Assembly: GCA_964411865.1 (NCBI GenBank) | Contig: CAYPNO010000001.1 | Span: 13,197-77,196, forward strand | Source of the DNA: an uncultured Desulfuromonas sp. | Lineage (GTDB): Bacteria; Desulfobacterota; Desulfuromonadia; Desulfuromonadales; Desulfuromonadaceae | Direction of reading: 5' to 3' | DNA: 64,000 bases | Part shown: positions 1-64,000 of the stretch, one piece after another | How the letters are laid out: each line of letters starts with the position of its first letter | Numbering within the stretch: position 1 is the stretch's first letter | Position numbers and translations under genes: made by a program | The notes under the pieces: generated by a model | Databases searched by the model: none | Told to the model about the DNA's origin: nothing | The model's input: only the letters and a program-made list of their open reading frames with translations

Positions 1-572
1 AGGGTGTCGTCATCCACATCAAGATCTATTTCGCGAATTTCCGGCTGCCCTGTGGTAATCACCTTAGCCACTTGCGGCGCCAACCCTACTGCTGGATCAA
101 ACTCCGCGTGACTGAGGATAGTCCAGCGCTGAATCAACCCATTGGCAAGAACACCGGTGGCGATCTGTTCGGCCTTTTGTTTATCCACATCGCCGCTAAG
201 CAGATACTGCACCGATGTGTACACCGCCTCGCCGGAGGTAAACTTTCGCCCCAGCAGATACTCCAGCGCCTCGCGCGCGGTGCGCCCGGTATTATCGGTA
301 ACTCCGGGACGAAACCCAACTTCTATCAGCACATCGAAATCCTGCGCTAAGGCTTTATCCACGGCATATACCTGAATTATCGGATCGGAAAACGGCCCCT
401 TAGCTGCCGCCTGCAAGTCAGCGGCGCTAAGCTGCGCATCTACCGTATAAACATCTAGTGTGCGCACCTGTTGCAATTCAATACCGAGGTGGTTGCGTAT
501 ATCATTGCGCACCCGCTCTGCGCGTGCATCGCATACCCCATCTTTAAGACCTACAACAATCCTGTTGGCCAT
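1..572 (-). CDS. purL: Phosphoribosylformylglycinamidine (FGAM) synthase, N-terminal part; gene runs off the window start
   Basis: Own translation of the minus strand from ATG at 572-570 (GAGGAG 5 nt upstream) gives MANRIVVGLKDGVCDARAERVRNDIRNHLGIELQQVRTLDVYTVDAQL...FSDPIIQ...GFRPGVTDNTGRTAREALEYLLGR, open to base 1. It resembles the PurS-like N-terminal repeats of long-form PurL as I remember them. It is absent from the ORF track because it is edge-truncated. Confidence 0.6.
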   Translation of the reverse strand, partial: MANRIVVGLKDGVCDARAERVRNDIRNHLGIELQQVRTLDVYTVDAQLSAADLQAAAKGPFSDPIIQVYAVDKALAQDFDVLIEVGFRPGVTDNTGRTAREALEYLLGRKFTSGEAVYTSVQYLLSGDVDKQKAEQIATGVLANGLIQRWTILSHAEFDPAVGLAPQVAKVITTGQPEIREIDLDVDDDT

Positions 573-700
573 ACATTCTCCTCATCCATTCCTCCCCTTC
601 CAGGGGATTCACACCTACCTGAAGTGTGCATCGCACACACTAAATCCACGCATAGTTCGTTATTTAATACAGCTGACAGCGTAGACTTAGATACTCAGAC

Positions 701-1468
701 TCAACAATCGAAACTTTCACTGGCGACTGCCACCTGCCCGACAATCAATTGAGGACGACAGCCGTTCTGCCCATTCAACACCTGATCTAGCTTGTGGCGG
801 GCAAGCTCTACAGTGTTGTTGGTTTCACTCATATGCGCCATAAATACCGCCTGCAGCTCGGGCCAAAGCAGATCTCTAAGCAAATCGGCAGCCTGGCTGT
901 TAGACAGGTGGCCATGACGGCTGCGCACCCGCTGCTTTAAAGGCCAGGGATACGGGCCTTCTTGCAGCATCTGCTCATCGTGATTGGTCTCCAGCACCAG
1001 CACCTGACAACGCTGGAGGCGCTCGCGCACAAGGCGGGTAACGACACCGAGGTCGGTGGCAATTCCAACGCGGGACCTCCCCGCTGTCAACACAAAACCG
1101 ACAGGAGCTACGGCATCGTGGGTAACGGGGAAGGTCTCCACCTCCAGATCATGGAGGCGTAACACTCCGGCCGAGTCTAAGACACAGTGGTCTACAGCTC
1201 CAATACCCGGCAGCGCCGCAAAGGTCTGGGGCAGGCAATACAAAGGTATGTTATAACGCCTGCACAAGGGCCCTGCGCCGCTACAATGGTCTCGGTGTTC
1301 GTGGCTGATGATAACTGCGTCAAGATTCTGCGCCTCTACTCCGATCTCCAGAAGGCGCCGCGTGAGTTCGCGCGCGGAAAGACCGGCATCAATCAGTACC
1401 CGAGTATTGTCGCTCTCAACATATATGGAGTTACCCTTACTCCCACTGGCAAGCTGGCAAACACGCAC
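701..1468 (-). CDS. MBL-fold metallo-hydrolase (YycJ/PhnP-like)
   Basis: 255-aa ORF with the HxHxDH motif (ISHEHRDH) and N-terminal LASGSKGNSIYVE. GTG start with AGGAGAAG about 5 nt upstream. Confidence 0.85.
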   Translation of the reverse strand: MRVCQLASGSKGNSIYVESDNTRVLIDAGLSARELTRRLLEIGVEAQNLDAVIISHEHRDHCSGAGPLCRRYNIPLYCLPQTFAALPGIGAVDHCVLDSAGVLRLHDLEVETFPVTHDAVAPVGFVLTAGRSRVGIATDLGVVTRLVRERLQRCQVLVLETNHDEQMLQEGPYPWPLKQRVRSRHGHLSNSQAADLLRDLLWPELQAVFMAHMSETNNTVELARHKLDQVLNGQNGCRPQLIVGQVAVASESFDC

Positions 1469-1973
1469 CGGTCTTCTCCTGCCGCTTCAAGTCTTATTTC
1501 GCGCGCTATTCGCGTGCTACCCATGTACTATCAAACTGGAATAATCCGAGCAATTATAGCAAGATTAGCACCTGCTCCAGCCTACTCCAAACCTGCTAGT
1601 ACAGGTAGGCAATCCCAGCCTCTACTGCTCGCGCTTTCATAACACAGGTGCAATAAAAGGGCAAGAACACCAGCGCGACCAGCCCCCACTTTATCAACAT
1701 GCTAACGGCGAGACCACACGCCATCCTTCCCCAAGCACTAGCAAACTTTGCACGCACATGCTGCCATGGCTTAAAGCAAACAGTAAACATCGCCTGCCAA
1801 CAATGACTCAAACCCGACCGATCCTTAGTTTCCAGCGCCGCATATCTACTTGACGCTTACCCAGTGGACGTCTATCCTTCATACTTTAGGCGGGCAATCT
1901 GCCTTGCGGCCTCTTTATGGCCTCGGGCTATTCATTTTCTATATACTTTTCAATTTTAAAGGAGCGTGTGTCT

Positions 1974-2981
1974 ATGTCTGTAAAAGTCGCTATCAATGGT
2001 TTTGGCCGTATCGGTAGAAATGTTCTACGCATTGCCCTGAAGTCAACGGGCTTTGAAGTGATAGCTATAAATGACTTGACCGATGCTAAAACGTTGGGTC
2101 ACCTGTTCAAATATGATTCCGTGCATGGAATTTATCCCGGGGAGGTGGAGGTCAAAGGCTCGAACATTATCGTAGATGGTCACTCCATAAAAATTTACAG
2201 CGAAAAAGATCCGGCGGCATTACCTTGGAAGCAAGATGGAATAGATGTAGTCCTTGAATCAACCGGCATGTTTAATAGTCGTGATGCGGCGGCCAAACAC
2301 CTTGAAGCTGGCGCCAAACGAGTCGTACTCAGCGCCCCAGGGAAGAACGCCGACATCACGGTGGTAAAGGGAGTCAACTTTTCTGATTACGACCCAGCAA
2401 AACACCAGGTTATCTCCAACGCTTCCTGCACAACCAACTGCCTGGCACCTGCAGCGCACCTACTGCATAAGCAACTGGGGATTAAGCGTGGCAGCATGAC
2501 CACCATCCACTCTTATACCAACGATCAGAAGATTCTTGACCTGCCGCATAAAGATCTGCGCCGCGCACGTGCAGCAGCAGTCTCCATGATTCCGACCACG
2601 ACAGGTGCAACCAACGCAGTGGCCATGGTTGTTCCTGAACTCAAAGGGCGCCTCTCGGGGATAGCTATCCGCGTTCCAACCCCCAACGTATCCCTAGTTG
2701 ACTTTGTATTTGAAGCCGAGAAGGACACCTCAGTTGAAGAAATCAATACCCTGATGCTGGAAGCAGCAGCCAGTGGTGAACTTAAGGGGGTTCTTGAATA
2801 CTGCGACGAGCCTTTAGTCTCCAAGGATTTTAACGGCAATCCCGCATCATGCATCTATGATGCCCTGAGTACCGCAGTTCTGCAGGAACGGATGGTCAAA
2901 GTGCTACTATGGTACGATAACGAGTGGGGCTACTCTGCACGGGTTGTAGATCTCCTGAACCTGGTAGCGACTAAAAAATAG
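1974..2981 (+). CDS. gap: Glyceraldehyde-3-phosphate dehydrogenase (type I)
   Basis: MSVKVAINGFGRIGR Rossmann start and catalytic SNASCTTNCLAP. ORF trimmed to the ATG at 1974, which has AAGGAG at 1959-1964. Confidence 0.97.
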   Translation: MSVKVAINGFGRIGRNVLRIALKSTGFEVIAINDLTDAKTLGHLFKYDSVHGIYPGEVEVKGSNIIVDGHSIKIYSEKDPAALPWKQDGIDVVLESTGMFNSRDAAAKHLEAGAKRVVLSAPGKNADITVVKGVNFSDYDPAKHQVISNASCTTNCLAPAAHLLHKQLGIKRGSMTTIHSYTNDQKILDLPHKDLRRARAAAVSMIPTTTGATNAVAMVVPELKGRLSGIAIRVPTPNVSLVDFVFEAEKDTSVEEINTLMLEAAASGELKGVLEYCDEPLVSKDFNGNPASCIYDALSTAVLQERMVKVLLWYDNEWGYSARVVDLLNLVATKK

Positions 2982-3031
2982 TAGCGAAGCCGCACCGTCA
3001 TCATTTAATTCTATGTGGAGTTATTGCTTAG

Positions 3032-4225
3032 ATGCTCAACAAATGTTCCATTACAGATTTGGAGCTGCACGGCGAACGTGTGTTTTGCCGAGTTGACTTC
3101 AACGTGCCCCTAAATGAAGACGGCACTGTTGCTGACGATACACGTATAGTGGCCGCCCTGCCGACCATTAACCATATATTAGCTAAAGGGGGACGCCTCA
3201 TCTTGGCGTCCCACCTTGGGCGCCCTAAAGGAAAACGTGCGCCTGAATTCAGTTTGGCACCGGTAGCACCACACCTCGCTCAACTCCTCGGACATCCGGT
3301 TACAATGGCACCTGACTGCGTAGGCTCTGAGGTAGAAGATCTCGTTACCAATATGAGCAACGGTGACGTGGTGTTGCTGGAAAATGTGCGCTTTCACCCA
3401 GAAGAAGAGAAGAACGCGCCGGAGTTTAGCGCTCAACTTGCGCGCTTGGGCGATATCTATGTAAATGATGCCTTCGGCACTGCCCATCGTGCTCACGCCT
3501 CTACCGAAGGGGTTGCACATCTGCTTAAGCCTGCAGTTGCGGGATTCCTGATGGTAAAAGAACTTGAATATCTGGGCAAAGCATTGGAGAACCCGAAACG
3601 TCCATTTGTCGCTATCCTCGGAGGTGCAAAGGTTCATGATAAAATCCCGGTCATAACGAACTTACTCGACAAGGTTGACACCCTCCTCATCGGAGGTGGC
3701 ATGGCTTACACCTTTTTGCGCGCCATGGATTTTGAGGTAGGAAAGTCGTTATTAGAGAGTGAGCATGTGGAACTAGCTGCTTCTCTTTTAAAGCAGGCGA
3801 AAGCAAAGGGGGTTGAGCTAAAACTTCCCGTGGACCACATTGTCGCCCTAGAATTCAGCAACAACTCACCGATACAGATAACCGTCGATGCCAACGTCCC
3901 AATCTCCAGCATGGGACTGGATATAGGACCAAAAACCCTGAGCCTTTACACCGATATCATAAAACAAGCGGCCACTGTAGTATGGAACGGACCCATGGGA
4001 GTGTTCGAGATGAACAACTTCGCCCACGGCACCATGGAAGTAGCACGCGCTATGGCAGAATCCAATGCAGTGACCATCATTGGCGGAGGGGATTCTGTCG
4101 CGGCTGTAAACATAGCTGGTCTAAATGCTGCTATGACCCATATATCCACCGGCGGTGGAGCTTCCCTGGAACTACTGGAAGGCAAAACCCTGCCCGGAGT
4201 TGCCGCCCTTACGGACAAAGAATAA
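3032..4225 (+). CDS. pgk: Phosphoglycerate kinase
   Basis: 397 aa with [15 protein letters not shown] and GGGDSVAA motifs. Follows gap. Confidence 0.97.
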
Positions 4226-4241
4226 CGTGCAGGAGAAAAAT

Positions 4242-5024
4242 ATGCGTAGACCCTTGATAGCTGGAAACTGGAAACTGCACAAAACCATAGCAGAAGCTGA
4301 AGAACTCACCCAGACCCTGCGTGACAAGCTCGCCGATGTACGCAACACAGACATCATGCTGGCACCCTCCTTTACTGCGATACCCGCTGTGGCAAAGTTG
4401 TGTCGCACAAGTGCCATCCAGGTCGGGGGGCAAAATTGTCACCCAGAGCCACAGGGAGCATTTACGGGGGAGGTATCTGCAACACAACTCAAAGATGCGG
4501 GCTGCGCATTTGTCATCCTGGGACACTCAGAACGACGCCAGATTTTTGGGGAAAATGATGCTTTTATCAATGCCAAGGTACATGCCGTTTTGCGCGAAGA
4601 GATGCAGGCGATACTATGCATAGGTGAAACCCTGGAGCAGCGCGAGCAAGGCAACTTGTTTGATGTGCTCAACAGCCAGATTAAACGTGGATTGAAGGAT
4701 GTAAGTGCCGAGCAGATGGAGTACGTAGTTATAGCCTATGAGCCCATATGGGCTATCGGCACGGGTAAAACCGCCAGCAGCAATGACGCCGCCGAAGTAC
4801 ACGCCTATATTCGCGGGCTACTACAAGGGCTCTACTCTTCCGCGATAGCACAAAGCACACGCATTATATACGGCGGCAGCGTCAAGGCAGACAACATCAG
4901 CGCCCTGATGGCAGAAGCGGATATTGACGGCGCTCTCGTAGGTGGTGCTAGTCTCAACGCCGCCGATTTTGCAGCCATTGCTAATTTCCCCCGCCCACTG
5001 CATATGTCAAATAATGGCAGATAA
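4242..5024 (+). CDS. tpiA: Triose-phosphate isomerase
   Basis: MRRPLIAGNWKLH start, GHSERR and AYEPIWAIGTG motifs. Trimmed to the ATG at 4242 with AGGAG at 4231-4235. Confidence 0.96.
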   Translation: MRRPLIAGNWKLHKTIAEAEELTQTLRDKLADVRNTDIMLAPSFTAIPAVAKLCRTSAIQVGGQNCHPEPQGAFTGEVSATQLKDAGCAFVILGHSERRQIFGENDAFINAKVHAVLREEMQAILCIGETLEQREQGNLFDVLNSQIKRGLKDVSAEQMEYVVIAYEPIWAIGTGKTASSNDAAEVHAYIRGLLQGLYSSAIAQSTRIIYGGSVKADNISALMAEADIDGALVGGASLNAADFAAIANFPRPLHMSNNGR

Positions 5025-5212
5025 GCTGAAAATTGCTAGCGCACAAAAACCTATTATGCTAGGGTTTTCGCCCAGCTGTAGTAGCAGTTTTGTTGTTTCA
5101 GGCTTAGTTTTCAGCGCTGTACCATGCGAGGACACTTAAACTAGCGCCTGCCATAGGTGAGACATGCAAACTACACAGCATCTTTACTTAACAATCGGAG
5201 TAGACTAATCAC

Positions 5213-5557
5213 ATGACGACCACTGTACTTCTGATAATCCACGTTATGGTTTCAATATCATTGGTAATCATCGTTTTACTTCAAGCCGGCAAAGGAGCAG
5301 AAACTGGTGCTTCCTTCGGCGGTGGAGCAAGCCAGACCATGTTTGGTGCAAGCGGCGGGCAAACATTTCTAAGCAAATCGACCACGTTGATAGCCGCTAT
5401 CTTTATGCTCACTAGCCTCTCACTGGCATACTTTCATGACCAAGACGGCGCTGGCAGCATAATGCCGGAGCAGGTTAAAACACAAAACACAGCACCACAA
5501 CCTGCCCCAACAGCCGAAAGCTCTCCAGCACAGGCACCTTCTTCGCTAACAGAATGA
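5213..5557 (+). CDS. secG: Preprotein translocase subunit SecG
   Basis: 114 aa with a two-TM pattern, LLQAGKGAETGASFGG...MFG motif and a Pro/Ala-rich tail. Canonical position after tpiA. Confidence 0.9.
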   Translation: MTTTVLLIIHVMVSISLVIIVLLQAGKGAETGASFGGGASQTMFGASGGQTFLSKSTTLIAAIFMLTSLSLAYFHDQDGAGSIMPEQVKTQNTAPQPAPTAESSPAQAPSSLTE

Positions 5558-5606
5558 TTTCTGGGTTGACAGCAATAGACTAAATACGTATAAAGAGCCC
5601 TGCAAC

Positions 5607-5693
5607 GCCGAAGTGGTGGAACTGGTAGACACGCCATCTTGAGGGGGTGGTGGCCAATAGGTCGTGCGAGTTCGAGTCTCGCCTTCGGCACCA
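5607..5693 (+). tRNA. tRNA-Leu (anticodon GAG), class II, CCA encoded
   Basis: Hand-folded. Acceptor GCCGAAG/CTTCGGC, anticodon stem CCATC/GGTGG with loop TTGAGGG (U33, GAG, G37), long variable arm, T-arm GAGTTCGAGTCTC, 3' ACCA. 87 nt. Confidence 0.9.
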
Positions 5694-5703
5694 ACAAAAA
5701 TCA

Positions 5704-5740
5704 AGCCCGACTACACTAAGTGGTCGGGCTTTTTATTTTT
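5704..5740 (+). terminator. Rho-independent terminator after tRNA-Leu
   Basis: AGCCCGAC (5704-5711) pairs with GTCGGGCT (5723-5730), followed by TTTTTATTTTT. Confidence 0.85.
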
Positions 5741-5751
5741 GAGTCTACACC

Positions 5752-5784
5752 AAAAAAAGGATGGGTTACATCCCATCAAAAAAA
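5752..5784. terminator. A7-hairpin-A7 element, possible bidirectional terminator
   Basis: AAAAAAA GGATGGG TTACA TCCCATC AAAAAAA. A 6-7 bp stem flanked by A runs on one strand and T runs on the other. Confidence 0.45.
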
Positions 5785-6084
5785 CTGATCAAATTCTCTT
5801 CCTTGTTTTAACTACACAATATTTTTTCTCTCAATCGATAATTTCCAAAGCTTTTAAAACCATATGCTCTGCATTGAAATACCCGCTGGCGGCATTTAAC
5901 CGAAGATCGGGCTGGAGCCAAGTCGGTCTCTGATTTTGAAGTGCCCGGCTCGGTGGCCAAATCAACCCTCTCCGGCGTTCCATAGTTGCGCCACATCCGA
6001 GAGCTTGTAGGCGAAAAGGTTCACTTCTGACCAGTAATACCTCCCTGCAAAGCCGAGGGCTTTATAGGTGAACCGCTCAAAGCG

Positions 6085-6560
6085 TTAGCTTAACCCCTCG
6101 GGCCGCCTAAAGGCGACTGCAACTATCTGAGTAGCTTCAACTGACGGGCCTATAGCTTCAACTTCTTGATTCCAAATATAGTTTCGGATCACTTCCTTAT
6201 CTCGTCCCACCGTTGCGACAAAGTACCCTCTTGCCCAAAAGCTCTCCTCTGTAAAATTACGCGTCCGGCCTCCAAATTGGCGTACGCTATTAATGGTACT
6301 CTTACCCTTTGATGTAACCGGCGACCTGAGTAACCGCAAAACTTTGGCGGAATTGCGATATCCACATGAATATTAAATTGCCTTCTATTATCAAGCTCTC
6401 GCCAATTCCCGTATCACGTTGCCCAGATGTTGCCGGAGTAGTCCATAAAGAACTTTTTTGCGACACTTTGGTATCCAACCGATGCGGTATTTGCAGTTCC
6501 AAACTGAATGACATAAACTTGGAGTGTGTTTTGTTGAAAGCCTACTTTTCTGAGAACTTT
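6085..6560 (-). pseudogene. tnpA: IS200/IS605-family Y1 transposase (TnpA) remnant, frameshifted
   Basis: Three minus-strand frames each carry part of a TnpA. Own translation near 6440-6510 gives HSVWNCKYRIGWIPKCRKKVLYGLLRQHLG. ORF 6302-6514 ends ...AVTQVAGYIKG. ORF 6085-6339 gives KGKSTINSVRQFGGRTRNFTEESFWARGYFVATVGRDKEVIRNYIWNQE. There is no intact start and at least 2 frameshifts. The outer boundaries are approximate. Confidence 0.65.
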
Positions 6561-7207
6561 GAGCAGTTCACAGAGGGAGGTGTTCAATTACTCCCTGAAT
6601 TCTAAAGCTGTTAAAGTCCCCCAGCAAAGTTGGGGAATTACTCTTAATATTTAGGACGCAAACGGCTACCCTATTTTGCAGAATTTCTCCAGATGCTTTA
6701 CGCAGGGAGGCTGACACGAAAAACTTTTGCTCAGTATCGCGACAATCGCTGGCTGCTCAGTGAAAACACTATCTCGCATTTTTTCACCTACAATGAATGC
6801 CTGACCGATCCACGGGCAGCGCTGGTCGATGGCATAGAAGTTGGTGGAATTCGGCCCGATCAGCAGCAGAACATGAATCAGGCATAATTACGTACTTTCA
6901 GTAACATAGCAACATTGCAACACCTTACCCTTCTGCTGTTAGCTAGTCTGGCAACTGACTGCCTTATTCCACTGCAGCTGAGTTCAATTTATTGTATTTT
7001 ATGAAAAATAGTGGCAATATTAACAATGAATATTCGAGGCAAGAAAAGGCGCTGCGACGACATTAATGGGCATACGTACAACTTCGCCATAAAGTTATAA
7101 AGACAACATCCGGGACTTTAAATATTAGCTAACCTACCCACCATTACGCTAATCAAAAAGCCCAATCTAGCCAATTTTAAGATTACCTATAAGGGAGCCG
7201 CAAAGGA

Positions 7208-7525
7208 ATGAACTCAATCGATTTCGACCGCAACAAACAATTCTGCAAAGTGACCTTACCCTCCCATTTTACCGCAAAACTGATCCCAGAACTACAGTCC
7301 GCCTTGAAGCAGTTGCTTGCAGATGGGGTTACTGACGTTGAGTTTAATTTAAGCGCAACCCAGATGCTTGATTCCAGCGGTATCGGGTTGCTGACAGCAA
7401 CTAGCAACAGTTTGGCAAAGCACAATGGTAGTATTAAAGTCTCAGGAGTCTCGCCTGAAATTCAACGACTCCTGCAAATGATGCGTCTGTCAAGTCGGCT
7501 TAATGTCAGTGGCTATGAAAGTTAA
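7208..7525 (+). CDS. STAS-domain anti-sigma-factor antagonist (SpoIIAA/RsbV-like)
   Basis: 105 aa with the DSSGIGLL motif containing the candidate phospho-serine. Typical STAS length. First gene of the che cluster. Confidence 0.8.
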   Translation: MNSIDFDRNKQFCKVTLPSHFTAKLIPELQSALKQLLADGVTDVEFNLSATQMLDSSGIGLLTATSNSLAKHNGSIKVSGVSPEIQRLLQMMRLSSRLNVSGYES

Positions 7526-7536
7526 GAGGATTTGCT

Positions 7537-10500
7537 ATGGACGATGAACTGCTACAAGATTTTATCACTGAAGCCAACGAACACCTGTCCGACATTGAAA
7601 CCGACCTGCTGACAATTGAAGTCAACGGCGAAAACGTTAACCTTGAACTTGTTAATAAAGTTTTTCGTGCCGCGCATTCAATCAAGGGGGGCAGTGGCTT
7701 CTTTGGCTTAGAAAACGTTAAAGAGCTGGCACATAAGGCAGAAACCGTTTTAGATATGTTAAGAGCTGAAAAGATGTTCTCTAACGCCGAGGTTACCAAT
7801 GTCCTGTTGAGCGCATTTGACCAGCTCAGAGACATGATAAACAACCCCGGCGAAAGTGAAGAGGCGGACATCTCGGAGCTGGTTATAGCACTCAACGGGC
7901 TGGCGTCATCGTACCTACCTGCTGAACAGAAGGAATCTTTGACCAGCAAAGCAGTTCTTACCAGCGCTAAAACCACCGCAGAGACAATTCTCCCGCAAGT
8001 TGATGTTGATCGCTCCAAACGCACTGGTCAATATATCTACAGAGTAAAATACGACTTGATCCATGATATCGAAAAACAGGGGATCACTGTTCTTAAGCTG
8101 TTTAACAGCCTGTGCGAAAAAGGTGAAATATTAGACAGCGGTCTTGATTTTGATGCTGTGGGTTCACTGGATGATGAGATTGGCAACCAACTCCCTTTTC
8201 TCCTTATTTATGCAGTTAACCTGCCGCCAAAACAGGCGGCTGAGCTCCTGCTTGTAGATGTAGAGAGGATTGAACAGTTAAGTACTCTGCCAACATCTCC
8301 AAAAACGGCAACTGAAGGAGCTCATGCGTTAGCGCCAATGGCTCCTGAACCTCAACCAAATGTGACAACCTCACCTCAACCTGCCAAACCTAAGATTGCA
8401 CCTGCGTCAACCAAACCAGAACCTCCGCCAGTAAAGTCTAAAGCTGCGGTGGAAGAAACCTTGAGAATTAGCGTTACCCTGCTGGAAAATCTGATGACTC
8501 TAGCTGGCGAACTGGTACTCGGGCGCAATCAACTACATGCAGCAATAACTAAAAACAACCCTCAAGCCCTTGCTGTGGCAGACCAACACTTAAATCATGT
8601 CACCAGTGAGCTGCAGGATGCCATCATGCAGACTCGATTACAGCCAATCGGGAATGTGTTCAGTAAGTTTACCCGAGTTGTCCGCGACATGGCAAAAGCA
8701 CTGGAGAAAGAAATCCAGATCGATATTCGTGGCAAGGATGTTGAGTTGGATCGCAGTTTAATCGAAGGATTATCCGATCCGTTAACCCACATGGTGCGCA
8801 ATGCTGTAGACCATGGGCTGGAAACTCCGGATGCACGGCTCCAATGCGGAAAGAAGCCAGGAGGGACGCTAATCATTGATGCTCGCCACGAAGCTGGCAA
8901 AGTGGTGGTGGAAATTTCCGATGATGGGCGCGGAATTGATCCGGAAAAAATAGCACAATCTGCACTTACCAAAGGGCTGATCAGTACTGAAAAACTCCAG
9001 GCAATGAACGCACAGGACAAGCTAGCGTTGATTTTCATGCCCGGCTTGTCAACAGTCGCTAAAGTCTCGGAATTCTCAGGCCGTGGTGTAGGCATGGATG
9101 TGGTGAAAACCAACCTTAACCAGCTGGGAGGACAGGTTGAAATCAGCTCTGAGGTTGGCAAGGGAACCTGCTTCCAGATCAAATTGCCCCTGACACTGGC
9201 GATTATTCCGTCTCTGATTATTTCTCTTGAAAATGAGCGATTCGCCATTCCTCAAATCAATGTTGAAGAGCTGTTGCGGATTCGCGCAGAAGATATTAAG
9301 CGGCGCATTGAGATTGTTGGGGGTGTTGAAGTACTACTGTTGCGCGATAAGACGTTGCCACTGGTTCGTTTTGATCAACTCCTTGGGATCGTACCAACCT
9401 ACCAGGATCCGGCCACTGGCAAACAGGAGATTGACCGCCGTACGACACTAGCAGATCGACGTTCCCCTAATCATCCATTCATGCCTGAAGAACAACAGAA
9501 CAACCAGACAAGTGAACAACCGCGCTCTGATGGTCGCAGAAAGCGTCCGCACAGCGCCATGGAAATCGCGGTCATCAATACAGGAAGTCAGAGCTATGGA
9601 CTGGTGGTTGGTGGTTTTCATGATACTGAAGAAATTGTGGTCAAACCCCTTGGGCGTTATCTCCGCGGTCTGACTGAATACGCCGGCGCAACTATCCTTG
9701 GAGATGGAACCGTTGCATTAATAATTGACGCTATGGGCTTGGCAGACAAGGCAAAATTATCCTTGGTTTCAGGATCGCAGCGTGCCCTCGAGATAAGCGA
9801 AGAAGCCGAACGTGAGCGCCTGAAAGACAGGCACTCGCTACTGTTATTCCAAAATGCGAGAGATGAAAACTGCGCTATTTCTCTGGACAATGTGCTGCGG
9901 ATTGAACGTATCACGTCAAGTCAGGTCGAAATGCAAGGCAACAGTCGCACCATGCAGTACCGAGGGGCCTCACTGCCTCTGGTAACTCTGGCGGATACCG
10001 CACAGATGAAACCACTGGGAGATGATCAGGACCTGGTTGTTCTGGTTTCACAAGTCAATAATCGAGAGGTCGGCCTACTAGGGGCGTTGCCAGTTGATGT
10101 GGTTGAGAGCAGTAATATCATCGATACCAGCACCCACCGCCAAACAGGGGTGATCGGCTCAACAATTATTCAAGGAACAACCATCCTGATTGCTGATATC
10201 TATGAACTAGTTACCGAAGTGTACCCAAAGTGGGGAGCCGCAAAAACAGTCCCAACGCTTGCAACAGAAACTCAATCTATACCTGACTCATCCTCTCCAG
10301 CACCCTCTCAAGCGACAACCTTGCTCCTGGCAGAAGATTCTGATTTTTTTCGTAACCAGGTACAACGCTATTTGGAGGAGGCCGGTTACCATGTTCTGGC
10401 TGCATCTGATGGCCAGGCCGCCTGGGAAATGCTGCTGGAAAATATCGAACAGGTCAGCCTGGTTGTAACTGATATTGAGATGCCACGCCTAAACGGACTG

Positions 10501-10680
10501 GAATTAGCTCAGCGCATCCGCAGTGATAGCAACACAGCCTCCCTGCCAGTTATTGCGGTCAGTTCTCTGGCGGGCGAAGAGGATCGTGAGCGTGGCAAAG
10601 CGGCAGGAGTGGATGAATATCAGGTTAAGCTGGACCGAGATTCTTTGGTCGACTCTATTCACCGCTTATTGGCTAAATAG
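7537..10680 (+). CDS. cheA: Chemotaxis histidine kinase CheA fused to a second CheW-like domain and a C-terminal receiver
   Basis: Hpt (FRAAHSIKGGSG), a Pro-rich linker, dimerisation and HATPase regions (DPLTHMVRNAVDHG, DDGRGID, GRGVGMDVV). Two CheW-like segments follow, then a REC domain (LLLAEDSDF...VVTDIEMPRLNG). Confidence 0.95.
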   Translation: MDDELLQDFITEANEHLSDIETDLLTIEVNGENVNLELVNKVFRAAHSIKGGSGFFGLENVKELAHKAETVLDMLRAEKMFSNAEVTNVLLSAFDQLRDMINNPGESEEADISELVIALNGLASSYLPAEQKESLTSKAVLTSAKTTAETILPQVDVDRSKRTGQYIYRVKYDLIHDIEKQGITVLKLFNSLCEKGEILDSGLDFDAVGSLDDEIGNQLPFLLIYAVNLPPKQAAELLLVDVERIEQLSTLPTSPKTATEGAHALAPMAPEPQPNVTTSPQPAKPKIAPASTKPEPPPVKSKAAVEETLRISVTLLENLMTLAGELVLGRNQLHAAITKNNPQALAVADQHLNHVTSELQDAIMQTRLQPIGNVFSKFTRVVRDMAKALEKEIQIDIRGKDVELDRSLIEGLSDPLTHMVRNAVDHGLETPDARLQCGKKPGGTLIIDARHEAGKVVVEISDDGRGIDPEKIAQSALTKGLISTEKLQAMNAQDKLALIFMPGLSTVAKVSEFSGRGVGMDVVKTNLNQLGGQVEISSEVGKGTCFQIKLPLTLAIIPSLIISLENERFAIPQINVEELLRIRAEDIKRRIEIVGGVEVLLLRDKTLPLVRFDQLLGIVPTYQDPATGKQEIDRRTTLADRRSPNHPFMPEEQQNNQTSEQPRSDGRRKRPHSAMEIAVINTGSQSYGLVVGGFHDTEEIVVKPLGRYLRGLTEYAGATILGDGTVALIIDAMGLADKAKLSLVSGSQRALEISEEAERERLKDRHSLLLFQNARDENCAISLDNVLRIERITSSQVEMQGNSRTMQYRGASLPLVTLADTAQMKPLGDDQDLVVLVSQVNNREVGLLGALPVDVVESSNIIDTSTHRQTGVIGSTIIQGTTILIADIYELVTEVYPKWGAAKTVPTLATETQSIPDSSSPAPSQATTLLLAEDSDFFRNQVQRYLEEAGYHVLAASDGQAAWEMLLENIEQVSLVVTDIEMPRLNGLELAQRIRSDSNTASLPVIAVSSLAGEEDRERGKAAGVDEYQVKLDRDSLVDSIHRLLAK

Positions 10681-10727
10681 GCTAAGCCCATAGATAGCAC
10701 ACAAATCGACACACAGGAGAAGTCGAT

Positions 10728-12875
10728 ATGAAGATAAGAGATAAATTCATGTTACCAGTCGTTGGCGCAATGGTATTTTTTGCCCTTGAGGGAACCTTTG
10801 CGCTGTTCTCTTCGGTAACTACTTTAGTTGCAACTCAAAAAGACCAAGCCTCCTCTTTTGCAGATAATATGTTCCTGGATTCCCTGCTTACAGAAGCAAA
10901 CAATATTCAAGAAAATATTGAGCGCATCGCGAATAAAGGCCTTATCGAAGCTGTCATCTTTTCATCCCTGCCTGCAGTTCAGGAAGCCTATCAGCTCGCC
11001 TTGACCGGAGATATTGACAATGAAACTGACCCTATAGTGCAACAGGCGCGGGAAAATCTACGTCGTGACATATATTCAGCGATTGATAACTTTAAAAAAC
11101 ACATAGGTGCGGACGAACTTCGTCTCCACTTTCACCTGCCAAACAATCGCAGTTTCCTGCGTACTTGGCGTGACGGCTGGCAGGCCATACGTAATGGTCA
11201 AAAGGTTGACATCTCAGATGATTTGAGTTCTTTCCGCAAAACCTTATCCACCGTCAACCAGATGAGTCGTCAACCTGTACAGGGGATTGAGGTAGGGCGA
11301 GGAGGTTTCGTCATCCGGGGTATAACCCCTATCACCAGCATTACCGGCCAGCATCTCGGATCCTGCGAAGTTTATTACTCCTTTGATTCCGTATTTAAAT
11401 TTGCCATTCCAGCAGGGGAGAAACATCTTAATCTTGCTGCCTACATGGACAAATCGATGCTCTCAATAGCAACGACTCTACAAGATCCACAGAAATATCC
11501 TCTGCTCGACAATAAGTACGTTTTAACTGCTGCCAGTGACCCTCAACTCGCACAAAAAATAGTTACTGCAGAAATTCTGGATGCAGGTCGAGTTAAGCTG
11601 CATCAACAAGCTGTTGCCAATCAGCTTATTACGATCTTTCCTATCAAGGATTTTTCGGGGGAAACAGCCGGAGTTTTTGTTCTAAGCCATACAACTAATG
11701 AAATTGAAGCGTTAAAGAATGGGATGATAGCTTCGGCACAATCAAACCTTGCTACCATTAAAGTCAGTATGGTTGTCGGGGTTATGGTGGTAGTGGCAAT
11801 CATCTGTGTAATTATCTATATGCTTGCACGAGCACTAATCACGCGCCCGATTCAAAAGACGGTGGAATTATTAACTGTCATCAGCGCGGGAGATCTATCG
11901 CAGGATGTAGAACCGGAAATGCTCAAACGTAAAGACGAAATTGGATCCATGATGCAGGCGCTGCAGGCCATGGTTATAAACTTGCGTGAGCTACTCGGAG
12001 GGCTGGCTGACGGCGTAACTACGTTGGTAAGCTCTTCCGGTGAACTTACTGGGGTATCGACCCAGACCGCTGCGGGCGTTGAGAGTATGGCCGAACGCAG
12101 TAACACCTTGGCTGCGGCGGCTGAAGAAGCCAGTAGCAATACCGCTTCAGTTGCAACGGGGATGGATCATACCACCCACAGTCTTTCTTCGGTCGCCAGT
12201 GCTACCGAGGAAATGAGCGCTACCGTTGGAGAGATCGCCTCGAACTCAGAAAAAGCCAGGGATATCAGTGAGCAGGCCATGAACCAAACCCAGATTGTCA
12301 CTGGAACCATGCAAAGTCTGGGTGAGGCTGCACAGGAAATCGACAAGGTGACTGAAACGATCACCGAAATCTCTTCCCAGACCAACCTGCTGGCTCTCAA
12401 CGCTACAATTGAAGCGGCACGCGCTGGCACTGCAGGTAAAGGCTTTGCCGTAGTTGCTGGAGAAATTAAAGAGTTGGCGCGACAGACAGCAGAGGCGACC
12501 GAGGATATCAAAAGACGGATTTCAGGGATTCAGACCTCTACCGGCAGCGCCATAAGTGACATCGCGCAAATTACCCAAGTGATTCAGGAGGTTGGCAATT
12601 TAGTCAATAGCATTGCCGCTGGTATAGAAGAACAATCGGTGGTGACTCGCGACGTTGCAGGGAATATTGCCCAAGCCTCAGCAGAAGTGAATGATGCTAA
12701 CGATCAATTGGCACAAACAGCGAGTGTCTCGCAGGCTATTGCTAAAGATGTTGCTGCGGTCAATCTCACCGTAGATGAAATCCGTCAGGGCAATGACCAA
12801 GTGCGGGTTAGTGCATCGCAACTATCTGAATTGGCGCAACAACTTGATGAAATGATTGAAAAATTCAAACTATAG
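10728..12875 (+). CDS. Methyl-accepting chemotaxis protein with Cache-type periplasmic sensor
   Basis: 715 aa: TM, periplasmic domain ([16 protein letters not shown]...[13 protein letters not shown]), TM, HAMP, then MCP signalling domain ([16 protein letters not shown]). Confidence 0.93.
11868..12795. repeat. Direct repeat copy A (928 bp) inside MCP 10728-12875
   Basis: Identical to 14157-15084 at offset 2289 wherever I compared lines, and the encoded protein stretch [10 protein letters not shown]...VDEIRQGN is identical. Near-identity with a few mismatches extends about 27 bp upstream. Confidence 0.9.
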
Positions 12876-12971
12876 CTCGAAACACAACTTTACCTTTGTA
12901 CAATATTTGGGGAAATATAACTTTCTTGGGTACGCCCCAAAAACACTTCTAAACGAAAGCGTGCAGAAATC

Positions 12972-15173
12972 ATGACTATTGGTAAAAAATTGATTTTTTA
13001 TGGTGTTCTCGGCTCTACCGTTCCCCTGCTTCTATTTGGTATTATTGCTGTGTGGCAAGGGGGCAAAACATTTAATGAGGCTGAAAAAGCAACCAGAAAG
13101 CAAGCTTATATCAATCTCGAAAGCATCACCAAAGGCACAAACGCCATGCTCATTGCACAACACGAGGTGCTTGAGAGAAAAGTTGCCACTGATTTGAATG
13201 TAGCAGCAAATGAAGTAAAGGCAGCTGGTGGTGTACATTTGACCGATACTAAATACCGGTGGAATGCACGCAATCAATATACAGGCGCAGAGCAGGCGTT
13301 AGAGCTACCGCAAATGTTAGTTGGTACCGCAGCGGTGACTTCTAACGCTGACCCTAGAGTGCAGTCACCTATTGTTGATAAAGTCAGAGACCTTGTAGGT
13401 GGTACCTGCACGATCTTTCAGCGTATGAATGCCGCAGGTTCAATGTTGCGCGTGGCAACAAATGTAGAAACGAAACAGGGTACGCGCGCCATAAACACCT
13501 TTATTCCCGCAATTAATCCCGATGGAAATCCTAATCCAGTGCTCCAAAAAGTTCTGCGGGGAGAACGCTATATTGGTAGAGCGTTTGTCGTAAACGCGTG
13601 GTATATCACCGCCTATGAACCAATCAAAGATATTACTGGAAACATCGTTGGCATGCTCTATGTAGGGATTCCGCAAGAAAGCGCAACCTCTCTGCGCGAA
13701 CAAATCATGCAGGTGGGTGTTGGAGAGACCGGTTACGTTTACGTGTTAAATTCCAGCGGTGCCTATGTAATTTCTAAACAAGGCAAGCGCGATGGCGAAG
13801 TTATATGGGATGCAAAAGACCATGAAGGCAAGAATTTCATTCAAGACATGGTTAAAGCCGCGCAAAACTTACAGCCAGGTGAAGTTGGTGAATCTTCTTA
13901 TATATGGAAAAACCCTGGAGAATCAGCGCCCCGCTTAAAAAGCACAAAGTTCATGTATTTTGAACCGTGGGACTGGATTATTGCTGTGGGAAGTTATGAA
14001 AACGAACTACTGTCCGACACTAATATGATCAGAGCGGTGAATAATAAAGGGAACGTAATCATGGCTGGCGTATTTATTTTATGCCTTATTGCATGTGCCC
14101 TGTTGTGGTTCTTCATTTCTAAAGGACTCACGCGCCCTATTCAAAAAACGATGGACTTATTAACTGTCATCAGCGCGGGAGATCTATCGCAGGATGTAGA
14201 ACCGGAAATGCTCAAACGTAAAGACGAAATTGGATCCATGATGCAGGCGCTGCAGGCCATGGTTATAAACTTGCGTGAGCTACTCGGAGGGCTGGCTGAC
14301 GGCGTAACTACGTTGGTAAGCTCTTCCGGTGAACTTACTGGGGTATCGACCCAGACCGCTGCGGGCGTTGAGAGTATGGCCGAACGCAGTAACACCTTGG
14401 CTGCGGCGGCTGAAGAAGCCAGTAGCAATACCGCTTCAGTTGCAACGGGGATGGATCATACCACCCACAGTCTTTCTTCGGTCGCCAGTGCTACCGAGGA
14501 AATGAGCGCTACCGTTGGAGAGATCGCCTCGAACTCAGAAAAAGCCAGGGATATCAGTGAGCAGGCCATGAACCAAACCCAGATTGTCACTGGAACCATG
14601 CAAAGTCTGGGTGAGGCTGCACAGGAAATCGACAAGGTGACTGAAACGATCACCGAAATCTCTTCCCAGACCAACCTGCTGGCTCTCAACGCTACAATTG
14701 AAGCGGCACGCGCTGGCACTGCAGGTAAAGGCTTTGCCGTAGTTGCTGGAGAAATTAAAGAGTTGGCGCGACAGACAGCAGAGGCGACCGAGGATATCAA
14801 AAGACGGATTTCAGGGATTCAGACCTCTACCGGCAGCGCCATAAGTGACATCGCGCAAATTACCCAAGTGATTCAGGAGGTTGGCAATTTAGTCAATAGC
14901 ATTGCCGCTGGTATAGAAGAACAATCGGTGGTGACTCGCGACGTTGCAGGGAATATTGCCCAAGCCTCAGCAGAAGTGAATGATGCTAACGATCAATTGG
15001 CACAAACAGCGAGTGTCTCGCAGGCTATTGCTAAAGATGTTGCTGCGGTCAATCTCACCGTAGATGAAATCCGTCAGGGCAATGGCCAACTTCAAAACAG
15101 TACCACAGAACTGTCCGCTCTTGCAGAGCGACTCAGCCTTATGATTAAGAAATTCAAAGTCAGCAACAGCTAA
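12972..15173 (+). CDS. Methyl-accepting chemotaxis protein with double-Cache-like (Cache_3-Cache_2 type) sensor
   Basis: 733 aa with a periplasmic domain ([11 protein letters not shown]...[32 protein letters not shown]). HAMP and signalling module are identical to the upstream MCP. Confidence 0.93.
14157..15084. repeat. Direct repeat copy B (928 bp) inside MCP 12972-15173
   Basis: See copy A. The first mismatch after the tract is A/G at 12796/15085, and the last roughly 26 codons diverge. Confidence 0.9.
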
Positions 15174-15216
15174 TTTTTCAGAAAAGAAGACCGCTCTAAA
15201 GCGGAAAAGGTAGGCT

Positions 15217-16800
15217 ATGAAAATAAGCTCGATTCTCAACGGAATAGCTGTTGCTCTATTATCATTAGCAATAACTAGCTGTGTATTTGTCTACATTCAG
15301 CTTGGCAATATGTCAACGGATGGTCGAGTAGTTAATTTCTCCGGTATTGTGCGTGGAGGGACCCAGCGTCTGGTCAAACTTGAACTTTCAGAACAACCGA
15401 ATGACGCATTAATGCAAAAGATAGAACAGATCATCGTTGGGCTGACACAGGGCAGTGATGAACTCAATCTGCCTGCTGCTGCGGATGCTAATTATATAAC
15501 CAGTATGCAAAATATTTACAAATCCTGGCTAGGTCTGAAGAAAACAATTCACGGAGTGCGTAGTGAGAGCATAAACAAAACAACCCTGGTCAAAGAAAGT
15601 GAAGCTTTTTTCGACCTCACCAACCAGGCTGTTTCGGCGGCAGAAGAGTTCTCCCGCAAGAAGGTAGGTACAACCAAAAGCTTGCTCCTACTATTTTCAG
15701 GTCTCAATCTAGTAGTTATTGGTGGCATTATTCTGATCAGTCGCAATCGGATAGCACTCCCCCTGCATGAACTGCTTCGCTTCGCAACCACGGTATCAAA
15801 AGGTGATCTAGCTCACGATGTGCCCACCAAACTACAAAACAGAACTGATGAAATAGGGTGTCTGACCCGGACTTTACAGATCATGGTACAAAACCTTCGC
15901 GAACTATTGGGAGAGCTAGCTAATGGCGTAACCACACTGGTCAGCTCTTCTGGTCAACTGACCAGAGTCACAACAATGACTGCTGTCGGGGTTAAAAACA
16001 TGGCTGATCAGGGACAAAGTGTAGCAGCGGCAGCGGAAGAGGCTAGCTGTAATACTTCGGCGGTAGCTGCGGGGATTGACCAAACCACCCAAAGCCTCTC
16101 TTCTATTGCCAGTGCCACCGAAGAGATGAGTGCGACCGTTGGAGAAATTGCCGCGAACTCCGACAAAGCCCAGACTATAAGTGAAAAGGTGATGAACCAG
16201 ACTCAGTCGGTAACATTAACGATGCAAAGTCTGGGTGATGCAGCACAAGAGATTAATAAAGTAACTGAGGCAATTACCGATATCTCCTCGCAGACCAATC
16301 TACTGGCTCTCAATGCAACAATTGAGGCAGCACGCGCAGGATCCGCAGGCAAAGGGTTTGCCGTGGTCGCTGGAGAAATTAAAGAGCTGGCCAAACAAAC
16401 AGCGGCAGCGACGGAAGATATTAAACAAAAAATTTCTGGCATTCAATCTTCCACCGGCAGCGCCATAAGTGACATTGACCAAATTATTCAAGTGATCAGA
16501 GAGGTTGGCGTATTAGTAAATAATATTGCCGCAGCAACAGAAGAACAGTTAGTTGTGACCAGAGATGTCGCCGGAAACATTGCCCATGCCTCGGCTGAAG
16601 TTAACGATGCTAACGATCAATTAGCACAGACTGCTATTGTTTCTCGGGCAATCGCTGAAGATGCCGCCAGATTCAATACTGGGGTCGATGAAGTTCATCT
16701 GGGGAATAACCAGGTTCAAGCCAGCGCTGCTGAGTTGTCCGCATTGGGGGACCAACTAAGCATTATCATCAAGAAATTTAAGCTTGAGTTGCAAAGATAA
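15217..16800 (+). CDS. Methyl-accepting chemotaxis protein with PilJ/NarX-type four-helix N-terminal sensor
   Basis: 527 aa. N-terminal [19 protein letters not shown] resembles the P-box of the PilJ/NarX sensor domain. HAMP plus an MCP signalling domain that is related to, but clearly diverged from, the two upstream MCPs. Confidence 0.88.
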
Positions 16801-16810
16801 AACTCTGTCA

Positions 16811-17287
16811 ATGAGGTCGCAAGAAATGGATGAGCAGTTAGAAGTACATGGTCAGAACCTCTTACTCGTTACTTTCTCACTCGGCGAGGGGGTCTTTGGT
16901 ATCAACGCTGACTTAGTCCAGGAAGTGGTCAAGGTCAGCGCTCTGACTCCGGTTCACCATGCTCCAGAATATGTCTTGGGTATACGCAATTTACGTGGTC
17001 GGGTGGTAACTGTTTTAGATCTGCGCTCGCGTCTTGACCTGGGAACATCACCTAGTGCGCCAGAAAACCGAGTGCTTATCATTGATTGGCACGGAGAACC
17101 GATTGGTCTGTTAGTTGACAGAATTGCTGACACTATATCACTGGCAGCAGATGCAATAGAAGACCCTCCACACAATTTGCACAGTGTGCAGCAAGCTAGT
17201 CTGCGCGGAGTAACTCGACAGGGAGAGCGTCTTGTGGCAATTCTTGACATTAATACCGTGTTACAGGTGAGTGAACAGAGTGAGTAA
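16811..17287 (+). CDS. cheW: Chemotaxis coupling protein CheW
   Basis: LLVTFSLGEGVFGINADLVQEV...IRNLRGRVVTVLDLR is typical of CheW. The start is uncertain: ATG 16811, or ATG 16826 which has GAGG upstream. Confidence 0.9.
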   Translation: MRSQEMDEQLEVHGQNLLLVTFSLGEGVFGINADLVQEVVKVSALTPVHHAPEYVLGIRNLRGRVVTVLDLRSRLDLGTSPSAPENRVLIIDWHGEPIGLLVDRIADTISLAADAIEDPPHNLHSVQQASLRGVTRQGERLVAILDINTVLQVSEQSE

Positions 17288-17350
17288 TGATTGTCTGAAC
17301 TATTCCCCTGACAATTTTGTCAGAACAAACCGTTTATTGCTGAGGGATAT

Positions 17351-18469
17351 ATGACCTTACGCGTTTTAATTGCTGATGACTCGATTCTGTTCCGCCGGGT
17401 GCTAACGGAGGTGTTATCATCATTACCCGGTGTCGAAGTAGTTGGTACTGCAGCAAACGGTAGAATAGCCTTAAGAAAACTTCGCGAACTAAAGCCAGAC
17501 CTGCTTACTTTGGATATGGAGATGCCGGAATTAGATGGTCTCGGAGTTTTGGATGCATTGGCACAACAGCCGGAAAAGGTTGCTGTCATTGTAGTCAGTG
17601 CCCTGACCCGACAGGGGGGGGAATTGACCATGAAGGCACTGGAAAAAGGAGCCTTTGATTTCATCACCAAGCCTGAAGGTACCTCTACTGAGCAGAATCT
17701 TGAGCAAATAAAAAAAGCCCTAGGATCACGCCTGAAAGCGCTAGCGAGCCGACTGGATATCCGCGACATTCTGCAACGGCAGTCACCTGAAAACAGGGTA
17801 TCTATCCAGCCAGCCAGCCCAGTAATAACATCTCCTCTGGCGAATAATGTCAGCGAACGGATGCAAAGGCTCTCTGGCAACAAAAAACCAGAATTAATAT
17901 TGATTGGAGTTTCAACTGGTGGCCCTGCCGCGCTTGTAGAATTACTTCCACGGTTACCTGCAAATCTTGGAGCGTCAATCCTGATTGTGCAACACATGCC
18001 CGCCATGTTTACCCGCTCGCTTGCTGAAAGCCTCGATAACCGTTGTGCCCTAAAGGTCAGAGAAGCGGTTGAAGATGAAGTAGTTTTAAAAAACCATGTC
18101 TACATTGCGCCGGGTGGAAAGCAGATGAAATTGATTGCTGGAGCAACAGGCGAGAAATTGATAAAAATAACTGATGACCCGCCGGAGAATAACTGTAAAC
18201 CAGCAGTTGACTATCTATTCCGTTCTGTTGCAAATAATTTTTTTGGCCAGGCTATGGCAGTAATTCTGACCGGCATGGGAAGTGATGGCACCAAGGGCTT
18301 ACAGCTACTTAGGCGACACAAATGTTACACTATTGCCCAAGAAGAAAAAAGCTGTGTGGTTTATGGAATGCCCAAAAGTGCCGTAGAAGCTGGTGCCGTT
18401 GATATTGTTCTCCCCCTTGAGCAGATAGCAGAACGGATTATTTATATATTGCGCGGTGGACTCTTATGA
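17351..18469 (+). CDS. cheB: Protein-glutamate methylesterase CheB (REC + methylesterase)
   Basis: RVLIADDS...LLTLDMEMPELDG receiver, then GVSTGGPAAL and a GMGSDG esterase core. RBS GAGGGA. Confidence 0.95.
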   Translation: MTLRVLIADDSILFRRVLTEVLSSLPGVEVVGTAANGRIALRKLRELKPDLLTLDMEMPELDGLGVLDALAQQPEKVAVIVVSALTRQGGELTMKALEKGAFDFITKPEGTSTEQNLEQIKKALGSRLKALASRLDIRDILQRQSPENRVSIQPASPVITSPLANNVSERMQRLSGNKKPELILIGVSTGGPAALVELLPRLPANLGASILIVQHMPAMFTRSLAESLDNRCALKVREAVEDEVVLKNHVYIAPGGKQMKLIAGATGEKLIKITDDPPENNCKPAVDYLFRSVANNFFGQAMAVILTGMGSDGTKGLQLLRRHKCYTIAQEEKSCVVYGMPKSAVEAGAVDIVLPLEQIAERIIYILRGGLL

Positions 18470-19308
18470 ATTTATCCATCACACCTCAAGAATTCACTGC
18501 TTGGAGTCAATATATCTATGAAATTTGTGGGATTCACCTGGATAGCAGCAAAGGCTATTTAATTGAAACCCGGCTCAGGGCACTTATGCGTGCGACTGAA
18601 GCTAAAAGCTTCACTGAACTTTTAAGTCAGACAAGAAGAGATTCTTCTAGGGTCTTACGACGCCAGGTGATCGAAGCGATGACCACCAACGAAACGTCCT
18701 TCTTTCGCGATACCGCTCCATTCGAACTATTACGTCACAAGCTGATTCCAGAACTCATTGATCGTCGTAAATCCAGCAGCTTTCGATCTACACCCATCAG
18801 AATATGGAGCTCTGCCTGCTCAACCGGACAAGAGGTCTACAGTACTGCGTTTGTCCTTAAAGATGTTCTCAGCGATCTGCACAATTACGATGTCCGGATT
18901 CTGGGTACAGATATCTCCGATAAAGTTGTCGCTCAGGCCAGTTACGGCTATTTCAGCCAGCTTGAGTTGGGACGGGGACTAACACCGGATAAAATCTCAC
19001 GCTATTTTGTTGCCGAAGGTGAGCGCTGGAAAGTGCGTGATGAAATTCGTGCCATGGCCAACTTTAAGACGATGAATTTACTGGAGCCTTTCTCTTTTCC
19101 AGTTCCATTTGACATTATTTTTTGCCGAAACGTCGCTATCTATTTTACGGAGAAGGACAAAATACGCCTGTTTCGCAGCCTTGGTCGCTTCCTAGCTAAG
19201 GATGGTGTGCTAATTATTGGCTCAACAGAATCGATCTCGGGGCTTTGCCCAGAATTCATCTCACATCGCTATCATCGGTCAGTATTTTACACTCAGGAAC
19301 AACGGTGA
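18466..19308 (+). CDS. cheR: Chemotaxis protein methyltransferase CheR
   Basis: TNETSFFRD and IWSSACSTGQEVYS SAM-MTase motifs. ATGA overlap with cheB. Confidence 0.95.
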   Translation: MNLSITPQEFTAWSQYIYEICGIHLDSSKGYLIETRLRALMRATEAKSFTELLSQTRRDSSRVLRRQVIEAMTTNETSFFRDTAPFELLRHKLIPELIDRRKSSSFRSTPIRIWSSACSTGQEVYSTAFVLKDVLSDLHNYDVRILGTDISDKVVAQASYGYFSQLELGRGLTPDKISRYFVAEGERWKVRDEIRAMANFKTMNLLEPFSFPVPFDIIFCRNVAIYFTEKDKIRLFRSLGRFLAKDGVLIIGSTESISGLCPEFISHRYHRSVFYTQEQR

Positions 19309-19315
19309 ACTGCAT

Positions 19316-20440
19316 ATGAGCCTGCCCACTGCGACTGCAAAAACATCCCTGATTCTAATCGTAGAAGATGAGCCAAGCACCAACCGGATGATTCAATTGG
19401 TGCTTGAGCGTGGCGGTTTTAATACCTGTAGCGTCTTTGATATCGCAGGCGCGATGCAGGCAATACAGAACCAACGCCCTGACCTGATTTTACTCGACAT
19501 CAGTCTGCCTGATGGTTGCGGTTTTGATGTCTGCCAAGAGTTGCAGAAAGAGACCGGCATGGCACGCATTCCAGTGCTGTTCATCTCTTCGCATGAGGAT
19601 GTTGCCACAAAAATTCTTGGCTTTGAAGTCGGTGGAGTTGACTATATTACCAAGCCCATAGCCGGTGCTGAAATCATTGCCAGAGTCAGCACGCACCTGC
19701 GCTTGCAGCGTGCCTACGATAAGCTGGCTGAATTGCAGGCAGAACGGATTCAGCGCCTAGCCGGGGCGCAGGAAGCATTGATGCCAAATCCTGAGGAAAT
19801 CCCACAGGCAGGTTTCAGTATTCACTTACGCCAGATTCTACAGGCAGGTGGTGATTTTTACGATGTTGTACCAATTAGCGATCAGGTCGTTGATTATATT
19901 GTAGCTGACGCCAGTGGACATGACCTGGCAGCATCTTTCTGGACGGCGTCGCTTAAAACCCTGATTGCGCAAAATGCCTACGCTTCTAATACTCCACGCG
20001 ATATTGTTCATGCTATTGACAATACCTTACGCCGCATACTTCCCGAAGGGGTGTTCTTTACTCTGATTTATGCCAGACTCAATCGCAACAAAAATACTTT
20101 GACCTTAGTTAACGCTGCCCATCCACCAGCAATCATTATCCCCGTGGATGGGCGCACACCCTATCCTATTCATCAGCAGGGAGACATCGTGGGAATGTTC
20201 GATGATGCCATTTTCGATAGTCAGGACTTGAAATTGCAAACTGGGGATCGGTTGCTACTTTATTCTGATGGCTTGATCGAACTGGAAGAAAGCCACGAAA
20301 CGGGCCTAATGAAATTACTGCATACAATAGCACAACTGAAATCGCTGTCTTCTCCCGAACTAATTGAACAAACAGTCGATCAGTTAACCCAAGGCTTACG
20401 AGTTGATGACGATATTGTGCTTATGGGGGTTGAAATATGA
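19316..20440 (+). CDS. Response regulator fused to PP2C/SpoIIE-family phosphatase (RsbU-like)
   Basis: REC (LIVEDEPS...LILLDISLPDGCG), then GGDFYDV, ADASGHD and LLLYSDGL PP2C motifs. Trimmed to the ATG at 19316, just after the cheR stop. Confidence 0.9.
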   Translation: MSLPTATAKTSLILIVEDEPSTNRMIQLVLERGGFNTCSVFDIAGAMQAIQNQRPDLILLDISLPDGCGFDVCQELQKETGMARIPVLFISSHEDVATKILGFEVGGVDYITKPIAGAEIIARVSTHLRLQRAYDKLAELQAERIQRLAGAQEALMPNPEEIPQAGFSIHLRQILQAGGDFYDVVPISDQVVDYIVADASGHDLAASFWTASLKTLIAQNAYASNTPRDIVHAIDNTLRRILPEGVFFTLIYARLNRNKNTLTLVNAAHPPAIIIPVDGRTPYPIHQQGDIVGMFDDAIFDSQDLKLQTGDRLLLYSDGLIELEESHETGLMKLLHTIAQLKSLSSPELIEQTVDQLTQGLRVDDDIVLMGVEI

Positions 20441-20886
20441 CGCAGTGCTCGAAGAAAGAGATTTTGCTGCAACTACCCTCAAGCCTGGTTGAAGTCGATA
20501 AAATCATCCCCGTTATTGCAGATTTTCTCGCTAATAATGGATTACAAAAACTCCATTTTGGTGTTGAACTTGTTGCCAGAGAACTACTTAACAACTCTAT
20601 TTTGCACGGCAATAAGCTGGATAAAAATAAACACGTGGAATTACGTTTAAGCCTTGGGAGACGTTGGATATGCCTTCTGGTAACAGATCAAGGAGAGGGG
20701 TTTAACTGGCAAAAGATTAACCATTTGCCTCCGGACTCTTCTGCAGAATCGGGCCGAGGCATGGCTATTGTCAGAGCTTACGGCCAGCGGATCCTCTTTG
20801 GGAATGGTGGGCGTGGTGTTAAAGTATATTTTGACCAGAATATTTCCACTGACGAACTGGCTCGAGATAATTCTGGTAGAGGTTGA
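20437..20886 (+). CDS. Anti-sigma regulatory factor, serine kinase (RsbW/SpoIIAB-like, HATPase_c_2)
   Basis: 149 aa with N-box ELLNNSILHG, VTDQGEGF and G-box GRGMAIV. ATGA overlap with the phosphatase gene. Confidence 0.82.
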   Translation: MTQCSKKEILLQLPSSLVEVDKIIPVIADFLANNGLQKLHFGVELVARELLNNSILHGNKLDKNKHVELRLSLGRRWICLLVTDQGEGFNWQKINHLPPDSSAESGRGMAIVRAYGQRILFGNGGRGVKVYFDQNISTDELARDNSGRG

Positions 20887-21269
20887 CGTTCAATATACGT
20901 CTACATAAAAGTTATAGGCACAAGGAGCTTTGCTTTATTTTGGCCATATTGAAAATTGATAAGTTAACTCCAGGAATGGTGTTAGCCGAAAATATTAGAA
21001 GCAAAACCGGTCGCTTGTTGATATCACAAGGGGTGGAACTGACCGAGCAGAACTTGCTGGTAATGCGAACCTGGGGCATTAAAGAGGTGCAAGTTACCAT
21101 CGAGAACAATGATAATTCAGTTGAAGATTGCTCACCAGAAGCAACAGCCAAGCTAGAAAAAGCTCTCAATGGTCTGCGCCCATTGTTCAGGGATATTGAC
21201 CTAAATCATCCAGCAATCAAAGAATTATTGCGGCTTGCAGCGCAGAAGAAAGTGCTCAGTGATGAATAG
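20883..21269 (+). CDS. Small hypothetical regulatory protein (start uncertain)
   Basis: KIDKLTPGMVLAENIRSKTGRLLISQGVELTEQNLLVMRTWGIKEV resembles the N-terminal module seen in front of HD-GYP/HDOD regulators (from memory). Begins with TTG in the track. An internal AAGGAG at about 20922 suggests a shorter product. Confidence 0.5.
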   Translation: MTFNIRLHKSYRHKELCFILAILKIDKLTPGMVLAENIRSKTGRLLISQGVELTEQNLLVMRTWGIKEVQVTIENNDNSVEDCSPEATAKLEKALNGLRPLFRDIDLNHPAIKELLRLAAQKKVLSDE

Positions 21270-22119
21270 CTCTCTGCCATCAATGCAACAACTGGTCACC
21301 CAAACGAGCAGTATCTGTTCACCCCCATTGATCTATCATCGGCTTAATACAAAGATTGCTGATCCGTGTAGTTCGGTTAAAGATATTGGGCAGATTATTG
21401 CTGACGATCCAGGCTTGACGGTTAGACTTCTGAAACTAGCAAACAGTCCTTTATATGGGCTACAAAAGGTTGAATCAATTGACCGAGCAATTACTTTAAT
21501 AGGCACTCGTGAACTGCGAGACCTTGCATTGGCAGTTTCAACGATGGAATCATTTCCAGGCATACCCGCTGAACTACTTGATATGACCAAGTTCTGGCAG
21601 CACAGCATTGCTTGCGGCATTATAGCACGCAACCTAGCGATCTATCAGCGCGAGCTTTCGACTGAACGTTTTTTCGTCGCTGGCATTCTTCACGATCTGG
21701 GTCAACTAGTAATTTGCAAGCTGTTGCCCGAAATTGTCACTAAGCTCATAGCAGATTGCAAAGCAAAGAGGCTCCCCTATCCACAGGCTGAGAAGAATCA
21801 TTTAGGTTTTAATCATGCGGAACTCGGAGCAGCATTGCTTGATTCTTGGAAAATCCCCAAGAACATAGCTGAGCCAGTCGCCTGCCATCACACACCTCTA
21901 GAAGCCAAAAACTTTCAGCGTGAAGCCGCAATCATTCATCTTGCAGATATCATTTGTCAGTCCCTTGGTTACGGAGCCAGCGATGAATTCTATGTAACAC
22001 CGTTTGATACCGAAGCCTGGAGAATTCTCAATATTCCTATTGGAGCATTAGAGGAAGTGATTTTTCATTCTGAAGATCAGATCAGCTCTACTTACCAAAT
22101 TATGACAGTTAAAAAATGA
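21262..22119 (+). CDS. HDOD-domain signalling protein
   Basis: [25 protein letters not shown]...[18 protein letters not shown] plus HD-like GILHDLG. Trimmed to the ATG at 21262, overlapping the previous stop. Confidence 0.85.
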
Positions 22120-24713
22120 GTATTGACTTGCTCAGAACAGATCGGAAATATGCTAAAGAGCGCATTGAATTCCTTGAAAAAAGCAATCGTAGCTATGTTG
22201 CAATTCTCGATATGCTGGCAGGTTGCGGTGATTTCCACTCTAATCTTAGTCGGGCTAAAAGCACCGAAGACATTTTCTCAGCCACCGAAGCCCAAATAGG
22301 CCAAATTCTAGACTGCGAACAGATGGGATTTCTGGAATCATTGGATGATGGCAGCTTTAAACTCATCACCTGCAAGCCAGAAAGCAGTCGCCAGAGTTTG
22401 CAGCAAGAGATTGATCGGAGAATTTCAGATGGCACTTTTGCTTGGGCACTCAATTACAATCAGGCTCAGCTAAAGCCACTTTCAAGCAGCCGAACTCTCT
22501 TGCTTCATGTCGTTGAAACTAGTTCTAGAGTCCGAGGCATGTACGTTGCTGTTCTTTCACAGAGTACTGATGACGTTGACACTGCCACCCTACGCGGATT
22601 ATCTATTGTCCTCTATACCAGTGCCTACGCTCTAGAAAACAAAGTTCTATATGATTTGCTTAAAAGGCAACTGAGTAACCTTGCAAAAGAAGTTGATGAT
22701 CGTACCCGTGATTTAGAAATTGCCAGGGAGATAGCTGAGAGTGCTAATCAAGCCAAGACTGATTTTCTGGCTAATATGAGTCATGAAATCCGTACGCCGA
22801 TGAATGGTGTCCTAGGAATGACAGATTTGTTACTTGATACAGAACTCAGTACGGAACAGCGTCGTTACACAACAACTGTTAAGAGTAGTGCCACTGCCCT
22901 GCTTGAATTAATTAATGACATTCTTGATGTGTCTAAAATTGAGGCAGGGAAAATGGATCTAGAACAGGTAGATTTTGATCTTTACAGCCTTTTAGAGGAT
23001 TTTTACACCCTGATTGCGCTGCGTGCACATGATAAAAAACTAGAGCTAATATGTAACGTTTCACCGGAAGTTCCACAGCTTTTATCTGGTGACAAGGGTC
23101 GGTTCCGCCAGATTCTACATAACCTCGTCGGAAATTCAATTAAGTTTACCTCTGAAGGACAGATTGAGGTCAACATTGAGGTGCTTAAGGACGAAGGTGA
23201 TACTGTGCTGCTTAAGATTCGAGTGCTTGACAGCGGTCTTGGCATCCCTCAAGAAAAACAAGCTCTAATGTTCCAAAAGTTTTCTCAGGTTGATTCTTCT
23301 GTTGCACGTAAATTTGGTGGCACCGGTTTAGGCTTAGTCATTTCAAAGTTGCTCACAGAAATGATGGGCGGCAAAATCGGTTTTTATAGTGATGGAAAAC
23401 ATGGGGCAGAATTCTGGTTTACAGCACGTTTTACACTGCAATCAAATGCTTCTACGTGCCAGAATATCCCTCAAACTCTTACAAATAAGCACATATTAGT
23501 GGTAGACGCTAACCAGTTCAGCCGCGCTCAAATTACTCGAGACTGCCTCGCAGGAGGGGCTCAAGTCACTACTGCAGAAAGTGCACAAGTAGCACTGAAG
23601 ACTCTTTATCAAGCCAGTGCCTCTAGCAAATATTATGACCTGGTTCTAATTGATCAACATCTACCCGGAATAGTTGCACGTGATTTAGGGCAGATCATTC
23701 AGGCTGATGCAGAATTAAGTAGAAGCATTCTCATACTAATGGCTAGAATTGGTCAGCCTCTCAATTTAAGCGAACTGAAACAATGCGGATTTTTTTCAAT
23801 ATTATACAAACCGCTCCTGCGTCCCAGTCTACTCTTTCACCTTGAAAGGGTCCTCCAAGGTGAAAGTGACTTTAAAATAGATCTGGTACAAGCAAAACAA
23901 AGCTTCCAGCAACGCCCGCTCCTAAACGTGCGCATATTGCTTGCAGAAGACAATACTACGAATCAACAGGTTGCCAGTAGGATTCTCAGAAAATTGGGAT
24001 TTCAAGCAGATATAGCTAATAATGGTAAGGAAGCCCTCAATGCATTATCGCACACACCGTATGATTTAGTATTAATGGATATACAAATGCCAGAGATTGA
24101 TGGGATTGAGGCAACCAGGCAGATTCGTAGTCCTAATTCGAAAGTTCTTAATCACGACATACCGGTGATCGCCATGACCGCCCACGCTTTTGGAAGTGAT
24201 CAGAAACGTTGTCTGGATGCTGGGATGAATGACTATACCACCAAACCAATTGTTGCTACCACATTAGAAGCAGTAATTCTTAAATGGCTACCTCATGCAG
24301 TAACGCCACTGTATGAGAATGAAGACACTGAGCAGAAGATTCCTTCAACAGAAAAACAAGAACTGCGTAACAACTTAGAGATTTTTGATAAAACAGGTTT
24401 TTTACAACGAATGATGGGTGATAATGACATGGCCGATCTTATTTTAGATGAATTTCTTGACGATATCCCAGAGCAAATTTCACTGTTAAGATCTCAGGTT
24501 GAACGTGGAAAAACTGCGGCAGCAGGAAACCAAGCACATAAAATTAAAGGCGCAGCATCAAATATCAGTGGAATAAAGCTTGTGGAGATCGCTTCGAGTA
24601 TGGAAATGGCTGGAGCTTCCGATCAACAATACTTATTAGACAGGTTACTACCAGAGTTGGAACGAGAGTTTATTCTATTGAAAAAAGCCATTAAAGAACC
24701 TACACTGCAATAA
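22116..24713 (+). CDS. Hybrid sensor histidine kinase (N-terminal sensory region, HisKA, HATPase, two REC, C-terminal Hpt)
   Basis: H-box [17 protein letters not shown]-boxes DSGLGIP/GGTGLGL, REC (LLAEDNTTN...[13 protein letters not shown]), Hpt ([14 protein letters not shown]). No TM segments are obvious. Confidence 0.92.
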
Positions 24714-24752
24714 GCGTGGTGTTCGTACCTGCTACCTATATGGAGGGTTACA

Positions 24753-25157
24753 ATGTCGTCTATCAAAACCCTGATTGTTGAAGATGAATTTACCAGTCGC
24801 CTACTTCTACAGATGACCTTGGAACGTTACGGGGATGTGCATATCGCAACGAATGGTCGCGAAGCGATCGAAGCTGTACACATGGCACTAGAACTTGACA
24901 CACCTTATAATTTAATCTGCTTAGATATGAAAATGCCGATGATGAATGGGCACGACGCACTCAAGGCTATTCGAGAGCTAGAAACCAATGCTGGAATCAT
25001 CCCGGGCAGGGGCGCTAAAATCATAATGACCACTTCAGTGAATGATGGTAAAAGCATCATGTCTGCCTTTAAAGAACAATGCGATGGCTATATGATCAAA
25101 CCTATTGATCGTGAAAAATTACTGCAGCACTTACAAGATTTCAAGCTTATTGATTAA
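24753..25157 (+). CDS. Single-domain response regulator (CheY-like)
   Basis: 134 aa with LIVEDEF...LICLDMKMPMMNG...KP. Receiver domain only. Confidence 0.9.
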   Translation: MSSIKTLIVEDEFTSRLLLQMTLERYGDVHIATNGREAIEAVHMALELDTPYNLICLDMKMPMMNGHDALKAIRELETNAGIIPGRGAKIIMTTSVNDGKSIMSAFKEQCDGYMIKPIDREKLLQHLQDFKLID

Positions 25158-25552
25158 GTTTATTTGGCCCAGGTCATGCCATGAACAATTTAAGACATCT
25201 ATTAATCCGAGCACCTATACGGCATCTTACCCATCCCAGCTGAAACTTGAGACGAAACATCATCCTTGTATTGTTATGTTGTGCGTATGCACTCGAGCAC
25301 AATTTGCATGACCTCAGCTACAACCAAGTCTTTGATGTAGGTGGCTGAAAAAAGCACAAAGCTTAAAACATCATACAATTTGTCCATCCCATAACATCAA
25401 ATGAACACCTCTAGTGCATAAAAGCACCCACCTTCACTCACTCTCTTCAGTACGACTGAATTAAGTATTTTACCTATGCGCCAATATGGGATAATATAAA
25501 GGATTATTTACCTAGAAGTGATCTTTTAACCATATAAGAAGGAGTATGTTCA

Positions 25553-27034
25553 ATGGGACAAAACTATTTTAACACCTTACCCATGCGGCGACAGCTTGAA
25601 GAGCTTGGTACCTGTCGCTTTATGGGCGGAGATGAATTCAGCAATGGCTGCGATTATGTCAAACACAAAAAGATTGTCATTGTCGGCTGCGGCGCCCAAG
25701 GGCTCAATCAGGGGCTCAACATGCGTGATAGCGGCCTTAATGTATCGTATACGCTACGCAAAGAAGCTATCAAAGAACAACGCCAGTCCTATAAAAATGC
25801 AGTAGAAAACAATTTCAAGGTTGGCAGCTACGAAGAGTTATTACCTCAGGCAGATATTGTAATGAACCTAGCTCCTGACAAGCAACACACCGATGTTGTC
25901 AATACGGTGGTTCCATTGATGAAACAGGGCGCTGTATTCAGTTATGCGCATGGGTTCAATATCGTTGAAGAAGGAACTCAAATCCGCGACGACCTCACTG
26001 TAATCATGGTTGCCCCTAAGTGCCCAGGCTCTGAAGTTCGCGCAGAATATACGCGTGGGTTCGGGGTACCTACCCTTATTGCCGTTCATCGCGAGAATGA
26101 CCCTAAAGGTGACGGTCTCGAAATTGCTAAGGCCCTCTGTTCTGCCCAAGGTGGTGATCGCGCCGGTGTGCTTGAATCTTCATTTGTTGCTGAAGTAAAG
26201 TCAGACCTTATGGGGGAACAAACCATACTATGTGGCATGCTGCAAACCGGTTCGTTATTGTGCTTCGATAAAATGGTAAAAGAAGGTATAGACCCAGGTT
26301 ATGCTGCTAAACTAGTCCAATATGGCTGGGAAACTATCACAGAGGCCTTAAAACAAGGCGGCATCACAAATATGCTGGATCGGCTTTCCAACCCAGCTAA
26401 GATCCGTGCCTTTGTACTGGCCGACGATCTCAAAGAAATTATGCGTCCGTTATTTCAACAGCATATGGACGACATTATAACCGGTAAGTTTTCTGCTACC
26501 ATGATGCAAGACTGGGCGAATGACGATAAAGACCTGCTACGCTGGCGTGAAGAAACCGGTCAGTCCGCTTTCGAGCAAACAGAAGCTAGTGGGGAAATAA
26601 GCGAGCAAGAGTACTTTGATAAAGGGATCCTGATGATAGCCATGGTCAAGGCAGGGGTAGAGCTAGCCTTTGAATCTATGTTGGAAGTAGGCATCGAGCC
26701 TGAATCAGCCTACTATGAATCTTTGCACGAAACCCCCCTTATTGCTAACACCATTGCCCGTAAAAAGCTTTACGAAATGAACCGTATAATCTCAGATACG
26801 GCCGAATATGGTTGTTATTTATTTGCTCATGCTTGCGTACCGCTCTTACACGATTTCATGGATGACATCGCAACTGACGTCATAGGTAAGGGGCTTGACA
26901 GCGAAGATGCCGGCGTGGATAACAAAACACTAGTGTGCATTAATGGCGCAATTCGGGATCATTTTATCGAAGATATTGGTGCAGAACTGCGCGCAGCCAT
27001 GTGTGGAATGCAGGCCATTAGCCATCAGAACTAA
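25553..27034 (+). CDS. ilvC: Ketol-acid reductoisomerase, long class II form
   Basis: 493 aa. The N-terminus [29 protein letters not shown]...[21 protein letters not shown] closely parallels E. coli IlvC as I recall it. Confidence 0.95.
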
Positions 27035-27081
27035 GGTGTGAAGGTCTAATCCGGCAGCCATCGGCTAATAATGTAACTAAT

Positions 27082-27120
27082 AGGAAGGGCCCGCTATGTA
27101 TAACAAGGCGGGCCCTTCCT
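27082..27120. terminator. Bidirectional terminator hairpin between convergent ilvC and nuoN
   Basis: Perfect 13-bp stem AGGAAGGGCCCGC / GCGGGCCCTTCCT (27082-27094 and 27108-27120). T-rich flank ATTCTTAATT. Confidence 0.75.
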
Positions 27121-27147
27121 ATTCTTAATTATGCAACAAGAACTTTT

Positions 27148-28566
27148 CTATAACAATAAAGCTACTGCCTCTTTCGCTGCTGACATAAACTCTTGCGGCA
27201 ATACACCAATAAGAATTATTGCAAGGATAAAGAACACCCCTAAAGCTTTCGAGCCAATCGGCATCAGAATAGGATCTTTATCGTCATCTGCCCCACAATA
27301 CGCTGCACGTGCCATCTTTAAGTAGTAAAACATTGCTATTGCAGCATTAATAACCCCAATAATTACTAAAGCATAAAAACCTTTATTTATAGCTCCAGTA
27401 AAGACCACAAACTTACCTACAAAACCTATAGTCGGTGGTATTCCAGCCATACCAAAAGCCGACACCAACAAGGTCATTGCAAGCAATGGCGATCGACGAG
27501 ATAGTCCTTTGAGATCATCGAAGCTTACATTTTGTCCCTCCGGTGCAATATTATAAATAACGTAGAAGCATCCTAGATTCATGAGTAAATAACCGATGAT
27601 GTAGAATACTGCAGCAGCCATACCTAAGAGATCCGCTGTAAGAATACCAAGCATCACATAACCAGCATGAGCGATACTGGAATATGCAAGCAAACGCTTA
27701 AGATCGTGCTGAACCAAAGCAGTCAGGTTGCCAAAGGTCATTGACAGCACTGCAAAGGAAGCAAGCACCCATGTATACTGAGTTATATCCGCACCAGCGA
27801 CAGCAACAAGTCGCAGTAACAGCAGAACAGCTCCTACTTTTGGAAGGGTTGCTATAATACTTGTAGTTTCATTTGCTGCACCCTGATACACCTCAGGCGT
27901 CCAGAAATGCATGGGAAACATCGCCAGCTTATACAGAAAACATATCAACACAAGTATCATGGCAAAAACTGCCAGAGGTTGTGTTGCAACCAATGAAGGT
28001 ACTACTACTGCAAGTTCATTTAGATAAGTCGTATGGGCAAGCCCAAAGATATAACCCATACCGTACAAAGTCAGTCCAGTTGCGATTGCGCCAAACATTA
28101 TATACTTGATACAAGCTTCCGCAGACAAGCGTCCTTGACCCTGACGGAAGGGAATTACCACATATAAAGCGAATGAGGAGATTTCAAGACTTAGAAGTAT
28201 GGCAAGCAACTCAACTGAACTGCTAAGAAAAACCAAACCCAAAGCACTTATCCCCAGAAACATATTGTATTCAGCATGTAACTTGGACTCGATTCCAACC
28301 AACCCACGCCCTAGGGCATAAACTAGAAACAAACCGCTTAGGATAATAATCTTGAATAACTGCGAGAGCGCATCGACCTGATACGCATCGAAAAACAGTA
28401 ATCCATTAGCGCCATAGCTAGCAACTGCCGCCACCAGCACAACCGCTGACATAACGAGAGTAACCCCTTGGATCACTCCAGTGCGTAACTTGCCCAAGGT
28501 CATGAAGAACAAAACCAGGACCATTAACATCAGAGCCATTTCTGGCATAAAAACTGTGTTTAGCAT
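27148..28566 (-). CDS. nuoN: NADH-quinone oxidoreductase-like subunit N
   Basis: 472 aa polytopic protein with HFWTPEVYQGAANETTSIIATLPKVG (NuoN-type motif). Last gene of the operon. Confidence 0.88.
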   Translation of the reverse strand: MLNTVFMPEMALMLMVLVLFFMTLGKLRTGVIQGVTLVMSAVVLVAAVASYGANGLLFFDAYQVDALSQLFKIIILSGLFLVYALGRGLVGIESKLHAEYNMFLGISALGLVFLSSSVELLAILLSLEISSFALYVVIPFRQGQGRLSAEACIKYIMFGAIATGLTLYGMGYIFGLAHTTYLNELAVVVPSLVATQPLAVFAMILVLICFLYKLAMFPMHFWTPEVYQGAANETTSIIATLPKVGAVLLLLRLVAVAGADITQYTWVLASFAVLSMTFGNLTALVQHDLKRLLAYSSIAHAGYVMLGILTADLLGMAAAVFYIIGYLLMNLGCFYVIYNIAPEGQNVSFDDLKGLSRRSPLLAMTLLVSAFGMAGIPPTIGFVGKFVVFTGAINKGFYALVIIGVINAAIAMFYYLKMARAAYCGADDDKDPILMPIGSKALGVFFILAIILIGVLPQEFMSAAKEAVALLL

Positions 28567-28585
28567 AATTGATCCGCTTCTTTGA

Positions 28586-30172
28586 TTAGAAACTTACGAT
28601 ACTTTTAATCCACGCACCTGCATCATGCAGCAACGCGTGGTGCCCACCCGTATGCGCCACCTCAGGAATAACACTGCCCGCTTCAACCTGACCGATCAGA
28701 TGAGCAACACTACTATCCATTACATCGAGCAGCGGCGTGGGGTGCAAGCCAATCCAGAATACAAACACGGTCAGAAAAGCCAACTGAACTATCTCACGTG
28801 CATTACAGTCTGCGATAACATGACCGTCGCTGTGATGCGCGTGACCATCAGAGTCATCCCATACCATTTTCTGCAGCAGCCGCAACATATATGCAGCTGC
28901 TAATATTGCTCCTGGAATAGCTAATGCACCTACCAGAGGGTACTTTTCAAATGCGCCGAACAACACCAAAAACTCCCCTACAAAGCTGTTTGTTCCAGGG
29001 AAAGCTAAAGATGAAAGCGAGAAAATACCGAGGAACGTAACATATATCGGCATAATCATGCCAAGCTTGCTATTGTCACTTATTTCACGACTATGAGTAC
29101 GCTCGTAGATCAAGCCTATCAAAATAAACAATGCTCCAGTGGTTACCCCGTGGTTAATCATCTGCAACATGGCACCTTTAATACCACCGGTGTTGAGAAG
29201 AAATATTCCCAAGGTTACGAATCCCATATGGCCAACTGAAGAGTACGCTATCAACTTCTTAATGTCAGACTGCCCAAGCGCCAAGTAGCCACCAACAATA
29301 ATGCTAACTATCGACATACCAAGTAGGATTGGCACACAATAGTATGTAGCTGCCGGAGTTATAGGGAGGCAGAAACGTAAAAACCCATACCCACCCATTT
29401 TTAACAGGATGCTAGCAAGAATGACCGAGCCGGCGGTAGGTGCCTGCACGTGTGCTGCCGGCAGCCAAGTATGAAACGGAAACATGGGCATTTTGATAGC
29501 AAATCCCAATGCACATGCGATAAACACCCACATCTGGAATGAAAAGCTATAAGTGTGGGTCATCAATTCAGGAATGAAGAATGTTCCCGTATTGATGTAC
29601 AGCGCAATAATAGAGACCAGCAAGAAGATACTGCCTGCAAAAGTATACAAGAAAAATTTGATCGAAGCGTAGTCTTTACGATCACCACCCCAGATAGCGA
29701 TGATGAGGTACATCGGGACCAGCATCCCTTCCCAGAATATATAAAAAAGTACAGTGTTCAGGCTCATAAACACGCCTATCATAGCTGCTTCCATCAAGAG
29801 CATAACAACCATGAATTCTTTGACGCGTGTCTTTATATATGTCCAGGAGCACAATACGCACAGTGGCATAACAAAGGTAGTAAGCAGCACAAGTAGAACA
29901 CTGATACCATCTACACCTAAGACATAATCGAGGTTCAGATCAGGAAACCAGCGACGCAACTCAACAAACTGGTATTTGGCTGTAGTCCGGTCAAAACGAG
30001 TCCATAAAGGGATGGAAATCAGAGCTGTAAGCATCGTTACAGCGAGACTCCAGTATTTGAGCAAGGTCTCGCCACGTAAAAACATAGCGATTACAGCCCC
30101 GACTACCGGTACAATCAATAACATTGAAAGTACCGGGTAATTCAACGTGTTCAGTATAAGATACTTTTCCAT
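28586..30172 (-). CDS. nuoM: NADH-quinone oxidoreductase-like subunit M
   Basis: 528 aa with HTWLPAAHVQAPTAGSVILASILLKMGGYG (NuoM-type motif). Confidence 0.9.
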   Translation of the reverse strand: MEKYLILNTLNYPVLSMLLIVPVVGAVIAMFLRGETLLKYWSLAVTMLTALISIPLWTRFDRTTAKYQFVELRRWFPDLNLDYVLGVDGISVLLVLLTTFVMPLCVLCSWTYIKTRVKEFMVVMLLMEAAMIGVFMSLNTVLFYIFWEGMLVPMYLIIAIWGGDRKDYASIKFFLYTFAGSIFLLVSIIALYINTGTFFIPELMTHTYSFSFQMWVFIACALGFAIKMPMFPFHTWLPAAHVQAPTAGSVILASILLKMGGYGFLRFCLPITPAATYYCVPILLGMSIVSIIVGGYLALGQSDIKKLIAYSSVGHMGFVTLGIFLLNTGGIKGAMLQMINHGVTTGALFILIGLIYERTHSREISDNSKLGMIMPIYVTFLGIFSLSSLAFPGTNSFVGEFLVLFGAFEKYPLVGALAIPGAILAAAYMLRLLQKMVWDDSDGHAHHSDGHVIADCNAREIVQLAFLTVFVFWIGLHPTPLLDVMDSSVAHLIGQVEAGSVIPEVAHTGGHHALLHDAGAWIKSIVSF

Positions 30173-30219
30173 GACTTCCTACTGTCTCGAATGAGTTAAT
30201 GCGTATGGCTTGAAAACTA

Positions 30220-31986
30220 TCACACCAATACAACAACAATCAGAACCACGAACACCACCCCAACCGCTGCCCCAATGTATTGTTGCAGTTTACCGGTCTG
30301 TAATTGTCGGGTCTGCTCACCAGCTTTAACCACTCCTTTAGCGCTACCATCAAGAGCCCAGTCAATTCCCTCCCAATCAAACCAGGAAAGTGCTCGCGCG
30401 GTGGCCATAGTAAAACGCAGACCTACATTCTGATACACGTTACTTACCCACTCATTGGCTGCATTAATCGGTTTCTTAGCTATCCACATGAAACCAAGCG
30501 CACCTTTACGGTAAAACCAGTCCAGATCCAGATTAGATACGTCGTGGGGCTTAAGATATTTAACCATGATATAAAAGCCTAAACTAGTAAAACCAAGCAA
30601 ATGGAAGGTTTCTGTAAGGTGGTAGGCATTGTAAGGATGGTAGTCCACCGCATATGGCAGCATATTATACAAGTAATCAGGATAGATTCCGAGAAAGATG
30701 CACATGAATGCAGCCATGAACATCCCGACTTGCATATTCCAGTGCGCTTCTTTAGGTTTAATCCCTGGATCATTAGGGCCGAACCAGATGAAGTACGGCA
30801 ATTTTATCCCAACGGACAAGAAAGTACCTACAGCTGCCAAGGAAAGCATTAGCATAATAACGGTCTGATGATCCGCACCTGCTGCAGAGATGATCATAGA
30901 TTTACTTACGAAACCACTGGTAAGAGGGAACCCGGAGATCGCAATGCCCCCAATAACCGTAAATACCAGCGAAAGTGGCATATATTTATACAAACCGCCA
31001 AGTTCACTCAACTTTGAGCGTCCTGTCATCTCAAGAACACTGCCCACACCCATGAAAAGTAACGCTTTATAGAGAATATGCGCATACGCGTGCGCACAAG
31101 CCCCGTTGAGCGCCATATGAGTACCAATGCCAATACCACACACCATATACCCAACCTGACTGACAATATGATAAGCAAGTATTCTCCGCGCATCATTTTC
31201 AATAACAGCGTACCCAACCCCATACAGAGTCATGATGGCACCCATTATTGCCAACACTTCATATCCTGCAAAACCGCGTGCCAATACATAAACAGCTGTC
31301 TTTGTAGTGAACGCACACATAAATACCGCGCCGGTTACCGTAGCTTCTGGGTAGGCATCCGGTAGCCACGCATGTATTGGGGGAACAGCGGCATTTAACA
31401 TGAACCCTATCATGATAAGGTAATCGCCCAAAGTAGCGGTATCTGGGGCAATCAACTCAAAACTTAGATCATGCACATTCTGATAACGTAGGAATATGCC
31501 AGCCATCAGTATCAGACCGCCAACTACGTGCACCAGGAGATAACGATAGCCAGCCTCGATAGAACGTCTGCGCTTGCGATACCAAATCAGGAATACAGAG
31601 GCGAACGCCATCAGTTCCCAAAATACGAAAACAGTTAAGTAGTCGCCAGCTAAGGTCGTACCAAGCGATCCAGCAACATACAGCCAAGCTGCAGCATGCT
31701 GACCACTTTCCTTGACATGTAAGCCGAAAATACTACCTATCAAAGCCATCAAGGTGAATACATGAAGAAACACCATGGTTAACTGATCAACGCGCCCAAA
31801 CTGGAGCTTAAAGCCCATCCATTCGACAGTACCGAATGATGCTGGCAGGTATCTGATCTGTATAAAAGCCAGCAACGGCACCACTATCAACCAAATTTTT
31901 TGTGCGTTGAACTTTCTGAATAAGGGCAGCAGCAGCGCGCCGACAATAAATAGCGCCGCCGGGTGCATAAAGATACTACTTGTCAT
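30220..31986 (-). CDS. nuoL: NuoL-like antiporter subunit with C-terminal lateral helix and terminal TM
   Basis: Proton_antipo_M core (HAWLPDAYPEATVTGAVF). The C-terminus IDWALDGSAKGVVKAGEQTRQLQTGKLQQYIGAAVGVVFVVL matches the NuoL/Nqo12 HL-helix signature (IDG..NG...LR.LQTG....Y). Trimmed to the ATG at 31986, overlapping the upstream stop. Confidence 0.8.
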   Translation of the reverse strand: MTSSIFMHPAALFIVGALLLPLFRKFNAQKIWLIVVPLLAFIQIRYLPASFGTVEWMGFKLQFGRVDQLTMVFLHVFTLMALIGSIFGLHVKESGQHAAAWLYVAGSLGTTLAGDYLTVFVFWELMAFASVFLIWYRKRRRSIEAGYRYLLVHVVGGLILMAGIFLRYQNVHDLSFELIAPDTATLGDYLIMIGFMLNAAVPPIHAWLPDAYPEATVTGAVFMCAFTTKTAVYVLARGFAGYEVLAIMGAIMTLYGVGYAVIENDARRILAYHIVSQVGYMVCGIGIGTHMALNGACAHAYAHILYKALLFMGVGSVLEMTGRSKLSELGGLYKYMPLSLVFTVIGGIAISGFPLTSGFVSKSMIISAAGADHQTVIMLMLSLAAVGTFLSVGIKLPYFIWFGPNDPGIKPKEAHWNMQVGMFMAAFMCIFLGIYPDYLYNMLPYAVDYHPYNAYHLTETFHLLGFTSLGFYIMVKYLKPHDVSNLDLDWFYRKGALGFMWIAKKPINAANEWVSNVYQNVGLRFTMATARALSWFDWEGIDWALDGSAKGVVKAGEQTRQLQTGKLQQYIGAAVGVVFVVLIVVVLV

Positions 31987-32224
31987 AATGATCCGTGTCC
32001 CTCTCCAGCCATACGTGTGACAGCCCTTTGCAGAAAACAATCATTAGCAGACAGCCGAGCAGGCCAAATATCGCCCAGAAGCCTATGATATTATCCCCCC
32101 AGAAATGGGCTTCGCTCCGATCTGCAAAAAAATCAAATACTAGCGCAAACCCCAGATATGCGATAAAAATCCACTTCATCACAGCAGGGCGCTCGCGCAA
32201 ATACGTTATCATCTGTGCGATCAT
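31976..32224 (-). CDS. Small (82 aa) two-TM membrane protein of unknown function inside the nuo operon
   Basis: Hydrophobic segments WIFIAYLGFALVFDFF and IIGFWAIFGLLGCLLMIVF. Overlaps both neighbours (4 nt upstream, 11 nt downstream), which suggests translational coupling. Confidence 0.6.
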   Translation of the reverse strand: MIAQMITYLRERPAVMKWIFIAYLGFALVFDFFADRSEAHFWGDNIIGFWAIFGLLGCLLMIVFCKGLSHVWLERDTDHYDK

Positions 32225-33714
32225 GATTTCACCATAAGATTAATAAGATCGAGGAACAAGTTGGGATAGATGCCTATCAGCACTGAAATAGTTGCTGTTA
32301 TAACTAGAGGCACCACCATAAATAATATCATGGGCTGCTTTTCCAAGCTTCCTGTAACCCCAACATCTTCTGGCACAGGTTTTCCAAAGAATCCTTGTAG
32401 GAAAATTGGTACAAAATAGCCCGCATTTAGCAAACTACTTACAAGCAACACACACAAAAGTATCCAATTGTGAATATCAATAGTACCTAACGCCAGATAC
32501 CATTTTGTGACGAATCCTCCTACCGGCGGGATTCCAATCATACTCAAAGAGGCAACGCCGAAAGCAAGCATTGTCCAAGGCATCCTATAGCCTAGCCCGC
32601 CCAGTTCTTTAATATCCTTTTTCCCAGTGGCCACAAAGATACACCCAGCCGCGAAAAATAATGTGATTTTAGCGAATGCATGGTTAGCAATATGAATCAA
32701 ACCACCAGTAATAGAGTTTGGAGTCAACATTGCAACACCAAGCACTATGTAAGACAACTGACTCACAGTTGAATATGCAAGTCGCGCCTTAAGATTGGTT
32801 TTTGTAAGAGCAATAACCGACGCCGTTAGAATGGTAAATGAGACAAAGTACGCTGTGAACAGGCCTAACCCAGTCTCCGTCAGAACGTTTACTCCAAAGA
32901 CGGATAACATAACGCGACAAATAGAAAACACCCCAACCTTAACAACAACCACCGCATGTAACAATGCGCTGACGGGTGTAGGCGCTACCATTGCATCTGG
33001 CAACCAGTTGTGCAGCGGCATGATACCAGCCTTAGCAAAACCAAACAGGCATAGCAGGTAAGCTGCCCCTATCGCCAACCTGCTCGCATCGGCGGGGAAA
33101 ATACCCTGCGCAATATCTGCAGTTTGGAAGTCAAGGGTTCCAGCTAGCACATACACAATAACCATGGCAGGGAGGAGGAATGCCTTGGAGGTAAACATTA
33201 GGTACACAATGTACTTTTTAGCTCCGGCATAACCCTCTTCGTCTTGATGGTGCATGACCAATGGATATGTGAAGATTGACACAATCTCATAGAAAAGATA
33301 CAGGGTGAACAGGTTGCCCGCGAACGCCGCACCCATAGCTGCCCCAACTGAGACAGCATAACAAACATAGAATCGCGTCTGGGCATGCTCATTTAACCCG
33401 CGCATGTAACCGACACAGTACAGACTGGCCAGAATCCATAGAAAGGAAGCTACCAGCGCAAATATTACCCCAAGCCCATCAAGGTTGAGCATGACCGAAA
33501 CGCCAGGGTACAGCTCAAACAAGGTGTACTTGAGCTGAGTTCCATTAAGTATGGTGGGGACAAAGCTTACCACCGATGCAAAGGTTAATATCGCACCAAG
33601 GGTTGACCAACTGTCACGCACATTCGGCCTCTTCCCTGAAAACATGACCAGTAGTCCTGTTATCATAGGGATAAGCATTGTTATAATTATCTTGCTTGTG
33701 ATTATCGTGTTCAT
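32221..33714 (-). CDS. Additional antiporter-like subunit (MrpD/NuoL-type core, no lateral helix)
   Basis: 497 aa with HNWLPDAMVAPTPVSALLHAVVVVKVGVF (NuoL/MrpA/MrpD-type motif) and no C-terminal extension. Lies between nuoK and the NuoL-like gene. Confidence 0.8.
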   Translation of the reverse strand: MNTIITSKIIITMLIPMITGLLVMFSGKRPNVRDSWSTLGAILTFASVVSFVPTILNGTQLKYTLFELYPGVSVMLNLDGLGVIFALVASFLWILASLYCVGYMRGLNEHAQTRFYVCYAVSVGAAMGAAFAGNLFTLYLFYEIVSIFTYPLVMHHQDEEGYAGAKKYIVYLMFTSKAFLLPAMVIVYVLAGTLDFQTADIAQGIFPADASRLAIGAAYLLCLFGFAKAGIMPLHNWLPDAMVAPTPVSALLHAVVVVKVGVFSICRVMLSVFGVNVLTETGLGLFTAYFVSFTILTASVIALTKTNLKARLAYSTVSQLSYIVLGVAMLTPNSITGGLIHIANHAFAKITLFFAAGCIFVATGKKDIKELGGLGYRMPWTMLAFGVASLSMIGIPPVGGFVTKWYLALGTIDIHNWILLCVLLVSSLLNAGYFVPIFLQGFFGKPVPEDVGVTGSLEKQPMILFMVVPLVITATISVLIGIYPNLFLDLINLMVKS

Positions 33715-33797
33715 TGCAAGCGCTTTCTCAGGTGGTGTGTTTCAACAGATGTTTTGAAACAGCCGTTAGAGTTACCTAAATCCTCAATACAAACAAA

Positions 33798-34115
33798 TTA
33801 GTGCTTCATATCCTGTATTATGGCCGGATCTTCATTACGGAACCGCCTGTAGACAACAATTATAATACTTACTGCAATTGCTGCCTCTGCAGCCGCCAAT
33901 CCCATAATAAATAAGGCATATATCTGACCAACTGCAGGGTTTGGAGCTGTAAAGGTATTAAAAGCCATGAAATTCAGAGCAGCACCATTAAGAAGAAATT
34001 CACTGGAGATAAGCATGCCTATCAATGAACGGTGCTGAATCATTCCATAAAGGCCTATTACCAACAGAAGTGCCGCAATAATCAAGTAAGTATTTAGATT
34101 ATCACTAATAATCAT
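33798..34115 (-). CDS. nuoK: NADH-quinone oxidoreductase-like subunit K
   Basis: 105 aa, three TM segments with LAAAEAAIAVSII. Position after nuoJ. Confidence 0.85.
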   Translation of the reverse strand: MIISDNLNTYLIIAALLLVIGLYGMIQHRSLIGMLISSEFLLNGAALNFMAFNTFTAPNPAVGQIYALFIMGLAAAEAAIAVSIIIVVYRRFRNEDPAIIQDMKH

Positions 34116-34636
34116 TTTACCGCTCCATCTCGTCCGCCACGTGCGAGAATAATTGAACCTATGATGGCTGTCAGTAGGATAAGCGAGATCAACTCAAAAG
34201 CTAAGCAATATTGAAGCAGCAAATTTTCACCCACAAACTGAATGGACATGTCGCCGATTCGCTCTGCCGCAGGAGAAAATCCGGTCTGTGACAGCACCGC
34301 AAACAATGCCAAAAACACAGCAGAGCACGACCCTATTGCCAGTAGTTGATTTCGCCCTTTAAGGTTTTTTTCTGCCAACTGGTGCGGCGTGTTGCCCATC
34401 ATAATACCCATAGCTATCATGATGCATACCGCCCCGACATATATGAGAACCTGCATAACGGCCAAAAAAGTACTGCCAAGATGAAAATACAAACCTGCTA
34501 TTCCCAGCAGAGATACTGCAAGACCGATAACAGCATGCATCAACAACCTTGAACGCACTGCCATAAACGCGCCCATAAATGTCAGGATCATGAAGGCATA
34601 AAACAGGGCCTCGGCTATGTACCGATATACAATCAT
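34112..34636 (-). CDS. nuoJ: NADH-quinone oxidoreductase-like subunit J
   Basis: 174 aa, hydrophobic, LIYVGAVCIMIAMGIMM. Overlaps nuoI and nuoK by 4 nt each. Confidence 0.82.
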   Translation of the reverse strand: MIVYRYIAEALFYAFMILTFMGAFMAVRSRLLMHAVIGLAVSLLGIAGLYFHLGSTFLAVMQVLIYVGAVCIMIAMGIMMGNTPHQLAEKNLKGRNQLLAIGSCSAVFLALFAVLSQTGFSPAAERIGDMSIQFVGENLLLQYCLAFELISLILLTAIIGSIILARGGRDGAVK

Positions 34637-35073
34637 TCCCGCTCCTCCACTCTCTTGAGCAAATCGTAATGAAAATCTTCACGTGCAAATCCTGCAACTT
34701 CATAATCGTCACAGTAATCTAACGCCTTAGTAGGGCAAACTTCGACACAAGCTCCGCAGTGACTGCACTTCGTATAGTCAAGCGTATACAGGGTCAACAC
34801 CTTCCCCTTAACCCCCTCACGCTTTTCTCCTTCAAGGTAAATACAGTCAGACGGGCAGTCACGCATGCACATGCCGCAGGTGATACATCTATGAGTCCCT
34901 GTTTCAGGATCTTTGACTAAATCAATGTGCCCTCTATAGTTAGAGGTAACATCAACCTTTTGTCTAGGATACTGAACAGTCACTACTGGTGAAAACAACG
35001 CCTTTAGCGTAACCTTAAGGCCAACTATAAGGCTCCAGGCTCCCGTAAACAGATCTGAAAAATACGCTTTCAT
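34633..35073 (-). CDS. nuoI: NADH-quinone oxidoreductase-like subunit I (2x[4Fe-4S])
   Basis: CITCGMCMRDCP and CSHCGACVEVCP ferredoxin motifs. 146 aa. Confidence 0.92.
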   Translation of the reverse strand: MKAYFSDLFTGAWSLIVGLKVTLKALFSPVVTVQYPRQKVDVTSNYRGHIDLVKDPETGTHRCITCGMCMRDCPSDCIYLEGEKREGVKGKVLTLYTLDYTKCSHCGACVEVCPTKALDYCDDYEVAGFAREDFHYDLLKRVEERE

Positions 35074-36056
35074 AGCTTTACAACCACGACAGTAATTAGA
35101 AGATTAACCAGTGAGAACGGCAGCAAATACTTCCAGCACAGGTTCATCAATTGGTCGAAACGGGTTCGAGGATAGGTCCAGCGAATCCAGACGAGAAAGA
35201 ACATCAGCAAGTAAACTTTTAGTAAAAACCAGATAATGCCAGTATATTCAAAGTAGGGTAGCGGAATTCCAGAAGTACCTCCAAGGAAGAATACTGCTGC
35301 AATACTGCAAACGATAAACATGTTTGTATATTCCGCTATCATGAACAGGCTGAATCCCATACCGCTATATTCAGTATGGAACCCAGCAGTAAGCTCACTC
35401 TCCGCTTCAGCAAGATCGAATGGAGCTCGGTTTGTTTCGGCTACCATACACACTAGATAAATAAGAAAAGCAACCGGCTGCAACACGACAAACCATACAT
35501 TTTGTGCCTCCATGATGCCACGGAGACTGAATGTATTGGTCATAAACACGATTGCAAGCAATGAGAGCAGCATTGGAATTTCGTAGGCAATATTTTGCGC
35601 CACTGCCCGAAAAGCTCCAAACATAGAATATTTATTGTTTGACGCCCAACCTGCGACTAGAATTGCGAGCACGTTAATTGACGCTATTGCAAGGATAAAC
35701 AGCAACCCTACATCCAGGTCGAACGCCTGAATGCGGTCACTAAAGGGAATCACCAGCAAAGGGAGAAATACTGGCGCGAATGACATTATAGGTGCCAGCA
35801 TAAACAGTGGCTTATCAGCCTTGGCTGGGATCACCAGTTGTTTCGACATCAACTTAATGCCGTCAATTACCAACTGCAATACACCGTGAAATCCAACTTC
35901 CATCGGCCCAGTTCGCCGTTGAAAATGGCCAGCTAGTTTTCGTTCCATGTAGCCCATTACCAGCGCATTGCCGAACACCAGCACTAAAGAGCCGATAACC
36001 GCTATGACGATCCGAATTATTTCCGGGGCATAAGAATTAAGAGTCTGCATATTCAC
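35070..36056 (-). CDS. nuoH: NADH-quinone oxidoreductase-like subunit H
   Basis: 328 aa with ERKLAGHFQRRTGPMEVGFHGVLQLVIDGIKL and RAPFDLAEAESEL motifs. Confidence 0.93.
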   Translation of the reverse strand: MNMQTLNSYAPEIIRIVIAVIGSLVLVFGNALVMGYMERKLAGHFQRRTGPMEVGFHGVLQLVIDGIKLMSKQLVIPAKADKPLFMLAPIMSFAPVFLPLLVIPFSDRIQAFDLDVGLLFILAIASINVLAILVAGWASNNKYSMFGAFRAVAQNIAYEIPMLLSLLAIVFMTNTFSLRGIMEAQNVWFVVLQPVAFLIYLVCMVAETNRAPFDLAEAESELTAGFHTEYSGMGFSLFMIAEYTNMFIVCSIAAVFFLGGTSGIPLPYFEYTGIIWFLLKVYLLMFFLVWIRWTYPRTRFDQLMNLCWKYLLPFSLVNLLITVVVVKL

Positions 36057-37177
36057 TACCTGTCAATCTCAGGGATAACGAGGTCAAGTGCACCCATACT
36101 TGTAACCACATCAGATATCATCATCCCTTTGCACACCTCGGGCACAACACTGAGATTACTGTAAGAGGGGGTACGCACCTTGATACGGTAGGGTACGTCA
36201 CTACCATCGGACACCAGATAATAGGACAACTCGCCGCGCGGCGCTTCAACTGAGCAGTTATAGTCACCTTGCGGGAGCTTAAGCTTCTTCGGCACCTTAG
36301 CTGCCATCACTTCCCCTTCCGGCAATTTATCTAGAGCCTGTTCAATAATACGTAGACTCTGCTCCATCTCGCGGTAGCGCACATTAAATGCAGACCAAGC
36401 GTCACCCGCCTGTGCAAGCGGAACCTCAAAATCGAATTCAGAATACACAGAATAGGGCTCAGCTTTACGCAGATCATAATCAACACCAGCGGAACGCAAC
36501 AGCGGGCCTGTCACTCCATAGCGCGCACAAAGTTCAGGCGTATAGCATCCTACCGTCTTCATACGTTTCTGCACAATAACGTTGCCATTGACCAGATCTT
36601 CGTACATAGGGAAACGCCCGCGCAAACGCTCTACAAACGCCCGAGTACGCTCAATGAACTGTGTATCGATATCCTTGCAGACCCCACCAACCCTACAGTA
36701 ACAATAGGTAAGACGCGAACCACATATATCCTCAAGTGCATCGAGAATGTGTTCGCGATCGTCAAACGTATACATTATGGGGGTAAACGCGCCTAAGTCG
36801 AGCAGGTACGCGCCATACCAGAGCAGATGGCTCTGGATACGATTCAACTCACTGGTGATAACACGGATATACTCCGCTCGCTTCGGCACCTCAATGCCAG
36901 CAGCGCGCTCAAGCAACATAGCGTAGCCTTGGTTGTAAATAAGGGCACCAAGGTAATCCATGCGGGCAGTATTCGGCATAAATGAGCTTGCCGGCCTACT
37001 CTCGCCAATCTTCTCGTGACAACGATGCACGTAGCCCAATACAGGTTGGGGGTCAAGAACGTACTCCCCCTCCATCTTCAACAGCACGCGCAATACTCCG
37101 TGAGTACTGGGATGCTGAGGCCCCATATTCAGGACGAAGTGATGTTGTCTTTCGTCTTCTAACACATCTACATTCAT
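36056..37177 (-). CDS. nuoD: NADH-quinone oxidoreductase-like subunit D
   Basis: 373 aa with LNMGPQHPSTHGVLRV and C-terminal DLVIPEIDR. Directly abuts nuoH, so no nuoE/F/G lie between. Confidence 0.92.
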   Translation of the reverse strand: MNVDVLEDERQHHFVLNMGPQHPSTHGVLRVLLKMEGEYVLDPQPVLGYVHRCHEKIGESRPASSFMPNTARMDYLGALIYNQGYAMLLERAAGIEVPKRAEYIRVITSELNRIQSHLLWYGAYLLDLGAFTPIMYTFDDREHILDALEDICGSRLTYCYCRVGGVCKDIDTQFIERTRAFVERLRGRFPMYEDLVNGNVIVQKRMKTVGCYTPELCARYGVTGPLLRSAGVDYDLRKAEPYSVYSEFDFEVPLAQAGDAWSAFNVRYREMEQSLRIIEQALDKLPEGEVMAAKVPKKLKLPQGDYNCSVEAPRGELSYYLVSDGSDVPYRIKVRTPSYSNLSVVPEVCKGMMISDVVTSMGALDLVIPEIDR

Positions 37178-37198
37178 AGCAATTAGCTCAGCTCCGGG

Positions 37199-37762
37199 CT
37201 AGTTTGAAGCTTTTGGTTTAGCTGTCTTTTTATCTGCAACAGCGGGTTCCTTTTTTGCAGGGGCAGGAACCTTTTTTTCCTCAGGCTCTGCACTTGCTTG
37301 CATATGTCGCAACGCGGAAATATCCTTCAGGCCCTTTTCGGCCTTGAGCAGTGGCTTCAGGTCCACATCCTCCTCCGCTAAAATAAGGGGAACAAGATTT
37401 GGATGACCGGAGAACACCACACCATAGAAGTCTCGTACTTCACGCTCATGCCAATTAGCACCCTGATACACGTCTGATATTGTGGGCACTGTACCATCAG
37501 CCTTAACAGCGGTGCGCGCCATCACCCTACAGCGAGATGACCCCGCGTGGGCAAACTGATAGATCACTTCAATCGCGGGCAGAGCGTGTACAGCTGTTAC
37601 AAACACGAGATAAAACCCATCCGCCAGCATCAGTTCAGCCAGAGAATGAACGTTATCAGCTGTCATGTTAAGGTTGAAGTCATATCCTGTTTTGGCATAA
37701 TCAGTCTCTTCAACTTCGGCGCCAATAGCGAGCCATTTTTTTTGCATTGCTTTAACATTCAT
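37199..37762 (-). CDS. nuoC: NADH-quinone oxidoreductase-like subunit C with Lys/Pro/Ala-rich tail
   Basis: 187 aa with ANWHEREVRDFYGVVFSGHP. C-terminal low-complexity tail EPEEKKVPAPAKKEPAVADKKTAKPK. Confidence 0.88.
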   Translation of the reverse strand: MNVKAMQKKWLAIGAEVEETDYAKTGYDFNLNMTADNVHSLAELMLADGFYLVFVTAVHALPAIEVIYQFAHAGSSRCRVMARTAVKADGTVPTISDVYQGANWHEREVRDFYGVVFSGHPNLVPLILAEEDVDLKPLLKAEKGLKDISALRHMQASAEPEEKKVPAPAKKEPAVADKKTAKPKASN

Positions 37763-37768
37763 AGCGCA

Positions 37769-38365
37769 TCAGGCTCCCTTCGGCATTCTGTTCTGCGGGA
37801 ACGGATTACGTCGACCTGCAATCTTCTCCTGAAGTTGCATTATCCCCTCAATAAGAGCTTCGGGCCTAGGAGGACAACCAGGGACATAAACATCAACTGG
37901 AATAAGCTTATCCACTCCGAGCACAACATCGTAATTCGCCTCGACGTCAAACGGACCACCGGAAACAGCGCAGTTACCAAGTGCGATGACATAACGGGGC
38001 GCGGGCATTTGCTCATACAGGGTTAACAGAACCGGTGCCAGCTTTCTATTTACAGTGCCGGCAACAATCATAAGGTCAGACTGACGTGGCGAAGGACGGA
38101 ACACCTCTGCCCCAAAACGAGATATGTCAAAACGAGCCATCCCGCAGACCATCATCTCAATCGCGCAGCAGGCGATACCAAACGTCATTGGCCACAGCGA
38201 GTTAGCTCGACACGCATTGAGAATTTTATCAGCCAATTCCAGCTGAATCAGGCCTGCCTGATGGCCACCCGCCATAACATCACTAGACAAACCATGTTCG
38301 CTCCGCTCACGACACTCCTTGGAGTAGGAGTGAACTCTTAGTAAACTTTTCTTCTGTTCGGCCAC
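37769..38365 (-). CDS. nuoB: NADH-quinone oxidoreductase-like subunit B (N2 cluster)
   Basis: [20 protein letters not shown] and [14 protein letters not shown] start with AAGGGAG 7 nt upstream. Overlaps the nuoA end. Confidence 0.9.
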
Positions 38366-38730
38366 GTAAACACTCCCTTGACCCAGGCATACACGATCGC
38401 CAGAGACAAAATACCAACAAATATGAACAGCTCAGTAATGCCCCGCGCTGCAGACACCTTGTCAAAAGCTGTCGCCACGGGGAACAGATAAAGAACGTCA
38501 ACGTCAAATGCTAGAAATATCAGCGCGTACATATAATATGAAATATCAAAACGTACATTCCAAGCGGTATCATACGTTTCCATCCCACATTCATATGTAT
38601 CAAGAGTCCTGCTGAACCCTCCCCTCGGCGCGATCAGACGGGCGATCACTAGGACCCCGAGGGCACATGCTACCCCAACCGTCAGAAACACGAGAACATA
38701 CATGTAATCGACTAGATGATGTTCAACCAT
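38338..38730 (-). CDS. nuoA: NADH-quinone oxidoreductase-like subunit A
   Basis: YECGME...[13 protein letters not shown] motif. Trimmed to the ATG at 38730 with GAGGGAGG upstream. Confidence 0.88.
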
Positions 38731-39377
38731 ACCTACTTTTGCCTCCCTCAATGGGAATACACCCTGAAGCATACAGGGTGCGAATCAAATAAATCTGCTC
38801 GGTCACCGAACCGCGTAGTCCGTAGCATCTCAGTGTCAGCACAGAAGACCCGACGCATAGTGAGAACTTCACTGACCTGCTTCTTGTATCGAAATGGCAA
38901 AACATTGTCAAGATCATAATAAAAACAAAAGCACGCGGCCCATCATCTTCTTCTCCAACACACTGTAATACATAGCCTTTATTTGCCTTGAGGCATGTAT
39001 TGACACTAACTCCATTGGATACTGTATACAATTTTCATACGGACATTTACGCTTGCCGCTCAATTATTTTGAGCGAAACGCTTTGCCAAACATAACTGCG
39101 TTTTAACCACTTTGATGCTCTTCCTAAGCCTGCATCCACTTAACGCAATTTTAAAACCATTTGACTTCCAACCTCATCACATGATACGCACGTTAGCTTC
39201 CAGTAGGACTGTGAGTTGCTGCGCAGTGGCCTCTGCGCAAACTAAATTTACGTGCTCATACATATTCTAAAAGCTATTCAAAAAAGCTGCACGCGTAAAA
39301 CCTCACCACACCCAAAACATTGCTGACTGCCTGCGGTGGCAGGTCTCTCAGCGCGGAGAAACAAAGGACAACACAAA

Positions 39378-40688
39378 ATGCGTAATAATATTGTGCATAT
39401 CGGTGCAGGCAAGCTTACCTACGAGATTCGAGCTATTGTTGAAATAGCCGAAAAACTTTCAGCACTTGGCATTAAAACCAACATGGAAAACATTGGCGAC
39501 CCTATCGCCAAGGGGGAGAAAATCCCTGACTGGATGAAACAGATTGTTGCGGATCTCGCAATGCAGGACTGCTCTTATGGCTATTGTGCCACCAAAGGTG
39601 TTCTGGATACGCGTAAGTTCCTTGCAGAACGCACCAACCGGCGAGGGAAGGCTCAAATAACTCCGGAAGATATTGTTTTTTTCAACGGTCTGGGAGACGC
39701 AATTCAGAAGGTGTATGGATTTCTGAAACGTGAAGCTAGGGTAATTGGCCCCTCCCCCACCTACTCCACCCATTCTTCTGGCGAAGCTGCCCACGCAGGA
39801 CAAGCACCAGTGTCATACCGCCTTGATCCGGATAACTACTGGTATCCAGACCTCGACGATCTACGCCTTTCCATCAAGTATAACCCTGCCATCTGCGGTC
39901 TTTTAATCATCAATCCAGATAACCCTACCGGCGCAGTGTACCCAGAACGAATTCTGGTGGAAATGCTTGAGCTAGCACGCAAATACGACTTATTTGTTAT
40001 CTGTGATGAGATCTACCACAACATCATCTACAATGGCGAATCTACTCGGCCAATTTCAGATCTAATTGGAGATATTCCTGCCATAGCGATGAAGGGAATT
40101 AGCAAGGAACTTCCATGGCCGGGCTCGCGCTGCGGCTGGATCGAAATCTACAATCGCAACAAGGATCCGATGTTCGCTCAATATATACAATCTATCGTAA
40201 ACTCAAAGATGGTTGAGGTATGTTCAACCACACTGCCCCAAAAGGCGATCCCATTAATTCTCAGCCATGATCAATACCCAGTATATCTGAGTGAACGTAC
40301 CGCAAGGTACGAAAAACACTCCAACATTGCCTACACCATCCTCAAGGATGTGCCGGGAATCAAAGTGAACCGGACCAACGGTGCCTTCTACATGAGCATT
40401 GCCTTCCAAAGAAACCTGCTCAACGACACCGGCACTCTTCCTATTGAAAATACAGAAGTACGTACCATGATCGAAAACCTGGTTCTTGAGCCTGGCACCT
40501 CGCCTGACAAGCGTTTTGTCTACTACCTGCTGGCAGCCACTGGAATATGTACTGTCCCTTTAAGTTCATTCTCGACTGCTGAGCAGGGATTCCGCATCAC
40601 TCTGCTTGAACGCAACGAAAAAGAGTTTACCAACATCTTTAAAACTATCGCTAAAAGCATTACTGCATACTTGAAATCCAAATCCTGA
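39378..40688 (+). CDS. Class I/II PLP-dependent aminotransferase (AlaA-like)
   Basis: 436 aa with [16 protein letters not shown] and [15 protein letters not shown] (candidate PLP lysine). Trimmed to the ATG at 39378. Confidence 0.85.
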
Positions 40689-40725
40689 CAAAACCGGCTG
40701 CAGCAGCCAAGGAGCCCTATTTAAC

Positions 40726-42720
40726 ATGCAAGCACCTGAAATTGACCTTAAACAGGCAGCACTGACCATCGATACGATCCGTCTTCTGTCTGCTGATGCA
40801 GTAGAACAAGCCAACTCCGGCCATCCAGGCACCCCGATGGAAGGTGCTCCACTGGCGTATTTACTGTACACCCGACATCTTCGCCACAATCCAGCAAATC
40901 CAGACTGGGCCGGCCGCGATCGTTTCATCCTCTCTTGTGGCCATGGCTCTATGCTGCTGTATAGCACCCTGCATCTGTCTGGATACGACCTTAGCCTCGA
41001 AGACATCAAGCAGTTTCGCCAGTTTGGGAGTAAAACTCCAGGGCACCCTGAATTTGGCCACACCCCTGGGGTTGAAACCACCACTGGCCCGCTAGGTCAA
41101 GGTATTGCCGTGGGGACTGGCATGGCTATGGGGGCTAATTTTTTAGCAGAAAAAATCGACCCTGAGCTGTTCAATTACAACATTTATGCCCTATGCTCTG
41201 ACGGCGATATGATGGAGGGAGTTTCTGGCGAAGCAGCATCCCTCGCCGGCCATCTACGCCTCGGCAATCTGATCTATCTGTATCTAGACAACAAAATTTC
41301 CATTGAAGGGGATACATCCCTAGCCTTCAGCGAAGAAGTCGCAACGCGCTATCTTGCCTACGGCTGGCATGTCGAGCGAGTTACTGGGGAAAACCTCCTT
41401 GAAGTTGATGCTGCCATCGAACGCGCCAAATGTGACCCACGCCCATCGCTAATCATAACGCGAACCAACATCGGGCAGGGATCTCCGAACAAGCAGGGAA
41501 CAGCTGCTGCTCACGGCGCACCACTTGGAAGCGAAGAGTTGAAGTTGACTAAGCAAGCCTTGGGGCGCAATCCTGACGAACATTTTTCTGTACCCGCAGC
41601 GGTATACACTCACATGGCCAGTCTGAAATCACGGGGTGCTAAACTAGAACAACAGTGGCAACAAAAATGTACCGCAAAAGCCAAGGAAAACCCAAAACTA
41701 GCCGCCTGGATAGACTATACCTCTCCCGACAGTACCACTATTGACAAACTGCTGCCCCACTTCGGGTCCGGTAAAAGTGTAGCCACCCGCTCCGCCAGCG
41801 GCGAAACCCTAAATGCTTTAGCTGCTGGCTTGCCCTTGATGCTTGGTGGTTCGGCGGACTTAGCACCGTCCAACAATTCTCACATCAACGGTGAGGATTC
41901 GTTCGGCCCCTGCCATGCAGGGCGCAATATCCACTTCGGCATCCGTGAACACGCCATGGGGTCAATTCTCAACGGCTTGTGCCACACCAAAGGGCTGCTG
42001 CCATTCGGCGCTACCTTTATGATTTTCTCCGACTACATGCGTCCTCCCATGCGGATGGCGGCACTAATGGGAATCGCACCGATATACATCTTTACCCACG
42101 ATTCCATCGGGGTAGGTGAAGATGGCCCGACACATCAGCCCATAGAGCAACTAAGCGGTCTACGCAGTGTGCCAAACCTCACCGTGATCCGCCCATGCGA
42201 CGCTAATGAAACTGCGCAAGCCTGGAAAGCTGCCCTGCTACAGCGCAGTGGACCAACTGCATTGATACTCACCCGTCAGGGCTTACCAACCCTAGAGCGT
42301 ACGGAGGCAAACAGTGCGGCCAAACTACATAAAGGTGCCTATATCCTTGCAGCAGAACAGCACGACCTCACCATTATCCTTCTTGCCAGCGGCTCAGAAG
42401 TGCAATATGCGATGGAAGCGCGCCAAGAGTTGGAGAAAGATGGTATTGGCACCCGAGTGATTTCCATACCATCTTGGGAGTTATTTGAAGCACAAGACGC
42501 TACTTACAAAAATGAAATTCTCCCCACTACATGCCGTAAGCGCTTAGCTATTGAAGCCGGACTAAACTTCGGCTGGGAGCGTTATGTCGGACTAGATGGA
42601 AGCGTAATTGGGATGGAAGGGTTCGGAGCCAGCGCCCCCGGTGGCGAACTAATGGAGCATTTTGGCTTTAGCGGTACCAATGTAATCAAGCAGGCACGCC
42701 TGCTTCTAGGTAAGAACTAA
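40726..42720 (+). CDS. tkt: Transketolase
   Basis: 664 aa with [22 protein letters not shown] and [20 protein letters not shown]. Confidence 0.96.
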
Positions 42721-42757
42721 CTCCCGCAGCAATTTAAGTAGCATCAGGCATATAAAA

Positions 42758-42803
42758 AGCCTGAAGCGCTCCTTTCTAAAGAGCTGCTTCAGGCTTTTAT
42801 TAT
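42758..42803 (+). terminator. Rho-independent terminator after tkt
   Basis: AGCCTGAAGC (42758-42767) pairs with GCTTCAGGCT (42786-42795), followed by TTTTATTATT. Confidence 0.85.
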
Positions 42804-42891
42804 TACATTTAAAATGCTGGACAACTTGAGCACACCTACTTGCGCCGCACTCCCTTGGCACCCGCTTAAAATTGACGTATATCCATTAATA

Positions 42892-45042
42892 TTAACCCAA
42901 CAATTCCTGATTACCTAAAGGGAGGGTGATCGTCACCGTAGTTCCTGCGCCGAGTTCACTTGTAAAATGTATAGTGCCATCGTGCGCCTCTACAATTTTA
43001 CGACAGATGGCCAGGCCAAGGCCGGTTCCCTCCTTTCTTGTGCTGTAAAAAGGTTCAAGAATTCTACTAACCACCTCCTGCTCCATTCCCGCACCACTAT
43101 CCTTAATCAACACCTTGGCGACACCTGCAACACGGGTCACTATAGAACCGATAGATCCACCATTAGCCATAGACTCCTTTGCATTCTGGTATAGATTGTT
43201 GAATACCTGCCGCATTAATTCGGGGTCAGCCATTACATACAAACGCCTCTCTCCACCAAAAGCAAAGGATACATTGGCAAATTCTTTTCGTCCTGAAAGC
43301 TCATCGCCTATGCGCTGAAGAAAATCTACCAGGTTTATTTTTTGAGTTGAAGGTTCCCAGCGTTTAGAGAAAGCGAGCATTTGGGTTACCGTGTGCTCGA
43401 TACGGTCCGATAGAATCAACATCTCCTCTAACACCATATTTTGCGCAGGGGTCATTTCATTCTGCTTAAGGAGTAATTGAATCCCCCCGCTGATCCCAGT
43501 TAGGGGGTTACGAACATCATGAGCTACAGATGCCCCCATCTGGCCGATAGCGGCTAAACGCTCATGATGAGATACCTGTTCATGCATCTCCTTGAGCTCT
43601 GATATATCACGCATGGTCCACAAAAACTTAGGTTCGGGGTTGTTTTCCATAAGACAACCGCGTACATGCACATAAAACTCACTTCCGTCATGCCGTCGTG
43701 CACGTGCTTCACACCCAGCTGTAAAGCATCGACATGCATTTACGTCCGTACGCATGCGTTCACGTAGACGCTCCCCAAATGGTGACGCCAGAAGCGCATA
43801 AATTTTCACCCCCACCAACAAACCATCTGCGTAACCGAGCATTGCTTCCGCCCCTTTATTACTTGAAGTTATCGATCCGTCAGCATCGACACTCAAAATT
43901 GCATCTGGTGTGGTATCGAGAACCAAATGGGTTCTGGCTTTACTCCGCTCCAGCTTAACCGCTATTTCGTCTTTAAATTCAATCTGGGTTCGGATTCGAC
44001 CTAACATGCGCTCAAATTCACGCGCTAGCGTGCCAATCTCATCATTGCCTTTGAGAGTCTCAGGCAGACTTGTCCATTGGGCATTATCTCCTATGCGTTG
44101 CACACTGGAAGTAAGATAACGCAACGGCAATACCACAAATCGATGCAAAACAACCAGCATCAAGAGCAAAACCGCGCTTCCTGCAATAAGGTTTCCCTGC
44201 ACATTCCGCAGCAACGCTTTCTCCCCCTGCTGCATTAGGGTGCGCTCCATGTGCATACGTGCAACCGCAACCGGATTCCCCCACAGATCAAACAGGGCTA
44301 TAAATCCCTGCATAATGTTTATATCGTCTGGATCTGGGCGATTAAAAACCTTGCCATTCCGCAGAATATTGAGTTCGTCTGAGCTGACTGATACATTGAT
44401 CTGGTTCCAGGGGATAAATTCAACCTTGTTGCGCATATGATGATTAACCCGCTTGACTACCTGTCCCTCAAGCATACGTCCCATTATCAAGTATCCGCGG
44501 ATCTCTCCCACACCTGAACTGGGAATTATAGGGCGTGCCGCTATAAGCATAAGCCCCTGCTTAAGACCGATCAGCCCAGTGACAGAACCGTCCACCCCCT
44601 TAATCTGCAGAAACGGTGCATCCATACTCCATTGCAGTCGCGACCAGAAAGTATCCTCTGCATACGGCTCGCTATGGCTCAGATCATAAAAATTGTGCCA
44701 AACCTTACGTCCAGAAGAATCGATATAGCTAATAAGGTTTAGATTATTGTGGTCAAAAGAGGTGGCAACAAGATTCGACTCAATGTAACTTATGTTGCAA
44801 TCACGGATAAACGTGTAGGAATCGTCCCACGCGGCCCAATCGTAACAAAATTGATTGAGGGCCTCGAGTTCATAATTTAGTAGTTCACGTACATGTCTAG
44901 TTTGTTCTTGAACAAGAAGTGCCTCCTGGTGGTGATAACTCGGCAAAATCTCCCGCTGCTGGATGTAATAGTGGAGCCATCCCCACACCAGCACCCCCAC
45001 AATAACGGTCAATATCATTTTGACCTGTATGCTGAGTTTCAT
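42892..45042 (-). CDS. Membrane sensor histidine kinase (CHASE4-like periplasmic domain, HAMP, PAS, HisKA, HATPase)
   Basis: FCYDWAAWDDSYTFI is CHASE4-like. HAMP, then PAS (PDAILSVDADGSITSSNKGAEAMLGY), H-box SVAHDVRNPL, G-box GTGLGLAI. Start ATG 45042 after GGAGG; the track starts at GTG 45060. Confidence 0.88.
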   Translation of the reverse strand: MKLSIQVKMILTVIVGVLVWGWLHYYIQQREILPSYHHQEALLVQEQTRHVRELLNYELEALNQFCYDWAAWDDSYTFIRDCNISYIESNLVATSFDHNNLNLISYIDSSGRKVWHNFYDLSHSEPYAEDTFWSRLQWSMDAPFLQIKGVDGSVTGLIGLKQGLMLIAARPIIPSSGVGEIRGYLIMGRMLEGQVVKRVNHHMRNKVEFIPWNQINVSVSSDELNILRNGKVFNRPDPDDINIMQGFIALFDLWGNPVAVARMHMERTLMQQGEKALLRNVQGNLIAGSAVLLLMLVVLHRFVVLPLRYLTSSVQRIGDNAQWTSLPETLKGNDEIGTLAREFERMLGRIRTQIEFKDEIAVKLERSKARTHLVLDTTPDAILSVDADGSITSSNKGAEAMLGYADGLLVGVKIYALLASPFGERLRERMRTDVNACRCFTAGCEARARRHDGSEFYVHVRGCLMENNPEPKFLWTMRDISELKEMHEQVSHHERLAAIGQMGASVAHDVRNPLTGISGGIQLLLKQNEMTPAQNMVLEEMLILSDRIEHTVTQMLAFSKRWEPSTQKINLVDFLQRIGDELSGRKEFANVSFAFGGERRLYVMADPELMRQVFNNLYQNAKESMANGGSIGSIVTRVAGVAKVLIKDSGAGMEQEVVSRILEPFYSTRKEGTGLGLAICRKIVEAHDGTIHFTSELGAGTTVTITLPLGNQELLG

Positions 45043-45312
45043 ACCGACAAACGCCTCCACCTCTCTGCAAGAACACCCTATAGTTTTGGAAAGATTACCT
45101 GATTAACCTTTGAATTCATACCTTCGGCGCAACTGTCCTCACACCTGCAGACAAGAATTATATTTTTTTTGGAACTTCAGTGCAAACTGCCGCTGCATAT
45201 CAGTGTTAGGGTGCTGCTTAATTAGATAGGACTCCGCAATAATCTGTATACGCGGGCTTACGTTGCAGATGGTGGCTAAATTGGCAGGCTTGGTGGGATA
45301 TTGAGACAGTTA

Positions 45313-46446
45313 TTAGCCAGCTACATACATGCGATAACCACCTTTGTCGTTCTTTTTGGCCGCATACATGGCTTGGTCGGCATGCCCCAGCAGATCATCC
45401 ACCGTAGTGCCATCATCGGGGTACACCGCAATGCCAAAACTAGCTCGCATTACAAATTCCCTATCTTGAAGAGCAAAAGGCTCCTCTAGGCGCTGCTGCA
45501 ACTTATGCACAATCCCGGTGATATGTGTCAGTTCGCGCAGACCTGTCACCACTACCACAAACTCATCTCCACCAATACGACTTACGGTATCGTTTTCACG
45601 CAGCGCTTGAGACAAACGCTGACCTACCTGGCGCAAAAGAAAATCACCTTGAGCATGCCCCATGGTATCATTGACCTGCTTAAAGCCATCAAGGTCGAGA
45701 AACACCACGGCACAGTACTGGGCATAACGTGATGCACACGCCATGGCTTGACGCAAACGGTCTGGCAGAAGATGGCGATTAGGTAAACCTGTTAGGCCAT
45801 CGTAATACGCCAGCCGGAGCAGATGCTGCTCCTGCGCTTTGCGATCACTAATATCACGAAACAGACCTCGCACGCTTTGGGGCTTTCCTTTTACATAACC
45901 AAGTGAGCAGTTTCCTTCCAAAACTACCTTGTCACCACCCTTGGTGCGCATAGTAAGCTGAAACAGTTCCTTATCCTCCTTCCGCTGTACCAGATTATGA
46001 ATGCGTTGGCGACACAACTTCTGACAGTCTACATCTATCACACTGAAAATATTCTTCTGCATCAAGTCCGTATCTGCATAACCCAGCAGATCTTTCCATG
46101 TCTGATTCACATACAGAATCCGCCCTTCAAGATCGATCACATGAATCAGGATCTCTCCCTTATGAAATACTTCTTCATAAGAGAAACTAGGTACAGACAG
46201 TGGGGCAGATCTCCCGCATCGTTTCTTTCGCTGTAACAGAAAAACCAGCGCTAAACTGTTCATCCCCAAGCCTAGCCCCAGCCCGTAACTGCTGACACAG
46301 CGCCAAATCTCAGCCCCGTCGGCAATACGGCGTTCGAGAATATAGATCGCCATTAGCATAAACAACAAAACTGCTATCACTAAAACAAGATAGTTGCGGT
46401 GGCTCCAAGTCTTTGAATCCATACCTTGACGTTCATGCGTACACAT
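45313..46446 (-). CDS. Membrane PAS-GGDEF diguanylate cyclase
   Basis: Two TM segments, a PAS region, then YYDGLTGLPNR and an intact RIGGDEFVVV active-site motif. Confidence 0.9.
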   Translation of the reverse strand: MCTHERQGMDSKTWSHRNYLVLVIAVLLFMLMAIYILERRIADGAEIWRCVSSYGLGLGLGMNSLALVFLLQRKKRCGRSAPLSVPSFSYEEVFHKGEILIHVIDLEGRILYVNQTWKDLLGYADTDLMQKNIFSVIDVDCQKLCRQRIHNLVQRKEDKELFQLTMRTKGGDKVVLEGNCSLGYVKGKPQSVRGLFRDISDRKAQEQHLLRLAYYDGLTGLPNRHLLPDRLRQAMACASRYAQYCAVVFLDLDGFKQVNDTMGHAQGDFLLRQVGQRLSQALRENDTVSRIGGDEFVVVVTGLRELTHITGIVHKLQQRLEEPFALQDREFVMRASFGIAVYPDDGTTVDDLLGHADQAMYAAKKNDKGGYRMYVAG

Positions 46447-46474
46447 GAATCCTTGATCACACTAGCGCATCAGG

Positions 46475-46505
46475 AAAAAAAGAGCGCCAGCCGAAACTGG
46501 CGCCC
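46475..46505 (-). terminator. Rho-independent terminator after the first OmcS-like gene
   Basis: The minus strand reads GGGCGCCAG TTTCGG CTGGCGCTC TTTTTTT, about 70 nt downstream of the stop at 46578. Confidence 0.8.
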
Positions 46506-46577
46506 ATGGCCAATACATATAATAATTACACAACACCCCGGAAGGTCAGACAGGGTGAATCAAAACCGCTATTAGTC

Positions 46578-47726
46578 TTAATTTTTGGTCGTATGGCACA
46601 CAAAACACCCAACATTACCAGCACCGCTAGCTGCGTTCATAACTGCGCCAGTGTCATTGGTTGGGCTGTAGGCCCAGCGCAACAGGTCATCATGCGGCGA
46701 ACCATGCGCACGGTGACATGAGATACAGGTTACAATAGCCTTACCACCAGTAAACGCAACCGCGCTAAGTGAGTGCGTCGCTTTGGTTACACTATCTCCA
46801 AGGTCAAAGGCGACCGGAGCCTCAACACTGTAGGTTCCATCTTCATTGTATGAGCGGTACTCTGAACCTTCTGCGGTATCCCCCATATCATAATCTGAAG
46901 GGTGGCGTAACCAGGGGTTCTCGCCAATGTTGGCATCTTGCCCTGCATTGGAGACAACAGGCCCAGAGTGATAATTTCCATGGCAAGTAGCACAGAAGTA
47001 ACTAATGGTTTTCTGATCAGTCTCAGAACCGCCAGCGGTTATGGTATTTCGTGCAGTTCCATGATATTCATTGCGGTTAGCTGCGCTGCTTGGGCGAAAT
47101 TCCCAATTTTGGTCTTCATACCCGATTATACCATTTAAGAAGCGATAACTTTTTGCCGCTGTACTACCGTCAATAACGGCATCATCCCCGTGATGCGCGC
47201 CAGCGATATCCTGAAAGTCATCAGCGACGCCATGAGGTCCATGACAACCGTACGTTCCCGCGCAGGTAAGCTGACTGCCCCAAGTTGCTTCGCCACCAGC
47301 AATAGCATTGTTGCTGACTGCCGGATCCCATCCTGGCGGATTAAGATTGGGCATATTGGCATCTTTCCCAATAGCTATATTAAGGACGTTATGCCCTTTT
47401 GCATCTACACCATTCGCCACCCAGTAGAAACTTCCACCGGCCAACGTGTCGCCTGTAGTTCCATCTGCCGAAGTGTAGCTAGGTTCAGAGTTGTCGGTAA
47501 TATATGGAATATTGCCATCAACAATGTTCGTGCCAGTATGACAACCAACGCAATCACCTCTGGTCAATGAACGGCTGGGACCTCCCTCAATTTCAGCCTC
47601 CCCATTTTGTGAGTTATGCATGGTGTGGCAATCAGAACACGGCCCTGCCACCTTGGCCCAGGCAGTAGAACCGCTAACGGCAAGCGCCAGAGTCAGTAGC
47701 AGGGATAATAAAACTTTGATATTCAT
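46578..47726 (-). CDS. OmcS-family hexahaem c-type cytochrome (paralogue 1), secreted
   Basis: Signal peptide MNIKVLLSLLLTLALAVSGSTAWA. Haem sites are CSDCH, CVGCH, CAGTYGCH, CATCH, CISCH, CFVCH. Motif order CSDCHTMHNS / GGSFYWV / KGHNV / YRFL / WLRHP / CISCHRAHGS / C-terminal CFVCHTTKN parallels G. sulfurreducens OmcS as I remember its sequence. Strong RBS AGGAGAGGAAGGAG. Confidence 0.8.
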   Translation of the reverse strand: MNIKVLLSLLLTLALAVSGSTAWAKVAGPCSDCHTMHNSQNGEAEIEGGPSRSLTRGDCVGCHTGTNIVDGNIPYITDNSEPSYTSADGTTGDTLAGGSFYWVANGVDAKGHNVLNIAIGKDANMPNLNPPGWDPAVSNNAIAGGEATWGSQLTCAGTYGCHGPHGVADDFQDIAGAHHGDDAVIDGSTAAKSYRFLNGIIGYEDQNWEFRPSSAANRNEYHGTARNTITAGGSETDQKTISYFCATCHGNYHSGPVVSNAGQDANIGENPWLRHPSDYDMGDTAEGSEYRSYNEDGTYSVEAPVAFDLGDSVTKATHSLSAVAFTGGKAIVTCISCHRAHGSPHDDLLRWAYSPTNDTGAVMNAASGAGNVGCFVCHTTKN

Positions 47727-48032
47727 AATAATTCTCCTTCCTCTCCTTAGTTAGGTTTTTGTACTCACACAAGCAATAAGGCATCGTGCATGCGAGGATG
47801 TAAGTTTATGCAACAATGAACGTTGTGCTGCTTCCAGAATACTTGTGCAGGCTTTAATAGTTCCCCACGATACGAGCGAATTCGCGTTTAACTCCAGACG
47901 CCTTACCCAAAACTTCCGGGTTCGTGCTCCTTTAATTTTTGCCGTGAGTGTGGCAGGGCCTACAACAGCTGACGCAACATTTTACATATGCACTTCACAC
48001 ACGCATCTACGTTTACATCCTCAAGCCGTACA

Positions 48033-48048
48033 TGCCAAACCTGTGCCA
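48033..48048 (-). promoter_or_regulatory. Candidate sigma-54 (-24/-12) promoter upstream of OmcS-like paralogue 1
   Basis: The minus strand reads TGGCAC-AGGTT-TGGCA against consensus TGGCAC-N5-TTGCW, with GG/GC spacing correct and one mismatch. It lies about 306 nt upstream of the ATG. Pattern match only. Confidence 0.3.
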
Positions 48049-48219
48049 ACTACATACTGAGGGGGTATATTTTTCAAGGATGGGAAGAGAAACTCTTTAA
48101 TTACAAGGAGATACGCGCAAACACATCTATCTCAACTAGTGGCACAATTAAGCATATGCTCCAGCCCCATTCTGGTCTGGGGTAACTGCCCCAACACGCA
48201 TATAGGTCTGGGGCATAAC

Positions 48220-48798
48220 TCACAGGGGAGGGTTAAGCAAACCGTTCAGCAATTCTCGGTGGCGTTTCATTATTTCACGGACGCGCTCATCGTCTGGCAT
48301 ATCCAGCGTCGCATGGAGTTCATCAAGCGATTCTGCAGCGGCAACAATGCGCGCATGCATAAAATCCAGGGTGAGGTTCACCTCATTCGCCACCTCTTCG
48401 AGGCAGTCGTTCTGGCGCAGTTTAACCCGCGGTTTCAGACTTCCACTCCGGACGTGCTTGAGGGTGCGTTCGATATTGTAAAGGGGGCCTGCAATCTTCT
48501 GCGGCAGAAACAGCGCCAACGCCAAGCCCCCTAACAAACTCACCCCCACGCCAGAGAGAACCACGGGCAGCAACAGGTCACTTACACGACGCAGCTTGAT
48601 GTGAGCATCATAAAAGGTTGTAATAGTTTCATGCCTGGCATAGAAATACAGCACTAGCGCCGCTACTAACGCACTGAGCAATACCACCCCAAAGATACGC
48701 CACATAAGCCAGCGCTGAAACTCTGCCTTAACTCCCAGATTCAGGGACTTACGTTGATAACCCGCTGAGGATTTATTCTTGTTATCTGTGGAAAACAT
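48220..48798 (-). CDS. Two-TM protein with HAMP-like domain and no recognisable output domain
   Basis: 192 aa. TM segments IFGVVLLSALVAALVLYF and LLLPVVLSGVGVSLLGGLALALF, followed by LPQKIAGPLYNIERTLKHVRSGSL...EEVANEVN (HAMP-like). Confidence 0.65.
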   Translation of the reverse strand: MFSTDNKNKSSAGYQRKSLNLGVKAEFQRWLMWRIFGVVLLSALVAALVLYFYARHETITTFYDAHIKLRRVSDLLLPVVLSGVGVSLLGGLALALFLPQKIAGPLYNIERTLKHVRSGSLKPRVKLRQNDCLEEVANEVNLTLDFMHARIVAAAESLDELHATLDMPDDERVREIMKRHRELLNGLLNPPL

Positions 48799-48830
48799 AC
48801 GATCTCTCCGTTCGTGTTTGTATTTTTACT

Positions 48831-50084
48831 TTAGTAGTTTTCGTGGCAGCTATTGCACAATTTCTGCCTGGACTTAAAGCGTAGGCGGTAATGGTCATCC
48901 CCAGCGTGGATCTCATGGCAAGTCATGCAGCTTATACGCCCGTCCGGCAGCAAGTGCAGCTCCTCAGACACCTTCATCCCCACAGGAGGGACAATATCCA
49001 CGGGATGCGACATAGGGCCAAAAAAATCGGGGTGACAGGCACGACAGGCCGAGTAATTGGTGAAGCGTGATTCCGCCATATCTGGATGATAATCCGGACG
49101 CTTGGAGGGGATCAATCCTCCCTGGTGCTCATTCACCCCACGCAGTGACGTAGCGACAGGTTCAACACTCTTGAGCGTTCCGACAGAAAGCGTAATAGGT
49201 TGACTTGCCTCTACTGCAAAAAAATAACATGGCACACCTGAACAATCACCACGATACAGGGCCATATCAGTTTCGAGGGTGCAGCCGCCACTACGTGGAG
49301 CCTCCTCAAAAGCAGACGTATGAGCCAGATCAAATTCATACACTTGCGACCGCTGCGTTCTGCCGCTTACATCGTGAACCTCCAGATACAAACTATAGCT
49401 GGTATCACGCTCCAGACTCGAAATACTTACTTCAATTTCTGTCTGATATACGGAGCCGGTTTCTACCACTCGCCCAGGGTCATCTGCATGCTGCAGATAT
49501 ATTTTCCCGCGCAGCGGAACACTGCTGTTGCAGCGCAGCACCAGCGTATCGGAATAGATAGGATCTCTCCGTAACGTCACTTTAGACAGGTCAAAAGGGG
49601 CTGCCTCATGCGTTGGGAGGAGCTCTAGTTGCTCAAGGGGAGGAAGTGGCACTATATACTGGTGCTCATCGCGGCACTGATCCCAGATCTCAACCACCAA
49701 CTTGCCTTGAATTTCAGTGGTTTCTACTGGGAGAATAATGTGGCGCGACGGCTGATAGCAATCCTGTATCCAGTCGACATCTACCGAACGTATATGCGTA
49801 GGAATACTAGCTGATGGTTCGACCACCGTAACCTCAGGAGTTACCTCTTTTCGGCCTGGACCTTGCCCCTGGACATGACAGACGCCGCAGGCACCATCTC
49901 GGTAAGGAGCGTGGACAAATAATCGGGACTGTTTTGAGCTCAACTCTTTAGCATGACAGTCTCGACAACCTGCATCAGCATCTACATCTGCGCCACTAGC
50001 TGGCTGCGCACTAATCCAAAACATTACGCTAATGATAAACACAATGACAATAAAGATTGCTATCACACGTTGCATGTGAGCCAT
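48831..50084 (-). CDS. Pentahaem c-type cytochrome with a large non-haem central domain
   Basis: Signal anchor. CRDCH and CGVCH at the N-terminus, about 270 haem-free beta-rich residues, then CRACH, CMTCH, CNSCH at the C-terminus. Confidence 0.8.
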   Translation of the reverse strand: MAHMQRVIAIFIVIVFIISVMFWISAQPASGADVDADAGCRDCHAKELSSKQSRLFVHAPYRDGACGVCHVQGQGPGRKEVTPEVTVVEPSASIPTHIRSVDVDWIQDCYQPSRHIILPVETTEIQGKLVVEIWDQCRDEHQYIVPLPPLEQLELLPTHEAAPFDLSKVTLRRDPIYSDTLVLRCNSSVPLRGKIYLQHADDPGRVVETGSVYQTEIEVSISSLERDTSYSLYLEVHDVSGRTQRSQVYEFDLAHTSAFEEAPRSGGCTLETDMALYRGDCSGVPCYFFAVEASQPITLSVGTLKSVEPVATSLRGVNEHQGGLIPSKRPDYHPDMAESRFTNYSACRACHPDFFGPMSHPVDIVPPVGMKVSEELHLLPDGRISCMTCHEIHAGDDHYRLRFKSRQKLCNSCHENY

Positions 50085-50100
50085 TCCTCAATAAGATAAA

Positions 50101-51591
50101 TCAGGGACGAAAAATACCAGAGCCAGCGTGACGTTGCTCCACTAGGAGCAAGCGCCGACCAGGCGTGGGCAAAATTATATGTTGGACAACGCGCCTGGAT
50201 ATTGAATCTATTTGCAAAAGATGTACCCCGTCACCCGAAAGGGCATAAACACTGGACGTAACCGGACTATAAAGCATGTCTGCCACGGGGAAAGGCAGGG
50301 TTAGTTGCCCCATTCGGGTCATATCCCGCAGATTAAGCCAGATCAGAGAGTTGCGCGTGCCGCTTCCTATCGCGACCAGCACCTGGTTACGCACCACCAG
50401 CACTTGCTGTGGCGGTGCCGCACATAAATACTGTGCCTGCAGGCTGAACTCCGGTAGCGCATAGCTATGCACCTCATTTATCCGTTCCAGCGCTAGAATT
50501 ACGCGGTTGCTGGTGCTGTCAATATCATATTCAGACGAACCAGCCATATCCGCGACACGATACGCGCTGCTATGGCGGCGATTAGCACCACTCTGTGGGT
50601 CGAATAGATACACACCATCCGCGGCGCTTACCACGATGAGCTCACCCTCTCCTCCATTACTGAAGGTCTCGCCTGCAGCAGTATATTTTTGCCGCAAAAT
50701 TTGGGTGGGGGAAAACCCCGCAACATATATATTTTGCTCCCCATTGCGACGCCCGATGCTCACTAGACGGTTGCCGCCGCTGTCGGTAATAAAAAAGGTG
50801 GGATCTCCGCCAGAGGTAGCTGTCGCCTCCATGGCTGGAGCAAATTCGATGGCGTGCTCTACCAACGGCAAGCCGAGGCGATCCAGCACGCGCCAACTGC
50901 CCCTTTCGCGCAGGGTCATGGAGGTGGGAGCCAGCCCCCAAATCCCCTCATCTTCAAGCAGATACCAATCGTTCCACTGCTCCTGCAGCCCAATCGCAAC
51001 CTGGGTGTGGAGGTTATCGCTGCGCAGGAGCAGCACCTCGGTCCCCCCTCCACCCAGAACCGCAAGCAGGTCACCGGTATAGGGAGGTTGCGCTACATCC
51101 AAGTGCCACGAGCCGTTCCAGTTTGGCGTTGGCGTACCTTCCTGTGCGCGTGCGCCCGCAGGCGATGCATTGAGCCACAACTGTAAACACACGCGCTCAC
51201 CCGCTTCGAGGCGCGCTAAACCCGTGGTCACGTTCTGGGTTGTGATTGTATCACCTTCGGCCAAGGCGATGCGTAGGTGTGGATACAACCCCGGCGCCAG
51301 CAAGCTGCCGGCTAAATAGCGCTGCCCGTCAGGGTGCTTCTCCTCAGCGGGATCGCGCTCCAACGGCAACCACACCTCCGCCGTGGCGTCATACACCTCC
51401 ACTTCACGGATAGCGGCCGCAAGGGGGGCAATCTGTCTCTCCGCGCCATTTAAATACAGATAGATCCCTGTCTGCTCTAGCGTCGCATCGGTACTGAAGG
51501 AGGTGAAACCCCCGTGGGAATGAAGCCCGACTTGATTACAGCCGAGGCAACCCAAGGTAAGGAGCAGAGCACCGAGATAGATTAGGCGCAT
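50101..51591 (-). CDS. Probable lipoprotein with beta-propeller-like repeats
   Basis: MRLIYLGALLLTLGCLGC is a lipobox-like signal. Repeated short beta-strand/turn segments (FFITDSGGNRLVSI, LIVVSAADGVYLFD, VYALSGDGVHLLQID). Start set to ATG 51591, with GAGGA 9 nt upstream. Confidence 0.65.
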   Translation of the reverse strand: MRLIYLGALLLTLGCLGCNQVGLHSHGGFTSFSTDATLEQTGIYLYLNGAERQIAPLAAAIREVEVYDATAEVWLPLERDPAEEKHPDGQRYLAGSLLAPGLYPHLRIALAEGDTITTQNVTTGLARLEAGERVCLQLWLNASPAGARAQEGTPTPNWNGSWHLDVAQPPYTGDLLAVLGGGGTEVLLLRSDNLHTQVAIGLQEQWNDWYLLEDEGIWGLAPTSMTLRERGSWRVLDRLGLPLVEHAIEFAPAMEATATSGGDPTFFITDSGGNRLVSIGRRNGEQNIYVAGFSPTQILRQKYTAAGETFSNGGEGELIVVSAADGVYLFDPQSGANRRHSSAYRVADMAGSSEYDIDSTSNRVILALERINEVHSYALPEFSLQAQYLCAAPPQQVLVVRNQVLVAIGSGTRNSLIWLNLRDMTRMGQLTLPFPVADMLYSPVTSSVYALSGDGVHLLQIDSISRRVVQHIILPTPGRRLLLVEQRHAGSGIFRP

Positions 51592-51606
51592 GGATATCAT
51601 TCCTCT

Positions 51607-52980
51607 TTAAAAAGTCTTTCTGGTACCACCCTTTTTGAGTGGTACTGTCGCAGGCCATTCCCCTGCCGGGTTGGGCACAAACGAGCCGTGATAGTGGCAA
51701 ATTTCACAGCGAATAGCAGGGGGCCTTCCTCCCCCGCCGTCGGAGCCCTCCGCATAATGACACCCGCATCCGGAGACTTGCGATCCCGCATATGGGCTTA
51801 AATTCCCCTGGCCGTGATGCTGCAATTTCCAGTCATTGACGCTGCCTGTACCCAGCATCGAATCATCCTTATGGCACTGGCGGCATTGATTACCGCGTCC
51901 GTCGCTTTCGCTGGCGGTGATAGTCAGTGGCTCACCATTAATGGAGCGCCGTACTAAAAATGGATAGGGTGAACCGTGGGGCTCATGACAGTCGAGGCAA
52001 CTGAGCACATAGTTGCTTTTTCCTCCGGAAGCGTACGGTTCGCGCAGCCAAGTTTCCCCTGTACGGGAGGACTGACCGTGCTTGTCCCCCCCGGTTGAAC
52101 CATCTGTATTGCTCCAGTTGATCATGGTAAGGTAGTCACGCTTATTCCTACCGTTGATGGCAGGCTTGTCTACCCCATGACAATCGTTGCAAAAAGTTAC
52201 GTAGTCGGGAACCAGATCGGGAGCAGAATTGAGTATACCCCCCGGTTCGTATCTCGTTGTGGAATGGCTGAAGAATGGGGCCTGATACCCACCGTATTTG
52301 TTCATGGTTTCGTCGATGTCACCACCGCCGTCGCCCCACAGATTCTCGTGATCAGACGGAAGAGAGATGGCAGTGAAAGTCGGATCTTTTACCGCGCTTA
52401 TATTGCGCCGAGCTCGGTGCGGGTTATGACAGGCCACACAAGGGTTTGAATCTTCTTTGAACCAGGCAAAGTTCTGTGCCGCATACTCTTGGATACCCAA
52501 CAGGTTGTGGTATGAATTCTCCGCGCCGCTGGTGTGGTTGAAATGCTGTAGTATCCCTTCGTCGGTCCCTGCATCGTAACCACCAAAGGTTTCTGCGTAG
52601 TCATGATTTAACAGTACACCGCCCACTTGTTGGGAAGAAGATGCCGCATGGCACTGAAAACAAAAATTATCCTCCTGGGCATAAGTAGCAGCCGCTGCTG
52701 CGCGATTGAAATTTGCACTGAACAGGGCAAACCCACCGGCAGTGGCGCTGACCGGAGCTGGTTGTTCTCCGCCGACACTGGCATGCTGCTCATGACAGTG
52801 GGCACAGTTGCCCTGAGTATATGCATCTGGCATGCTGGTGCGTAGCACTCCATGAGAGGGATCGCCGTGGGCTGAATCTGCATAAGCCCCAGCATACACA
52901 CAAGAGGTGCCCAAAAGGAAAGCAACGACAACAAGGCAAATCCTCAGACCGATAAACACCCACACATCTCGCGTTACCAT
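51607..52980 (-). CDS. Multihaem c-type cytochrome (7 CxxCH plus one CGCH)
   Basis: Signal anchor. CAHCH, CFQCH, CVACH, CNDCH, CLDCH, CRQCH, CEICH, plus CGCH at 51757-51768. Trimmed to the ATG at 52980, 13 nt after the upstream stop. Confidence 0.8.
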   Translation of the reverse strand: MVTRDVWVFIGLRICLVVVAFLLGTSCVYAGAYADSAHGDPSHGVLRTSMPDAYTQGNCAHCHEQHASVGGEQPAPVSATAGGFALFSANFNRAAAAATYAQEDNFCFQCHAASSSQQVGGVLLNHDYAETFGGYDAGTDEGILQHFNHTSGAENSYHNLLGIQEYAAQNFAWFKEDSNPCVACHNPHRARRNISAVKDPTFTAISLPSDHENLWGDGGGDIDETMNKYGGYQAPFFSHSTTRYEPGGILNSAPDLVPDYVTFCNDCHGVDKPAINGRNKRDYLTMINWSNTDGSTGGDKHGQSSRTGETWLREPYASGGKSNYVLSCLDCHEPHGSPYPFLVRRSINGEPLTITASESDGRGNQCRQCHKDDSMLGTGSVNDWKLQHHGQGNLSPYAGSQVSGCGCHYAEGSDGGGGRPPAIRCEICHYHGSFVPNPAGEWPATVPLKKGGTRKTF

Positions 52981-52993
52981 ACAACAAACCTCA

Positions 52994-54142
52994 TTAATTT
53001 TTGTTGCTGTGACATTCGGTACACAATCCACCCGTAGCACTGCCAGCGTAGTTCCAGCGCATCGCTTTGTAATATTTACTGCCGTGGGCGCGGTGGCAAG
53101 AGACACATGTGACGATGGTGTCTTTGCTAAAAGTCACACTATTTTTTACCGTACTCACGGTTTCACTCGCCACCGGCACGGCCTGATTGTAGCTTTTTCC
53201 CGCACCGCCATAGTTGCGGTACTCACTTGAAACACCAGTTTTACCCATATCGTAATCAGTAGGATGACGTAACCACGGCGATGCAGTACCAACATTCCCT
53301 GCACCACTGTGATACGCACCGTGGCAGCGCGCACACAGGCTACTAATGGTGTTGGTGTTACTGCCCCCAGGATTATCTACCCCCTTATACTGGTTATGCG
53401 CGTCTGCTGTCGGGTGGAACTCCCAGTTTGGGTCTTCATAGCCCTCTATCCCCACCAAAAAACGGTATCCAGCTGCCGGAGCATTGCCTGGGTTAATACG
53501 CGCCCCGCCGAGATCGCCATGATGCGCCCCGTGGATGGCACTGGTCTGTGATGCTTCGGCATGGGTACCGTGGCAACCATATACACCAGCGCAGGTAACT
53601 TGCTGCTCGCTCGGCCATATCCCCCCGCCTGGTCTACTGCCGTCAGCAGCAGCACGGCCTCCATCAAAGCCGGGTGGGGTATGGAGGATACTGTCAGCAT
53701 TGGTCAAACCAGCGACATTGTGACCTGTCGCATCCCCACCAACAGCTCCGTAAACTGGCTGAGTCACCCAGTAAAAGCTCCCTCCCGCCAGGGTGGTGGT
53801 ATCGGTTCCGGTACCATTTGCACCATAGGTGGGAGCGGTGGACGTCACAAAGGGGGTATCGCCACCGAACTCATTGGTGCCGGTATGGCATCCGCCGCAA
53901 TCGCTGCGCAATAATGCCTGGTGCGGCCCACCTTCATCCCACTCAGAGAGAACACTATTGTTCTGGCTATAGTGCATGGAGTGACAGTCGGAGCATGGAC
54001 CACTGACGCGCGCATGCACGGGCGCAGCCCAAAACGGCAGATACACAAGCAACGCCAATAGACCAGCAACAAGATCCAGCCTTGCACACAGCGCCGTGCG
54101 GATACGGTGGCAGCCGTTTATGTGTGTGCCTGATCCAGACAT
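52994..54142 (-). CDS. OmcS-family hexahaem c-type cytochrome (paralogue 2)
   Basis: CSDCH, CGGCH, CAGVYGCH, CARCH, CVSCH, CTECH. Shares GGSFYWV, GHNV, YRFL, WLRHPTDYDMG, CVSCHRAHGS and a C-terminal CTECHSNKN with paralogue 1. Start ATG 54142, with AAGGGAG 5 nt upstream. Confidence 0.8.
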   Translation of the reverse strand: MSGSGTHINGCHRIRTALCARLDLVAGLLALLVYLPFWAAPVHARVSGPCSDCHSMHYSQNNSVLSEWDEGGPHQALLRSDCGGCHTGTNEFGGDTPFVTSTAPTYGANGTGTDTTTLAGGSFYWVTQPVYGAVGGDATGHNVAGLTNADSILHTPPGFDGGRAAADGSRPGGGIWPSEQQVTCAGVYGCHGTHAEASQTSAIHGAHHGDLGGARINPGNAPAAGYRFLVGIEGYEDPNWEFHPTADAHNQYKGVDNPGGSNTNTISSLCARCHGAYHSGAGNVGTASPWLRHPTDYDMGKTGVSSEYRNYGGAGKSYNQAVPVASETVSTVKNSVTFSKDTIVTCVSCHRAHGSKYYKAMRWNYAGSATGGLCTECHSNKN

Positions 54143-54187
54143 AAGCACTCCCTTAAGTTCCTTAGCTTCTGTACTGTTCAAACGCTA

Positions 54188-55069
54188 TTAGCGCCTGAAC
54201 AAATCCACGCAGCGATTGACCTCGTCGAGAATCGCAAGAGCTCCACTGCCGCGAGCAGAATCAAGGAACAGGATCTGACGCGGGGCACTGAAACGCCCAA
54301 GGCGGTTGCCGCGTGCCCCGATGCTGTACAAGTGGCGCCCTGCAGGGGAAAAAATCAGCACCTGACACAACCCACGATCGGCTATGAACAATTGCCCCTG
54401 CGGGCTGCGCTCCAGCGCGGACGGGCGTTTAAGATCGTACTGTAATGCGATGCGCTCCCCTTTACTTTCGCTTGCGCCACTGGGATCGACCTGCACAACA
54501 CTGGCGTCAGCCTGTAACAACCAGAGCTTTCCTGATGCGCTCACAACATCAACGCAATTACTCCCATAGCGTCCGCGCACGCTGAGGCTGTCATCCAGCG
54601 CGAGGACATTACCGCTGAGGCGGTCGAGAACCATCAAACCCACTTCCGGATGCCACACCACCTTCTCTGGCAGCATGGCGTTTGCCCCCGTGAGGGGAAA
54701 AGGGAAACGTTCTAGGCGCTGCTCTTCGGGGACTAGTCGCGCCAACGCATTGGCTTTGCGGTCTACGAACCAGAAGCGTCCGGAGCGCTGCAGAGTGATG
54801 GAGACTGGGGTACCAAGATCGCCTCCGGCATCGAAGTCGGAGAGATGCTGCCCGTCGAGATTGAAGGCATGCAGTTTCCCTGCCAGTCCGTCCGCTATAT
54901 AGATGCGCTCCCGCTGTGAATCAAAAACCATCGCCAGGGCAGACTCAAGACGCACGCCGGATTGCGGATCGGGAGCGCGCCACTGGCTGATCCATGCAGC
55001 AGCGGAGGCCGGTATTGGGAAAATACAACAATAGAGCAGCAGAGCGATTATTACCTGTGAATATCTCAT
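54188..55069 (-). CDS. NHL-repeat beta-propeller protein, secreted
   Basis: Signal peptide MRYSQVIIALLLYCCIFPIPASA. NHL-like repeats (RIYIADGLAGKLHAFNLDG, LFIADRGLCQVLIFSPAG). The track ORF extends spuriously into the upstream gene, so it was trimmed to the ATG at 55069. Confidence 0.75.
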   Translation of the reverse strand: MRYSQVIIALLLYCCIFPIPASAAAWISQWRAPDPQSGVRLESALAMVFDSQRERIYIADGLAGKLHAFNLDGQHLSDFDAGGDLGTPVSITLQRSGRFWFVDRKANALARLVPEEQRLERFPFPLTGANAMLPEKVVWHPEVGLMVLDRLSGNVLALDDSLSVRGRYGSNCVDVVSASGKLWLLQADASVVQVDPSGASESKGERIALQYDLKRPSALERSPQGQLFIADRGLCQVLIFSPAGRHLYSIGARGNRLGRFSAPRQILFLDSARGSGALAILDEVNRCVDLFRR

Positions 55070-55079
55070 AGTCTTACCT

Positions 55080-56270
55080 TTAATATCCCGGATGGCACGG
55101 CAGACACAGGCCGCGCTCGCGCCCTCCGCGTAGATTATGTTCAAACATAGTTCCGGTACACGGCGAGTGACACGAGATGCAATCCATCGGAGTGCCGGTG
55201 CGGGGGTCAAGTGAGTCCTCACCGATGGGATGGGTAAAGGTGCTGTGTTCACCGTGACAGGATTCGCAAGCTCCTGCCATGGCGCCGCGCAGCATATAGG
55301 GCTCATCGGAGCCGTGTCCGGCGTGGCAGTCGCTGCAGTGGTTGGCCTGCGGATGAACATGGAGCGCTTGCTTGCGGCGCTCGAGCTTGTCGGCGTGGCA
55401 GCTGCGACACACGCTACCGGCAATCCCTTTTAATAGCCCAGTCTGACTGCTGACATGTGGGCTGTGGCATGCAGTACAGCTCGAATTTCCTTTGCTTTGC
55501 AGATGGGTGTGCACTTGCTGGAACTGGGGCAACACTTGAGAGTGACAGGAGAGGCAGCGCCCATCTGCGCTGGAACCTTTGTGACAAGCAGAGCAGTTGC
55601 CTGTGGCAAAGGGCTTATGTTGCAGAGGGCGCAGCAGGGATTTCTCTGTACTGGCATGGGGATGATGACACTCCAAACAGTTCATCCCCTGCGCCTTGCG
55701 CCCGCTGTGACGCTGCTGCCAAGCAGAATTGGTTTTATGACACCCGAGGCACAATTCAGAATCCTCGCTTCGCAGCAAGCCCTGATGCTCACTGCCGTGG
55801 ACGGCATGGCAACTGGCACACTGCCCTTTTTTAAAGGGGGCGTGCCGTTTTCCTTGAGTGACGCTCAGGCTGGTATGACATGCGGCGCACACCTCTTTCT
55901 GCTGATCCTTGAGCAACCCTTTGAAAGCACTGGCATGGGGAGCATGACAACTGGTGCATTCCCCCTTATGTACCGGGCTGTGGGTGTAGGCGCTCTTTGT
56001 CCAGGCTTCTGTTACCTCGGCATGGCAGCCGTTGCACAACTGCGCCTCCGATTGCTGCAACAAGCCAGCGTGGCGGGAGGCGTGCAGACTATGGCAAGAG
56101 TCGCAGCGGTTACGCGCCACAGGTTCATGCTCATAGGTCCCTTTGAAGTTGATGCTGTCATGACACTGGACACAGTTAAGCGCCAGACTCACGCAGGCAG
56201 GAAAGAGCACAAGTGCAATTACTGTGAGGAGGATCTTCCACCTGCTGCATCTGTAATTTCGATACATCAT
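55080..56270 (-). CDS. Multihaem c-type cytochrome, 16 CxxCH
   Basis: I counted 16 CxxCH motifs in about 396 aa, with an N-terminal signal anchor. The start ATGATG overlaps the TGA of the upstream gene. Confidence 0.88.
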   Translation of the reverse strand: MMYRNYRCSRWKILLTVIALVLFPACVSLALNCVQCHDSINFKGTYEHEPVARNRCDSCHSLHASRHAGLLQQSEAQLCNGCHAEVTEAWTKSAYTHSPVHKGECTSCHAPHASAFKGLLKDQQKEVCAACHTSLSVTQGKRHAPFKKGQCASCHAVHGSEHQGLLRSEDSELCLGCHKTNSAWQQRHSGRKAQGMNCLECHHPHASTEKSLLRPLQHKPFATGNCSACHKGSSADGRCLSCHSQVLPQFQQVHTHLQSKGNSSCTACHSPHVSSQTGLLKGIAGSVCRSCHADKLERRKQALHVHPQANHCSDCHAGHGSDEPYMLRGAMAGACESCHGEHSTFTHPIGEDSLDPRTGTPMDCISCHSPCTGTMFEHNLRGGRERGLCLPCHPGY

Positions 56271-58189
56271 TTGTTTTTCTCCGCATGGCAGGACGCGCAT
56301 TTGCCGTCGGCAAACGGGGTGTGCTGAACCGGGAATAACAGTGAAGCTGTCGGACCGCCGTGGCTGTCGTGACAGGTGGTACAGTTCTGCACCGAGAGCG
56401 GTATGTCGCCGTGGCTTTGAGCCATTTCAGGGGTATCGACTTGATGGCAACTGGTGCAAATCTGCGCAAGCGGACGTACGAGTAGAGCGGCATGGTCTCC
56501 GCCATGGCTGACATGGCACGCAGCACACTCCCCCTCTACGGCAGGCTTATGCCCACTACCTGCCTCCCAGAAATCATCTACCTGCTGATGACATCCGAGG
56601 CACAATCCGGGTTTTTCGCGGCGCAAATATCCCGAGATAGCACTGCCATGCGACTGATGACATGCGCTACAGCGCTGGGTGGCAAAGGGCTGATGCTCAT
56701 ATGCATTGGCGCCAGGCTTGGCCGTGGCGTGACAGGTAAAGCACGCCTCCCCTTCGGGCTGATTGAGCAAAAATGGATGCTCACCTGCGTGGGGCTGATG
56801 ACAATCACGACATTTACCGCGCTCGAACGGCGGATGCCCGTAACCTGCCCCATAGTCAGCTGTAGTGTTTTCATGGCATTGCAAGCATAGCTGTAGCTCT
56901 ACTGCCTCCAGCAACGCAGGCTGTGCTGCCCCATGCGGAGCATGACATGCGCTGCATTTACCCTGAAGCAGAGGAGCGTGTACCGACGGTGCTGCCATAT
57001 CTTGCCGTACCCCAGAATGGCAGCTACTGCAGAGCTTATCTTGCGCAGTTACAAGCAAGGCGGGGGCACCCGCCGCGTGCATGCGATGGCAGCGGCGACA
57101 GTCATTTTGTTGTACAGGGGGATGCTTCACCGTGGTTGCGCGCTCTGGATAAGCGTGACATTTTAGACAAACCGCGCTAGCTGGGGCACGGAGCAGATTG
57201 TCGGCTCCCGCTGCGGCATGATGCGGGGCGTGACATTCGAGACAGTCGCTCTCACCCGCGTCAGGGTGATGCGCCCCGCCAACGCGGATCTCCGGATGAC
57301 ACCCAAGGCACAGGCTACTGCTATCAGTTTTAAGCAGAGACGGAGAATCACTGGCGTGCGGCACATGGCAGGCGGAACAGTTGCCCTCCACCACCGGAGC
57401 ATGCCCCTGATTGAGCTGCGCCTGTTGCTGCACCGTGGCATGACAAAGGGAACAGAGTCGATCTGCGGGGGCTTGGGTGACAGCACTGTTGGACTGGTGA
57501 CAATCGGTGCAATCCCCATTGGCAACAGGTGTATGTACAGAACGCCGCCACAGGGCTGGAGTTCTACCACCATGTGAATCATGACATTCAGAGCAACCTG
57601 CAAGCGGAATCCCTCCATGGGCGGCATTCAAACCCTCGGGTGCGTGACAGGTCGCGCACAGTAGGGTCTCGCTCTGAAGTAGAAGCATAGCTGCGCTGCT
57701 ACTGTGGGGGGCATGGCAGGTGCCACACCCTTGCTGTACGGGGGGATGGATCTGGGCTACCTTGGAGTCAAATCCGGTGCGTGGATGGCATTCAAAACAC
57801 AACTGTTGCGGTGCTACAGGGTGTAGCTTTGCATGCTCGCTCCCGTGGGGGATATGACACCCAGCGCAGTTACCTTCTTTCACCGGTTGGTGCACATTGC
57901 TGAGCAATTGTGACGGACGGAGCTGTTCATGGCAGGAATAGCATACCTCCGGCACCGGTTTGAGCAGATACGCTCCTCCGATAATACCGTGATTACGGTG
58001 ACAAGCGCTGCAATTGTTCTTTTGTGCCGGCTCATGGGGAACCGACTGTTGCGCGATAGATTTAAATTCTTCGTGACATTCAAGGCAGTTTTTCTGGATG
58101 GCGAAGCGTCGCTGCTTGCGTGGGGTACAGGAACACATCAACGCCATCAACACCATCGCCGTTAGTATAAAAAATAGATTACGCCTCAT
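56267..58189 (-). CDS. Multihaem c-type cytochrome, 26 CxxCH
   Basis: I counted 26 CxxCH motifs in about 640 aa, arranged as repeating c7/c3-like units (...H.PV..G.C..CH.PH...). Signal with a possible lipobox (LMCSC). Start ATG 58189, with GGAGG 6 nt upstream. Confidence 0.88.
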   Translation of the reverse strand: MRRNLFFILTAMVLMALMCSCTPRKQRRFAIQKNCLECHEEFKSIAQQSVPHEPAQKNNCSACHRNHGIIGGAYLLKPVPEVCYSCHEQLRPSQLLSNVHQPVKEGNCAGCHIPHGSEHAKLHPVAPQQLCFECHPRTGFDSKVAQIHPPVQQGCGTCHAPHSSSAAMLLLQSETLLCATCHAPEGLNAAHGGIPLAGCSECHDSHGGRTPALWRRSVHTPVANGDCTDCHQSNSAVTQAPADRLCSLCHATVQQQAQLNQGHAPVVEGNCSACHVPHASDSPSLLKTDSSSLCLGCHPEIRVGGAHHPDAGESDCLECHAPHHAAAGADNLLRAPASAVCLKCHAYPERATTVKHPPVQQNDCRRCHRMHAAGAPALLVTAQDKLCSSCHSGVRQDMAAPSVHAPLLQGKCSACHAPHGAAQPALLEAVELQLCLQCHENTTADYGAGYGHPPFERGKCRDCHQPHAGEHPFLLNQPEGEACFTCHATAKPGANAYEHQPFATQRCSACHQSHGSAISGYLRREKPGLCLGCHQQVDDFWEAGSGHKPAVEGECAACHVSHGGDHAALLVRPLAQICTSCHQVDTPEMAQSHGDIPLSVQNCTTCHDSHGGPTASLLFPVQHTPFADGKCASCHAEKNK

Positions 58190-59783
58190 GCGCCACCTCC
58201 GCATGAACCTTCTTCCATACGCGCTGATCTACCTCGATGGTGGAGGCCTCTCGCAGGCGTGAATGCAGGAGTTCTAGCGCCGCATGGCGCTTCTGTTGTT
58301 CCAGTTCGGTGCGCAGCTGTGCGGATACCTGCTCCAGTGGCTGTATCTGCTCCTGCGCACGATGAATAAGCCTAAAGAAATACACCCTATCGCCAATATC
58401 GAGCGCTCCGCTCTGACCTGGAGACAGCCCTTGGAGTGCGACCTGCATAGCTTCGGGTTCGTCCTGCGGATTAACCCAACGCGTGGATACCCCCTCTGGT
58501 GCCAGTGGGCGCACCACTTCATCGAACGCCATCCCTTGTTGTAATTTCTGCCTCAGTTGTTGCGCCAGCCTGACTTCACGCGTCTCAATTTGTGCCATAT
58601 AGAGCACTTCTGGGGTGGTGAAACGTTGCAACTGTTCTACGTACGCCTGCTCTATCTCGGCTGCACTCGCTTCTAGTTCCTGGGGTTTCAGCACCATCTG
58701 CTCCAATTCCCTAACCAAACGGTATTGAGTATAAAAGGAGTAGACCTCTTTGAACGGAACGCGTTGTTCGTAGTGACGTTGCAACGCTTCGAAACCCGTG
58801 AGTGTTTGCGCCACCATATCGCGCACCACTATATCCAGCGCTTGGGGATAGGTAAAATCATTCCGCGTGCTGGCGCGTTTTTCACATTCTTCCAGCGCGG
58901 ATTGATGTAGTAATTCTAAGGGGATATCTCCACCATCAAAAGAAATACCGGTCTTGCCTTCAAGATCAGAAGGGACTCCATCCTCGCTCAAAGCTTCAAT
59001 ATGCTCAGTATAAATTTTTACTGTGTATTTTTCCTTTAATTGAGCCATTAAATCACGATTTAGCTGCGCGCGCTTCTCTTTGCGCCACTGCTTTTCTAGG
59101 GCGGAACGCACGTGGGCGAAGTGTTTAGAATCAAAAGCGTGCTCCTCCTCCACAAATATCAGGTTCCACTGGTCGTGCCATGCGAATGGAGCACCCCAGT
59201 AGCCGGCCTCCAACTGGACTATCTGTTCCCATACGACAGCATCTAGACGTTCGGCATAGGCTTGTTCTAGGCGTGCCAGTCGTTCATTAGGCTCAAATCC
59301 CATCTCTGTCAAAACGTCCTGCGCTGACTGTGTAACAACCGCAGCATGAAACTCACGCGCCTGCTCCTCAGTATCAAGGTGCACAGCCAACAAGGTAAAA
59401 CGGGGGAGATATCTGCCTGAATACAACTGGCGCAGCTCTGCTTCAGACGGGGTCCCAACCTTTCCGAGGATCTCCTCCTCGCGCAATAGCATAAGTGAAC
59501 GAACCTTGAGGAACACCCCCACCTTGCGCTGATATTCAGGGCGAGTATATAACTCCATGGCCTCAGCTTCCTGCACCTTAAGCTGAAAATCTATGAATGA
59601 ATCAGGAGTCTCTGGTACCTCCATCTCCGGCTCACGCCATTGCTGCCACCAGGAAACATACTCGGCATTAGAGTATTCCTGCTGGTTTATAGTTACCAAA
59701 ATGTTGCTATCCCAGAACCAAGCAAAAGCTGGATTGGTCCAGAAGAGCAGGGTGAGGAGTATATATCCTAAACATAAACGCAT
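58179..59783 (-). CDS. SurA/PpiD-like periplasmic chaperone with degenerate parvulin-like domain
   Basis: Signal peptide LLTLLFWTNPAFA. Long helical SurA-N-like regions. The C-terminal LSPGQSGALDIGDRVYFFRLIHRAQ resembles the end of a parvulin PPIase domain, but catalytic residues are not evident. Confidence 0.6.
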   Translation of the reverse strand: MRLCLGYILLTLLFWTNPAFAWFWDSNILVTINQQEYSNAEYVSWWQQWREPEMEVPETPDSFIDFQLKVQEAEAMELYTRPEYQRKVGVFLKVRSLMLLREEEILGKVGTPSEAELRQLYSGRYLPRFTLLAVHLDTEEQAREFHAAVVTQSAQDVLTEMGFEPNERLARLEQAYAERLDAVVWEQIVQLEAGYWGAPFAWHDQWNLIFVEEEHAFDSKHFAHVRSALEKQWRKEKRAQLNRDLMAQLKEKYTVKIYTEHIEALSEDGVPSDLEGKTGISFDGGDIPLELLHQSALEECEKRASTRNDFTYPQALDIVVRDMVAQTLTGFEALQRHYEQRVPFKEVYSFYTQYRLVRELEQMVLKPQELEASAAEIEQAYVEQLQRFTTPEVLYMAQIETREVRLAQQLRQKLQQGMAFDEVVRPLAPEGVSTRWVNPQDEPEAMQVALQGLSPGQSGALDIGDRVYFFRLIHRAQEQIQPLEQVSAQLRTELEQQKRHAALELLHSRLREASTIEVDQRVWKKVHAEVAHEA

Positions 59784-59815
59784 GTAACGTTCTCCTGTAG
59801 TTGTTTATCGGCGAA

Positions 59816-60427
59816 TCAGGAGTTACACCCGACCTGCCCTTGTTCAACCCATTTCGCGATTAACTCCCGCGTCATTCTTGCCGCAAGCTCTGTGTAACTA
59901 TAAACCACGCCATAATGCATAAGGCTGCGGTAATCGTCACCCCGGCGTGAATAGAACACCTGACTAATCAGGCTCCCGTCTACTTTAAGCAGTTCGATCT
60001 GCAGAGTTATAAGTGGCACTTTTGTATTACTGTCAGCGTACTCTTGAGTGAAGGTAAGCACCTTGCCCCGAATGTAGCCATCAACCTGCAGCTCTCCCGC
60101 CATGCCCTCGAAAACGGAAGCCGGAGCACTGTATATCTCGCTAGGGAAAGTCTGACTTCGCCGTAAAACACTTCGCATATCCGCAGGGTTGCACACCTGC
60201 ATCTGGGGCGCAGCAATAAGCTCGGTGACCATGGTGCGATAACATAAGGTTGCGGCAGTACTGTTTTCAGTTTCATTCAGCAGTGGCAAAAGCGCCACGC
60301 GACACAAACGTGGCTGCAGTTGTGGTGCCACAGTGTATACATACTCCCCACCCCTGGTGCATCCGACTATACTGCAGAGCAGCAACAGAACCACTGTACG
60401 CGCCACTATTAAAAACCGCTGTTCCAT
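59816..60427 (-). CDS. Lipoprotein, CsgG-N/LpoB-fold-like
   Basis: Lipobox LLCSIVGC. RVALLPLLNETENS motif right after the signal. 203 aa. Confidence 0.65.
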   Translation of the reverse strand: MEQRFLIVARTVVLLLLCSIVGCTRGGEYVYTVAPQLQPRLCRVALLPLLNETENSTAATLCYRTMVTELIAAPQMQVCNPADMRSVLRRSQTFPSEIYSAPASVFEGMAGELQVDGYIRGKVLTFTQEYADSNTKVPLITLQIELLKVDGSLISQVFYSRRGDDYRSLMHYGVVYSYTELAARMTRELIAKWVEQGQVGCNS

Positions 60428-62010
60428 ACCAATTTTTGCTCTTCCATTTCCCCAGGCTCAGTTCCTATTGAATCTGCAGCAATATACTGGCCTACCGGGG
60501 TGGTTTTAGTCCAGTATCTGTTCCCCACGCTATCCTGCACATAGAGTTGACAAAAAAGTTCCTGCTCTTGCGCTACTTTCTGTGGCAGGACGATCTTGGC
60601 TGGCAGTGTTGTACCAGAAATTTTGTACAGCTCATTGTCATTACTGTCAGTTATATACACTTTCCACGCACGAGATTCCGCAGCGGGGTTTTTGTCGCGC
60701 AACAGGAGCGCGGTTTTCCCCTCCTTATGCACTTTGTCCAGCGTCGCTAGCTCTTCCTGCGCTTGGTGTAGATATACTTCGGTGCTTGCAGTTGTGGCGA
60801 ATCCCGCCACATCCTGGATATGAAGGTTTACCGTGTAGACACCTGATGGGAGTGGATACCTACGCGCGTCGATACCAGCCCAGTTTAGGGCTGCCGGCAG
60901 ATCACCGCTGCGCTGCTGGGATAAAACCTGGTTTTTCCTACTATCGAGAACCTCAAATGTCCATGTATCAACGGGGCGCTTGTTCTGCATGCGGGGACGC
61001 AGAGTCAGGCGACGACTAAACACCGGCGCACTGTGGGCGGCATCAGCTACAGCTGAAGATTCCAACTCCAAATGCACCGCCTCGCTTACCGCCTCTATCT
61101 GAGTCACTGTGGTCAAAGTCAGCGCAGATTCAACCACAGTGTGTTTCAGACGAACAGGGTAAACACCTGGCGTGATGGGAGCTTCAAGCTGGGCTACATA
61201 GATATCTCTCAGTTCACCATTCTCAGAACTGGGATGCAGGTCAAAATTCCTCCCCCCAAGTTCAAGAGTAAACGCACTAATATCGGCAACTTCGGTGCGG
61301 ATTTTTATCCGGCATCTAATACTGCCTCCACAGCGCACCAGGGTCTGGGAACAGTCAATCACCTCGACGGCATAGTTTGGATTCATCGTAATGGTGCCAG
61401 GGGTGAAGCCATCAGGGGAGATCCGCCCAAGCGAGTCGACCAGATCCTTTGTGGCCTGCCGCAGCAGACCTTCCAAATCCATATCTTGCTGTAATCCCAG
61501 GAGGGCAATCTGGCCAGCAGCGGAATAGGTGTGTGCTTCACCCCACACCGGAGTGCCGCTGGCGGCATGGTACAGTTGGAGTAAAAGCCCCAGCGTTGGG
61601 GTATTTCCCCCAGTCGATTCGACAATGCTGACACTCAAAAGATTGGTGCAACCTAAACGTATACCCAGTTGGCGACAGGCGAAACGGTCGACTTCACCCA
61701 GATCGCGCAGGCGTAACGCTCGAACTTCCTCCATAACCCGCTCGGGCTCAACCAGATCAAATCCGCTGGAAAGAAGGGCCGCATGCAATGTGCGCTGCAG
61801 TGCTTGATCCCAAGAGGACACCCCCGCACTGAGATCTGCGACCGGCAACAGCGCAATTACCGGGCGTGATTCCTGAGCGTGCCCGACTCCGGGAACGCTC
61901 AGAAACAGCGCTGCAACCCATATACAGATGCACAGTCTTATATATGTGCTGGGAATAACAGCTGCCAAGGCAATTCTCCTCAATGTGCGATGTCCCGTTT
62001 TCAGCTTCAC
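60409..62010 (-). CDS. Secreted protein with N-terminal CsgG-N/LpoB-like module and C-terminal Ig-like beta-rich region
   Basis: Signal ...LFLSVPGVGHA, then VIALLPVADLSAG. The C-terminal region of about 330 aa is beta-rich (e.g. TWTFEVLDSRKNQVL...SGVYTVNLHIQD). GTG start with a weak RBS, so the start is uncertain. Confidence 0.6.
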   Translation of the reverse strand: MKLKTGHRTLRRIALAAVIPSTYIRLCICIWVAALFLSVPGVGHAQESRPVIALLPVADLSAGVSSWDQALQRTLHAALLSSGFDLVEPERVMEEVRALRLRDLGEVDRFACRQLGIRLGCTNLLSVSIVESTGGNTPTLGLLLQLYHAASGTPVWGEAHTYSAAGQIALLGLQQDMDLEGLLRQATKDLVDSLGRISPDGFTPGTITMNPNYAVEVIDCSQTLVRCGGSIRCRIKIRTEVADISAFTLELGGRNFDLHPSSENGELRDIYVAQLEAPITPGVYPVRLKHTVVESALTLTTVTQIEAVSEAVHLELESSAVADAAHSAPVFSRRLTLRPRMQNKRPVDTWTFEVLDSRKNQVLSQQRSGDLPAALNWAGIDARRYPLPSGVYTVNLHIQDVAGFATTASTEVYLHQAQEELATLDKVHKEGKTALLLRDKNPAAESRAWKVYITDSNDNELYKISGTTLPAKIVLPQKVAQEQELFCQLYVQDSVGNRYWTKTTPVGQYIAADSIGTEPGEMEEQKLVWNSGF

Positions 62011-62035
62011 CTTTTAACCCCTGGTTTTAGCCTTT

Positions 62036-62617
62036 TCAGTACGTCAGGGTAAGAAGTATATCTTCTATCAATTGTCTAGCCACCTGATGCAAATTATCGC
62101 TTTCAAGTCCGAAAATGCGGTCTTTGGTGCTGTAACCGGAGCCAACGTGGCTCGCTTGCCACAAGATTTTTCCGCTGTTAATTTCTACCAGGCGCAGGGT
62201 CAGCGCAACCACTGGATAGGAATAACTTCCGTTGCGTTCAAGACTGTATGCTTCAACCGAGCCGGCCAGATATGCCTGGACGCCAAACTCACGCCCTAAC
62301 CTACGCGCTGTTGCCTGTGGGATGGAGGTCTTATCTTCCCCTACAATTTCGTCATTAAGAAAACGGCGCAGGTCCCCTTTTTCCAGAACCTCAAAAAATC
62401 CCATGCTCATCACTTGGGTACTCAGCAGATCACGCACCTGCTTTTCTACAAAGCGCTCCGCCGTATTATTTTCAAAGGGAAGCACAGCAACCCTTTTCAC
62501 AAAGCCGGTCGCAAGTGCTGGATCGGTGTGATAGCTTGGAACCGCTGCACACCCCGCTAAAAACATCAGCATAATTATTGTCAGAACCACCCGCACTTTA
62601 TGCCCATCACTCAACAT
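62036..62617 (-). CDS. Lipoprotein, CsgG-N/LpoB-fold-like
   Basis: Lipobox MFLAGC. Motif order RVAVLPFENNTAE / GFFEVLEKGDLRRFLNDE / AYLAGSVEAYS / VALTLRLVEINSGKILW parallels the periplasmic domain of E. coli CsgG as I recall it. At 193 aa it is too short to contain the CsgG pore hairpins. Confidence 0.65.
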   Translation of the reverse strand: MLSDGHKVRVVLTIIMLMFLAGCAAVPSYHTDPALATGFVKRVAVLPFENNTAERFVEKQVRDLLSTQVMSMGFFEVLEKGDLRRFLNDEIVGEDKTSIPQATARRLGREFGVQAYLAGSVEAYSLERNGSYSYPVVALTLRLVEINSGKILWQASHVGSGYSTKDRIFGLESDNLHQVARQLIEDILLTLTY

Positions 62618-62728
62618 GGTTTTATATCGCCTTTCACGCTTCGCCAGCCCGCATCCGGTACTGGTTCTGCAATAAACATACCTTCAAATAAGTCCTGCAT
62701 CTTCTGTTCGGGATTAGGTAAAGGCACT

Positions 62729-64000
62729 CTAGAAATTGTAACTGGCGTTGGCAGAGTAACTCCACTGGGCCAGATCAGCTGTTGCATACTGCACGCTCTG
62801 GCGCAGACTGAACCGTTGGGTCATTAACCAGATTAACGAGGCTGAATAATTCTGGGTTACGTCATCCTCAAACGTATATGCGGCGGTGGCATTGAACTGC
62901 AGGTCACTGCTAAGGCGCAGTGAAACGCTGGTACTTGCACTCACACTGTCGTCATCACCAGCATAACTAATGCTGGTATTGCTCTGCAGGGTATCAGAGG
63001 GTCGATAGTTAAGATTTAAACCGCCATCGTAAGTAGACGAATTTCCACCTTCGCGTATCGACTCGGTAGAGGTTGAGCCGTAATTTACATACATGGTAAG
63101 ACGTAGACTGGGGCGTAACTGGGTGCTGGTATCTAAGGTCCAGGAGGATGTTGTAGTTTCGCTGTTGTTGAGCATATCTTCGTTTTGAGACCAGCTCCCG
63201 TTCAGACTGGCAGACCAGTCAGGTAAAAGTTGTGCTACAAGACTGGAACTAACGGTATAGGTCCGGTTCTGCAGATCGGAGTCGAGCAGATTTTCACTGC
63301 AGTTAAAACTAAGAGCCGTGGCCAGAGTACTGAGAGGATCCCATTGTGCCGACAGGGTCCAGTTGCGCCCAGTCTCGGTTTCCTGTTTTTCTACCATGGT
63401 TTCATTTTCACTGTAGAGCGCCTGAAAAGAGAGGACTGCGACAGGATGCCATTGAATACCGTAGGTTTGCTGAACTTCTTCAGTTTCTGCCCCCTCCCCG
63501 GGCTCACTCAAATCATATCCATAACTGGCGGTTACAATCCAAGCCTCAAAAGGACGCAGATGCGCATTGGTCTGATATTTATAACGCTTAAAGGTATTGG
63601 TGGTTTTGATTTCATCCCCATCTGCGATAACAGCCCGACTCCAGATGCATTCACTTATCTGCACTGGGTCCCACACTCCCGCCGGTTCATGCAGGACAAT
63701 CTTTACGTAAGGCGCCTTAAGGGGTTGGGCCAGCTCCAATATGAAGCTCCAGCGCTCAAACACCGCATTTTCCTCCCAGCGTCGAGTTGCTCCCACCGAA
63801 CTCTTTGTCCAGTCGCGGTTGTTGTTACTTGTATAGACGCTGGCCTGAAGCTGAGAGCGAAAGAAGGGATCGGGATCCCCCATAAAAACCACTTCAATCT
63901 GATCGATGTCCTGACTATTAAGCCGCGCCGCGATGCTCAAATCCTCATCTTCAGATTCGCTCCACACCTGAGCAGGCACATCTTCGCGACCATCTCCGAG
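62729..64000 (-). CDS. Outer-membrane beta-barrel protein (N-terminus beyond the window)
   Basis: The frame is open to base 64000 (LGDGRED upstream of the track's GTG). The C-terminal roughly 260 aa show alternating hydrophobic/polar strands rich in S/T/N/Y and end in ...WSYSANASYNF, a terminal aromatic that fits an OMP beta-signal. The N-terminal part is a separate soluble-looking domain. Confidence 0.65.
   Translation of the reverse strand, partial: LGDGREDVPAQVWSESEDEDLSIAARLNSQDIDQIEVVFMGDPDPFFRSQLQASVYTSNNNRDWTKSSVGATRRWEENAVFERWSFILELAQPLKAPYVKIVLHEPAGVWDPVQISECIWSRAVIADGDEIKTTNTFKRYKYQTNAHLRPFEAWIVTASYGYDLSEPGEGAETEEVQQTYGIQWHPVAVLSFQALYSENETMVEKQETETGRNWTLSAQWDPLSTLATALSFNCSENLLDSDLQNRTYTVSSSLVAQLLPDWSASLNGSWSQNEDMLNNSETTTSSWTLDTSTQLRPSLRLTMYVNYGSTSTESIREGGNSSTYDGGLNLNYRPSDTLQSNTSISYAGDDDSVSASTSVSLRLSSDLQFNATAAYTFEDDVTQNYSASLIWLMTQRFSLRQSVQYATADLAQWSYSANASYNF

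Follow-up and report, generated by a model that had tools for sequence, protein, structure and literature searches.

The window, a stretch of 64,000 nucleotides from the draft genome of an uncultured Desulfuromonas sp., contains 13 open reading frames (ORFs) on the minus strand, from position 38772 down to 27148, all of them present where an earlier note on this DNA had placed them. The gene order is nuoA-B-C-D-H-I-J-K, a gene for a 497-aa protein (here, X1), a gene for an 82-aa protein, a gene for a 588-aa protein (X2), nuoM and nuoN. The operon is flanked by a convergent ilvC gene and a divergent aminotransferase gene and, accordingly, no input module adjoins it.

The genes at the proximal end encode recognizable complex I subunits. 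The longest ORF of nuoA (38338-38772) comprises 144 aa and matches PF00507 with 92.8 bits; alignments with its relatives begin only at residue 9-17, and the start is probably Met15, at 38730, the position taken in the earlier note. NuoB (37769-38365; PF01058; 227 bits against NF005012, with a cut-off of 116) has Cys at all positions aligned to the cluster N2 ligands C63, C64, C129 and C158 of Escherichia coli. NuoC (37199-37762; PF00329) ends in a C-terminal tail rich in Lys, Pro, Glu and Ala, with a similar composition in related loci. In NuoD (36056-37177; PF00346, 303.8 bits), the positions aligned to His224 and Tyr273 of E. coli NuoCD are conserved, and the match to PF00374 falls under the cut-off of that family, so that this protein is of the quinone type rather than a [NiFe] hydrogenase large subunit. 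The nuoH gene (35070-36056; PF00146, 393 bits) starts with GTG, and base 36056 is common to this start and the nuoD stop, in agreement with the previous observation that the two genes abut at this position. These genes are followed by nuoI (34633-35073), which encodes a 2x[4Fe-4S] ferredoxin-type subunit matching Fer4 families, nuoJ (34112-34636; PF00499) and nuoK (33798-34115; PF00420). At the distal end of the operon, NuoM (28586-30172) scores 578 bits against TIGR01972 (cut-off 263.8), falls into the NuoM clade and contains E148, K227, K258 and E400, and NuoN (27148-28566), with E128, K213, K243 and K385, scores 323.6 bits against TIGR01770, slightly under the cut-off of 332.6, and belongs to the NuoN clade with 100/100 support. 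Judging from these sequence comparisons, the Q-module (NuoB, C, D and I) and the proximal part of the membrane arm (NuoH, A, J, K, N and M) are ordinary, and the predicted quinone site and the cluster N2 ligands are intact.

The unusual part of the operon lies between nuoK and nuoM. PF00361 (Proton_antipo_M) spans four proteins of the operon nearly end to end, namely, X1 (497 aa), X2 (588 or 606 aa, depending on the start), NuoM (528 aa) and NuoN (472 aa). X1 (32221-33714) scores 752 bits against NF006236 (cut-off 663) and consists of a 14-TM core that contains the motif WLPDAMVAPTPVSALLHA and lacks a C-terminal extension, as was previously pointed out. It carries the full set of proton-path residues (E143, K228, H253, K259, K349 and K404) and shares 57% identity with the Ensifer protein and 47% with Mrp D2 from the same genome; in the phylogenetic tree, these three form a single clade with 100/100 support, which is the sister group of NuoL. 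X2 (30220-31986) scores 745 bits against NF009310 (cut-off 564) and has the MrpA-N/NuoL-type layout, with a 14-helix core, TM15, a lateral helix and TM16; the lateral-helix signature (IDWALDG...LQTGKLQQY) and the terminal TM helix were indeed found. The longest ORF of X2 starts with TTG at 32040 and encodes 606 aa; the start kept in relatives is the ATG at 31986, which yields 588 aa. X2 is 53% identical to the rhizobial proteins and forms a clade with Mrp D3 from its own genome (100/100 support). The best fold matches of the AlphaFold2 (AF2) model of X2, a single-chain model that is unreliable in the lateral-helix region (pLDDT <50 for residues 480-571), are MrpA, NdhF and NuoL. [quoted passage not shown]

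The 82-aa protein (31976-32224) has no match in Pfam, NCBIfam or PDB. An amphipathic helix at its N-terminus is followed by two TM helices and by an acidic C-terminus with DxDYYDK as the last residues; the AF2 model (pLDDT 74.6) places helices at residues 2-11, 13-33 and 49-73. This gene overlaps both of its neighbours, by 4 nt at the X1 stop and by 11 nt at the X2 start, and these overlaps are kept in nearly all relatives. Among 26 homologues, 13 positions are invariant, a profile of the protein matches 481 clusters (at 50% identity) in a representative library, and the family is found in 156 of the 401 genomes sampled from the phylum. The small ORF is a real gene and a translationally coupled partner. 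It is not novel, as had been suggested, because a small gene is already present between X1/D2 and X2/D3 in both the Ensifer green complex I and group-3 Mrp clusters; identity to the Ensifer ORF at the equivalent position is 32% (E 2e-9).

The 80 related loci, which come from Desulfuromonas, Desulfuromusa, Pelovirga, Desulforapulum and others, all have the 13 genes in this same order as far as the contigs reach, and no subunits are better conserved among them than X1 and X2 (70-98% identity). The same genome encodes, on contig C52, a verified group-3 Mrp cluster (mrpE-F-G-B-C-D1-D2-small-D3), and the D2-small-D3 cassette was seen in ten further Mrp clusters. These comparisons indicate that NuoL has been replaced by the X1-small-X2 cassette common to group-3 Mrp cation/proton antiporter clusters; the operon differs from the latter in that it lacks the MrpE, F, G, B and A-C subunits and in that NuoM/N and a redox module, rather than MrpD1/MrpC, are the partners of the cassette. 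The locus is thus predicted to encode a complete complex-I-type enzyme with the membrane-arm design of green complex I, in a version without the N-module. This arrangement is not new but an already described design that is common in the phylum and of which the operon is an ordinary member.

[quoted passage not shown] In Ensifer canadensis pT173d, the example that we compared, the block reads nuoJ-K-MrpD (487 aa)-hypothetical (84 aa)-antiporter D (586 aa)-M-N, the same as in the window; among rhizobia, this block is found on megaplasmids. Both versions of X2 share an Asn in TM7 and a lateral-helix connector of 81-82 residues. However, the rhizobial operon is rearranged, with J-K-X1-small-X2-M-N preceding A-B-C-D, and retains nuoE-F-G, whereas the operon in the window shows the ancestral A-B-C-D-H-I-J-K order and its genome lacks the N-module. 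The 2M complex I of Nitrospira and other bacteria (Chadwick et al. 2018, as cited in PMC9040806 and PMC7419157) also has four antiporter-like subunits in a complex I frame and a lateral helix longer than that of canonical NuoL, but, as outlined in those sources, the subunit added there is another NuoM, and NuoL is retained, with 26 aa inserted, whereas here NuoL gave way to two Mrp-type subunits and a small protein. Complex_I_3 of "Ca. Manganitrophaceae" (PMC9040806) uses the same pair of MrpD-like subunits in place of NuoL; it differs from the enzyme encoded in the window, with its single NuoM, by the presence of two NuoM, making five pumps, and by an additional 26-aa insertion in MrpD2.

The N-module is also missing in the NuoEFG-less Nuo of Desulfovibrio and other Deltaproteobacteria, in cyanobacterial and chloroplast NDH-1 and in Fpo-type 11-subunit enzymes, for which ferredoxin or another non-NADH donor has been proposed or shown; in particular, ferredoxin was proposed for the deltaproteobacterial enzymes (PMC4287179). 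All these enzymes, however, keep a canonical NuoL, NdhF or FpoL and three pumps. The ferredoxin-dependent Fd-NDH-1L (PDB 6l7o) was among the structure matches. In the genome analyzed here, a 3.01-Mb metagenome-assembled genome (MAG) in 625 contigs, for which absences rest on a completeness estimate of 97.5%, no matches to PF01512 (NuoF/RnfC) or PF01257 (NuoE) were found, in accord with the inferred lack of nuoE, nuoF and nuoG next to nuoD; by the same PF01512 search, there is no RnfC, and the only Rnf/Nqr-type pair is part of Nqr. A second nuo operon, distributed over contigs C31, C301 and C255, is of the ordinary kind, with a canonical NuoL and three pumps. The genome contains six POR-domain loci; no ferredoxin-docking subunit is identifiable.

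Most likely, the encoded enzyme would be an oxidoreductase that passes electrons from ferredoxin, not from NADH, to menaquinone and that has an enlarged pump arm. The subunits of the membrane arm would be arranged in the order H/A/J/K - N - M - X1 - X2, and the small protein would belong to the X1/X2 pair because it accompanies this pair in Nuo operons as well as in Mrp clusters. Electrons would enter at NuoI/NuoB from a low-potential, non-NADH donor, most probably, ferredoxin reduced by the 2-oxoacid:ferredoxin oxidoreductases of this genome, and menaquinone would be reduced at the NuoD/NuoH site. Ferredoxin is suggested as the donor by the six POR-domain loci, the lack of RnfC, the assignment of the only Rnf/Nqr-type pair to Nqr and the published proposal for the deltaproteobacterial enzymes. 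For each electron pair, the enlarged arm would move more ions than does a complex with three pumps or, in reverse, would require less membrane potential per electron for ferredoxin reduction. We are highly confident in the predicted architecture and origin of the cassette and put the chances that ferredoxin is the donor and that the ion/electron ratio is higher, taken jointly, at roughly even; as a blend of all these components, the explanation as a whole appears likely.

X2 carries E124, N198, K229, K307 and K362, with Asn198 where NuoL, NuoM and NuoN have their essential TM7 lysine. This substitution, which occurs without exception in 37 X2 sequences and is shared by the rhizobial X2 and Mrp D3, as well as the long internal branch of the X2 clade in the tree of antiporter-like subunits (1.8 changes per column), would fit a role of X2 mainly as a structural brace, providing the lateral helix and a TM16 clamp, with its own channel modified or inactive and NuoN, NuoM and X1 acting as three canonical pumps. 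However, the TM5 Glu and the TM8, TM11 and TM12 Lys are retained in X2, a pure brace would not need the conserved 14-helix core, and few subunits of the operon are as strongly conserved as X2 (70-96% identity among related loci), so we view this possibility as plausible but on balance unlikely. The four antiporter-like subunits, previously taken as four putative ion channels, are all present, but the fourth channel is uncertain given the missing TM7 lysine. Nor does the lateral-helix connector, although 25-30 residues longer than that of NuoL, prove that the X2 helix reaches NuoN because, in Mrp D3 proteins with only two neighbours, this connector varies from 49 to 102 residues.

Operation normally in reverse, with the membrane potential driving electron transfer from menaquinol to ferredoxin and less potential required per electron owing to the extra subunit, has been proposed for other four- and five-pump complexes, namely, 2M complex I and the Manganitrophus Complex_I_3 (PMC9040806), and the architecture is in principle reversible. 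For this organism, it seems distinctly improbable: Desulfuromonas-type acetate oxidisers make reduced ferredoxin via 2-oxoacid oxidoreductases, consistent with the POR loci, an enzyme for ferredoxin re-oxidation is needed in the absence of Rnf, and the window gives no sign of a need for reverse electron flow. Still more doubtful is the possibility that the Mrp-derived cassette makes the enzyme not simply a stronger proton pump but one that pumps Na+ at the expense of the redox reaction, or that exchanges Na+ for H+ in a way coupled to quinone reduction. Although the cassette is shared with cation/proton antiporters, many of its carriers are, by their record titles, Desulfuromonadales from marine or alkaline habitats, and this genome also uses Na+-NQR, the solved Mrp structures assign the Na+ path to the MrpA-C/B/C/E/F/G side rather than to MrpD-type subunits (PMC7419157), and the subunits of that side are the ones that the operon lacks. 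Finally, X1 and X2 could be the halves of a split canonical nuoL, or X1 a duplicated nuoM, with NADH as the donor via nuoEFG encoded elsewhere. This is almost certainly wrong, and the split and the duplication are refuted: the PF00361 core is covered completely in X1 as well as in X2, each of the two aligns with solved subunits along all helices of the 14-helix core, they score only 185 and 169 bits, respectively, against the NuoL model (cut-off 407.5), X1 falls outside the NuoM clade, being of the L/MrpA/MrpD type, and the genome has neither NuoE nor NuoF.

The 83-nt spacer between nuoK and X1 contains the hairpin that was noticed previously (33738-33761, minus strand; GTTTCAA-N8-TTGAAAC), with a 7-bp stem, an 8-nt loop and the conserved sequences GTAACGGC and ACACACCACYTGAGAAAG on its flanks. 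It lacks a U-tract, which rules out an intrinsic terminator. Across 30 spacers from Desulfuromonas and Desulfuromusa, 78% of the cells pair, compensatory changes occur in 4 of the 7 pairs, and none of 500 shuffles matched the score, indicating that this intra-operon RNA hairpin is real and conserved in this lineage. Comparison of the spacers of related loci showed that it is absent in the more distant members of the operon family; in many of the distant loci, such as those of Pelovirga and the Ca. Tharpella type, the nuoK-X1 spacer is just 6-25 nt long.

The 13 close-set minus-strand genes at 38772..27148, flanked by a convergent ilvC and a divergent aminotransferase gene, run nuoA-B-C-D-H-I-J-K, followed by genes for a 497-aa antiporter-like subunit (X1), an 82-aa two-helix protein and a 588-aa lateral-helix subunit (X2; longest ORF 606 aa), and then nuoM and nuoN. 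Pfam searches placed NuoA, B, C, D, H, I, J and K each in its own family and showed that four proteins (497, 588/606, 528 and 472 aa) each possess an entire Proton_antipo_M core; the latter two are NuoM and NuoN according to NCBIfam, and each falls within the respective clade in a maximum-likelihood tree of antiporter-like subunits. Base 36056 is common to the nuoD stop and the nuoH start, and the gene set, the coordinates and this junction are as described in the earlier note, which had been made from the sequence alone, with Pfam and NCBIfam now confirming them.

The Q-module is complete, consisting of NuoB, NuoC, NuoD, and NuoI with two 4Fe-4S motifs (Pfam, NCBIfam). NuoB has Cys at all positions aligned to E. 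coli C63, C64, C129 and C158, the four N2 cysteines, and NuoD keeps His and Tyr at the positions aligned to the quinone-site residues His224 and Tyr273 of E. coli NuoCD. The proximal membrane subunits NuoH, A, J and K and the antiporter-like NuoM and NuoN are all present (Pfam, NCBIfam, tree), and there is no canonical NuoL in the operon: with the NuoL model TIGR01974, X1 scores 184.9 and X2 168.6 bits against a cut-off of 407.5. We rejected a Group 4 [NiFe] hydrogenase or Ehr identity because NuoD is devoid of the NiFe-binding cysteine motifs. Hydrogenases carry cysteine pairs at two motif positions where NuoD reads HPSTHG and, near the C-terminus, DLVIPEIDR, and its match to the hydrogenase large-subunit family PF00374 reached 15.6 bits, below the cut-off of 25.8. 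At 37199-37310, the last ~36 codons of nuoC encode a low-complexity tail rich in Lys, Pro, Glu and Ala (...EPEEKKVPAPAKKEPAVADKKTAKPKASN); the NuoC tails encoded in nearly all related operons are alike in composition but not in sequence, and could serve for docking or as a spacer close to the face where electrons enter.

Both unusual subunits are of the Mrp type. X1 scores 752 bits with NF006236 (cut-off 663; "monovalent cation/H+ antiporter subunit D") and X2 745 bits with NF009310 (cut-off 564; "Na+/H+ antiporter subunit D"), and both lie outside the NuoL clade of the tree. X1 groups with a rhizobial homologue and with the "D2" subunit of an Mrp cluster on contig C52 of the same genome (47% identity) in a 100/100 clade that is sister to NuoL; X2 groups, likewise in a 100/100 clade, with its rhizobial homologue and the "D3" subunit from C52 (38% identity). 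The assignment of X1 as NuoL/MrpD-like and of X2 as a NuoL-like subunit with a lateral helix in the earlier note was correct. The HMM scans and the phylogeny that it proposed found a PF00361-type core in all four antiporter-like proteins and resolved X1 and X2 into separate Mrp-type clades. A split NuoL is refuted by the alignments, in which X1 and X2 each cover the whole 14-helix core of the solved subunits. Nor is X1 a second NuoM: the NuoM clade holds a single window protein, and X1 belongs with Mrp D2. This distinguishes the operon from 2M complex I, which contains a second NuoM paralogue.

Contig C52 (1045-8500) harbors a verified group-3 Mrp cluster, mrpE-F-G-B-C-D1-D2-small-D3, which encodes MnhE, MrpF, MnhG, an MbhD/MbhE/MnhB fusion, MrpC and three D-type subunits (496, 491 and 584 aa). 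Between the last two of these lies an unannotated 84-aa two-helix ORF, ending in GDYYDEC and without a Pfam match, which fell beneath the 90-aa cut-off used in the ORF listing of this contig. Its similarity to the small protein of the window is weak (hhalign E 3.9e-4), and the two agree in position, size and C-terminal motif. The D1-D2-small-D3 layout was also found in 10 more Mrp clusters from other genomes of the phylum. Taken together, the tree, the small ORF on C52 and these 10 clusters identify X1-small-X2 as the D2-small-D3 cassette of group-3 Mrp (CPA3). This cassette is all that the window operon shares with such antiporters, in which MrpE, F, G, B/A-C and C accompany the D subunits; none of these five was detected in the operon by Pfam, whereas they are present on C52. 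In one of the Mrp-type clusters (L097, on G386:C13, from ~12076), an extra X2-like gene directly follows D3, so that this Mrp locus encodes four antiporter-like subunits.

[quoted passage not shown] PMC9040806 defines this enzyme by two MrpD-like subunits in place of a single NuoL. In the window, two MrpD-like subunits likewise lie between nuoK and nuoM, with no single NuoL (NCBIfam, tree, identities). A tblastn search of plasmids with X2 yielded 114 records at 52-53% identity, most of them rhizobial (Sinorhizobium, Rhizobium, Ensifer). The annotation of Ensifer canadensis pT173d gives nuoJ and nuoK, then genes for an 487-aa "antiporter subunit D family" protein, an 84-aa hypothetical protein and a 586-aa "Na+/H+ antiporter subunit D", followed by nuoM, nuoN and nuoA-B-C-D-E-F-G; X1 is 57% and the small protein 32% identical (E 2e-9) to their counterparts there. 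The Ensifer locus differs in that the J-K-...-M-N genes precede A-B-C-D and nuoEFG is kept, neither of which is the case in the window. The suggestion that the arrangement with a small partner is novel thus does not hold: it is already published as green complex I, annotated in cultured relatives and widespread, and the window locus adds one more family member and nothing new beyond that. The best matches in the PDB are only distant MrpA, Mbh and NuoL chains. To our knowledge, neither a purified preparation nor a structure exists for any complex I of the Mrp-cassette type.

Across Desulfobacterota this operon is very common, with Desulfuromusa kysingii DSM 7343, Pelovirga terrestris, Desulfuromonas thiophila and Desulforapulum autotrophicum among its cultured carriers. 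The small protein, which is 85% identical to a hypothetical protein of D. thiophila, has relatives in 118 species genomes of the scanned genome collection. We kept 80 loci, including those from Desulfuromonas, Desulfuromusa kysingii, Pelovirga terrestris, Geoalkalibacter, Desulforapulum autotrophicum, Desulfobacula and Ca. Tharpella, and the order nuoABCDHIJK-X1-small-X2-nuoMN is retained in all 80, to the extent that the contigs reach. X1 and X2 are the most conserved proteins of the operon (70-98% identity), and the overlaps between genes, 4 nt for X1/small and 8 or 11 nt for small/X2, are kept in nearly all loci. Open frames of ~580 aa in the phylum search, which resembled X1-small fusions, turned out in one such locus (L083) to be stop-free alternative frames, in high-GC genomes; there, the 488-aa X1 and the small protein are encoded by distinct genes that overlap by 4 nt. 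The profile of the small protein detected 481 clusters (50% identity) in a representative library. In a phylum-wide sample it matched 156 of 401 genomes (99 of 255 genera), with Nuo and Mrp contexts both among these matches.

The AF2 model of the small protein (pLDDT 74.6) has a short amphipathic helix, TM helices at residues 13-33 and 49-73, and a tail that is acidic. The ORF has no relative in Pfam, NCBIfam or PDB, and profile searches of the PDB gave only chance-level matches (E at least 0.05). Since this protein is found with the D2/D3 pair not only in Nuo but also in Mrp contexts, we infer that it is a partner of these two subunits rather than a complex-I-specific adaptor.

The earlier note counted four putative channels in this complex, which is plausible but not secure. 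Four antiporter-like proteins are indeed encoded, and X1 has a full set of pump residues: Glu in TM5, Lys in TM7, TM11 and TM12, and in TM8 both the NuoL-type His and the NuoM-type Lys. X2 keeps the TM5 Glu and the lysines of TM8, TM11 and TM12; the channel count is insecure because X2 has Asn198 at the site of the TM7 lysine found in every canonical subunit. This Asn is invariant in 37 X2 sequences and also occurs in rhizobial X2 and Mrp D3. A rival reading is that X2 serves only as a brace. The C-terminus of X2 contains the NuoL/MrpA motif FDxxxIDxxxDGxA...RxxQTGxxxxY and a terminal TM helix. The best matches of its AF2 model (pLDDT 72.6) are MrpA, NdhF and NuoL chains (TM-score ~0.7), with low confidence in the lateral-helix region (pLDDT below 50 for residues 480-571). 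The distance from the DW/HL motif to TM16 is 81-82 residues in every X2 measured in a nuo context (window, Pelovirga, Desulforapulum, Ensifer), and a related spacing, that between the DW and QTG motifs, equals 74 residues in 63 of 72 family members. In E. coli NuoL and the genome's own canonical NuoL, the distance to TM16 is 52-56 residues. Scaling of the helix with the number of subunits bridged at first looked supported by these values and the 57-61 residues of two verified Mrp D3 subunits; the comparison proved unusable when the D3 subunits of nine more three-subunit Mrp clusters, which also have two neighbours, gave 49-102. Given this range, length alone cannot tell whether the helix spans X1, M and N; 2M complex I is described as having a ~26-aa insertion that lengthens the helix across a fourth subunit. 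The longest connector measured, 102 residues, is that of D3 in L097.

The absence of the NADH module, already noted from the direct succession of nuoD and nuoH, extends, as judged from NuoE and NuoF, to the whole genome (3.01 Mb in 625 contigs; completeness estimate 97.5%), in which the window is C1:13197-77196: the NuoF/RnfC family PF01512 and the NuoE family PF01257 had zero matches, and control genomes were positive for both. These two observations exclude a 14-subunit NADH:quinone oxidoreductase. The search for a second nuo operon, also proposed previously, found one on contig C31 (10495-15544), a canonical-looking nuoA-B-C-D-H-I-J-K that probably continues on C301 and C255 with canonical NuoL, NuoM and NuoN. 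Because this operon, too, runs directly from nuoD to nuoH, both complex I enzymes of the organism are without NuoEFG. The nqrA-B-C genes are on C31, and the sole Rnf/Nqr-type membrane pair, NqrD/E, is on C12; therefore, the cell has Na+-NQR and no Rnf. The POR domain of 2-oxoacid:ferredoxin oxidoreductases is encoded at 6 loci.

The analysis establishes which genes make up the operon and that its cassette is orthologous to that of Mrp clusters; it also shows that the Q-site and N2 ligands are intact, that the genome lacks NuoE, NuoF and RnfC, and that it encodes ferredoxin-reducing enzymes and Nqr. The donor would be ferredoxin or another low-potential carrier, not NADH; a ferredoxin donor has been proposed for the NuoEFG-less Nuo of Deltaproteobacteria (PMC4287179), and our search for literature on such a complex I and ferredoxin in Desulfuromonas specifically found nothing. 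Menaquinone would be the acceptor, the pump subunits would be arranged in the order N-M-X1-X2, and the ion/electron ratio would exceed that of a three-pump enzyme. Rival readings are that the enzyme couples to Na+ or operates in reverse. We advance only tentatively, and consider somewhat improbable, the joint reading that the 82-aa protein would be an obligatory, undescribed subunit of a portable distal D2-small-D3 module serving both group-3 Mrp and green-type complex I; that X2, with its permanent TM7 Lys-to-Asn replacement, would couple to its neighbour unlike NuoL; and that sulfur- and metal-reducing Desulfuromonadales would, in NuoEFG-less hosts like the present one, use this enzyme as their main ferredoxin:menaquinone oxidoreductase, at an ion/electron ratio above that of any characterized complex I. 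Complex I variants with an extra pump bear on the energy that anaerobes conserve per electron and, being so common in Desulfobacterota and carried by cultured strains, this operon is a practical target for studying donor specificity, ion stoichiometry and the role of the small protein.

Two further loci of the genome encode related proteins. The cluster on C179 (446-4116) comprises a 488-aa antiporter-like, a 546-aa NuoCD/HycE-like and a 171-aa NuoB-like protein; its large subunit reads RVSGDSSIAH at the place of the motif RxCGxCxxxH of [NiFe] hydrogenases. The cluster might encode an Ehr-type complex, hydrogenase-related but non-NiFe, that would be one more potential ferredoxin oxidizer. On C130 (898-2913), a NuoL/HyfB-like antiporter-type gene (671 aa) stands alone, with no nuo or mrp neighbours within its 6.7-kb contig; its product is on a long branch of the tree.

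The hairpin at 33738-33761, between nuoK and X1, that the earlier note pointed out is real: it has a 7-bp stem, lies between invariant flanks and has no U-tract. Over its full length, the spacer shows no better folding than do shuffled sequences (z = +0.75), and RNAalifold found no consensus structure in the spacer alignment. When this particular hairpin was counted on the alignment of 30 Desulfuromonas/Desulfuromusa spacers, the stem was kept in 78% of cells, with compensatory changes in 4 of 7 pairs; none of 500 shuffles reached its score, and slid-partner controls were far lower. Among the more distantly related members of this operon family, many have a spacer of only 6-25 nt. Thus, the hairpin is a lineage-specific intra-operon RNA element, which might function as a processing or stability site or as a signal for X1 translation. 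Consensus scans for promoters and terminators stayed at chance level overall; their hits include a GC-rich hairpin with a T-rich stretch after it, located on the minus strand at 38797-38811 in the operon leader, ~25 nt upstream from where the longest nuoA ORF starts.

Follow-up and report, generated by a model that had tools for sequence, protein, structure and literature searches.

The question raised by this locus is whether two hexahaem cytochromes encoded in the window (the whole 64,000-nucleotide stretch of DNA that was analysed) are subunits of conductive filaments of the type formed by OmcS of Geobacter sulfurreducens. The two genes, termed paralogues A and B, were both found on the minus strand where an earlier note had placed them (Table 1), and gene callers assign 382 residues to each in identical public contigs (Logan SRR2167432 and SRR2167396). 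The Sec-type signal of A, read from its translation, ends in AWA, followed by KVAGPC. Over 377 aligned columns the two share 45% identity (E 2e-82), approximately the distance of each to many further family members. Both carry six haem sites in identical order, comprising five CxxCH motifs and one CX5CH motif by regular-expression count; the number and order given in the earlier note therefore stand, whereas site 3 is non-canonical (CAGTYGCH at residue 155 of A, CAGVYGCH at residue 184 of B). The further motifs it had listed, CSDCH(T/S)MH, GGSFYWV, GHNV, AHHGD, YRFL, ED(Q/P)NWEF, WLRHP(S/T)DYDMG, C(I/V)SCHRAHGS and a C-terminal CxxCHxxKN, are all present in both translations.

Table 1 Features of the hexahaem locus, in window coordinates
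Feature	Position	Strand	Basis
Intrinsic-terminator-like hairpin 3' of A	46482..46505	-	10-bp stem, 7 GC pairs, then TTTTTTT
Paralogue A, 382-aa secreted hexahaem cytochrome, OmcS-like sister clade	46578..47726	-	Monocistronic ORF
Leader and promoter region of A, 493 nt	47727..48219	-	Sequence
Membrane protein, 192 aa, last gene of operon	48220..48798	-	ORF
Pentahaem cytochrome, 417 aa	48831..50084	-	Five CxxCH; Pfam Paired_CXXCH_1, Cytochrome_C7, Cytochrom_c3_2
Lipoprotein, ~499 aa, LTLGC lipobox	50101..51600	-	ORF; without Pfam match
Heptahaem cytochrome, 457 aa	51607..52980	-	Seven CxxCH
Paralogue B, 382-aa hexahaem cytochrome, same clade as A	52994..54142	-	ORF embedded in operon
NHL/six-bladed beta-propeller-like protein, OscK position	54188..55072	-	Weak NHL, SGL, Vgb_lyase matches
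16-haem cytochrome, OscJ/OetB position	55080..56300	-	16 CxxCH; Paired_CXXCH_1 E 1e-59
26-haem cytochrome, OscI homologue (GSU2495 type)	56267..58204	-	26 CxxCH
SurA-like peptidyl-prolyl isomerase (PPIase), OscH position	58179..59783	-	Pfam Rotamase_2 E 9e-13
Lipoprotein, 203 aa, IVGC lipobox	59816..60427	-	ORF
533-aa protein, LpoB-like N-terminal region and FlgD-Ig-like domain, OscG position	60409..62010	-	FlgD_ig
LpoB/CsgG/GNA1162-like lipoprotein, OscF homologue (GSU2498 type)	62036..62617	-	Pfam LpoB 2e-08, CsgG 5e-07
Large outer-membrane beta-barrel candidate, C-terminal part, OscE/OetI position	62729..64000	-	Window end cuts gene

The similarity to OmcS proposed in the earlier note was borne out by a significant match: BLASTP aligned A collinearly with OmcS from the first to the fifth haem (27% identity, E 1e-12). 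A family profile of 47 homologues, searched against the whole PDB, retrieved OmcS (6EF8) at E 4.8e-17, spanning profile positions 30–348 and chain residues 7–349, with NrfB second at E 0.002. In hhalign, the A/B family matched the OmcS/OmcT/GSU2501 family with 99.84% probability (E 2.7e-30, 313 columns). OmcS was not retrieved from the PDB by single-sequence phmmer, nor was 6EF8 by Foldseek with either model, including a good AF2 model (pLDDT 79.9), whose low content of helix (approximately 19%) and strand (approximately 10%) would be expected for an OmcS-like coil around haems. By BLASTP, profile and hhalign the resemblance is far beyond chance and, on sequence evidence, A and B are real but distant homologues of OmcS. 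Orthology was rejected, as both are equally far (25–27% identity) from OmcS, OmcT and OscC/GSU2501; this equal distance places them in a sister clade and makes their duplication independent of that in Geobacter. The clade is widespread in Desulfuromonadales, Desulfobulbia and Thermodesulfobacteria. A shares 50–52% identity with the first member of the hexahaem pair in Thermosulfuriphilus ammonigenes, B is 54% identical to the same-position gene in a Malonomonas MAG (L044), and a 42%-identical homologue of A occurs with parts of the neighbouring gene block in a Desulfurivibrionaceae MAG.

Like OmcS (GSU2504; 6EF8, 6NEF), A and B are secreted-type proteins of approximately 380–430 residues, mostly coil, with six haem sites in the same order, the last CxxCH 3–4 residues from the C terminus, and osc-type genes nearby. 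Motifs in common are CxxCHTMHNS, GGxFxWV, GHN(I/V), YR(F/I)L, (L)RHP, CxSCHRAH(G/A)S and R(W/F), and the OmcS strings quoted in the earlier note (CEGCHTMHNS, GGDFGWV, KGHNIV, NLRHP, CLSCHRAHAS and CNKCHAKD) all occur in the 6EF8 chain. In contrast to OmcS, which has CxxCH at haem 3, A and B have approximately 30 fewer residues between haems 5 and 6, carry extra invariant histidines in AHHGD and CHGxxH, and lack the FHSGG N terminus, and with it a counterpart of OmcS His2.

The six haem motifs are conserved in 101 family members, and seven histidines outside them (H37, H112, H178, H179, H253, H275 and H341) are present in all 101. The alignments pair H37, H112, H165, H275 and H341 with H16, H110, H147, H257 and H335, respectively, which are invariant in the OmcS family. 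The histidine that a neighbouring subunit supplies to haem 5 of OmcS is reportedly His16. Its equivalent in A, H37, lies three residues past the first CxxCH, and the CH-x-M-H arrangement singled out in the earlier note is retained in both paralogues. Of the 12 axial histidines of OmcS, the neighbour supplies one, on haem 5, and the same subunit the other 11 (bioRxiv 10.1101/492645). OmcT and GSU2501 likewise retain the His16 equivalent, and of these proteins OmcS is the sole one observed as a filament (PMC12977616), so that this histidine would be necessary, not diagnostic. The near-invariant OmcS-family His2 and His63 have no counterpart in the A/B family, in which other invariant histidines (HH178/179 and H253) appear, from the alignments, to replace them; together with CX5CH at haem 3, this means that haem packing and the subunit interface may differ from those of OmcS. 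With seven invariant non-motif histidines available for six distal positions, haem ligation by H37 within a single subunit is possible in principle.

Upstream of B lies a companion block whose gene order is that of a Geobacter-type locus (L010), in agreement with the accessory operon described in the earlier note. As in the osc operon of G. sulfurreducens, a barrel candidate is followed by an LpoB-like lipoprotein, a second LpoB-like protein, a PPIase, a 26-haem cytochrome, a smaller multihaem cytochrome and an NHL propeller. Similarity to L010 is clear for the 26-haem cytochrome (OscI position, 33% identity, E 1e-115) and the OscF homologue (E 1e-26; E 2e-12 against a partial Geobacter GSU2498), and weak for the N terminus of the OscG-position protein (E 0.014) and the PPIase, which shares domain and position with a collinear BLASTP match at E 0.002. 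All eight genes have collinear counterparts in the block that flanks the hexahaem pair in the cultured T. ammonigenes and Thermodesulfatator atlanticus, identities to T. ammonigenes being 39% for the 16-haem cytochrome, 34% for the 26-haem cytochrome, 29% for the PPIase (E 2e-67) and 25% for the OscG-position protein (E 4e-32). The frame of the putative barrel is open to base 64000; it ends in SYNF and matches residues 357–622 of the 622-residue same-position T. ammonigenes protein (E 1e-9). Related blocks were also seen in MAGs with the labels Malonomonas, Deferribacteres and Desulfurivibrionaceae; the propeller has homologues in L044, L036, L041 and L042 and an NHL-annotated gene holds its position in L045 and L046, while the small lipoprotein has same-position homologues in L038, L044, L036 and L045. 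That lipoprotein, between the OscG and OscH positions, is extra with respect to the osc operon, whereas a GSU2502-type gene and a demonstrable homologue of OscD (a YncE propeller) are lacking from the window. The block also lies upstream of the hexahaem genes, in contrast to its downstream position in Geobacter.

The layout of the two genes follows the earlier description. A is monocistronic, with a strong ribosome-binding site (AAGGAGAGGAAGGAG), the terminator and a leader in which paired hairpins directly follow the upstream stop codon; a search of Rfam gave no match for this leader. It contains a sigma-54-type -24/-12 element (TGGCACAGGTTTGGCA, 48048..48033), identical in one Desulfuromonas MAG (L047) and TGGCACAAATATAGCT in another (L048), although the pattern occurs over the window at chance level. 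The ribosome-binding site and terminator of A are kept in both MAGs. B, with its own ribosome-binding site (TAAGGGAG), is embedded in the operon, with gaps of 45 nt to the NHL gene that precedes it and 13 nt to the cytochrome gene that follows.

As true distant relatives of OmcS adjoined by the same helper genes, A and B are good, though unproven, conductive-filament candidates; filaments of this type have already been predicted for related bacteria. They are probably exported hexahaems of an OmcS-superfamily sister clade that form head-to-tail haem filaments with the help of an osc/oet companion operon. Following periplasmic haem attachment, one or both of them would cross the outer membrane with the aid of the companion proteins, A being the best candidate owing to its monocistronic layout and strongest translation signals. 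The exported hexahaem would polymerize head to tail, H37 (in A) completing bis-histidine ligation of haem 5 in the neighbouring subunit, and the resulting continuous, insulated haem chain would serve extracellular electron transfer, the direction of electron flow being presumed. Comparable OmcS-like clades have already been published: both Desulfurivibrio alkaliphilus DA_402 (Nature 2025, PMC12545173) and, in syntrophic sulfate-reducing bacteria (SRB), a set of OmcS-like cytochromes (PMC10553843) are described as extracellular hexahaem relatives with CX2-5CH motifs from Desulfobulbia, Thermodesulfobacteria and Desulfuromonadales, accompanied by an oet cassette, and their polymerization has been proposed and modelled with AF2. 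A and B would belong with this clade by description and taxonomy; its filaments are known from models rather than experimental structures. The minimal OmcE nanowire cluster of G. sulfurreducens and D. soudanensis, which comprises the wire subunit, a large β-barrel and two each of multihaem cytochromes and propeller lipoproteins (bioRxiv 10.1101/2025.10.22.684050), is similar in composition to the cluster in the window, whereas OmcE itself is tetrahaem and without sequence similarity to A or B; the sole Foldseek match, to 7TFS, was insignificant (E 1.3).

It is possible, if doubtful, that A and B are instead non-polymerizing electron carriers, at the surface or in the periplasm, passing electrons to or from a porin–cytochrome conduit of OetABI type encoded by the same operon, an arrangement that would not call for filaments. 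For syntrophic SRB, a set such as the barrel candidate with 26-haem and 16-haem cytochromes has been read as this conduit (PMC10553843); a periplasmic location is predicted for GSU2501/OscC (PMC13194489), and the Foldseek result fits such carriers. The osc operon (GSU2501–GSU2493) and the OetABI cassette are apparently the same block. Against the carrier reading, the PPIase, LpoB/CsgG-like lipoproteins and propellers of the block would be superfluous for a simple conduit. According to PMC13194489 and PMC12977616, both citing Shen 2025, the folding, secretion and morphology of OmcS depend on the osc genes, and PMC13194489 presents the Geobacter counterparts as OmcS folding and secretion factors. 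The invariance of the inter-subunit histidine position and the layout of A, which fits an abundant structural protein, also argue for filaments.

A division of labour, in which A is the bulk filament subunit and B a low-copy nucleator, base, anchor or cap, or in which the two co-polymerize, would recall OmcS and OscC/GSU2501, but appears unlikely. Like GSU2501, a member of the same superfamily, B is physically attached to the block (PMC12977616), while A, like omcS, stands apart and carries signals of its own. The two-gene layout is kept in L047 and L048, paired hexahaem genes adjoin the block in Thermodesulfobacteria, and GSU2501 is kept in all block-bearing Geobacter genomes, even those without omcS (PMC12977616). 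A also has arginine at position 218, where 92 of the 101 members, including B, have histidine. Against such a division, A and B are no closer to each other than to many other members, the hexahaem pairs of other genomes show no clear orthology to them, and the Malonomonas locus lacks an A-type gene within the DNA fetched. That A and B act as multihaem catalysts such as nitrite, hydroxylamine or sulfite reductases, as weak local matches to NrfA/NrfB-type cytochromes might suggest, is highly improbable, given that OmcS is their sole significant solved relative, that family-specific Nrf model scores all fall far under the cut-offs, that neither has a CxxCK site or any further indication of a catalytic haem with open coordination, and that the invariant histidines suffice for bis-histidine ligation of all six haems.

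Between B and A, the window contains three genes and a small membrane protein that are extra with respect to the osc operon. The heptahaem cytochrome matches the A/B family in hhalign at 95.9% over 60 columns only, having in common the haem 5–6 module; a homologue directly follows the hexahaem gene in L036. The pentahaem cytochrome is, by sequence comparison, not a full-length relative of A and B. The membrane protein, with weak HAMP/histidine-kinase-like matches, has same-position homologues in L044, L036, L047 and L048. The larger lipoprotein gave no significant BLASTP match to the OscD-type propeller of L010; it resembles OscD in its length and lipoprotein nature, and is a candidate equivalent.

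The two hexahaem cytochromes, A and its paralogue B (coordinates in the table), are 45% identical to one another (E 2e-82), and the same gene calls were made on identical contigs from public Logan assemblies (SRR2167432 and SRR2167396). Both N termini carry a Sec-type signal, with junctions reading ...AWA-KVAGPC in A and ...VHA-RVSGPC in B. The motifs that the earlier note had listed as common to the pair are all present in both translations, and its count of six haem sites per paralogue stands, except that the third is a CX5CH site rather than a CxxCH site (five CxxCH and one CX5CH in each, by regular-expression count). This haem-3 site, CAG(T/V)YGCH, occupies residues 155–162 of A (window positions ~47243–47266) and residues 184–191 of B (~53570–53593). 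In an alignment of 101 family sequences, its two cysteines (CAGxxGCHG) are kept in 100 and 101 members and its proximal histidine (H162, numbered as in A, as are the residues below) in 98, and the other five proximal histidines are present in all 101. CX5CH spacing is rare among c-type haem attachment sites, and the site may need, or tolerate, a particular haem lyase.

Single-sequence phmmer searches of the entire PDB with A or with B as the query returned noise only, with OmcS absent, so that a profile search was required. A profile built from 47 homologues gave OmcS (6ef8_A) as its sole strong PDB match, with an E-value of 4.8e-17, the next being NrfB at 0.002. Pairwise BLASTP against OmcS (the query sequence being identical to chain 6EF8_A) was collinear from haem 1 to haem 5, at 27% identity and E 1e-12 for A and at E 1e-7 for B, and hhalign matched the window family to an alignment of OmcS, OmcT and GSU2501 over 313 columns (99.84% probability, E 2.7e-30). 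All three comparisons are significant and bear out, over nearly the full length, the relationship to OmcS that had been proposed for both proteins. Haem sites 1–5 align with those of OmcS in the hhalign comparison, and site 6 lies 3–4 residues before the C terminus in OmcS and in A and B. Pfam and NCBIfam returned only generic multihaem domains (Paired_CXXCH_1 and Cytochrome_C7) and no OmcS-specific model, and their matches to Nrf, DmsE and similar families fell far under the cut-offs. A catalytic enzyme identity is rejected because regular-expression counts found neither CxxCK nor any other open-site signature.

AF2 yielded a poor model from 47 sequences (pLDDT 60) and a good one from 97 (pLDDT 79.9, pTM 0.81), the mature part of which has ~19% helix and ~10% strand. 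Foldseek against the PDB found zero matches for the former and, for the latter, only OmcE (7tfs; E 1.3, probability 0.06), with 6EF8 absent. Searches in the 3Di alphabet cope poorly with coil-rich proteins and, because the protein is ~70% coil, this outcome says little either way and is not counted against homology to OmcS.

Sequence identities to OmcS, OmcT and GSU2501 (OscC) are 27.4%, 26.4% and 26.3% for A, and 25.3%, 26.0% and 25.1% for B, whereas the three proteins of the Geobacter locus used for comparison are 50–60% identical to each other, which makes A and B members of a clade that is sister to the Geobacter OmcS group. An assignment as OmcS sensu stricto (GSU2504 orthologues) is rejected, since the pair is no closer to OmcS than to OmcT or GSU2501. 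Haem 3 of OmcS has a canonical CxxCH, unlike the CX5CH of A and B, and its N terminus reads FHSGG where the mature proteins begin K/RV(A/S)GPC; neither OmcE nor OmcZ was among the PDB profile matches of the family. At 90% identity the clade comprises over 2,100 clusters (E<=1e-3), and at 50% identity it has 275 representatives (E<=1e-30) among 1.84 billion proteins. Its named members, from Desulfuromonas MAGs (82–84% identical to A), Desulfobulbaceae, Thermodesulfatator and Thermosulfuriphilus, are all annotated as 'cytochrome c3 family protein' and nothing more. A is 50–52% identical to the first hexahaem protein of Thermosulfuriphilus ammonigenes, a value above that between A and B, and a Desulfurivibrionaceae MAG encodes a homologue with 42% identity. 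Given this homologue, the CX2-5CH motifs described for D. alkaliphilus DA_402, which was assigned to a clade sister to OmcS (PMC12545173), and the published taxon range (PMC10553843), A and B are consistent with the OmcS-like sister clade already in the literature (DA_402 type; SRB OmcS-like), to which they are likened by description and taxon range.

Beyond the proximal ligands, seven histidines are present in all 101 family members (H37, H112, H178, H179, H253, H275 and H341), with H165 kept in 88 and H218 in 92. In the alignment with the OmcS family, H37, H112, H165, H275 and H341 fall on its invariant H16, H110, H147, H257 and H335, so that four of the five OmcS-aligned histidines belong to the fully conserved set and H165 is the fifth. 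The near-invariant His2 and His63 of the OmcS family, by contrast, lack a counterpart in the A/B clade, where the AHHGD pair and H253 are found instead. At position 218 A itself has an arginine (window ~47073–47075), B being among the members with histidine (HNQY motif), and the substitution could set the paralogues apart in function. The histidine three residues past the first CxxCH, H37 in A and H57 in B, is found throughout the 101 sequences and is invariant in the OmcS family. It is the equivalent of His16, which we take to be the haem-5 ligand donated by the neighbouring subunit in OmcS, an assignment reportedly due to Wang et al. in 2019. The residue is thus kept in both paralogues, as the earlier note had it; judged from sequence presence, this would be necessary for a filament and is undiagnostic of one. 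Of the 12 axial histidines in OmcS, 11 come from the subunit's own chain and one, at the fifth haem, from its neighbour (bioRxiv 10.1101/492645).

The paralogue described as embedded in an accessory operon is indeed so placed: B comes ninth in a minus-strand operon of closely spaced genes, which spans from beyond base 64000 to 48220.

Features of the A and B loci, with the gene order that follows the GSU2501-type hexahaem gene in the Geobacter-type locus
Feature	Position	Strand	Remark
Large protein ending ...SYNF	62729->64000	-	frame open to window end
LpoB/CsgG/GNA1162-like lipoprotein	62036-62617	-	
533-aa protein, FlgD-Ig domain	60409-62010	-	
Small lipoprotein	59816-60427	-	
Rotamase_2 PPIase	58179-59783	-	
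26-haem cytochrome	56267-58204	-	
16-haem cytochrome	55080-56300	-	
NHL-type propeller	54188-55072	-	
B, predicted secreted hexahaem cytochrome, 382 aa	52994-54142	-	ORF, operon-embedded
Heptahaem cytochrome	51607-52980	-	
499-aa lipoprotein	50101-51600	-	
Pentahaem cytochrome	48831-50084	-	
192-aa membrane protein	48220-48798	-	
A, predicted secreted hexahaem cytochrome, 382 aa	46578-47726	-	ORF
Strong terminator of A	46505..46482	-	
YncE propeller			Geobacter-type locus, gene 1
720-790-aa protein without Pfam match			Geobacter-type locus, gene 2
LpoB/GNA1162 lipoprotein			Geobacter-type locus, gene 3
425-aa protein, LpoB-like N terminus			Geobacter-type locus, gene 4
SurA-like Rotamase_2 PPIase			Geobacter-type locus, gene 5
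Large multihaem cytochrome			Geobacter-type locus, gene 6

Synteny comparisons link A and B genomically to the osc companion genes, the operon that accompanies omcS in Geobacter. The LpoB-like gene of the window is a clear homologue of the gene at the OscF position (E 1e-26) and the 26-haem gene of that at the OscI position (33% identity, E 1e-115), and the PPIase and the 533-aa protein share domain, position and weak collinear similarity with their Geobacter counterparts. In T. ammonigenes (complete genome CP048877, ~2.009–2.030 Mb) and Thermodesulfatator atlanticus (ATXH01000008), a tandem pair of family genes lies divergently beside the same eight-gene block; each gene of the T. ammonigenes block has a collinear homologue in the window, with identical haem counts of 26 and 16. 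MAGs with the labels Malonomonas, Deferribacteres, Desulfuromonadales and Desulfurivibrionaceae show related gene arrangements. PMC13194489 and PMC12977616 name the Geobacter block genes oscC–oscK (GSU2501–GSU2493) and, citing Shen et al. 2025, give OscH a role in folding, OscE/F/G one in secretion and OscD one in morphology.

BLASTP gives no support for the 499-aa lipoprotein as an OscD equivalent, and the heptahaem and pentahaem cytochromes are rejected as extra OmcS-like paralogues, their similarity being confined to local haem modules. The heptahaem protein has an N-terminal CAHCHEQH with the CH-x-x-H spacing of OmcS, and its CLDCHEPHGSPYPFLVRR module resembles family haem 5, relatedness being demonstrable for those 60 columns only; one Deferribacteres MAG has a homologue after its hexahaem gene. 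In one Desulfuromonas-type MAG locus (L048, ENA contig, 3758–7661), the B-type gene and its neighbours are split into small ORFs and the A-type gene is intact; the broken ORFs could mean that the embedded genes are decaying or that the assembly contains indels.

A 493-nt gap (47727–48219) separates the end of the operon from A, which has its own RBS (AAGGAGAGGAAGGAG) and terminator, matching the account of one paralogue as a separate unit with a long leader. The order of operon, 400–500-nt gap, A-type gene, and GGDEF and CHASE4-kinase genes is repeated in two Desulfuromonas-type MAGs. In the window, the genes directly 3' of A (42892–46446, minus strand) encode a PAS-GGDEF diguanylate cyclase and a CHASE4-HAMP-PAS histidine kinase; as both recur at this place in two related MAGs, they may act as regulators connected with the cytochrome locus. 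An Rfam search of the 493-nt leader for a riboswitch or RNA motif returned nothing at the gathering threshold or at E<=1. A sigma-54-type -24/-12 element, TGGCACAGGTTTGGCA, lies at 48033–48048 (minus strand), ~305 nt upstream of the A start codon; Desulfuromonas MAG L047 has the identical element and L048 the variant TGGCACAAATATAGCT. The sigma-54 pattern occurs across the window at chance level (4 observed versus 4.08 expected), and the element is a candidate by virtue of its conserved position only. A gene for a sigma-54 activator lies upstream in the omcS locus of Geobacter. Two successive GCCCCA...TGGGGC hairpins at ~48160–48225 (minus strand), right after the stop codon of the membrane protein gene, are kept in all three aligned leaders and could form an operon-end terminator, with a T-run not noted, or an attenuator.

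The best-supported reading of these data makes A and B hexahaem cytochromes of the OmcS superfamily, within the OmcS-like sister clade that has been described before. They would act with the companion system, named osc or oet, in extracellular electron transfer, and at least one paralogue, most plausibly A, would polymerise through the conserved histidine, by ligation between subunits, into a haem wire. Of this, the homology to OmcS, the conserved ligands and the shared gene order are demonstrated; export, polymerisation and ligation between subunits are inferred. Earlier papers report OmcS homologues from beyond Geobacter and model them as filaments (PMC10553843, PMC12545173 and PMC10954620). 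Five distinct wire types are listed in a 2026 review, OmcS being the sole one of its superfamily (PMC12954529); neither that review nor the PDB profile search contained a solved filament for the A/B clade, the only solved relative matched being OmcS. The main rival holds that A and B are non-polymerising carriers that serve a porin–cytochrome conduit: what is apparently the same cassette as the osc block was earlier described as the OetABI conduit, and OmcS-like genes adjoin it in Desulfuromonadales, Desulfobulbia and Thermodesulfobacteria (PMC10553843).

Compatible with the haem wire is a variant in which labour would be split between free A and operon-embedded B, by analogy with OmcS and OscC. 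A more specific proposal, which we consider improbable, is that wires of the OmcS-like clade have two components: the embedded paralogue (B, or OscC/GSU2501 in Geobacter), under the care of the companion machinery, would be a subunit devoted to nucleation, anchoring or capping, onto which the free bulk subunit (A, or OmcS in Geobacter) would polymerise. The layout would then have arisen independently in both clades, and the invariant CX5CH site at haem 3 would give the filament a haem geometry unseen in OmcS. The CX5CH site and the embedded-plus-free layout are the features of the locus that most deserve follow-up, and the layout would offer a handle on filament initiation or anchoring.

The locus is a well-supported candidate and, as OmcS-like wires outside Geobacter are already published, adds an example rather than a concept. 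Should A or B polymerise, OmcS-type wires would be the property of a large clade (the 275 clusters at 50% identity) and not a Geobacter speciality, ranging over Desulfuromonadales, Desulfobulbia and thermophilic Thermodesulfobacteria and travelling always with the same eight-gene helper block. T. ammonigenes and T. atlanticus are cultured carriers of the same cluster, which makes the filament question directly testable.

Elsewhere in the window, a complex-I-like operon (27148–33714, minus strand, continuing to ~37177) has four separate Proton_antipo_M genes (27148, 28586, 30220 and 32221), one more than the usual antiporter-like set of NuoL/M/N, together with genes for NuoH-type and 49-kDa subunits. 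A chemotaxis cluster (7537–20440, plus strand) encodes a 1047-aa Hpt–kinase–CheW–receiver fusion, CheB, CheR, a receiver–SpoIIE phosphatase and three MCPs, one with a Cache_3-Cache_2 sensor, and is followed by an HDOD protein and a hybrid kinase (21235–24713).

Follow-up and report, generated by a model that had tools for sequence, protein, structure and literature searches.

The closest described relative of the locus analysed here is the osc (omcS-companion) cluster of Geobacter. In the available text of the sources describing it, OscH is assigned a role in folding, OscEFG in secretion and OscD in determining the morphology of the filaments (Shen et al. 2025, Cell Chem Biol 32:239, as cited in PMC13194489; bioRxiv 2025.10.22.684050). 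A 2025 review, in the text available, calls the osc secretion model speculative (PMC12307469). The available part of PMC13194489 confirms the names oscC, oscI and oscJ. In Geobacter, OmcS itself is the only known wire, and the paralogue OscC is listed as periplasmic.

Here, we analyse a window of 64,000 nucleotides in which thirteen genes, at 48220-64000, had been proposed in a preliminary description to encode an export and assembly module related to the region downstream of G. sulfurreducens omcS, with no mechanism known to have been established for that region. Strong profile homology and synteny to the osc genes bear out the core of this idea, while the statement about mechanism is outdated, the osc cluster having been described in 2025. 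We consider it very probable that the locus is an osc-type cluster, a dedicated OmcS-family filament biogenesis system, in a Desulfuromonas-like bacterium. As a member of a published system it would not be a new machine, and because osc roles were already assigned in 2025, the export and assembly idea was right but already published.

Results

All thirteen open reading frames listed for 48220-64000 lie on the minus strand, where they were first placed. Public gene calls on an identical contig (L088) give junctions within the locus of 111, 67, -19, 32, -11, -4, 10, 45, 13, 15, 25 and 32 nt, matching the overlaps of 19, 11 and 4 nt, the gaps of 10-45 nt and the single 111-nt gap reported earlier; the 67-nt junction shrinks to 25 nt if the third gene is read from the GTG that gives a 533-aa product. 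Within the cluster, no strong terminator was found on the minus strand. The run does not end at 48220 and continues on the same strand across a 493-nt gap into a second OmcS-like gene (46578-47726), followed by a PAS-GGDEF diguanylate cyclase and a CHASE4-HAMP-PAS histidine kinase (Pfam; 42892-46446, minus strand). The only strong terminator on the minus strand is an intrinsic-terminator-like hairpin at 46505-46482, just 3' of the second OmcS-like gene, with a 10-bp stem containing seven GC pairs and a following T run, and the transcription unit probably extends to 46578. The cyclase-kinase pair is kept after the second OmcS-like gene in three other loci (L012, L016 and L055), with the GGDEF gene also in L043, and its products are possible regulators. 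Every product of the cluster except a protein with two transmembrane (TM) segments carries a signal peptide, lipobox or N-terminal anchor, and the Walker A motif is absent from every protein, consistent with the reported lack of an ATPase.

The first gene (62729-64000, minus strand, as are all genes below) encodes a large outer-membrane beta-barrel homologous to OscE. Its reading frame is open to the window edge, which cuts the 5' end, so that the window covers only about residues 270-690; the complete protein, seen in L086, has 690 aa with a signal peptide and ends in ...SYNF. In G. sulfurreducens the HMM of the family, derived from 39 loci, picks out g725 (E 1.9e-35, residues 313-711), and in G. 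uraniireducens it picks out OscE (E 1e-39). The centre of the barrel protein holds a weak discoidin/CBM32-like domain; the sequences of its family show no detectable resemblance to solved barrels, MtrB-type porins included, and a sequence relation to PelB is likewise not detectable. The second gene (62036-62617) encodes a 193-aa lipoprotein (lipobox LAGC) of LpoB/CsgG/GNA1162 fold (Pfam LpoB 34.7 bits, CsgG 29.6 bits), and its family HMM retrieves OscF (E 1.8e-41 and 5.6e-44).

The next two products, a 519-aa protein (60409-61968) and a 203-aa lipoprotein (59816-60427, lipobox IVGC), correspond, judged by profile alignment, to the two halves of one Geobacter gene, OscG: the family HMM of the former aligns with OscG residues 10-189 (E 1.7e-20; whole protein 4.5e-40) and that of the latter residues 207-361 (E 9.7e-22; whole protein 6.9e-29). 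AF2 models the 519-aa protein's N-terminal domain with pLDDT 83-97, and Foldseek groups this domain with GNA1162, TolB-N, PelC, LpoB and CsgG. The protein's extra C-terminal region, previously labelled Ig-like, has a single sub-threshold Pfam FlgD_ig match, a weak Ig-like signal. Of the three CsgG/LpoB genes originally counted, the fold stands for the first lipoprotein (by Pfam) and the N-terminus of the third protein (by Foldseek), and the later two genes represent one split OscG. The chaperone gene (58179-59783) encodes a periplasmic OscH homologue with one PPIC-type prolyl isomerase domain (Pfam Rotamase_2, E 9e-13), in line with its earlier SurA-like label, and its family HMM recovers OscH from two Geobacteraceae (E 5.8e-38 and 3.9e-37).

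Two large cytochromes follow. The 26-haem protein (56267-58189), built of paired-CXXCH units, shares its 26 CxxCH motifs with 58 of 63 homologues, and its HMM retrieves OscI (GSU2495), which itself has 26 (E 2.5e-184); the HMM of the 16-haem protein (55080-56270) retrieves OscJ (GSU2494), itself with 16 (E 2.9e-94; both gene names as given in the available text of PMC13194489). The 293-aa protein downstream (54188-55069), with a signal peptide, is an OscK homologue whose family HMM finds g298 of G. uraniireducens (Pfam NHL, E 1.3e-35). It also shows weak Pfam propeller matches (Vgb_lyase, SGL) and a partial NCBIfam NHL-family match, and its designation as an NHL propeller holds.

The hexahaem cytochrome at 52994-54142 (five CxxCH plus CAGVYGCH) belongs to the OmcS family and is presumed to be the filament subunit. 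Its family profile aligns with OmcS (PDB 6EF8) along almost the entire length (E 1.9e-15), and its HMM finds OmcS (5.4e-29) and OscC (8e-21). Set against the OmcS structures (PDB 6EF8/6NEF), the homology is remote, with about 26% identity, and a single-sequence search misses OmcS; the six haem sites nevertheless occur in the same order, and both proteins have a signal peptide and a CHxMH motif after haem 1, whose histidine, aligned with that of OmcS CHTMH, is invariant across the hexahaem family. The mature protein is shorter (about 340 aa versus 407 aa), and the third haem site reads CAGxYGCH where OmcS has CSSCH; OmcS polymerises, whereas no member of the C-x5-CH clade found here is known to do so. 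The AF2 model of the hexahaem cytochrome has a pLDDT of 43, too low for use. The second paralogue (46578-47726; five CxxCH plus CAGTYGCH), beyond the thirteen-gene stretch, matches OmcT (7.8e-37) and OmcS (3.1e-31) by HMM and the first paralogue's family by hhalign (E 1e-140).

The heptahaem cytochrome (51607-52980) combines an OmcS-like six-haem core with a C-terminal haem extension: hhalign against the OmcS-like family (probability 98%, E 3e-13, 275 columns) aligns six haem motifs one-to-one. It has seven CxxCH here and eight in 26 of 34 homologues. Next comes a divergent OscD homologue (50101-51591), a 496-aa beta-propeller lipoprotein (lipobox TLGC) that aligns end to end with an OscD-family HMM of 41 sequences (E 2e-19; hhalign probability 99.2%) and occupies the same position as the OscD-like genes of related loci; it lacks CxxCH, which G. 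sulfurreducens OscD has. The pentahaem cytochrome (48831-50075; five CxxCH; Pfam Paired_CXXCH_1/Cytochrome_C7) has a haem-free middle of about 270 aa. Together the cytochromes of the cluster carry 26 + 16 + 5 CxxCH with one C-x5-CH + 7 + 5 sites, a total of 59-61 that agrees with the roughly 60 first estimated. The last gene (48220-48798) encodes a small inner-membrane protein with two TM segments, spanning roughly residues 32-54 and 75-98, and a cytoplasmic stretch that resembles HAMP. Its former naming as a HAMP protein is not sustained, as Pfam finds no HAMP at E<=1 and a comparison by hhalign with the HAMP of the window's own histidine kinase reaches only E 0.054. Related loci likewise have a homologue of this protein after the pentahaem gene, and the two genes are kept together in 11 of the 35 long loci described below.

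With either of two seeds, a cytochrome or the NHL gene, the searches recovered in total more than 100 loci in which the block and OmcS-like genes are syntenic. They come from dozens of genomes and metagenome contigs, assigned by MAG label to Desulfuromonadales, Desulfobulbaceae, Thermodesulfobacteria and Desulfofervidaceae; cultured carriers include Thermodesulfobacterium hydrogeniphilum DSM 14290 and Hydrosulfovibrio ferrireducens CB1MN. Among cytochrome-seeded loci of at least 20 kb (n=35), all carry genes two and three, 34 carry genes four to six, 33 carry gene seven and, flanking sequence permitting, 27 carry the barrel gene. With the NHL seed, an OmcS-like gene lies directly downstream in 50/50 contigs and all seven upstream genes are present in 19/19. 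This shared order far exceeds chance, and the accessory families are co-conserved with OmcS-like genes, as the preliminary description would predict. Its suggested relation to the G. sulfurreducens omcS region is also borne out, by one-to-one profile matches in the same order to GSU2493-2501.

Discussion

That the thirteen genes are a chance neighbourhood of independent cytochrome and envelope units might be argued from the 111-nt gap after the first gene and the 493-nt gap before the second OmcS-like gene. Overlapping or tight junctions predominate, however, no strong internal minus-strand terminator was found, and the recurrence of the same order with two seed genes effectively refutes this reading, to which we attach almost no probability.

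A porin-cytochrome-type conduit deserves more weight, though we regard it as unlikely. In such a conduit both large cytochromes, with 26 and 16 haems, would be held by the barrel so as to span the outer membrane, while the OmcS-like proteins and the hepta- and pentahaem cytochromes would be monomeric reductases at the surface or in the periplasm. The lipoproteins and PPIase would only assist in assembling the complex. A barrel and long multihaem proteins do share one locus that lacks an ATPase, OmcS is the only proven wire-former, with OscC listed as periplasmic (PMC13194489, available text), and the OmcS-like genes of all block-bearing genomes belong to OscC-type or other non-OmcS clades. Against this, the genes are homologous to a cluster proposed to serve OmcS folding and secretion (Shen et al. 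2025 as cited in the available text of PMC13194489), the CHxMH histidine, which would ligate in trans, is invariant in the hexahaem family, the barrel detectably resembles no solved barrel in sequence, MtrB-type porins among them, and the PelC/CsgG-like ring lipoproteins suggest that a polymer is exported.

For the osc-type filament system that we favour, Geobacter work suggests a model in which haem-loaded OmcS-like subunits (52994-54142 and 46578-47726) would reach the periplasm via Sec, be folded or held by the PPIase chaperone OscH, and cross the outer membrane via the OscE barrel, putatively capped on its periplasmic side by LpoB/PelC-fold rings of OscF and both OscG halves. The earlier view of barrel and lipoproteins as an outer-membrane conduit agrees with what is proposed for OscEFG. 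Outside the cell the subunits would polymerise, with the N-terminal CHxMH histidine expected to serve as ligand to a haem in the adjacent subunit, and the OscD propeller lipoprotein would set filament morphology. A role in handling subunits, once given to chaperone and propellers alike, fits OscH, assigned to folding, and not OscD, assigned to morphology. We further infer that OscI and OscJ, with 26 and 16 haems, may serve at the base of the filament as periplasmic electron rods, next to the OscK propeller. For filament charging by the 16- and 26-haem proteins, as first hypothesised, we found no support in the sources consulted; the published route is PpcA-E (PMC10954620, available text).

All eight accessory genes of the G. 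sulfurreducens cluster (GSU2493-GSU2504), OscD-K, have homologues here. The order E-F-G-H-I-J-K is identical to that of G. uraniireducens, the haem counts of OscI and OscJ are equal, and OmcS-family genes adjoin in both. In Geobacter, however, the OmcS-like gene and OscD precede the block, whereas here they follow it; OscG is one gene there and two here, of which the first is extended by a large C-terminal region; and a 1017-aa spermine-synthase-like membrane protein of the Geobacter cluster is absent. The OmcS-core heptahaem cytochrome, the pentahaem cytochrome and the 2-TM protein are lineage-specific additions, the last two without a Geobacter osc counterpart, and the hexahaem cytochromes form a clade apart from the Geobacter ones, with C-x5-CH at haem site 3.

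Beyond osc, the PelBC/CsgG exporters (PDB 9H80, 5T11, 4Q79) share the PelC, GNA1162, LpoB, TolB-N and CsgG fold with the N-terminal domain of the third protein, and profile matches find an LpoB-like domain in both lipoproteins as well. PelC forms a lipoprotein ring beneath a beta-barrel, the same architecture as proposed for OscEFG, but these exporters carry polysaccharide or unfolded curlin, whereas the cargo here would be a folded haem protein. MtrCAB and Geobacter Pcc/Ext, like this locus, encode a barrel beside periplasmic and outer multihaem cytochromes; the locus differs from them in a barrel family without sequence kin among solved structures and in its chaperone, ring-fold lipoproteins, propellers and OmcS-family cytochromes. 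The omcE nanowire cluster follows the same component logic, combining a filament cytochrome with a large beta-barrel, lipoproteins of the beta-propeller type and a pair of multihaem cytochromes (bioRxiv 2025.10.22.684050). Its tetrahaem subunit OmcE belongs to another family, and its accessory genes, compared here by description, include no PPIase or LpoB-fold lipoproteins among those mentioned in the available text.

Correspondence with the Geobacter osc genes

The folding, export and anchoring of cytochrome nanowires is a live question, and the thirteen minus-strand genes at 48220-64000 probably represent a biogenesis system of the osc (omcS companion) type for filaments of the OmcS family; homology, gene order and synteny are observed here, and function is assigned by analogy with Geobacter, in which OmcS forms nanowires. 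In G. sulfurreducens, the genes that lie downstream of omcS go by the name osc operon (Shen et al. 2025, Cell Chem Biol 32:239, as cited in PMC13194489), with oscC corresponding to GSU2501, oscI to GSU2495 and oscJ to GSU2494 (PMC13194489), and a comparative preprint states that Geobacter genomes carrying a GSU2501-type gene all contain the eight-gene block GSU2500-2493. For comparison we used loci from G. sulfurreducens subsp. ethanolicus (L080), a close relative (L083) and Geotalea uraniireducens (L084), all found by searching with the OmcS sequence from a PDB alignment, as G. sulfurreducens lay outside the best 80 loci of our genome scan. The Geotalea order is OscC(425)-OscD(465)-OscE(741)-OscF(200)-OscG(391)-OscH(588)-OscI(658)-OscJ(427)-NHL(298).

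For each window protein, a family HMM built from related loci was run against the Geobacter proteins. The barrel matched OscE (E 1e-39, the window part falling on residues 313-711), the 193-aa lipoprotein OscF (E 5.6e-44), the N-terminal domain of the 519-aa protein the N-terminal half of OscG (E 4.5e-40), and the 203-aa lipoprotein its C-terminal half (E 6.9e-29). The peptidyl-prolyl isomerase (PPIase) matched OscH in two Geobacteraceae (E 5.8e-38 and 3.9e-37), the 26-haem protein OscI (E 2.5e-184), the 16-haem protein OscJ (E 2.9e-94), and the NHL protein a protein in the position for which we infer the letter OscK from gene order (E 1.3e-35). OscI and OscJ of Geotalea uraniireducens carry 26 and 16 CxxCH motifs, counts identical to those of the window proteins, and the OscE-OscF-OscG trio lies directly upstream of OscH in the same order as in Geobacter. 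The 496-aa lipoprotein has almost no BLAST relatives, yet matches a 41-member OscD-family HMM along its full length (E 2e-19; hhalign 99.2%) and occupies the slot of OscD-like genes in related loci; by this alignment it is a divergent OscD homologue, placed downstream of the cytochromes. Thus, the locus is an osc cluster, and the likeness to the region downstream of G. sulfurreducens omcS that the preliminary description noted extends to a common E-F-G-H-I-J-K order with HMM matches throughout.

Conservation and distribution of the cluster

The cluster adjoins a distinct and very large OmcS-like clade: a scan with a single genome for each species, from which 79 loci were fetched, placed relatives of the C-x5-CH cytochrome (the 382-aa, putatively hexahaem product of 52994-54142) in at least 559 species-level genomes, the C-x5-CH motif by itself sufficing to retrieve them. 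Among the 35 cytochrome-seeded loci of at least 20 kb, gene order is constant, with genes 2 and 3 (counted in the direction of transcription) present in 35/35, genes 4-6 in 34 and gene 7 in 33; the barrel gene (gene 1) is present in 27 of the 35, a count limited by the flank. The OmcS-like gene varies in position, following the block as in the window or preceding it as in Geobacter. In the reverse test, where the NHL family seeded a metagenome scan (80 contigs), the OmcS-like gene directly follows the NHL gene in 50/50 contigs with enough downstream DNA, and all seven upstream genes are present in 19/19 with enough upstream DNA. An OscD-like gene lies downstream in 19/20 of the NHL-seeded contigs, and a gene for a hepta- or octahaem protein with an OmcS core in 18/20; since both seeds come from the C-x5-CH clade, all of these counts describe that clade rather than NHL or OmcS proteins at large. 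Within that clade, co-conservation of the accessory families with OmcS-like genes, the test set in the preliminary description, is seen from both directions.

By MAG label, the loci belong to Desulfuromonadales, Desulfobulbaceae, Thermodesulfobacteria, Desulfofervidaceae and Hydrosulfovibrio, the first four of which are tied to metal reduction and to syntrophic methane or alkane oxidation. Cultured carriers of the cluster are Thermodesulfobacterium hydrogeniphilum DSM 14290 (L053, L060), Hydrosulfovibrio ferrireducens CB1MN (L079) and Thermodesulfobacteriota bacterium B35 (L039). The window's nearest relative is a Desulfuromonas sp. MAG (L055), with 58-93% amino acid identity across shared genes. 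Cluster-bearing contigs were also binned in Heimdallarchaeota (L017), Chloroflexota (L011/L054) and Aquificota (L063) MAGs, which is probably explained by misbinning or by lateral transfer.

Gene layout and genomic surroundings

An ORF check found the 13 minus-strand ORFs at the places first described, and the junction pattern was reproduced by independent public gene calls on a contig identical to the window's (L088). These calls give products of 193, 519, 203, 534, 640, 396, 293, 382, 457, 496, 414 and 192 aa for genes 2-13 and junctions of 111, 67, -19, 32, -11, -4, 10, 45, 13, 15, 25 and 32 nt, the 67-nt junction becoming 25 nt with a longer GTG start. The estimate of about 60 haem sites agrees with CxxCH counts of 26, 16, 5, 7 and 5 plus the CAGVYGCH site of the 382-aa protein, or 59-61 in all. 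The barrel gene (62729..64000) does stand first in the cluster, but its ORF runs to the window edge with no in-frame stop, and the full-length protein (L086) has 690 aa, carries a signal peptide and ends in ...SYNF; the gene is thus truncated in the window. A divergent gene lies upstream of the barrel gene in L086. The public gene calls also include a 58-codon minus-strand ORF (62611-62787) spanning the 111 nt that separate the barrel gene from the first lipoprotein gene; it is probably spurious, as its translation has no signal peptide, transmembrane segment or Pfam match.

The same-strand run does not end at 48220 but goes on into a second OmcS-like paralogue adjoining the cluster (46578-47726, minus strand) and then, by Pfam, into genes for a PAS-GGDEF cyclase (45313-46446, minus) and a CHASE4-HAMP-PAS histidine kinase (42892-45060, minus). 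The sole strong minus-strand terminator, at 46505-46482, directly follows the second OmcS-like gene. Both signaling genes follow the second paralogue in three related loci (L012, L016 and L055), and the GGDEF gene alone does so in L043; this arrangement suggests that the cluster is under c-di-GMP or two-component control. G+C content is 0.54-0.575 over the cytochrome genes (50000-58000) versus 0.42-0.51 in most of the window, which could reflect the codon content of genes rich in Cys, His, Ala and Gly, or a foreign origin.

The remainder of the window is ordinary, with gap-pgk-tpi, a chemotaxis cluster, ilvC, a nuo-like complex, an aminotransferase and a transketolase, and Rfam gave no match anywhere in it. 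The chemotaxis cluster (7537-20440, plus strand) is complete, encoding a CheA-CheW-receiver fusion, three MCPs, CheW, CheB, CheR and a receiver-SpoIIE phosphatase, and is followed by genes for an HDOD protein and a hybrid kinase. The nuo-like NADH dehydrogenase cluster (27148-38365, minus strand) encodes NuoB/C/D/H/J-type subunits and four that are antiporter-like (Proton_antipo_M); among window ORFs of at least 150 aa, none matched a NuoE/F/G-type subunit.

OmcS-like cytochromes and the C-x5-CH site

The 382-aa cytochrome has more than 739 relatives. A single-sequence phmmer search with it did not reach OmcS, and such searches of the PDB with the four smaller cytochromes and the PPIase gave nothing useful. 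A 32-sequence profile of the 382-aa family aligned with OmcS (PDB 6EF8) at E 1.9e-15 over positions 36-349 of 364, and the family HMM matched OmcS (5.4e-29), OmcT (3.4e-28) and OscC (8e-21). The product has five CxxCH motifs and an invariant C-x5-CH, a candidate sixth haem site, at the position of OmcS haem 3. This third site, CAGxYGCH, aligns with CSSCH of OmcS, with C184, G186, Y188, G189, C190 and H191 invariant in the 32 sequences; it reads CAGVYGCH at 53578-53601 in the product of 52994-54142 and CAGTYGCH in the product of 46578-47726. We know of no previous description of a C-x5-CH c-haem attachment motif. The same alignment holds 13 invariant histidines and one nearly invariant, sufficient for six bis-His haems. 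Among them H57, invariant in the 32 sequences, aligns with the histidine of the CHTMH motif of 6EF8, which we take to be His16, the residue that ligates a haem in the following subunit of the filament; CxxCHxMH is found in 51/52 and 55/56 members of the OmcS-like cytochrome families. An AF2 model of the OmcS-like protein from the 32-sequence alignment had a pLDDT of 42.9 and was left out of the fold search.

The 457-aa heptahaem protein aligns with the OmcS-like family by hhalign (probability 98%, E 3e-13, 275 columns), and six of its haem motifs align one-to-one with those of that family, CxxCHxxH included. By profile comparison, then, it is a remote member of the OmcS family, and a C-terminal extension makes 26/34 of its homologues octahaem. 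The cluster thus encodes three OmcS-superfamily proteins, which parallel OmcS, OmcT and OscC of Geobacter.

Envelope and accessory proteins

The CsgG/LpoB-type fold assigned to the first lipoprotein (193 aa) is borne out by LpoB/CsgG/GNA1162 matches in Pfam and NCBIfam, with LpoB and CsgG above the Pfam threshold. A second and third gene of this type had been described, and their LpoB-like fold and OscG matches stand, but together they correspond to one Geobacter gene, oscG. Both the 193-aa and 203-aa proteins have lipoboxes; the 519-aa protein has a signal peptide or anchor only. AF2 modeling of the latter on an alignment of OscG homologues was confident for the N-terminal domain alone (residues ~30-185, pLDDT 83-97), the remainder, with the weak FlgD_ig region, being uninterpretable, probably because the OscG alignment was forced onto it. 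In Foldseek the N-terminal domain matched GNA1162 (TM 0.64-0.70), PelC (0.5-0.6, including the PelBC exporter structure) and LpoB (0.63), as well as the TolB N-terminal domain, FlgT and CsgG. This supports the CsgG/LpoB-like half of the original assignment; the Ig-like half comes down to one sub-threshold FlgD_ig match. Lipoprotein rings beneath outer-membrane exporters use the GNA1162/PelC/LpoB/CsgG-type fold, and the modeled domain would fit the idea of a channel-like OscEFG.

The 534-aa protein, described as a SurA-like chaperone, matches Pfam Rotamase_2, and its family HMM matches OscH. Pfam and NCBIfam find many Paired_CXXCH_1 units in the 26-haem and 16-haem proteins, weak propeller matches in the 293-aa protein, and nothing in the barrel, the 203-aa and 496-aa lipoproteins or the 192-aa protein. 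The 192-aa protein loses its HAMP label, since Pfam gives no HAMP match at E<=1 and hhalign against the HAMP of the window's own kinase gives E 0.054 and a probability of 1%; it has two transmembrane segments and a HAMP-like stretch, a resemblance in topology and sequence pattern only. No cluster product contains a Walker A motif or matches a T1SS, T2SS or T5SS component in Pfam, in agreement with the absence of an ATPase and of such systems noted at the outset. The barrel-family profile found no barrel at E<=10 among solved structures, matching only a discoidin-like insert, and Pfam gave no match either; within this set of solved structures, no relation to MtrB/OmbB-type porins was seen. The insert is a weak discoidin/F5-F8 type C/CBM32-like central domain (PDB 2jd9, E 0.012; Pfam in 2-3/16 members) at about 62950-63300 in the window, near residues 270-390 of the 690-aa protein, and may bind carbohydrate or another ligand.

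Proposed mechanism and alternatives

Work in G. sulfurreducens, the only organism concerned, ties the osc genes to folding, secretion and filament morphology, as relayed by citing papers (PMC13194489; bioRxiv 2025.10.22.684050), one of which gives a 'porin-like pathway' as the current hypothesis (bioRxiv 2025.10.22.684050). By extension from what those papers relay, we propose that OscH would fold the OmcS-like subunits, which would be exported through OscE with rings of OscF and OscG and would polymerize outside the cell via the conserved histidine, with OscD shaping the filament. In Geobacter, OscH and OscG are each reported to interact with OmcS, and OscD splitting is said to be haem-dependent.

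The main rival to such a filament biogenesis system is a porin-cytochrome-like conduit that makes no filaments. We regard it as distinctly the less likely reading, though no wire-former other than OmcS is proven and OscC has been listed as a periplasmic protein (PMC13194489; comparative preprint). That independent genes are neighbors here by chance is very improbable, and is excluded by the synteny across loci.

Returning to the osc-type biogenesis system, the earlier suggestion that the 16- and 26-haem proteins charge the filament is a plausible conjecture for proteins such as OscI and OscJ, which have ~25 residues per haem and might span the periplasm; the published charging route is through PpcA-E (PMC10954620). 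A broader reading, which we think unlikely as a whole, is that the C-x5-CH-clade cluster goes beyond homopolymer export and builds a trans-envelope wire terminated by the filament. OscI and OscJ rods would then cross the periplasm, dock at the OscE barrel and its lipoprotein ring, and supply the base of the filament directly, with no need of PpcA-type carriers. The hepta/octahaem protein with the OmcS core, having kept the donor CHxxH histidine and gained two haems, would be a base, tip or terminator subunit, and C-x5-CH would be a new type of c-haem attachment motif.

Comparison with the osc system of Geobacter

The preliminary description was largely right in reading the locus as a real export and assembly cluster, but the osc system had already been published in 2025; this is that known system in a new lineage with variations, and no new kind of system. 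It shows the osc machinery of Geobacter kept gene for gene well outside that genus, and the comparison separates core parts (OscD-K and an OmcS-like gene) from those dispensable in the window lineage (the spermine-synthase-like protein and the OscD haem site) and those that are lineage-specific (a split OscG, the OmcS-core octahaem protein, and the pentahaem protein with its 2-TM partner).

The cytochrome and OscD genes lie after the E-K block in the window and before it in Geobacter. OscG is a single gene of two LpoB-like domains in Geobacter (392 aa, L080:20055-21233), whereas its domains are separate genes in the window (59816-61968) and in every C-x5-CH-clade locus where they are seen; the first of the window's two genes, unlike Geobacter OscG, encodes ~330 extra C-terminal residues, to which the single FlgD_ig match belongs. 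In the protein database, certain OscG homologues (500-640 aa) have Y_Y_Y or PKD domains. The 1017-aa spermine-synthase-like membrane protein of Geobacter osc is absent from the window cluster. The genes for the pentahaem and 2-TM proteins are an extra pair in the window cluster. At the OscD N-terminus, the window homologue (50101-51591) has LGCLGCNQ, and hence CLGCN, where G. sulfurreducens has CSGCH; since CxxCH occurs in just 3/41 OscD-family sequences, all of the G. sulfurreducens type, loading of OscD with haem appears confined to G. sulfurreducens. Finally, the candidate haem site 3 of the window cytochrome is C-x5-CH, where Geobacter OmcS has CSSCH.

Follow-up and report, generated by a model that had tools for sequence, protein, structure and literature searches.

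A 64,000-nucleotide stretch of DNA from an uncultured Desulfuromonas sp. (hereafter, the window) carries a gene block that, judged by gene order, protein lengths, and papers citing its first description, corresponds to the omcS-companion (osc) cluster in variant form: two genes stand in for OscG, and the one equivalent to its first domain has acquired a region for three predicted Ig-like domains. Three consecutive minus-strand genes of this block encode P1 (62036–62617), a predicted outer-membrane lipoprotein of 193 aa with a single PelC/LpoB/CsgG-type domain; P2 (60409–62010), a secreted protein of 533 aa with a PelC-like N-domain and three predicted Ig-like domains; and P3 (59816–60427), a lipoprotein of 203 aa with a divergent PelC-like domain. 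We propose, with a probability of about 0.65, that this trio is the periplasmic-face, PelC-like component of a machine that exports or assembles OmcS-family nanowires, with P1 as the equivalent of OscF and P2 and P3 together as that of OscG, P3 being its domain 2.

Three related copies of one domain

The common α/β domain of P1, P2, and P3 opens with a (V/I)A(V/L)LP strand, contained in RVAVLPFENNTAE (P1 residues 42–54), VIALLPVADLSAG (P2 residues 51–63), and RVALLPLLNETENS (P3 residues 43–56). P1 additionally displays the motifs FFEVLEKGDLRRFLNDE, GSVEAY, and VVALTLRLVEINSGKILW. In BLASTP comparisons, P1 matched P3 with E=1e-6 and P2 with E=3e-4, and alignment of family profiles with hhalign strengthened both links (P1–P3, 98% probability, E=1.4e-13; P1 against the P2 N-domain at residues 49–196, 95.6%, E=1.2e-8). 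The direct comparison of P2 and P3 profiles was weak (E=9e-4, probability 23%), and the paralogy of the trio therefore runs through P1. Homologue clusters numbered 72 for P1, 12 for P2, and 13 for P3, and an exhaustive profile search recovered 263 representatives of P2 at E≤1e-10. Taken together, sequence comparison confirmed that P1, P2, and P3 are conserved, related copies of one domain, with similarity above chance, which bears out an earlier note, made from the sequence alone, that read them as paralogs sharing a motif after the signal sequence.

The same note called all three lipoproteins, a description that fits two of them. P1 carries a predicted lipobox (LAGC) at Cys23, a residue nearly invariant among 28 homologues, and P3 carries IVGC, likewise at Cys23, together with the additional invariant cysteines C42 and C201. 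P2 instead has a signal of the signal-peptidase-I type (GHA↓QE) and no lipobox, as do all 12 of 12 members of its family.

The three genes are tightly packed. P1 and P2 are separated by 25 nt, the P2 stop and P3 start overlap by 19 nt, and 32 nt separate P3 from the peptidyl-prolyl isomerase gene that follows. The GTG start of P2 is preceded, at 7 nt, by a plausible ribosome-binding site (AGGGG). A scan for promoters and terminators inside the block returned none above chance. These narrow gaps and the lack of excess internal signals are consistent with co-transcription.

A probable variant of the osc cluster

The osc cluster was reportedly described in Geobacter sulfurreducens by Shen et al. 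in 2025 (Cell Chem Biol 32:239). According to PMC13194489, which cites Shen et al. 2025, oscC is GSU2501 (a hexaheme cytochrome), oscI is GSU2495, and oscJ is GSU2494; a part in OmcS secretion is proposed for OscE, OscF, and OscG, with a genetic phenotype reported in G. sulfurreducens, and one in folding for OscH; and models of OscD were aligned over 473 aa. PMC12977616 places an eight-gene block, GSU2500–2493, downstream of GSU2501. OscE, OscF, and OscG correspond to GSU2499–GSU2497, and GSU2497 carries a lipoprotein annotation.

In the window, all neighbors of the trio discussed here are likewise on the minus strand. A beta-barrel-like outer-membrane protein (62729–64000) is represented by its 3′ part of 424 codons: the gene is cut by the window edge, no stop codon lies upstream of the reading frame within the window, and the product ends in SYNF. 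Full-length homologues of this barrel span 662–787 aa, and in most of them the last residue is F or Y. The homologue in locus L077 scored 28.6 bits against OMP_b-brl (threshold 28.7), with weak matches to F5_F8_type_C, and a discoidin/CBM32-like insert in the barrel gave a weak CBM32 match. On the other side of the trio lies a SurA/PpiD-like peptidyl-prolyl isomerase chaperone (PPIase; 58179–59783; Rotamase_2, 49.5 bits), the equivalent of OscH, whose orthologue in L077 also has SurA_N domains and whose position is conserved across all loci.

Next come two large c-type cytochromes. The first (56267–58204; OscI equivalent) has 26 CxxCH motifs and a Paired_CXXCH_1 score of 390 bits, with 26-heme homologues in seven compared loci (L001, L004, L005, L007, L013, L059, and L129); the second (55080–56300; OscJ equivalent) has 16 CxxCH motifs and Pfam support. 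They are followed, at the OscK position, by an NHL-type beta-propeller protein (54188–55423) with weak NHL, SGL, and propeller matches. Its real start is probably internal (MRYSQVIIALLL...), which would give a product of about 295 aa; homologues in L001, L059, and L063 measure 296–313 aa. A hexaheme cytochrome at 52994–54181 is a candidate nanowire subunit, its family profile matching OmcS (6EF8) with E=7.9e-86. A second OmcS-family hexaheme (46578–47726) is 49% identical to the first in the family alignment. PDB searches with either hexaheme as a single sequence returned nothing, and the OmcS match came from the family profile.

This arrangement parallels the Geobacter-type order, which runs from the hexaheme through a YNCE-like beta-propeller lipoprotein of about 470 aa, a barrel of about 720–790 aa, a P1-like protein of about 190 aa, and a tandem lipoprotein of about 375–430 aa to the PPIase and the 26-heme cytochrome. 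In the metagenomic loci compared, whose corresponding genes proved homologous to those of the trio, OmcS is 53–72% identical to that of G. sulfurreducens. Shared with osc, and in the same order, are the barrel, a single-domain PelC-like lipoprotein, further PelC-like domains, the SurA-like PPIase, the 26-heme and 16-heme cytochromes, and the NHL protein, beside OmcS-family hexahemes. P1–P3 occupy the place between barrel and PPIase. In Geobacter-type loci, both PelC-like domains of OscG reside in a single lipoprotein, whereas here two genes, P2 and P3, take its place; within the tandem protein, the P2 profile matches domain 1 only and the P3 profile domain 2 only. The window differs further in the make-up of the two proteins, P2 being without a lipobox and bearing three predicted Ig-like domains and P3 having a lipobox to itself, and in the position of the OmcS-like gene, which is found downstream of the block instead of upstream of it.

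On gene order, protein lengths, metagenomic counterparts, and the citing papers, the barrel would correspond to OscE, P1 to OscF, and P2 plus P3 to OscG, with the gene order anchored on the published oscC, oscI, and oscJ. A simple reading by order (barrel as OscD; P1, P2, and P3 as OscE, OscF, and OscG) was rejected in view of two features of OmcS-anchored loci: the propeller lipoprotein of about 470 aa between hexaheme and barrel, and the tandem-domain lipoprotein at the position of P2 and P3. No YNCE-type propeller was recognized beside the barrel inside the window. A lipoprotein of 499 aa (50101–51600), compared as a possible OscD equivalent, gave only a BLAST match of E=0.078 and had no Pfam match. 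The earlier note knew of no characterized system of this composition; the block corresponds to the osc cluster as it appears in PMC13194489 and PMC12977616.

The block recurs beyond the window

The full block is also present in L001, Desulfuromonas sp. AOP6, and L063. Anchoring on the OmcS sequence of 6EF8 yielded 19 loci whose downstream DNA extended for 6 kb or more; the barrel was present in 16 of them and a P1 homologue in 15, the latter usually some 3.9 kb downstream of OmcS. The P1 gene is directly 3′ of the barrel gene in all syntenic loci. A contig scan with one broad motif recovered numerous LpoB-like loci that were unrelated and none from a Geobacter genome; its informative members were L001–L013. 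Both the association of the trio with a beta-barrel and a cytochrome locus and the expectation that its genes would recur in OmcS-like loci elsewhere, as the earlier note had put forward, stood up to these comparisons.

In every cytochrome-type locus, the 26- and 16-heme cytochromes occur together with the P1 homologue; this holds also for L003 and L005, which have the lipoprotein–barrel–PPIase core and large cytochromes with no OmcS-like gene within the retrieved DNA. This pattern would suit a trans-outer-membrane electron conduit of the porin-cytochrome type, in which barrel, PelC-like proteins, and cytochromes charge the nanowire, and the role of the lipoproteins is to hold periplasmic cytochromes against the barrel rather than to export subunits. 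We regard such a conduit as improbable: in most loci found through OmcS, the block comes after OmcS-family genes, and a SurA-like chaperone within it better suits protein export or assembly.

P1 is closest to PelC

The domain belongs to the superfamily that includes CsgG, LpoB, and GNA1162 (DUF799), with which it shares an opening hydrophobic β1 strand followed by N-x-T/S. Within it, the P1 family profile matched the PelC structures 5T11, 5T10, 9H80, and 5T0Z with E-values of 4e-10 to 1e-7 over about 120–155 residues, against E=1e-3 over about 30 residues for LpoB structures and E of about 0.2 (0.18) over 32 residues for CsgG structures. P1 is 30–33% identical to PelC from genuine pel operons (Magnetococcales). 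It shares with PelC its size, its lipobox, an α/β fold predicted from the profile match, and a gene immediately after that of an outer-membrane barrel. We conclude from these profiles that the closest solved relatives of P1 are the PelC ring lipoproteins, ahead of LpoB or CsgG. The earlier assignment to the CsgG/LpoB/GNA1162/TolB-N superfamily is upheld, P1 exceeding the Pfam thresholds of both LpoB and CsgG and fold searches returning this superfamily rather than unrelated ones; the likeness to curli-type or LpoB-type machines gives way to PelC.

For P2, an AlphaFold model of moderate confidence (pLDDT 70.9) places three beta-sandwiches at residues 213–308, 314–414, and 420–500, and Foldseek matched them to generic Ig/FN3 arrays. 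The match to FlgD_ig was sub-threshold, and the P2 family profile drew from the PDB weak FlgD and propeller noise only. That P2 adds about 330 aa of Ig-like beta structure, as first described, agrees with this model. Its C-terminal tail has the conserved pattern K-F/L-V-W-N-x-x-F. Much larger Ig/MBG expansions occur in relatives. P3 had no match in Pfam, and its family profile found nothing in the PDB. A low-confidence model (pLDDT 48.9) retrieved FlgT, GNA1162, PelC, PelBC, and CsgG, and the quality of this model makes its fold matches supporting evidence only.

FlgT (3W1E) and the LPHT ring (8Z5N), which rank first among the fold matches to the P3 model, together with the Ig-like stalk of P2 and the larger expansions in relatives, both of which resemble spacers or adhesive modules, could point to a structural collar. 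In that case, the trio would fix the base of the filament to the outer membrane or peptidoglycan as an FlgT/H-ring-like assembly with an Ig spacer, and would take no part in transport. We give this reading about as little weight as the electron conduit, and marginally less. The P3 model is of low confidence, sequence profiles favor PelC, an export component, and PMC13194489 assigns OscE, OscF, and OscG to secretion.

Homologues are named CsgG/HfaB in some database sources and LpoB in some NCBI records, and P1 itself scores 29.6 bits against Pfam CsgG (threshold 20.8). That the trio itself forms a CsgG-like outer-membrane channel is nevertheless very unlikely. CsgG contributes two transmembrane beta-hairpins per protomer to a 36-stranded pore, whereas the match of P1 covers model positions 11–151 of 210, and mature P1, at 170 aa, is too small to hold the hairpins, as the earlier note had seen; the CsgG structures matched poorly, and a dedicated barrel gene always adjoins. 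Least credible of all is an LpoB-like role, in which the trio would activate peptidoglycan synthases and thereby remodel the wall to let the filament through: among Pfam families, P1 matches LpoB best (34.7 bits, threshold 22.3), and some homologues bear that name, but the score against the NCBIfam LpoB equivalog (TIGR02722) is 35.6 bits with a cut-off of 110.55, no PBP gene lies nearby, LpoB structures align over a short stretch, and the spacing of about 18 residues from the lipid-bearing Cys23 to the β1 strand leaves no long LpoB-type linker.

A proposed PelC-like ring for nanowire export

In PelBC, a 16-stranded barrel is topped by a ring of twelve PelC lipoproteins that encloses a pore of 3.2 nm (PMC12141448). 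By analogy, we infer ring formation, hetero-oligomeric composition, barrel docking, and a role for the Ig-like domains in the proposed export machine. P1 and P3 would be lipid-anchored in the inner leaflet of the outer membrane and would assemble with the N-domain of P2, much as PelC does on PelB, into a ring at the periplasmic rim of the barrel; the Ig-like stalk of P2 would extend into the periplasm. The SurA-like PPIase would bring heme-loaded OmcS-like subunits, which the ring may guide or hold at the barrel.

The likeness to PelBC has its bounds. The locus has no pel genes: P1 lies among genes for cytochromes, a PPIase, and an NHL protein, and a genuine pel operon (L008) differs. Comparison with hhalign detected no relationship between the barrel family and the Pel barrel, the PelB porin (probability 0.15%). 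PelC forms a homo-oligomer, whereas three different paralogous domains are present here, and the PelC system exports a cationic polysaccharide, whereas the cargo here would be a folded multiheme protein. A folded hexaheme subunit may have little room in a PelC-type pore of 3.2 nm. Within the literature searched, which covers osc through citing papers, we found no link between PelC and OmcS or osc; text matches to "PelC" in Geobacter papers were to the instrument brand Pelco.

A bolder version of the export model, which we advance tentatively and think somewhat doubtful, holds that the OmcS nanowire machine ends, at the outer membrane, in a PelBC-type module put to a new use. A hetero-oligomeric ring of three PelC domains (P1, the P2 N-domain, and P3; for example, 4 x 3 = 12) would sit under an unrelated barrel with a discoidin-like insert, and variable Ig/MBG stalks would reach the periplasm; in the tandem type, OscF and the two OscG domains would supply the three ring domains. 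The match between split and tandem forms conserves three PelC-like domains per unit across clades, which constrains the stoichiometry of such models.

Implications

For annotation, the labels LpoB and CsgG, as now used in some databases, are unsuitable for these proteins. The way in which cytochrome nanowires pass through the outer membrane and become attached to it is still called an open question (bioRxiv 10.1101/2025.10.22.684050). The kinship with PelC beside a barrel offers a testable ring-on-barrel model with a solved template (PelBC, 9H80). If the outer-membrane end is indeed a repurposed PelBC-type module, an architecture for polysaccharide export would have been turned to exporting or mounting a filament of folded multiheme protein.

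P1, P2 and P3 share a PelC-type domain

Three neighbouring minus-strand genes, P1 (62036-62617, 193 aa), P2 (60409-62010, 533 aa) and P3 (59816-60427, 203 aa), are present exactly as the earlier note described them. P1 and P2 are 25 nt apart, P2 and P3 overlap by 19 nt, and 32 nt separate P3 from the next gene. Each is a conserved gene, and each product carries the reported (V/I)A(V/L)LP string 5-20 residues past its signal sequence. Their proposed resemblance goes beyond chance, with BLASTP (P1-P3, E=1e-6; P1-P2, E=3e-4) and family profiles (P1-P3, 98% probability, E=1.4e-13; P1 against P2 residues 49-196, 95.6%, E=1.2e-8) in agreement. Because P2 and P3 show weak similarity when compared directly, P1 is the least diverged copy.

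P1 carries LAGC, a classical lipobox, and its Cys23 is nearly invariant among 28 homologues. In Pfam it scores above threshold for both LpoB (34.7 bits vs 22.3) and CsgG (29.6 vs 20.8), in line with the fold first suspected for the trio, and in the curated LpoB equivalog it stays below the cut-off (35.6 vs 110.55). Of the solved structures, PelC proteins gave the profile of the P1 family its best matches, from Paraburkholderia (E about 5e-10), from P. aeruginosa in the PelBC complex (9H80, E 9e-9) and from Geobacter metallireducens (5T0Z, E 1e-7), followed by GNA1162 (E 7e-7), LpoB (E 1e-3) and CsgG (0.18). The P1 motif also fetched three Magnetococcales loci that are genuine pel operons, with PelG (431 bits), PelF, PelD and a TPR-rich PelB, and P1 is 30-33% identical to their PelC. 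In these operons (L008:4310-9841, also L006 and L010) PelB function appears split between a TPR protein of 1076 aa and a second, separately encoded protein of 546-726 aa with an aromatic C-terminal residue; the gene for the latter lies directly upstream of a longer than usual PelC (278-307 aa).

The three products had been taken for a trio of lipoproteins, which holds for P1 and for P3 (lipobox IVGC) but not for P2, whose signal is of the signal-peptidase-I type and whose family has a lipobox in 0 of 12 members. The P2 model (pLDDT 70.9) places a beta-alpha-alpha-alpha-beta-beta-beta-alpha domain at the N-terminus, in the same order as P1 and P3, and then three predicted beta-sandwich domains matching generic Ig/FN3 arrays, as expected from the Ig-like structure proposed earlier. 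An exhaustive search recovered 263 representatives of this architecture at E<=1e-10, many near full-length (480-535 aa). At the C-terminus (60409-60450) the family conserves K-(F/L)-V-W-N-x-x-F, a tail predicted to be disordered (pLDDT below 50) with a possible role as a docking or beta-signal-like peptide.

P3 is the divergent lipoprotein, with no match in a Pfam search. Its model is poor (pLDDT 48.9) and still retrieves FlgT, GNA1162, PelC dodecamers, PelBC and CsgG, predicted-fold matches that agree with the P1-P3 profile result. Beyond the lipobox, C42 (within the LCRVALLP strand) and C201 (in the C-terminal GQIGC) are invariant in the P3 family and C62 nearly so; these cysteines are absent from P1 and may form disulfides.

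The genes lie in a conserved barrel and cytochrome block

Upstream of P1 lies the 3' part of a gene for a large outer-membrane beta-barrel-like protein (62729 to the window edge at 64000, minus strand), with no stop codon ahead of it within the window and a product ending in ...SYNF. At full length, homologues of this barrel reach 662-787 aa, usually with F or Y as the last residue, and contain a weak discoidin/CBM32-like insert. With 28.6 bits, one of them falls just short of the Pfam OMP beta-barrel threshold of 28.7. The discoidin/CBM32-like (F5/8 type C) domain appears to lie amid beta-barrel-like sequence at 62729-64000 (minus), L059:7790-9883 and L077:12984-15155, an unusual arrangement.

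Downstream of P3 follow, in this order, genes for a SurA-like PPIase, a 26-heme cytochrome, a 16-heme cytochrome, an NHL propeller protein and a hexaheme cytochrome whose family profile finds 6EF8, the nanowire subunit OmcS, with E=7.9e-86. OmcS-family hexahemes of the window clade (52994-54181 and 46578-47726, both minus; L001:10802-11791; L059:18428-19516) read C-A-G-(V/T)-(Y/S)-G-C-H (CX5CH) at the third heme motif, where OmcS and Geobacter-type homologues have canonical CSSCH/CTSCH. Called mechanically, the ORFs of the NHL protein (54188-55423, minus) and of a 7-heme cytochrome (51607-53106, minus) run 344 nt and 113 nt into the genes before them; translation probably begins inside each ORF, at MRYSQVIIALLL... 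and MVTRDVWVFIGL..., respectively. Positions 1-46000 are ordinary, with GAPDH, PGK, KARI, a Nuo operon, aminotransferase, transketolase, tRNA-Leu(GAG) at 5607-5693, a chemotaxis cluster (CheA-CheW-receiver hybrid, three MCPs, CheB, SpoIIE-type phosphatase) and signalling genes (hybrid histidine kinase, PAS histidine kinase, GGDEF protein); G+C falls to 0.42-0.44 at 20-26 kb.

The entire block recurs in a Thermodesulfobacteriota MAG (L001, P1 only 48% identical), in the complete genome of Desulfuromonas sp. AOP6 and in contig L063 (P1 42% identical), three independent occurrences. More distant loci (L064, with YDG domains, and the P0052 contig) keep the barrel/P1/PPIase core and differ in the second or third genes, and the outgroup L065 has CsgG/LpoB-like genes and no cytochromes. 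As an anchor independent of P1, we rebuilt OmcS residues 8-346 from the alignment of the window hexaheme family profile with 6EF8. This query fetched 79 metagenomic loci (OmcS genes 53-72% identical), and the 19 with at least 6 kb downstream were counted. Since the barrel is found in 16/19 and a P1 homologue in 15/19, both on the same strand, the absence from syntenic OmcS loci that the earlier note had named as fatal to its reading is not observed. The distance from the OmcS gene to the start of the P1 homologue is typically about 3.9 kb.

P1, P2 and P3 probably correspond to OscF and a split OscG

The earlier note knew of no characterised system of this composition; as citing papers present it, the system is the osc machinery published in 2025, the omcS-companion cluster of Geobacter sulfurreducens. 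In one such account, oscC is GSU2501 (an omcS-like hexaheme), oscI GSU2495 and oscJ GSU2494, with OscH assigned to folding, OscE/F/G to secretion and OscD to morphology, and OscD models aligned over 473 residues (PMC13194489). Another places eight genes, GSU2500-2493, downstream of GSU2501 and links this block to the maturation and secretion of nanowires (PMC12977616).

Five Geobacter-type loci (L066, L070, L077, L118, L129) encode, in order, a hexaheme cytochrome, a lipoprotein of about 470-494 aa with a YNCE-like beta-propeller (42.9 bits vs 27.1), the barrel (about 720-790 aa), a P1-like lipoprotein (about 190 aa), a lipoprotein of about 375-430 aa, a SurA-like PPIase and a 26-heme cytochrome. 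The hexaheme and PPIase genes enclose exactly four others, a count that assigns OscD to the propeller, OscE to the barrel, OscF to the P1-like protein and OscG to the lipoprotein of 375-430 aa; GSU2497 carries a lipoprotein annotation. The OscG-type protein contains two PelC-like domains. With the P2 profile only domain 1 (about 48-197) is hit, with the P3 profile only domain 2 (about 232-372), and with the P1 profile both. From these domain-by-domain matches, and with gene order in the metagenomic loci as the map, P1 is predicted to correspond to OscF and P2 plus P3 to a split OscG. Unlike Geobacter-type OscG, the first half in the window (P2) bears three Ig-like domains and the second (P3) its own lipobox.

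This position is enlarged in some relatives. In OmcS loci L093 (15782-20533), L085, L096 and L123, the second PelC-like gene encodes 1000-1580 aa with six MBG domains and one Big_2 domain, and the periplasmic or surface stalk there seems highly variable. A 499 aa lipoprotein between the window cytochrome genes (50101-51600, minus; lipobox TLGC, no Pfam match) is a possible equivalent of the OscD-type propeller lipoprotein, but its BLAST match to the L077 propeller reaches only E=0.078.

A candidate ring beneath the barrel

The 16-stranded barrel of PelBC bears on its periplasmic rim a ring of twelve PelC lipoproteins with a 3.2 nm pore; electrostatic contacts and the acyl chains keep this ring in place (PMC12141448). 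Because of the homology to PelC and the adjacency of the barrel gene, we infer that P1, the P2 N-domain and P3 most likely build an analogous hetero-oligomeric ring docked under the OscE-type barrel. The task of this ring would be to guide or hold OmcS-type subunits that arrive with the SurA-like chaperone. The two-gene and three-gene forms both preserve three PelC-like domains per unit, compatible with ring orders in multiples of three. The barrel has no detectable relation to the Pel barrel, and pore size is a concern for passage of a folded hexaheme. Less probably, P1/P2/P3 could clamp an electron conduit, serving the 26- and 16-heme cytochromes encoded beside them, or could act as a collar that passively anchors the filament. 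Least likely are an autonomous pore of the CsgG kind and a regulator of the LpoB kind, both of which fail the family features tested.

To the osc machinery as known through citing papers, the present analysis adds that the closest relative with a solved structure is PelC, and neither CsgG nor LpoB. It also brings a domain-for-domain equivalence of the three-gene and two-gene forms, and a P2 architecture with Ig-like domains that is widespread.
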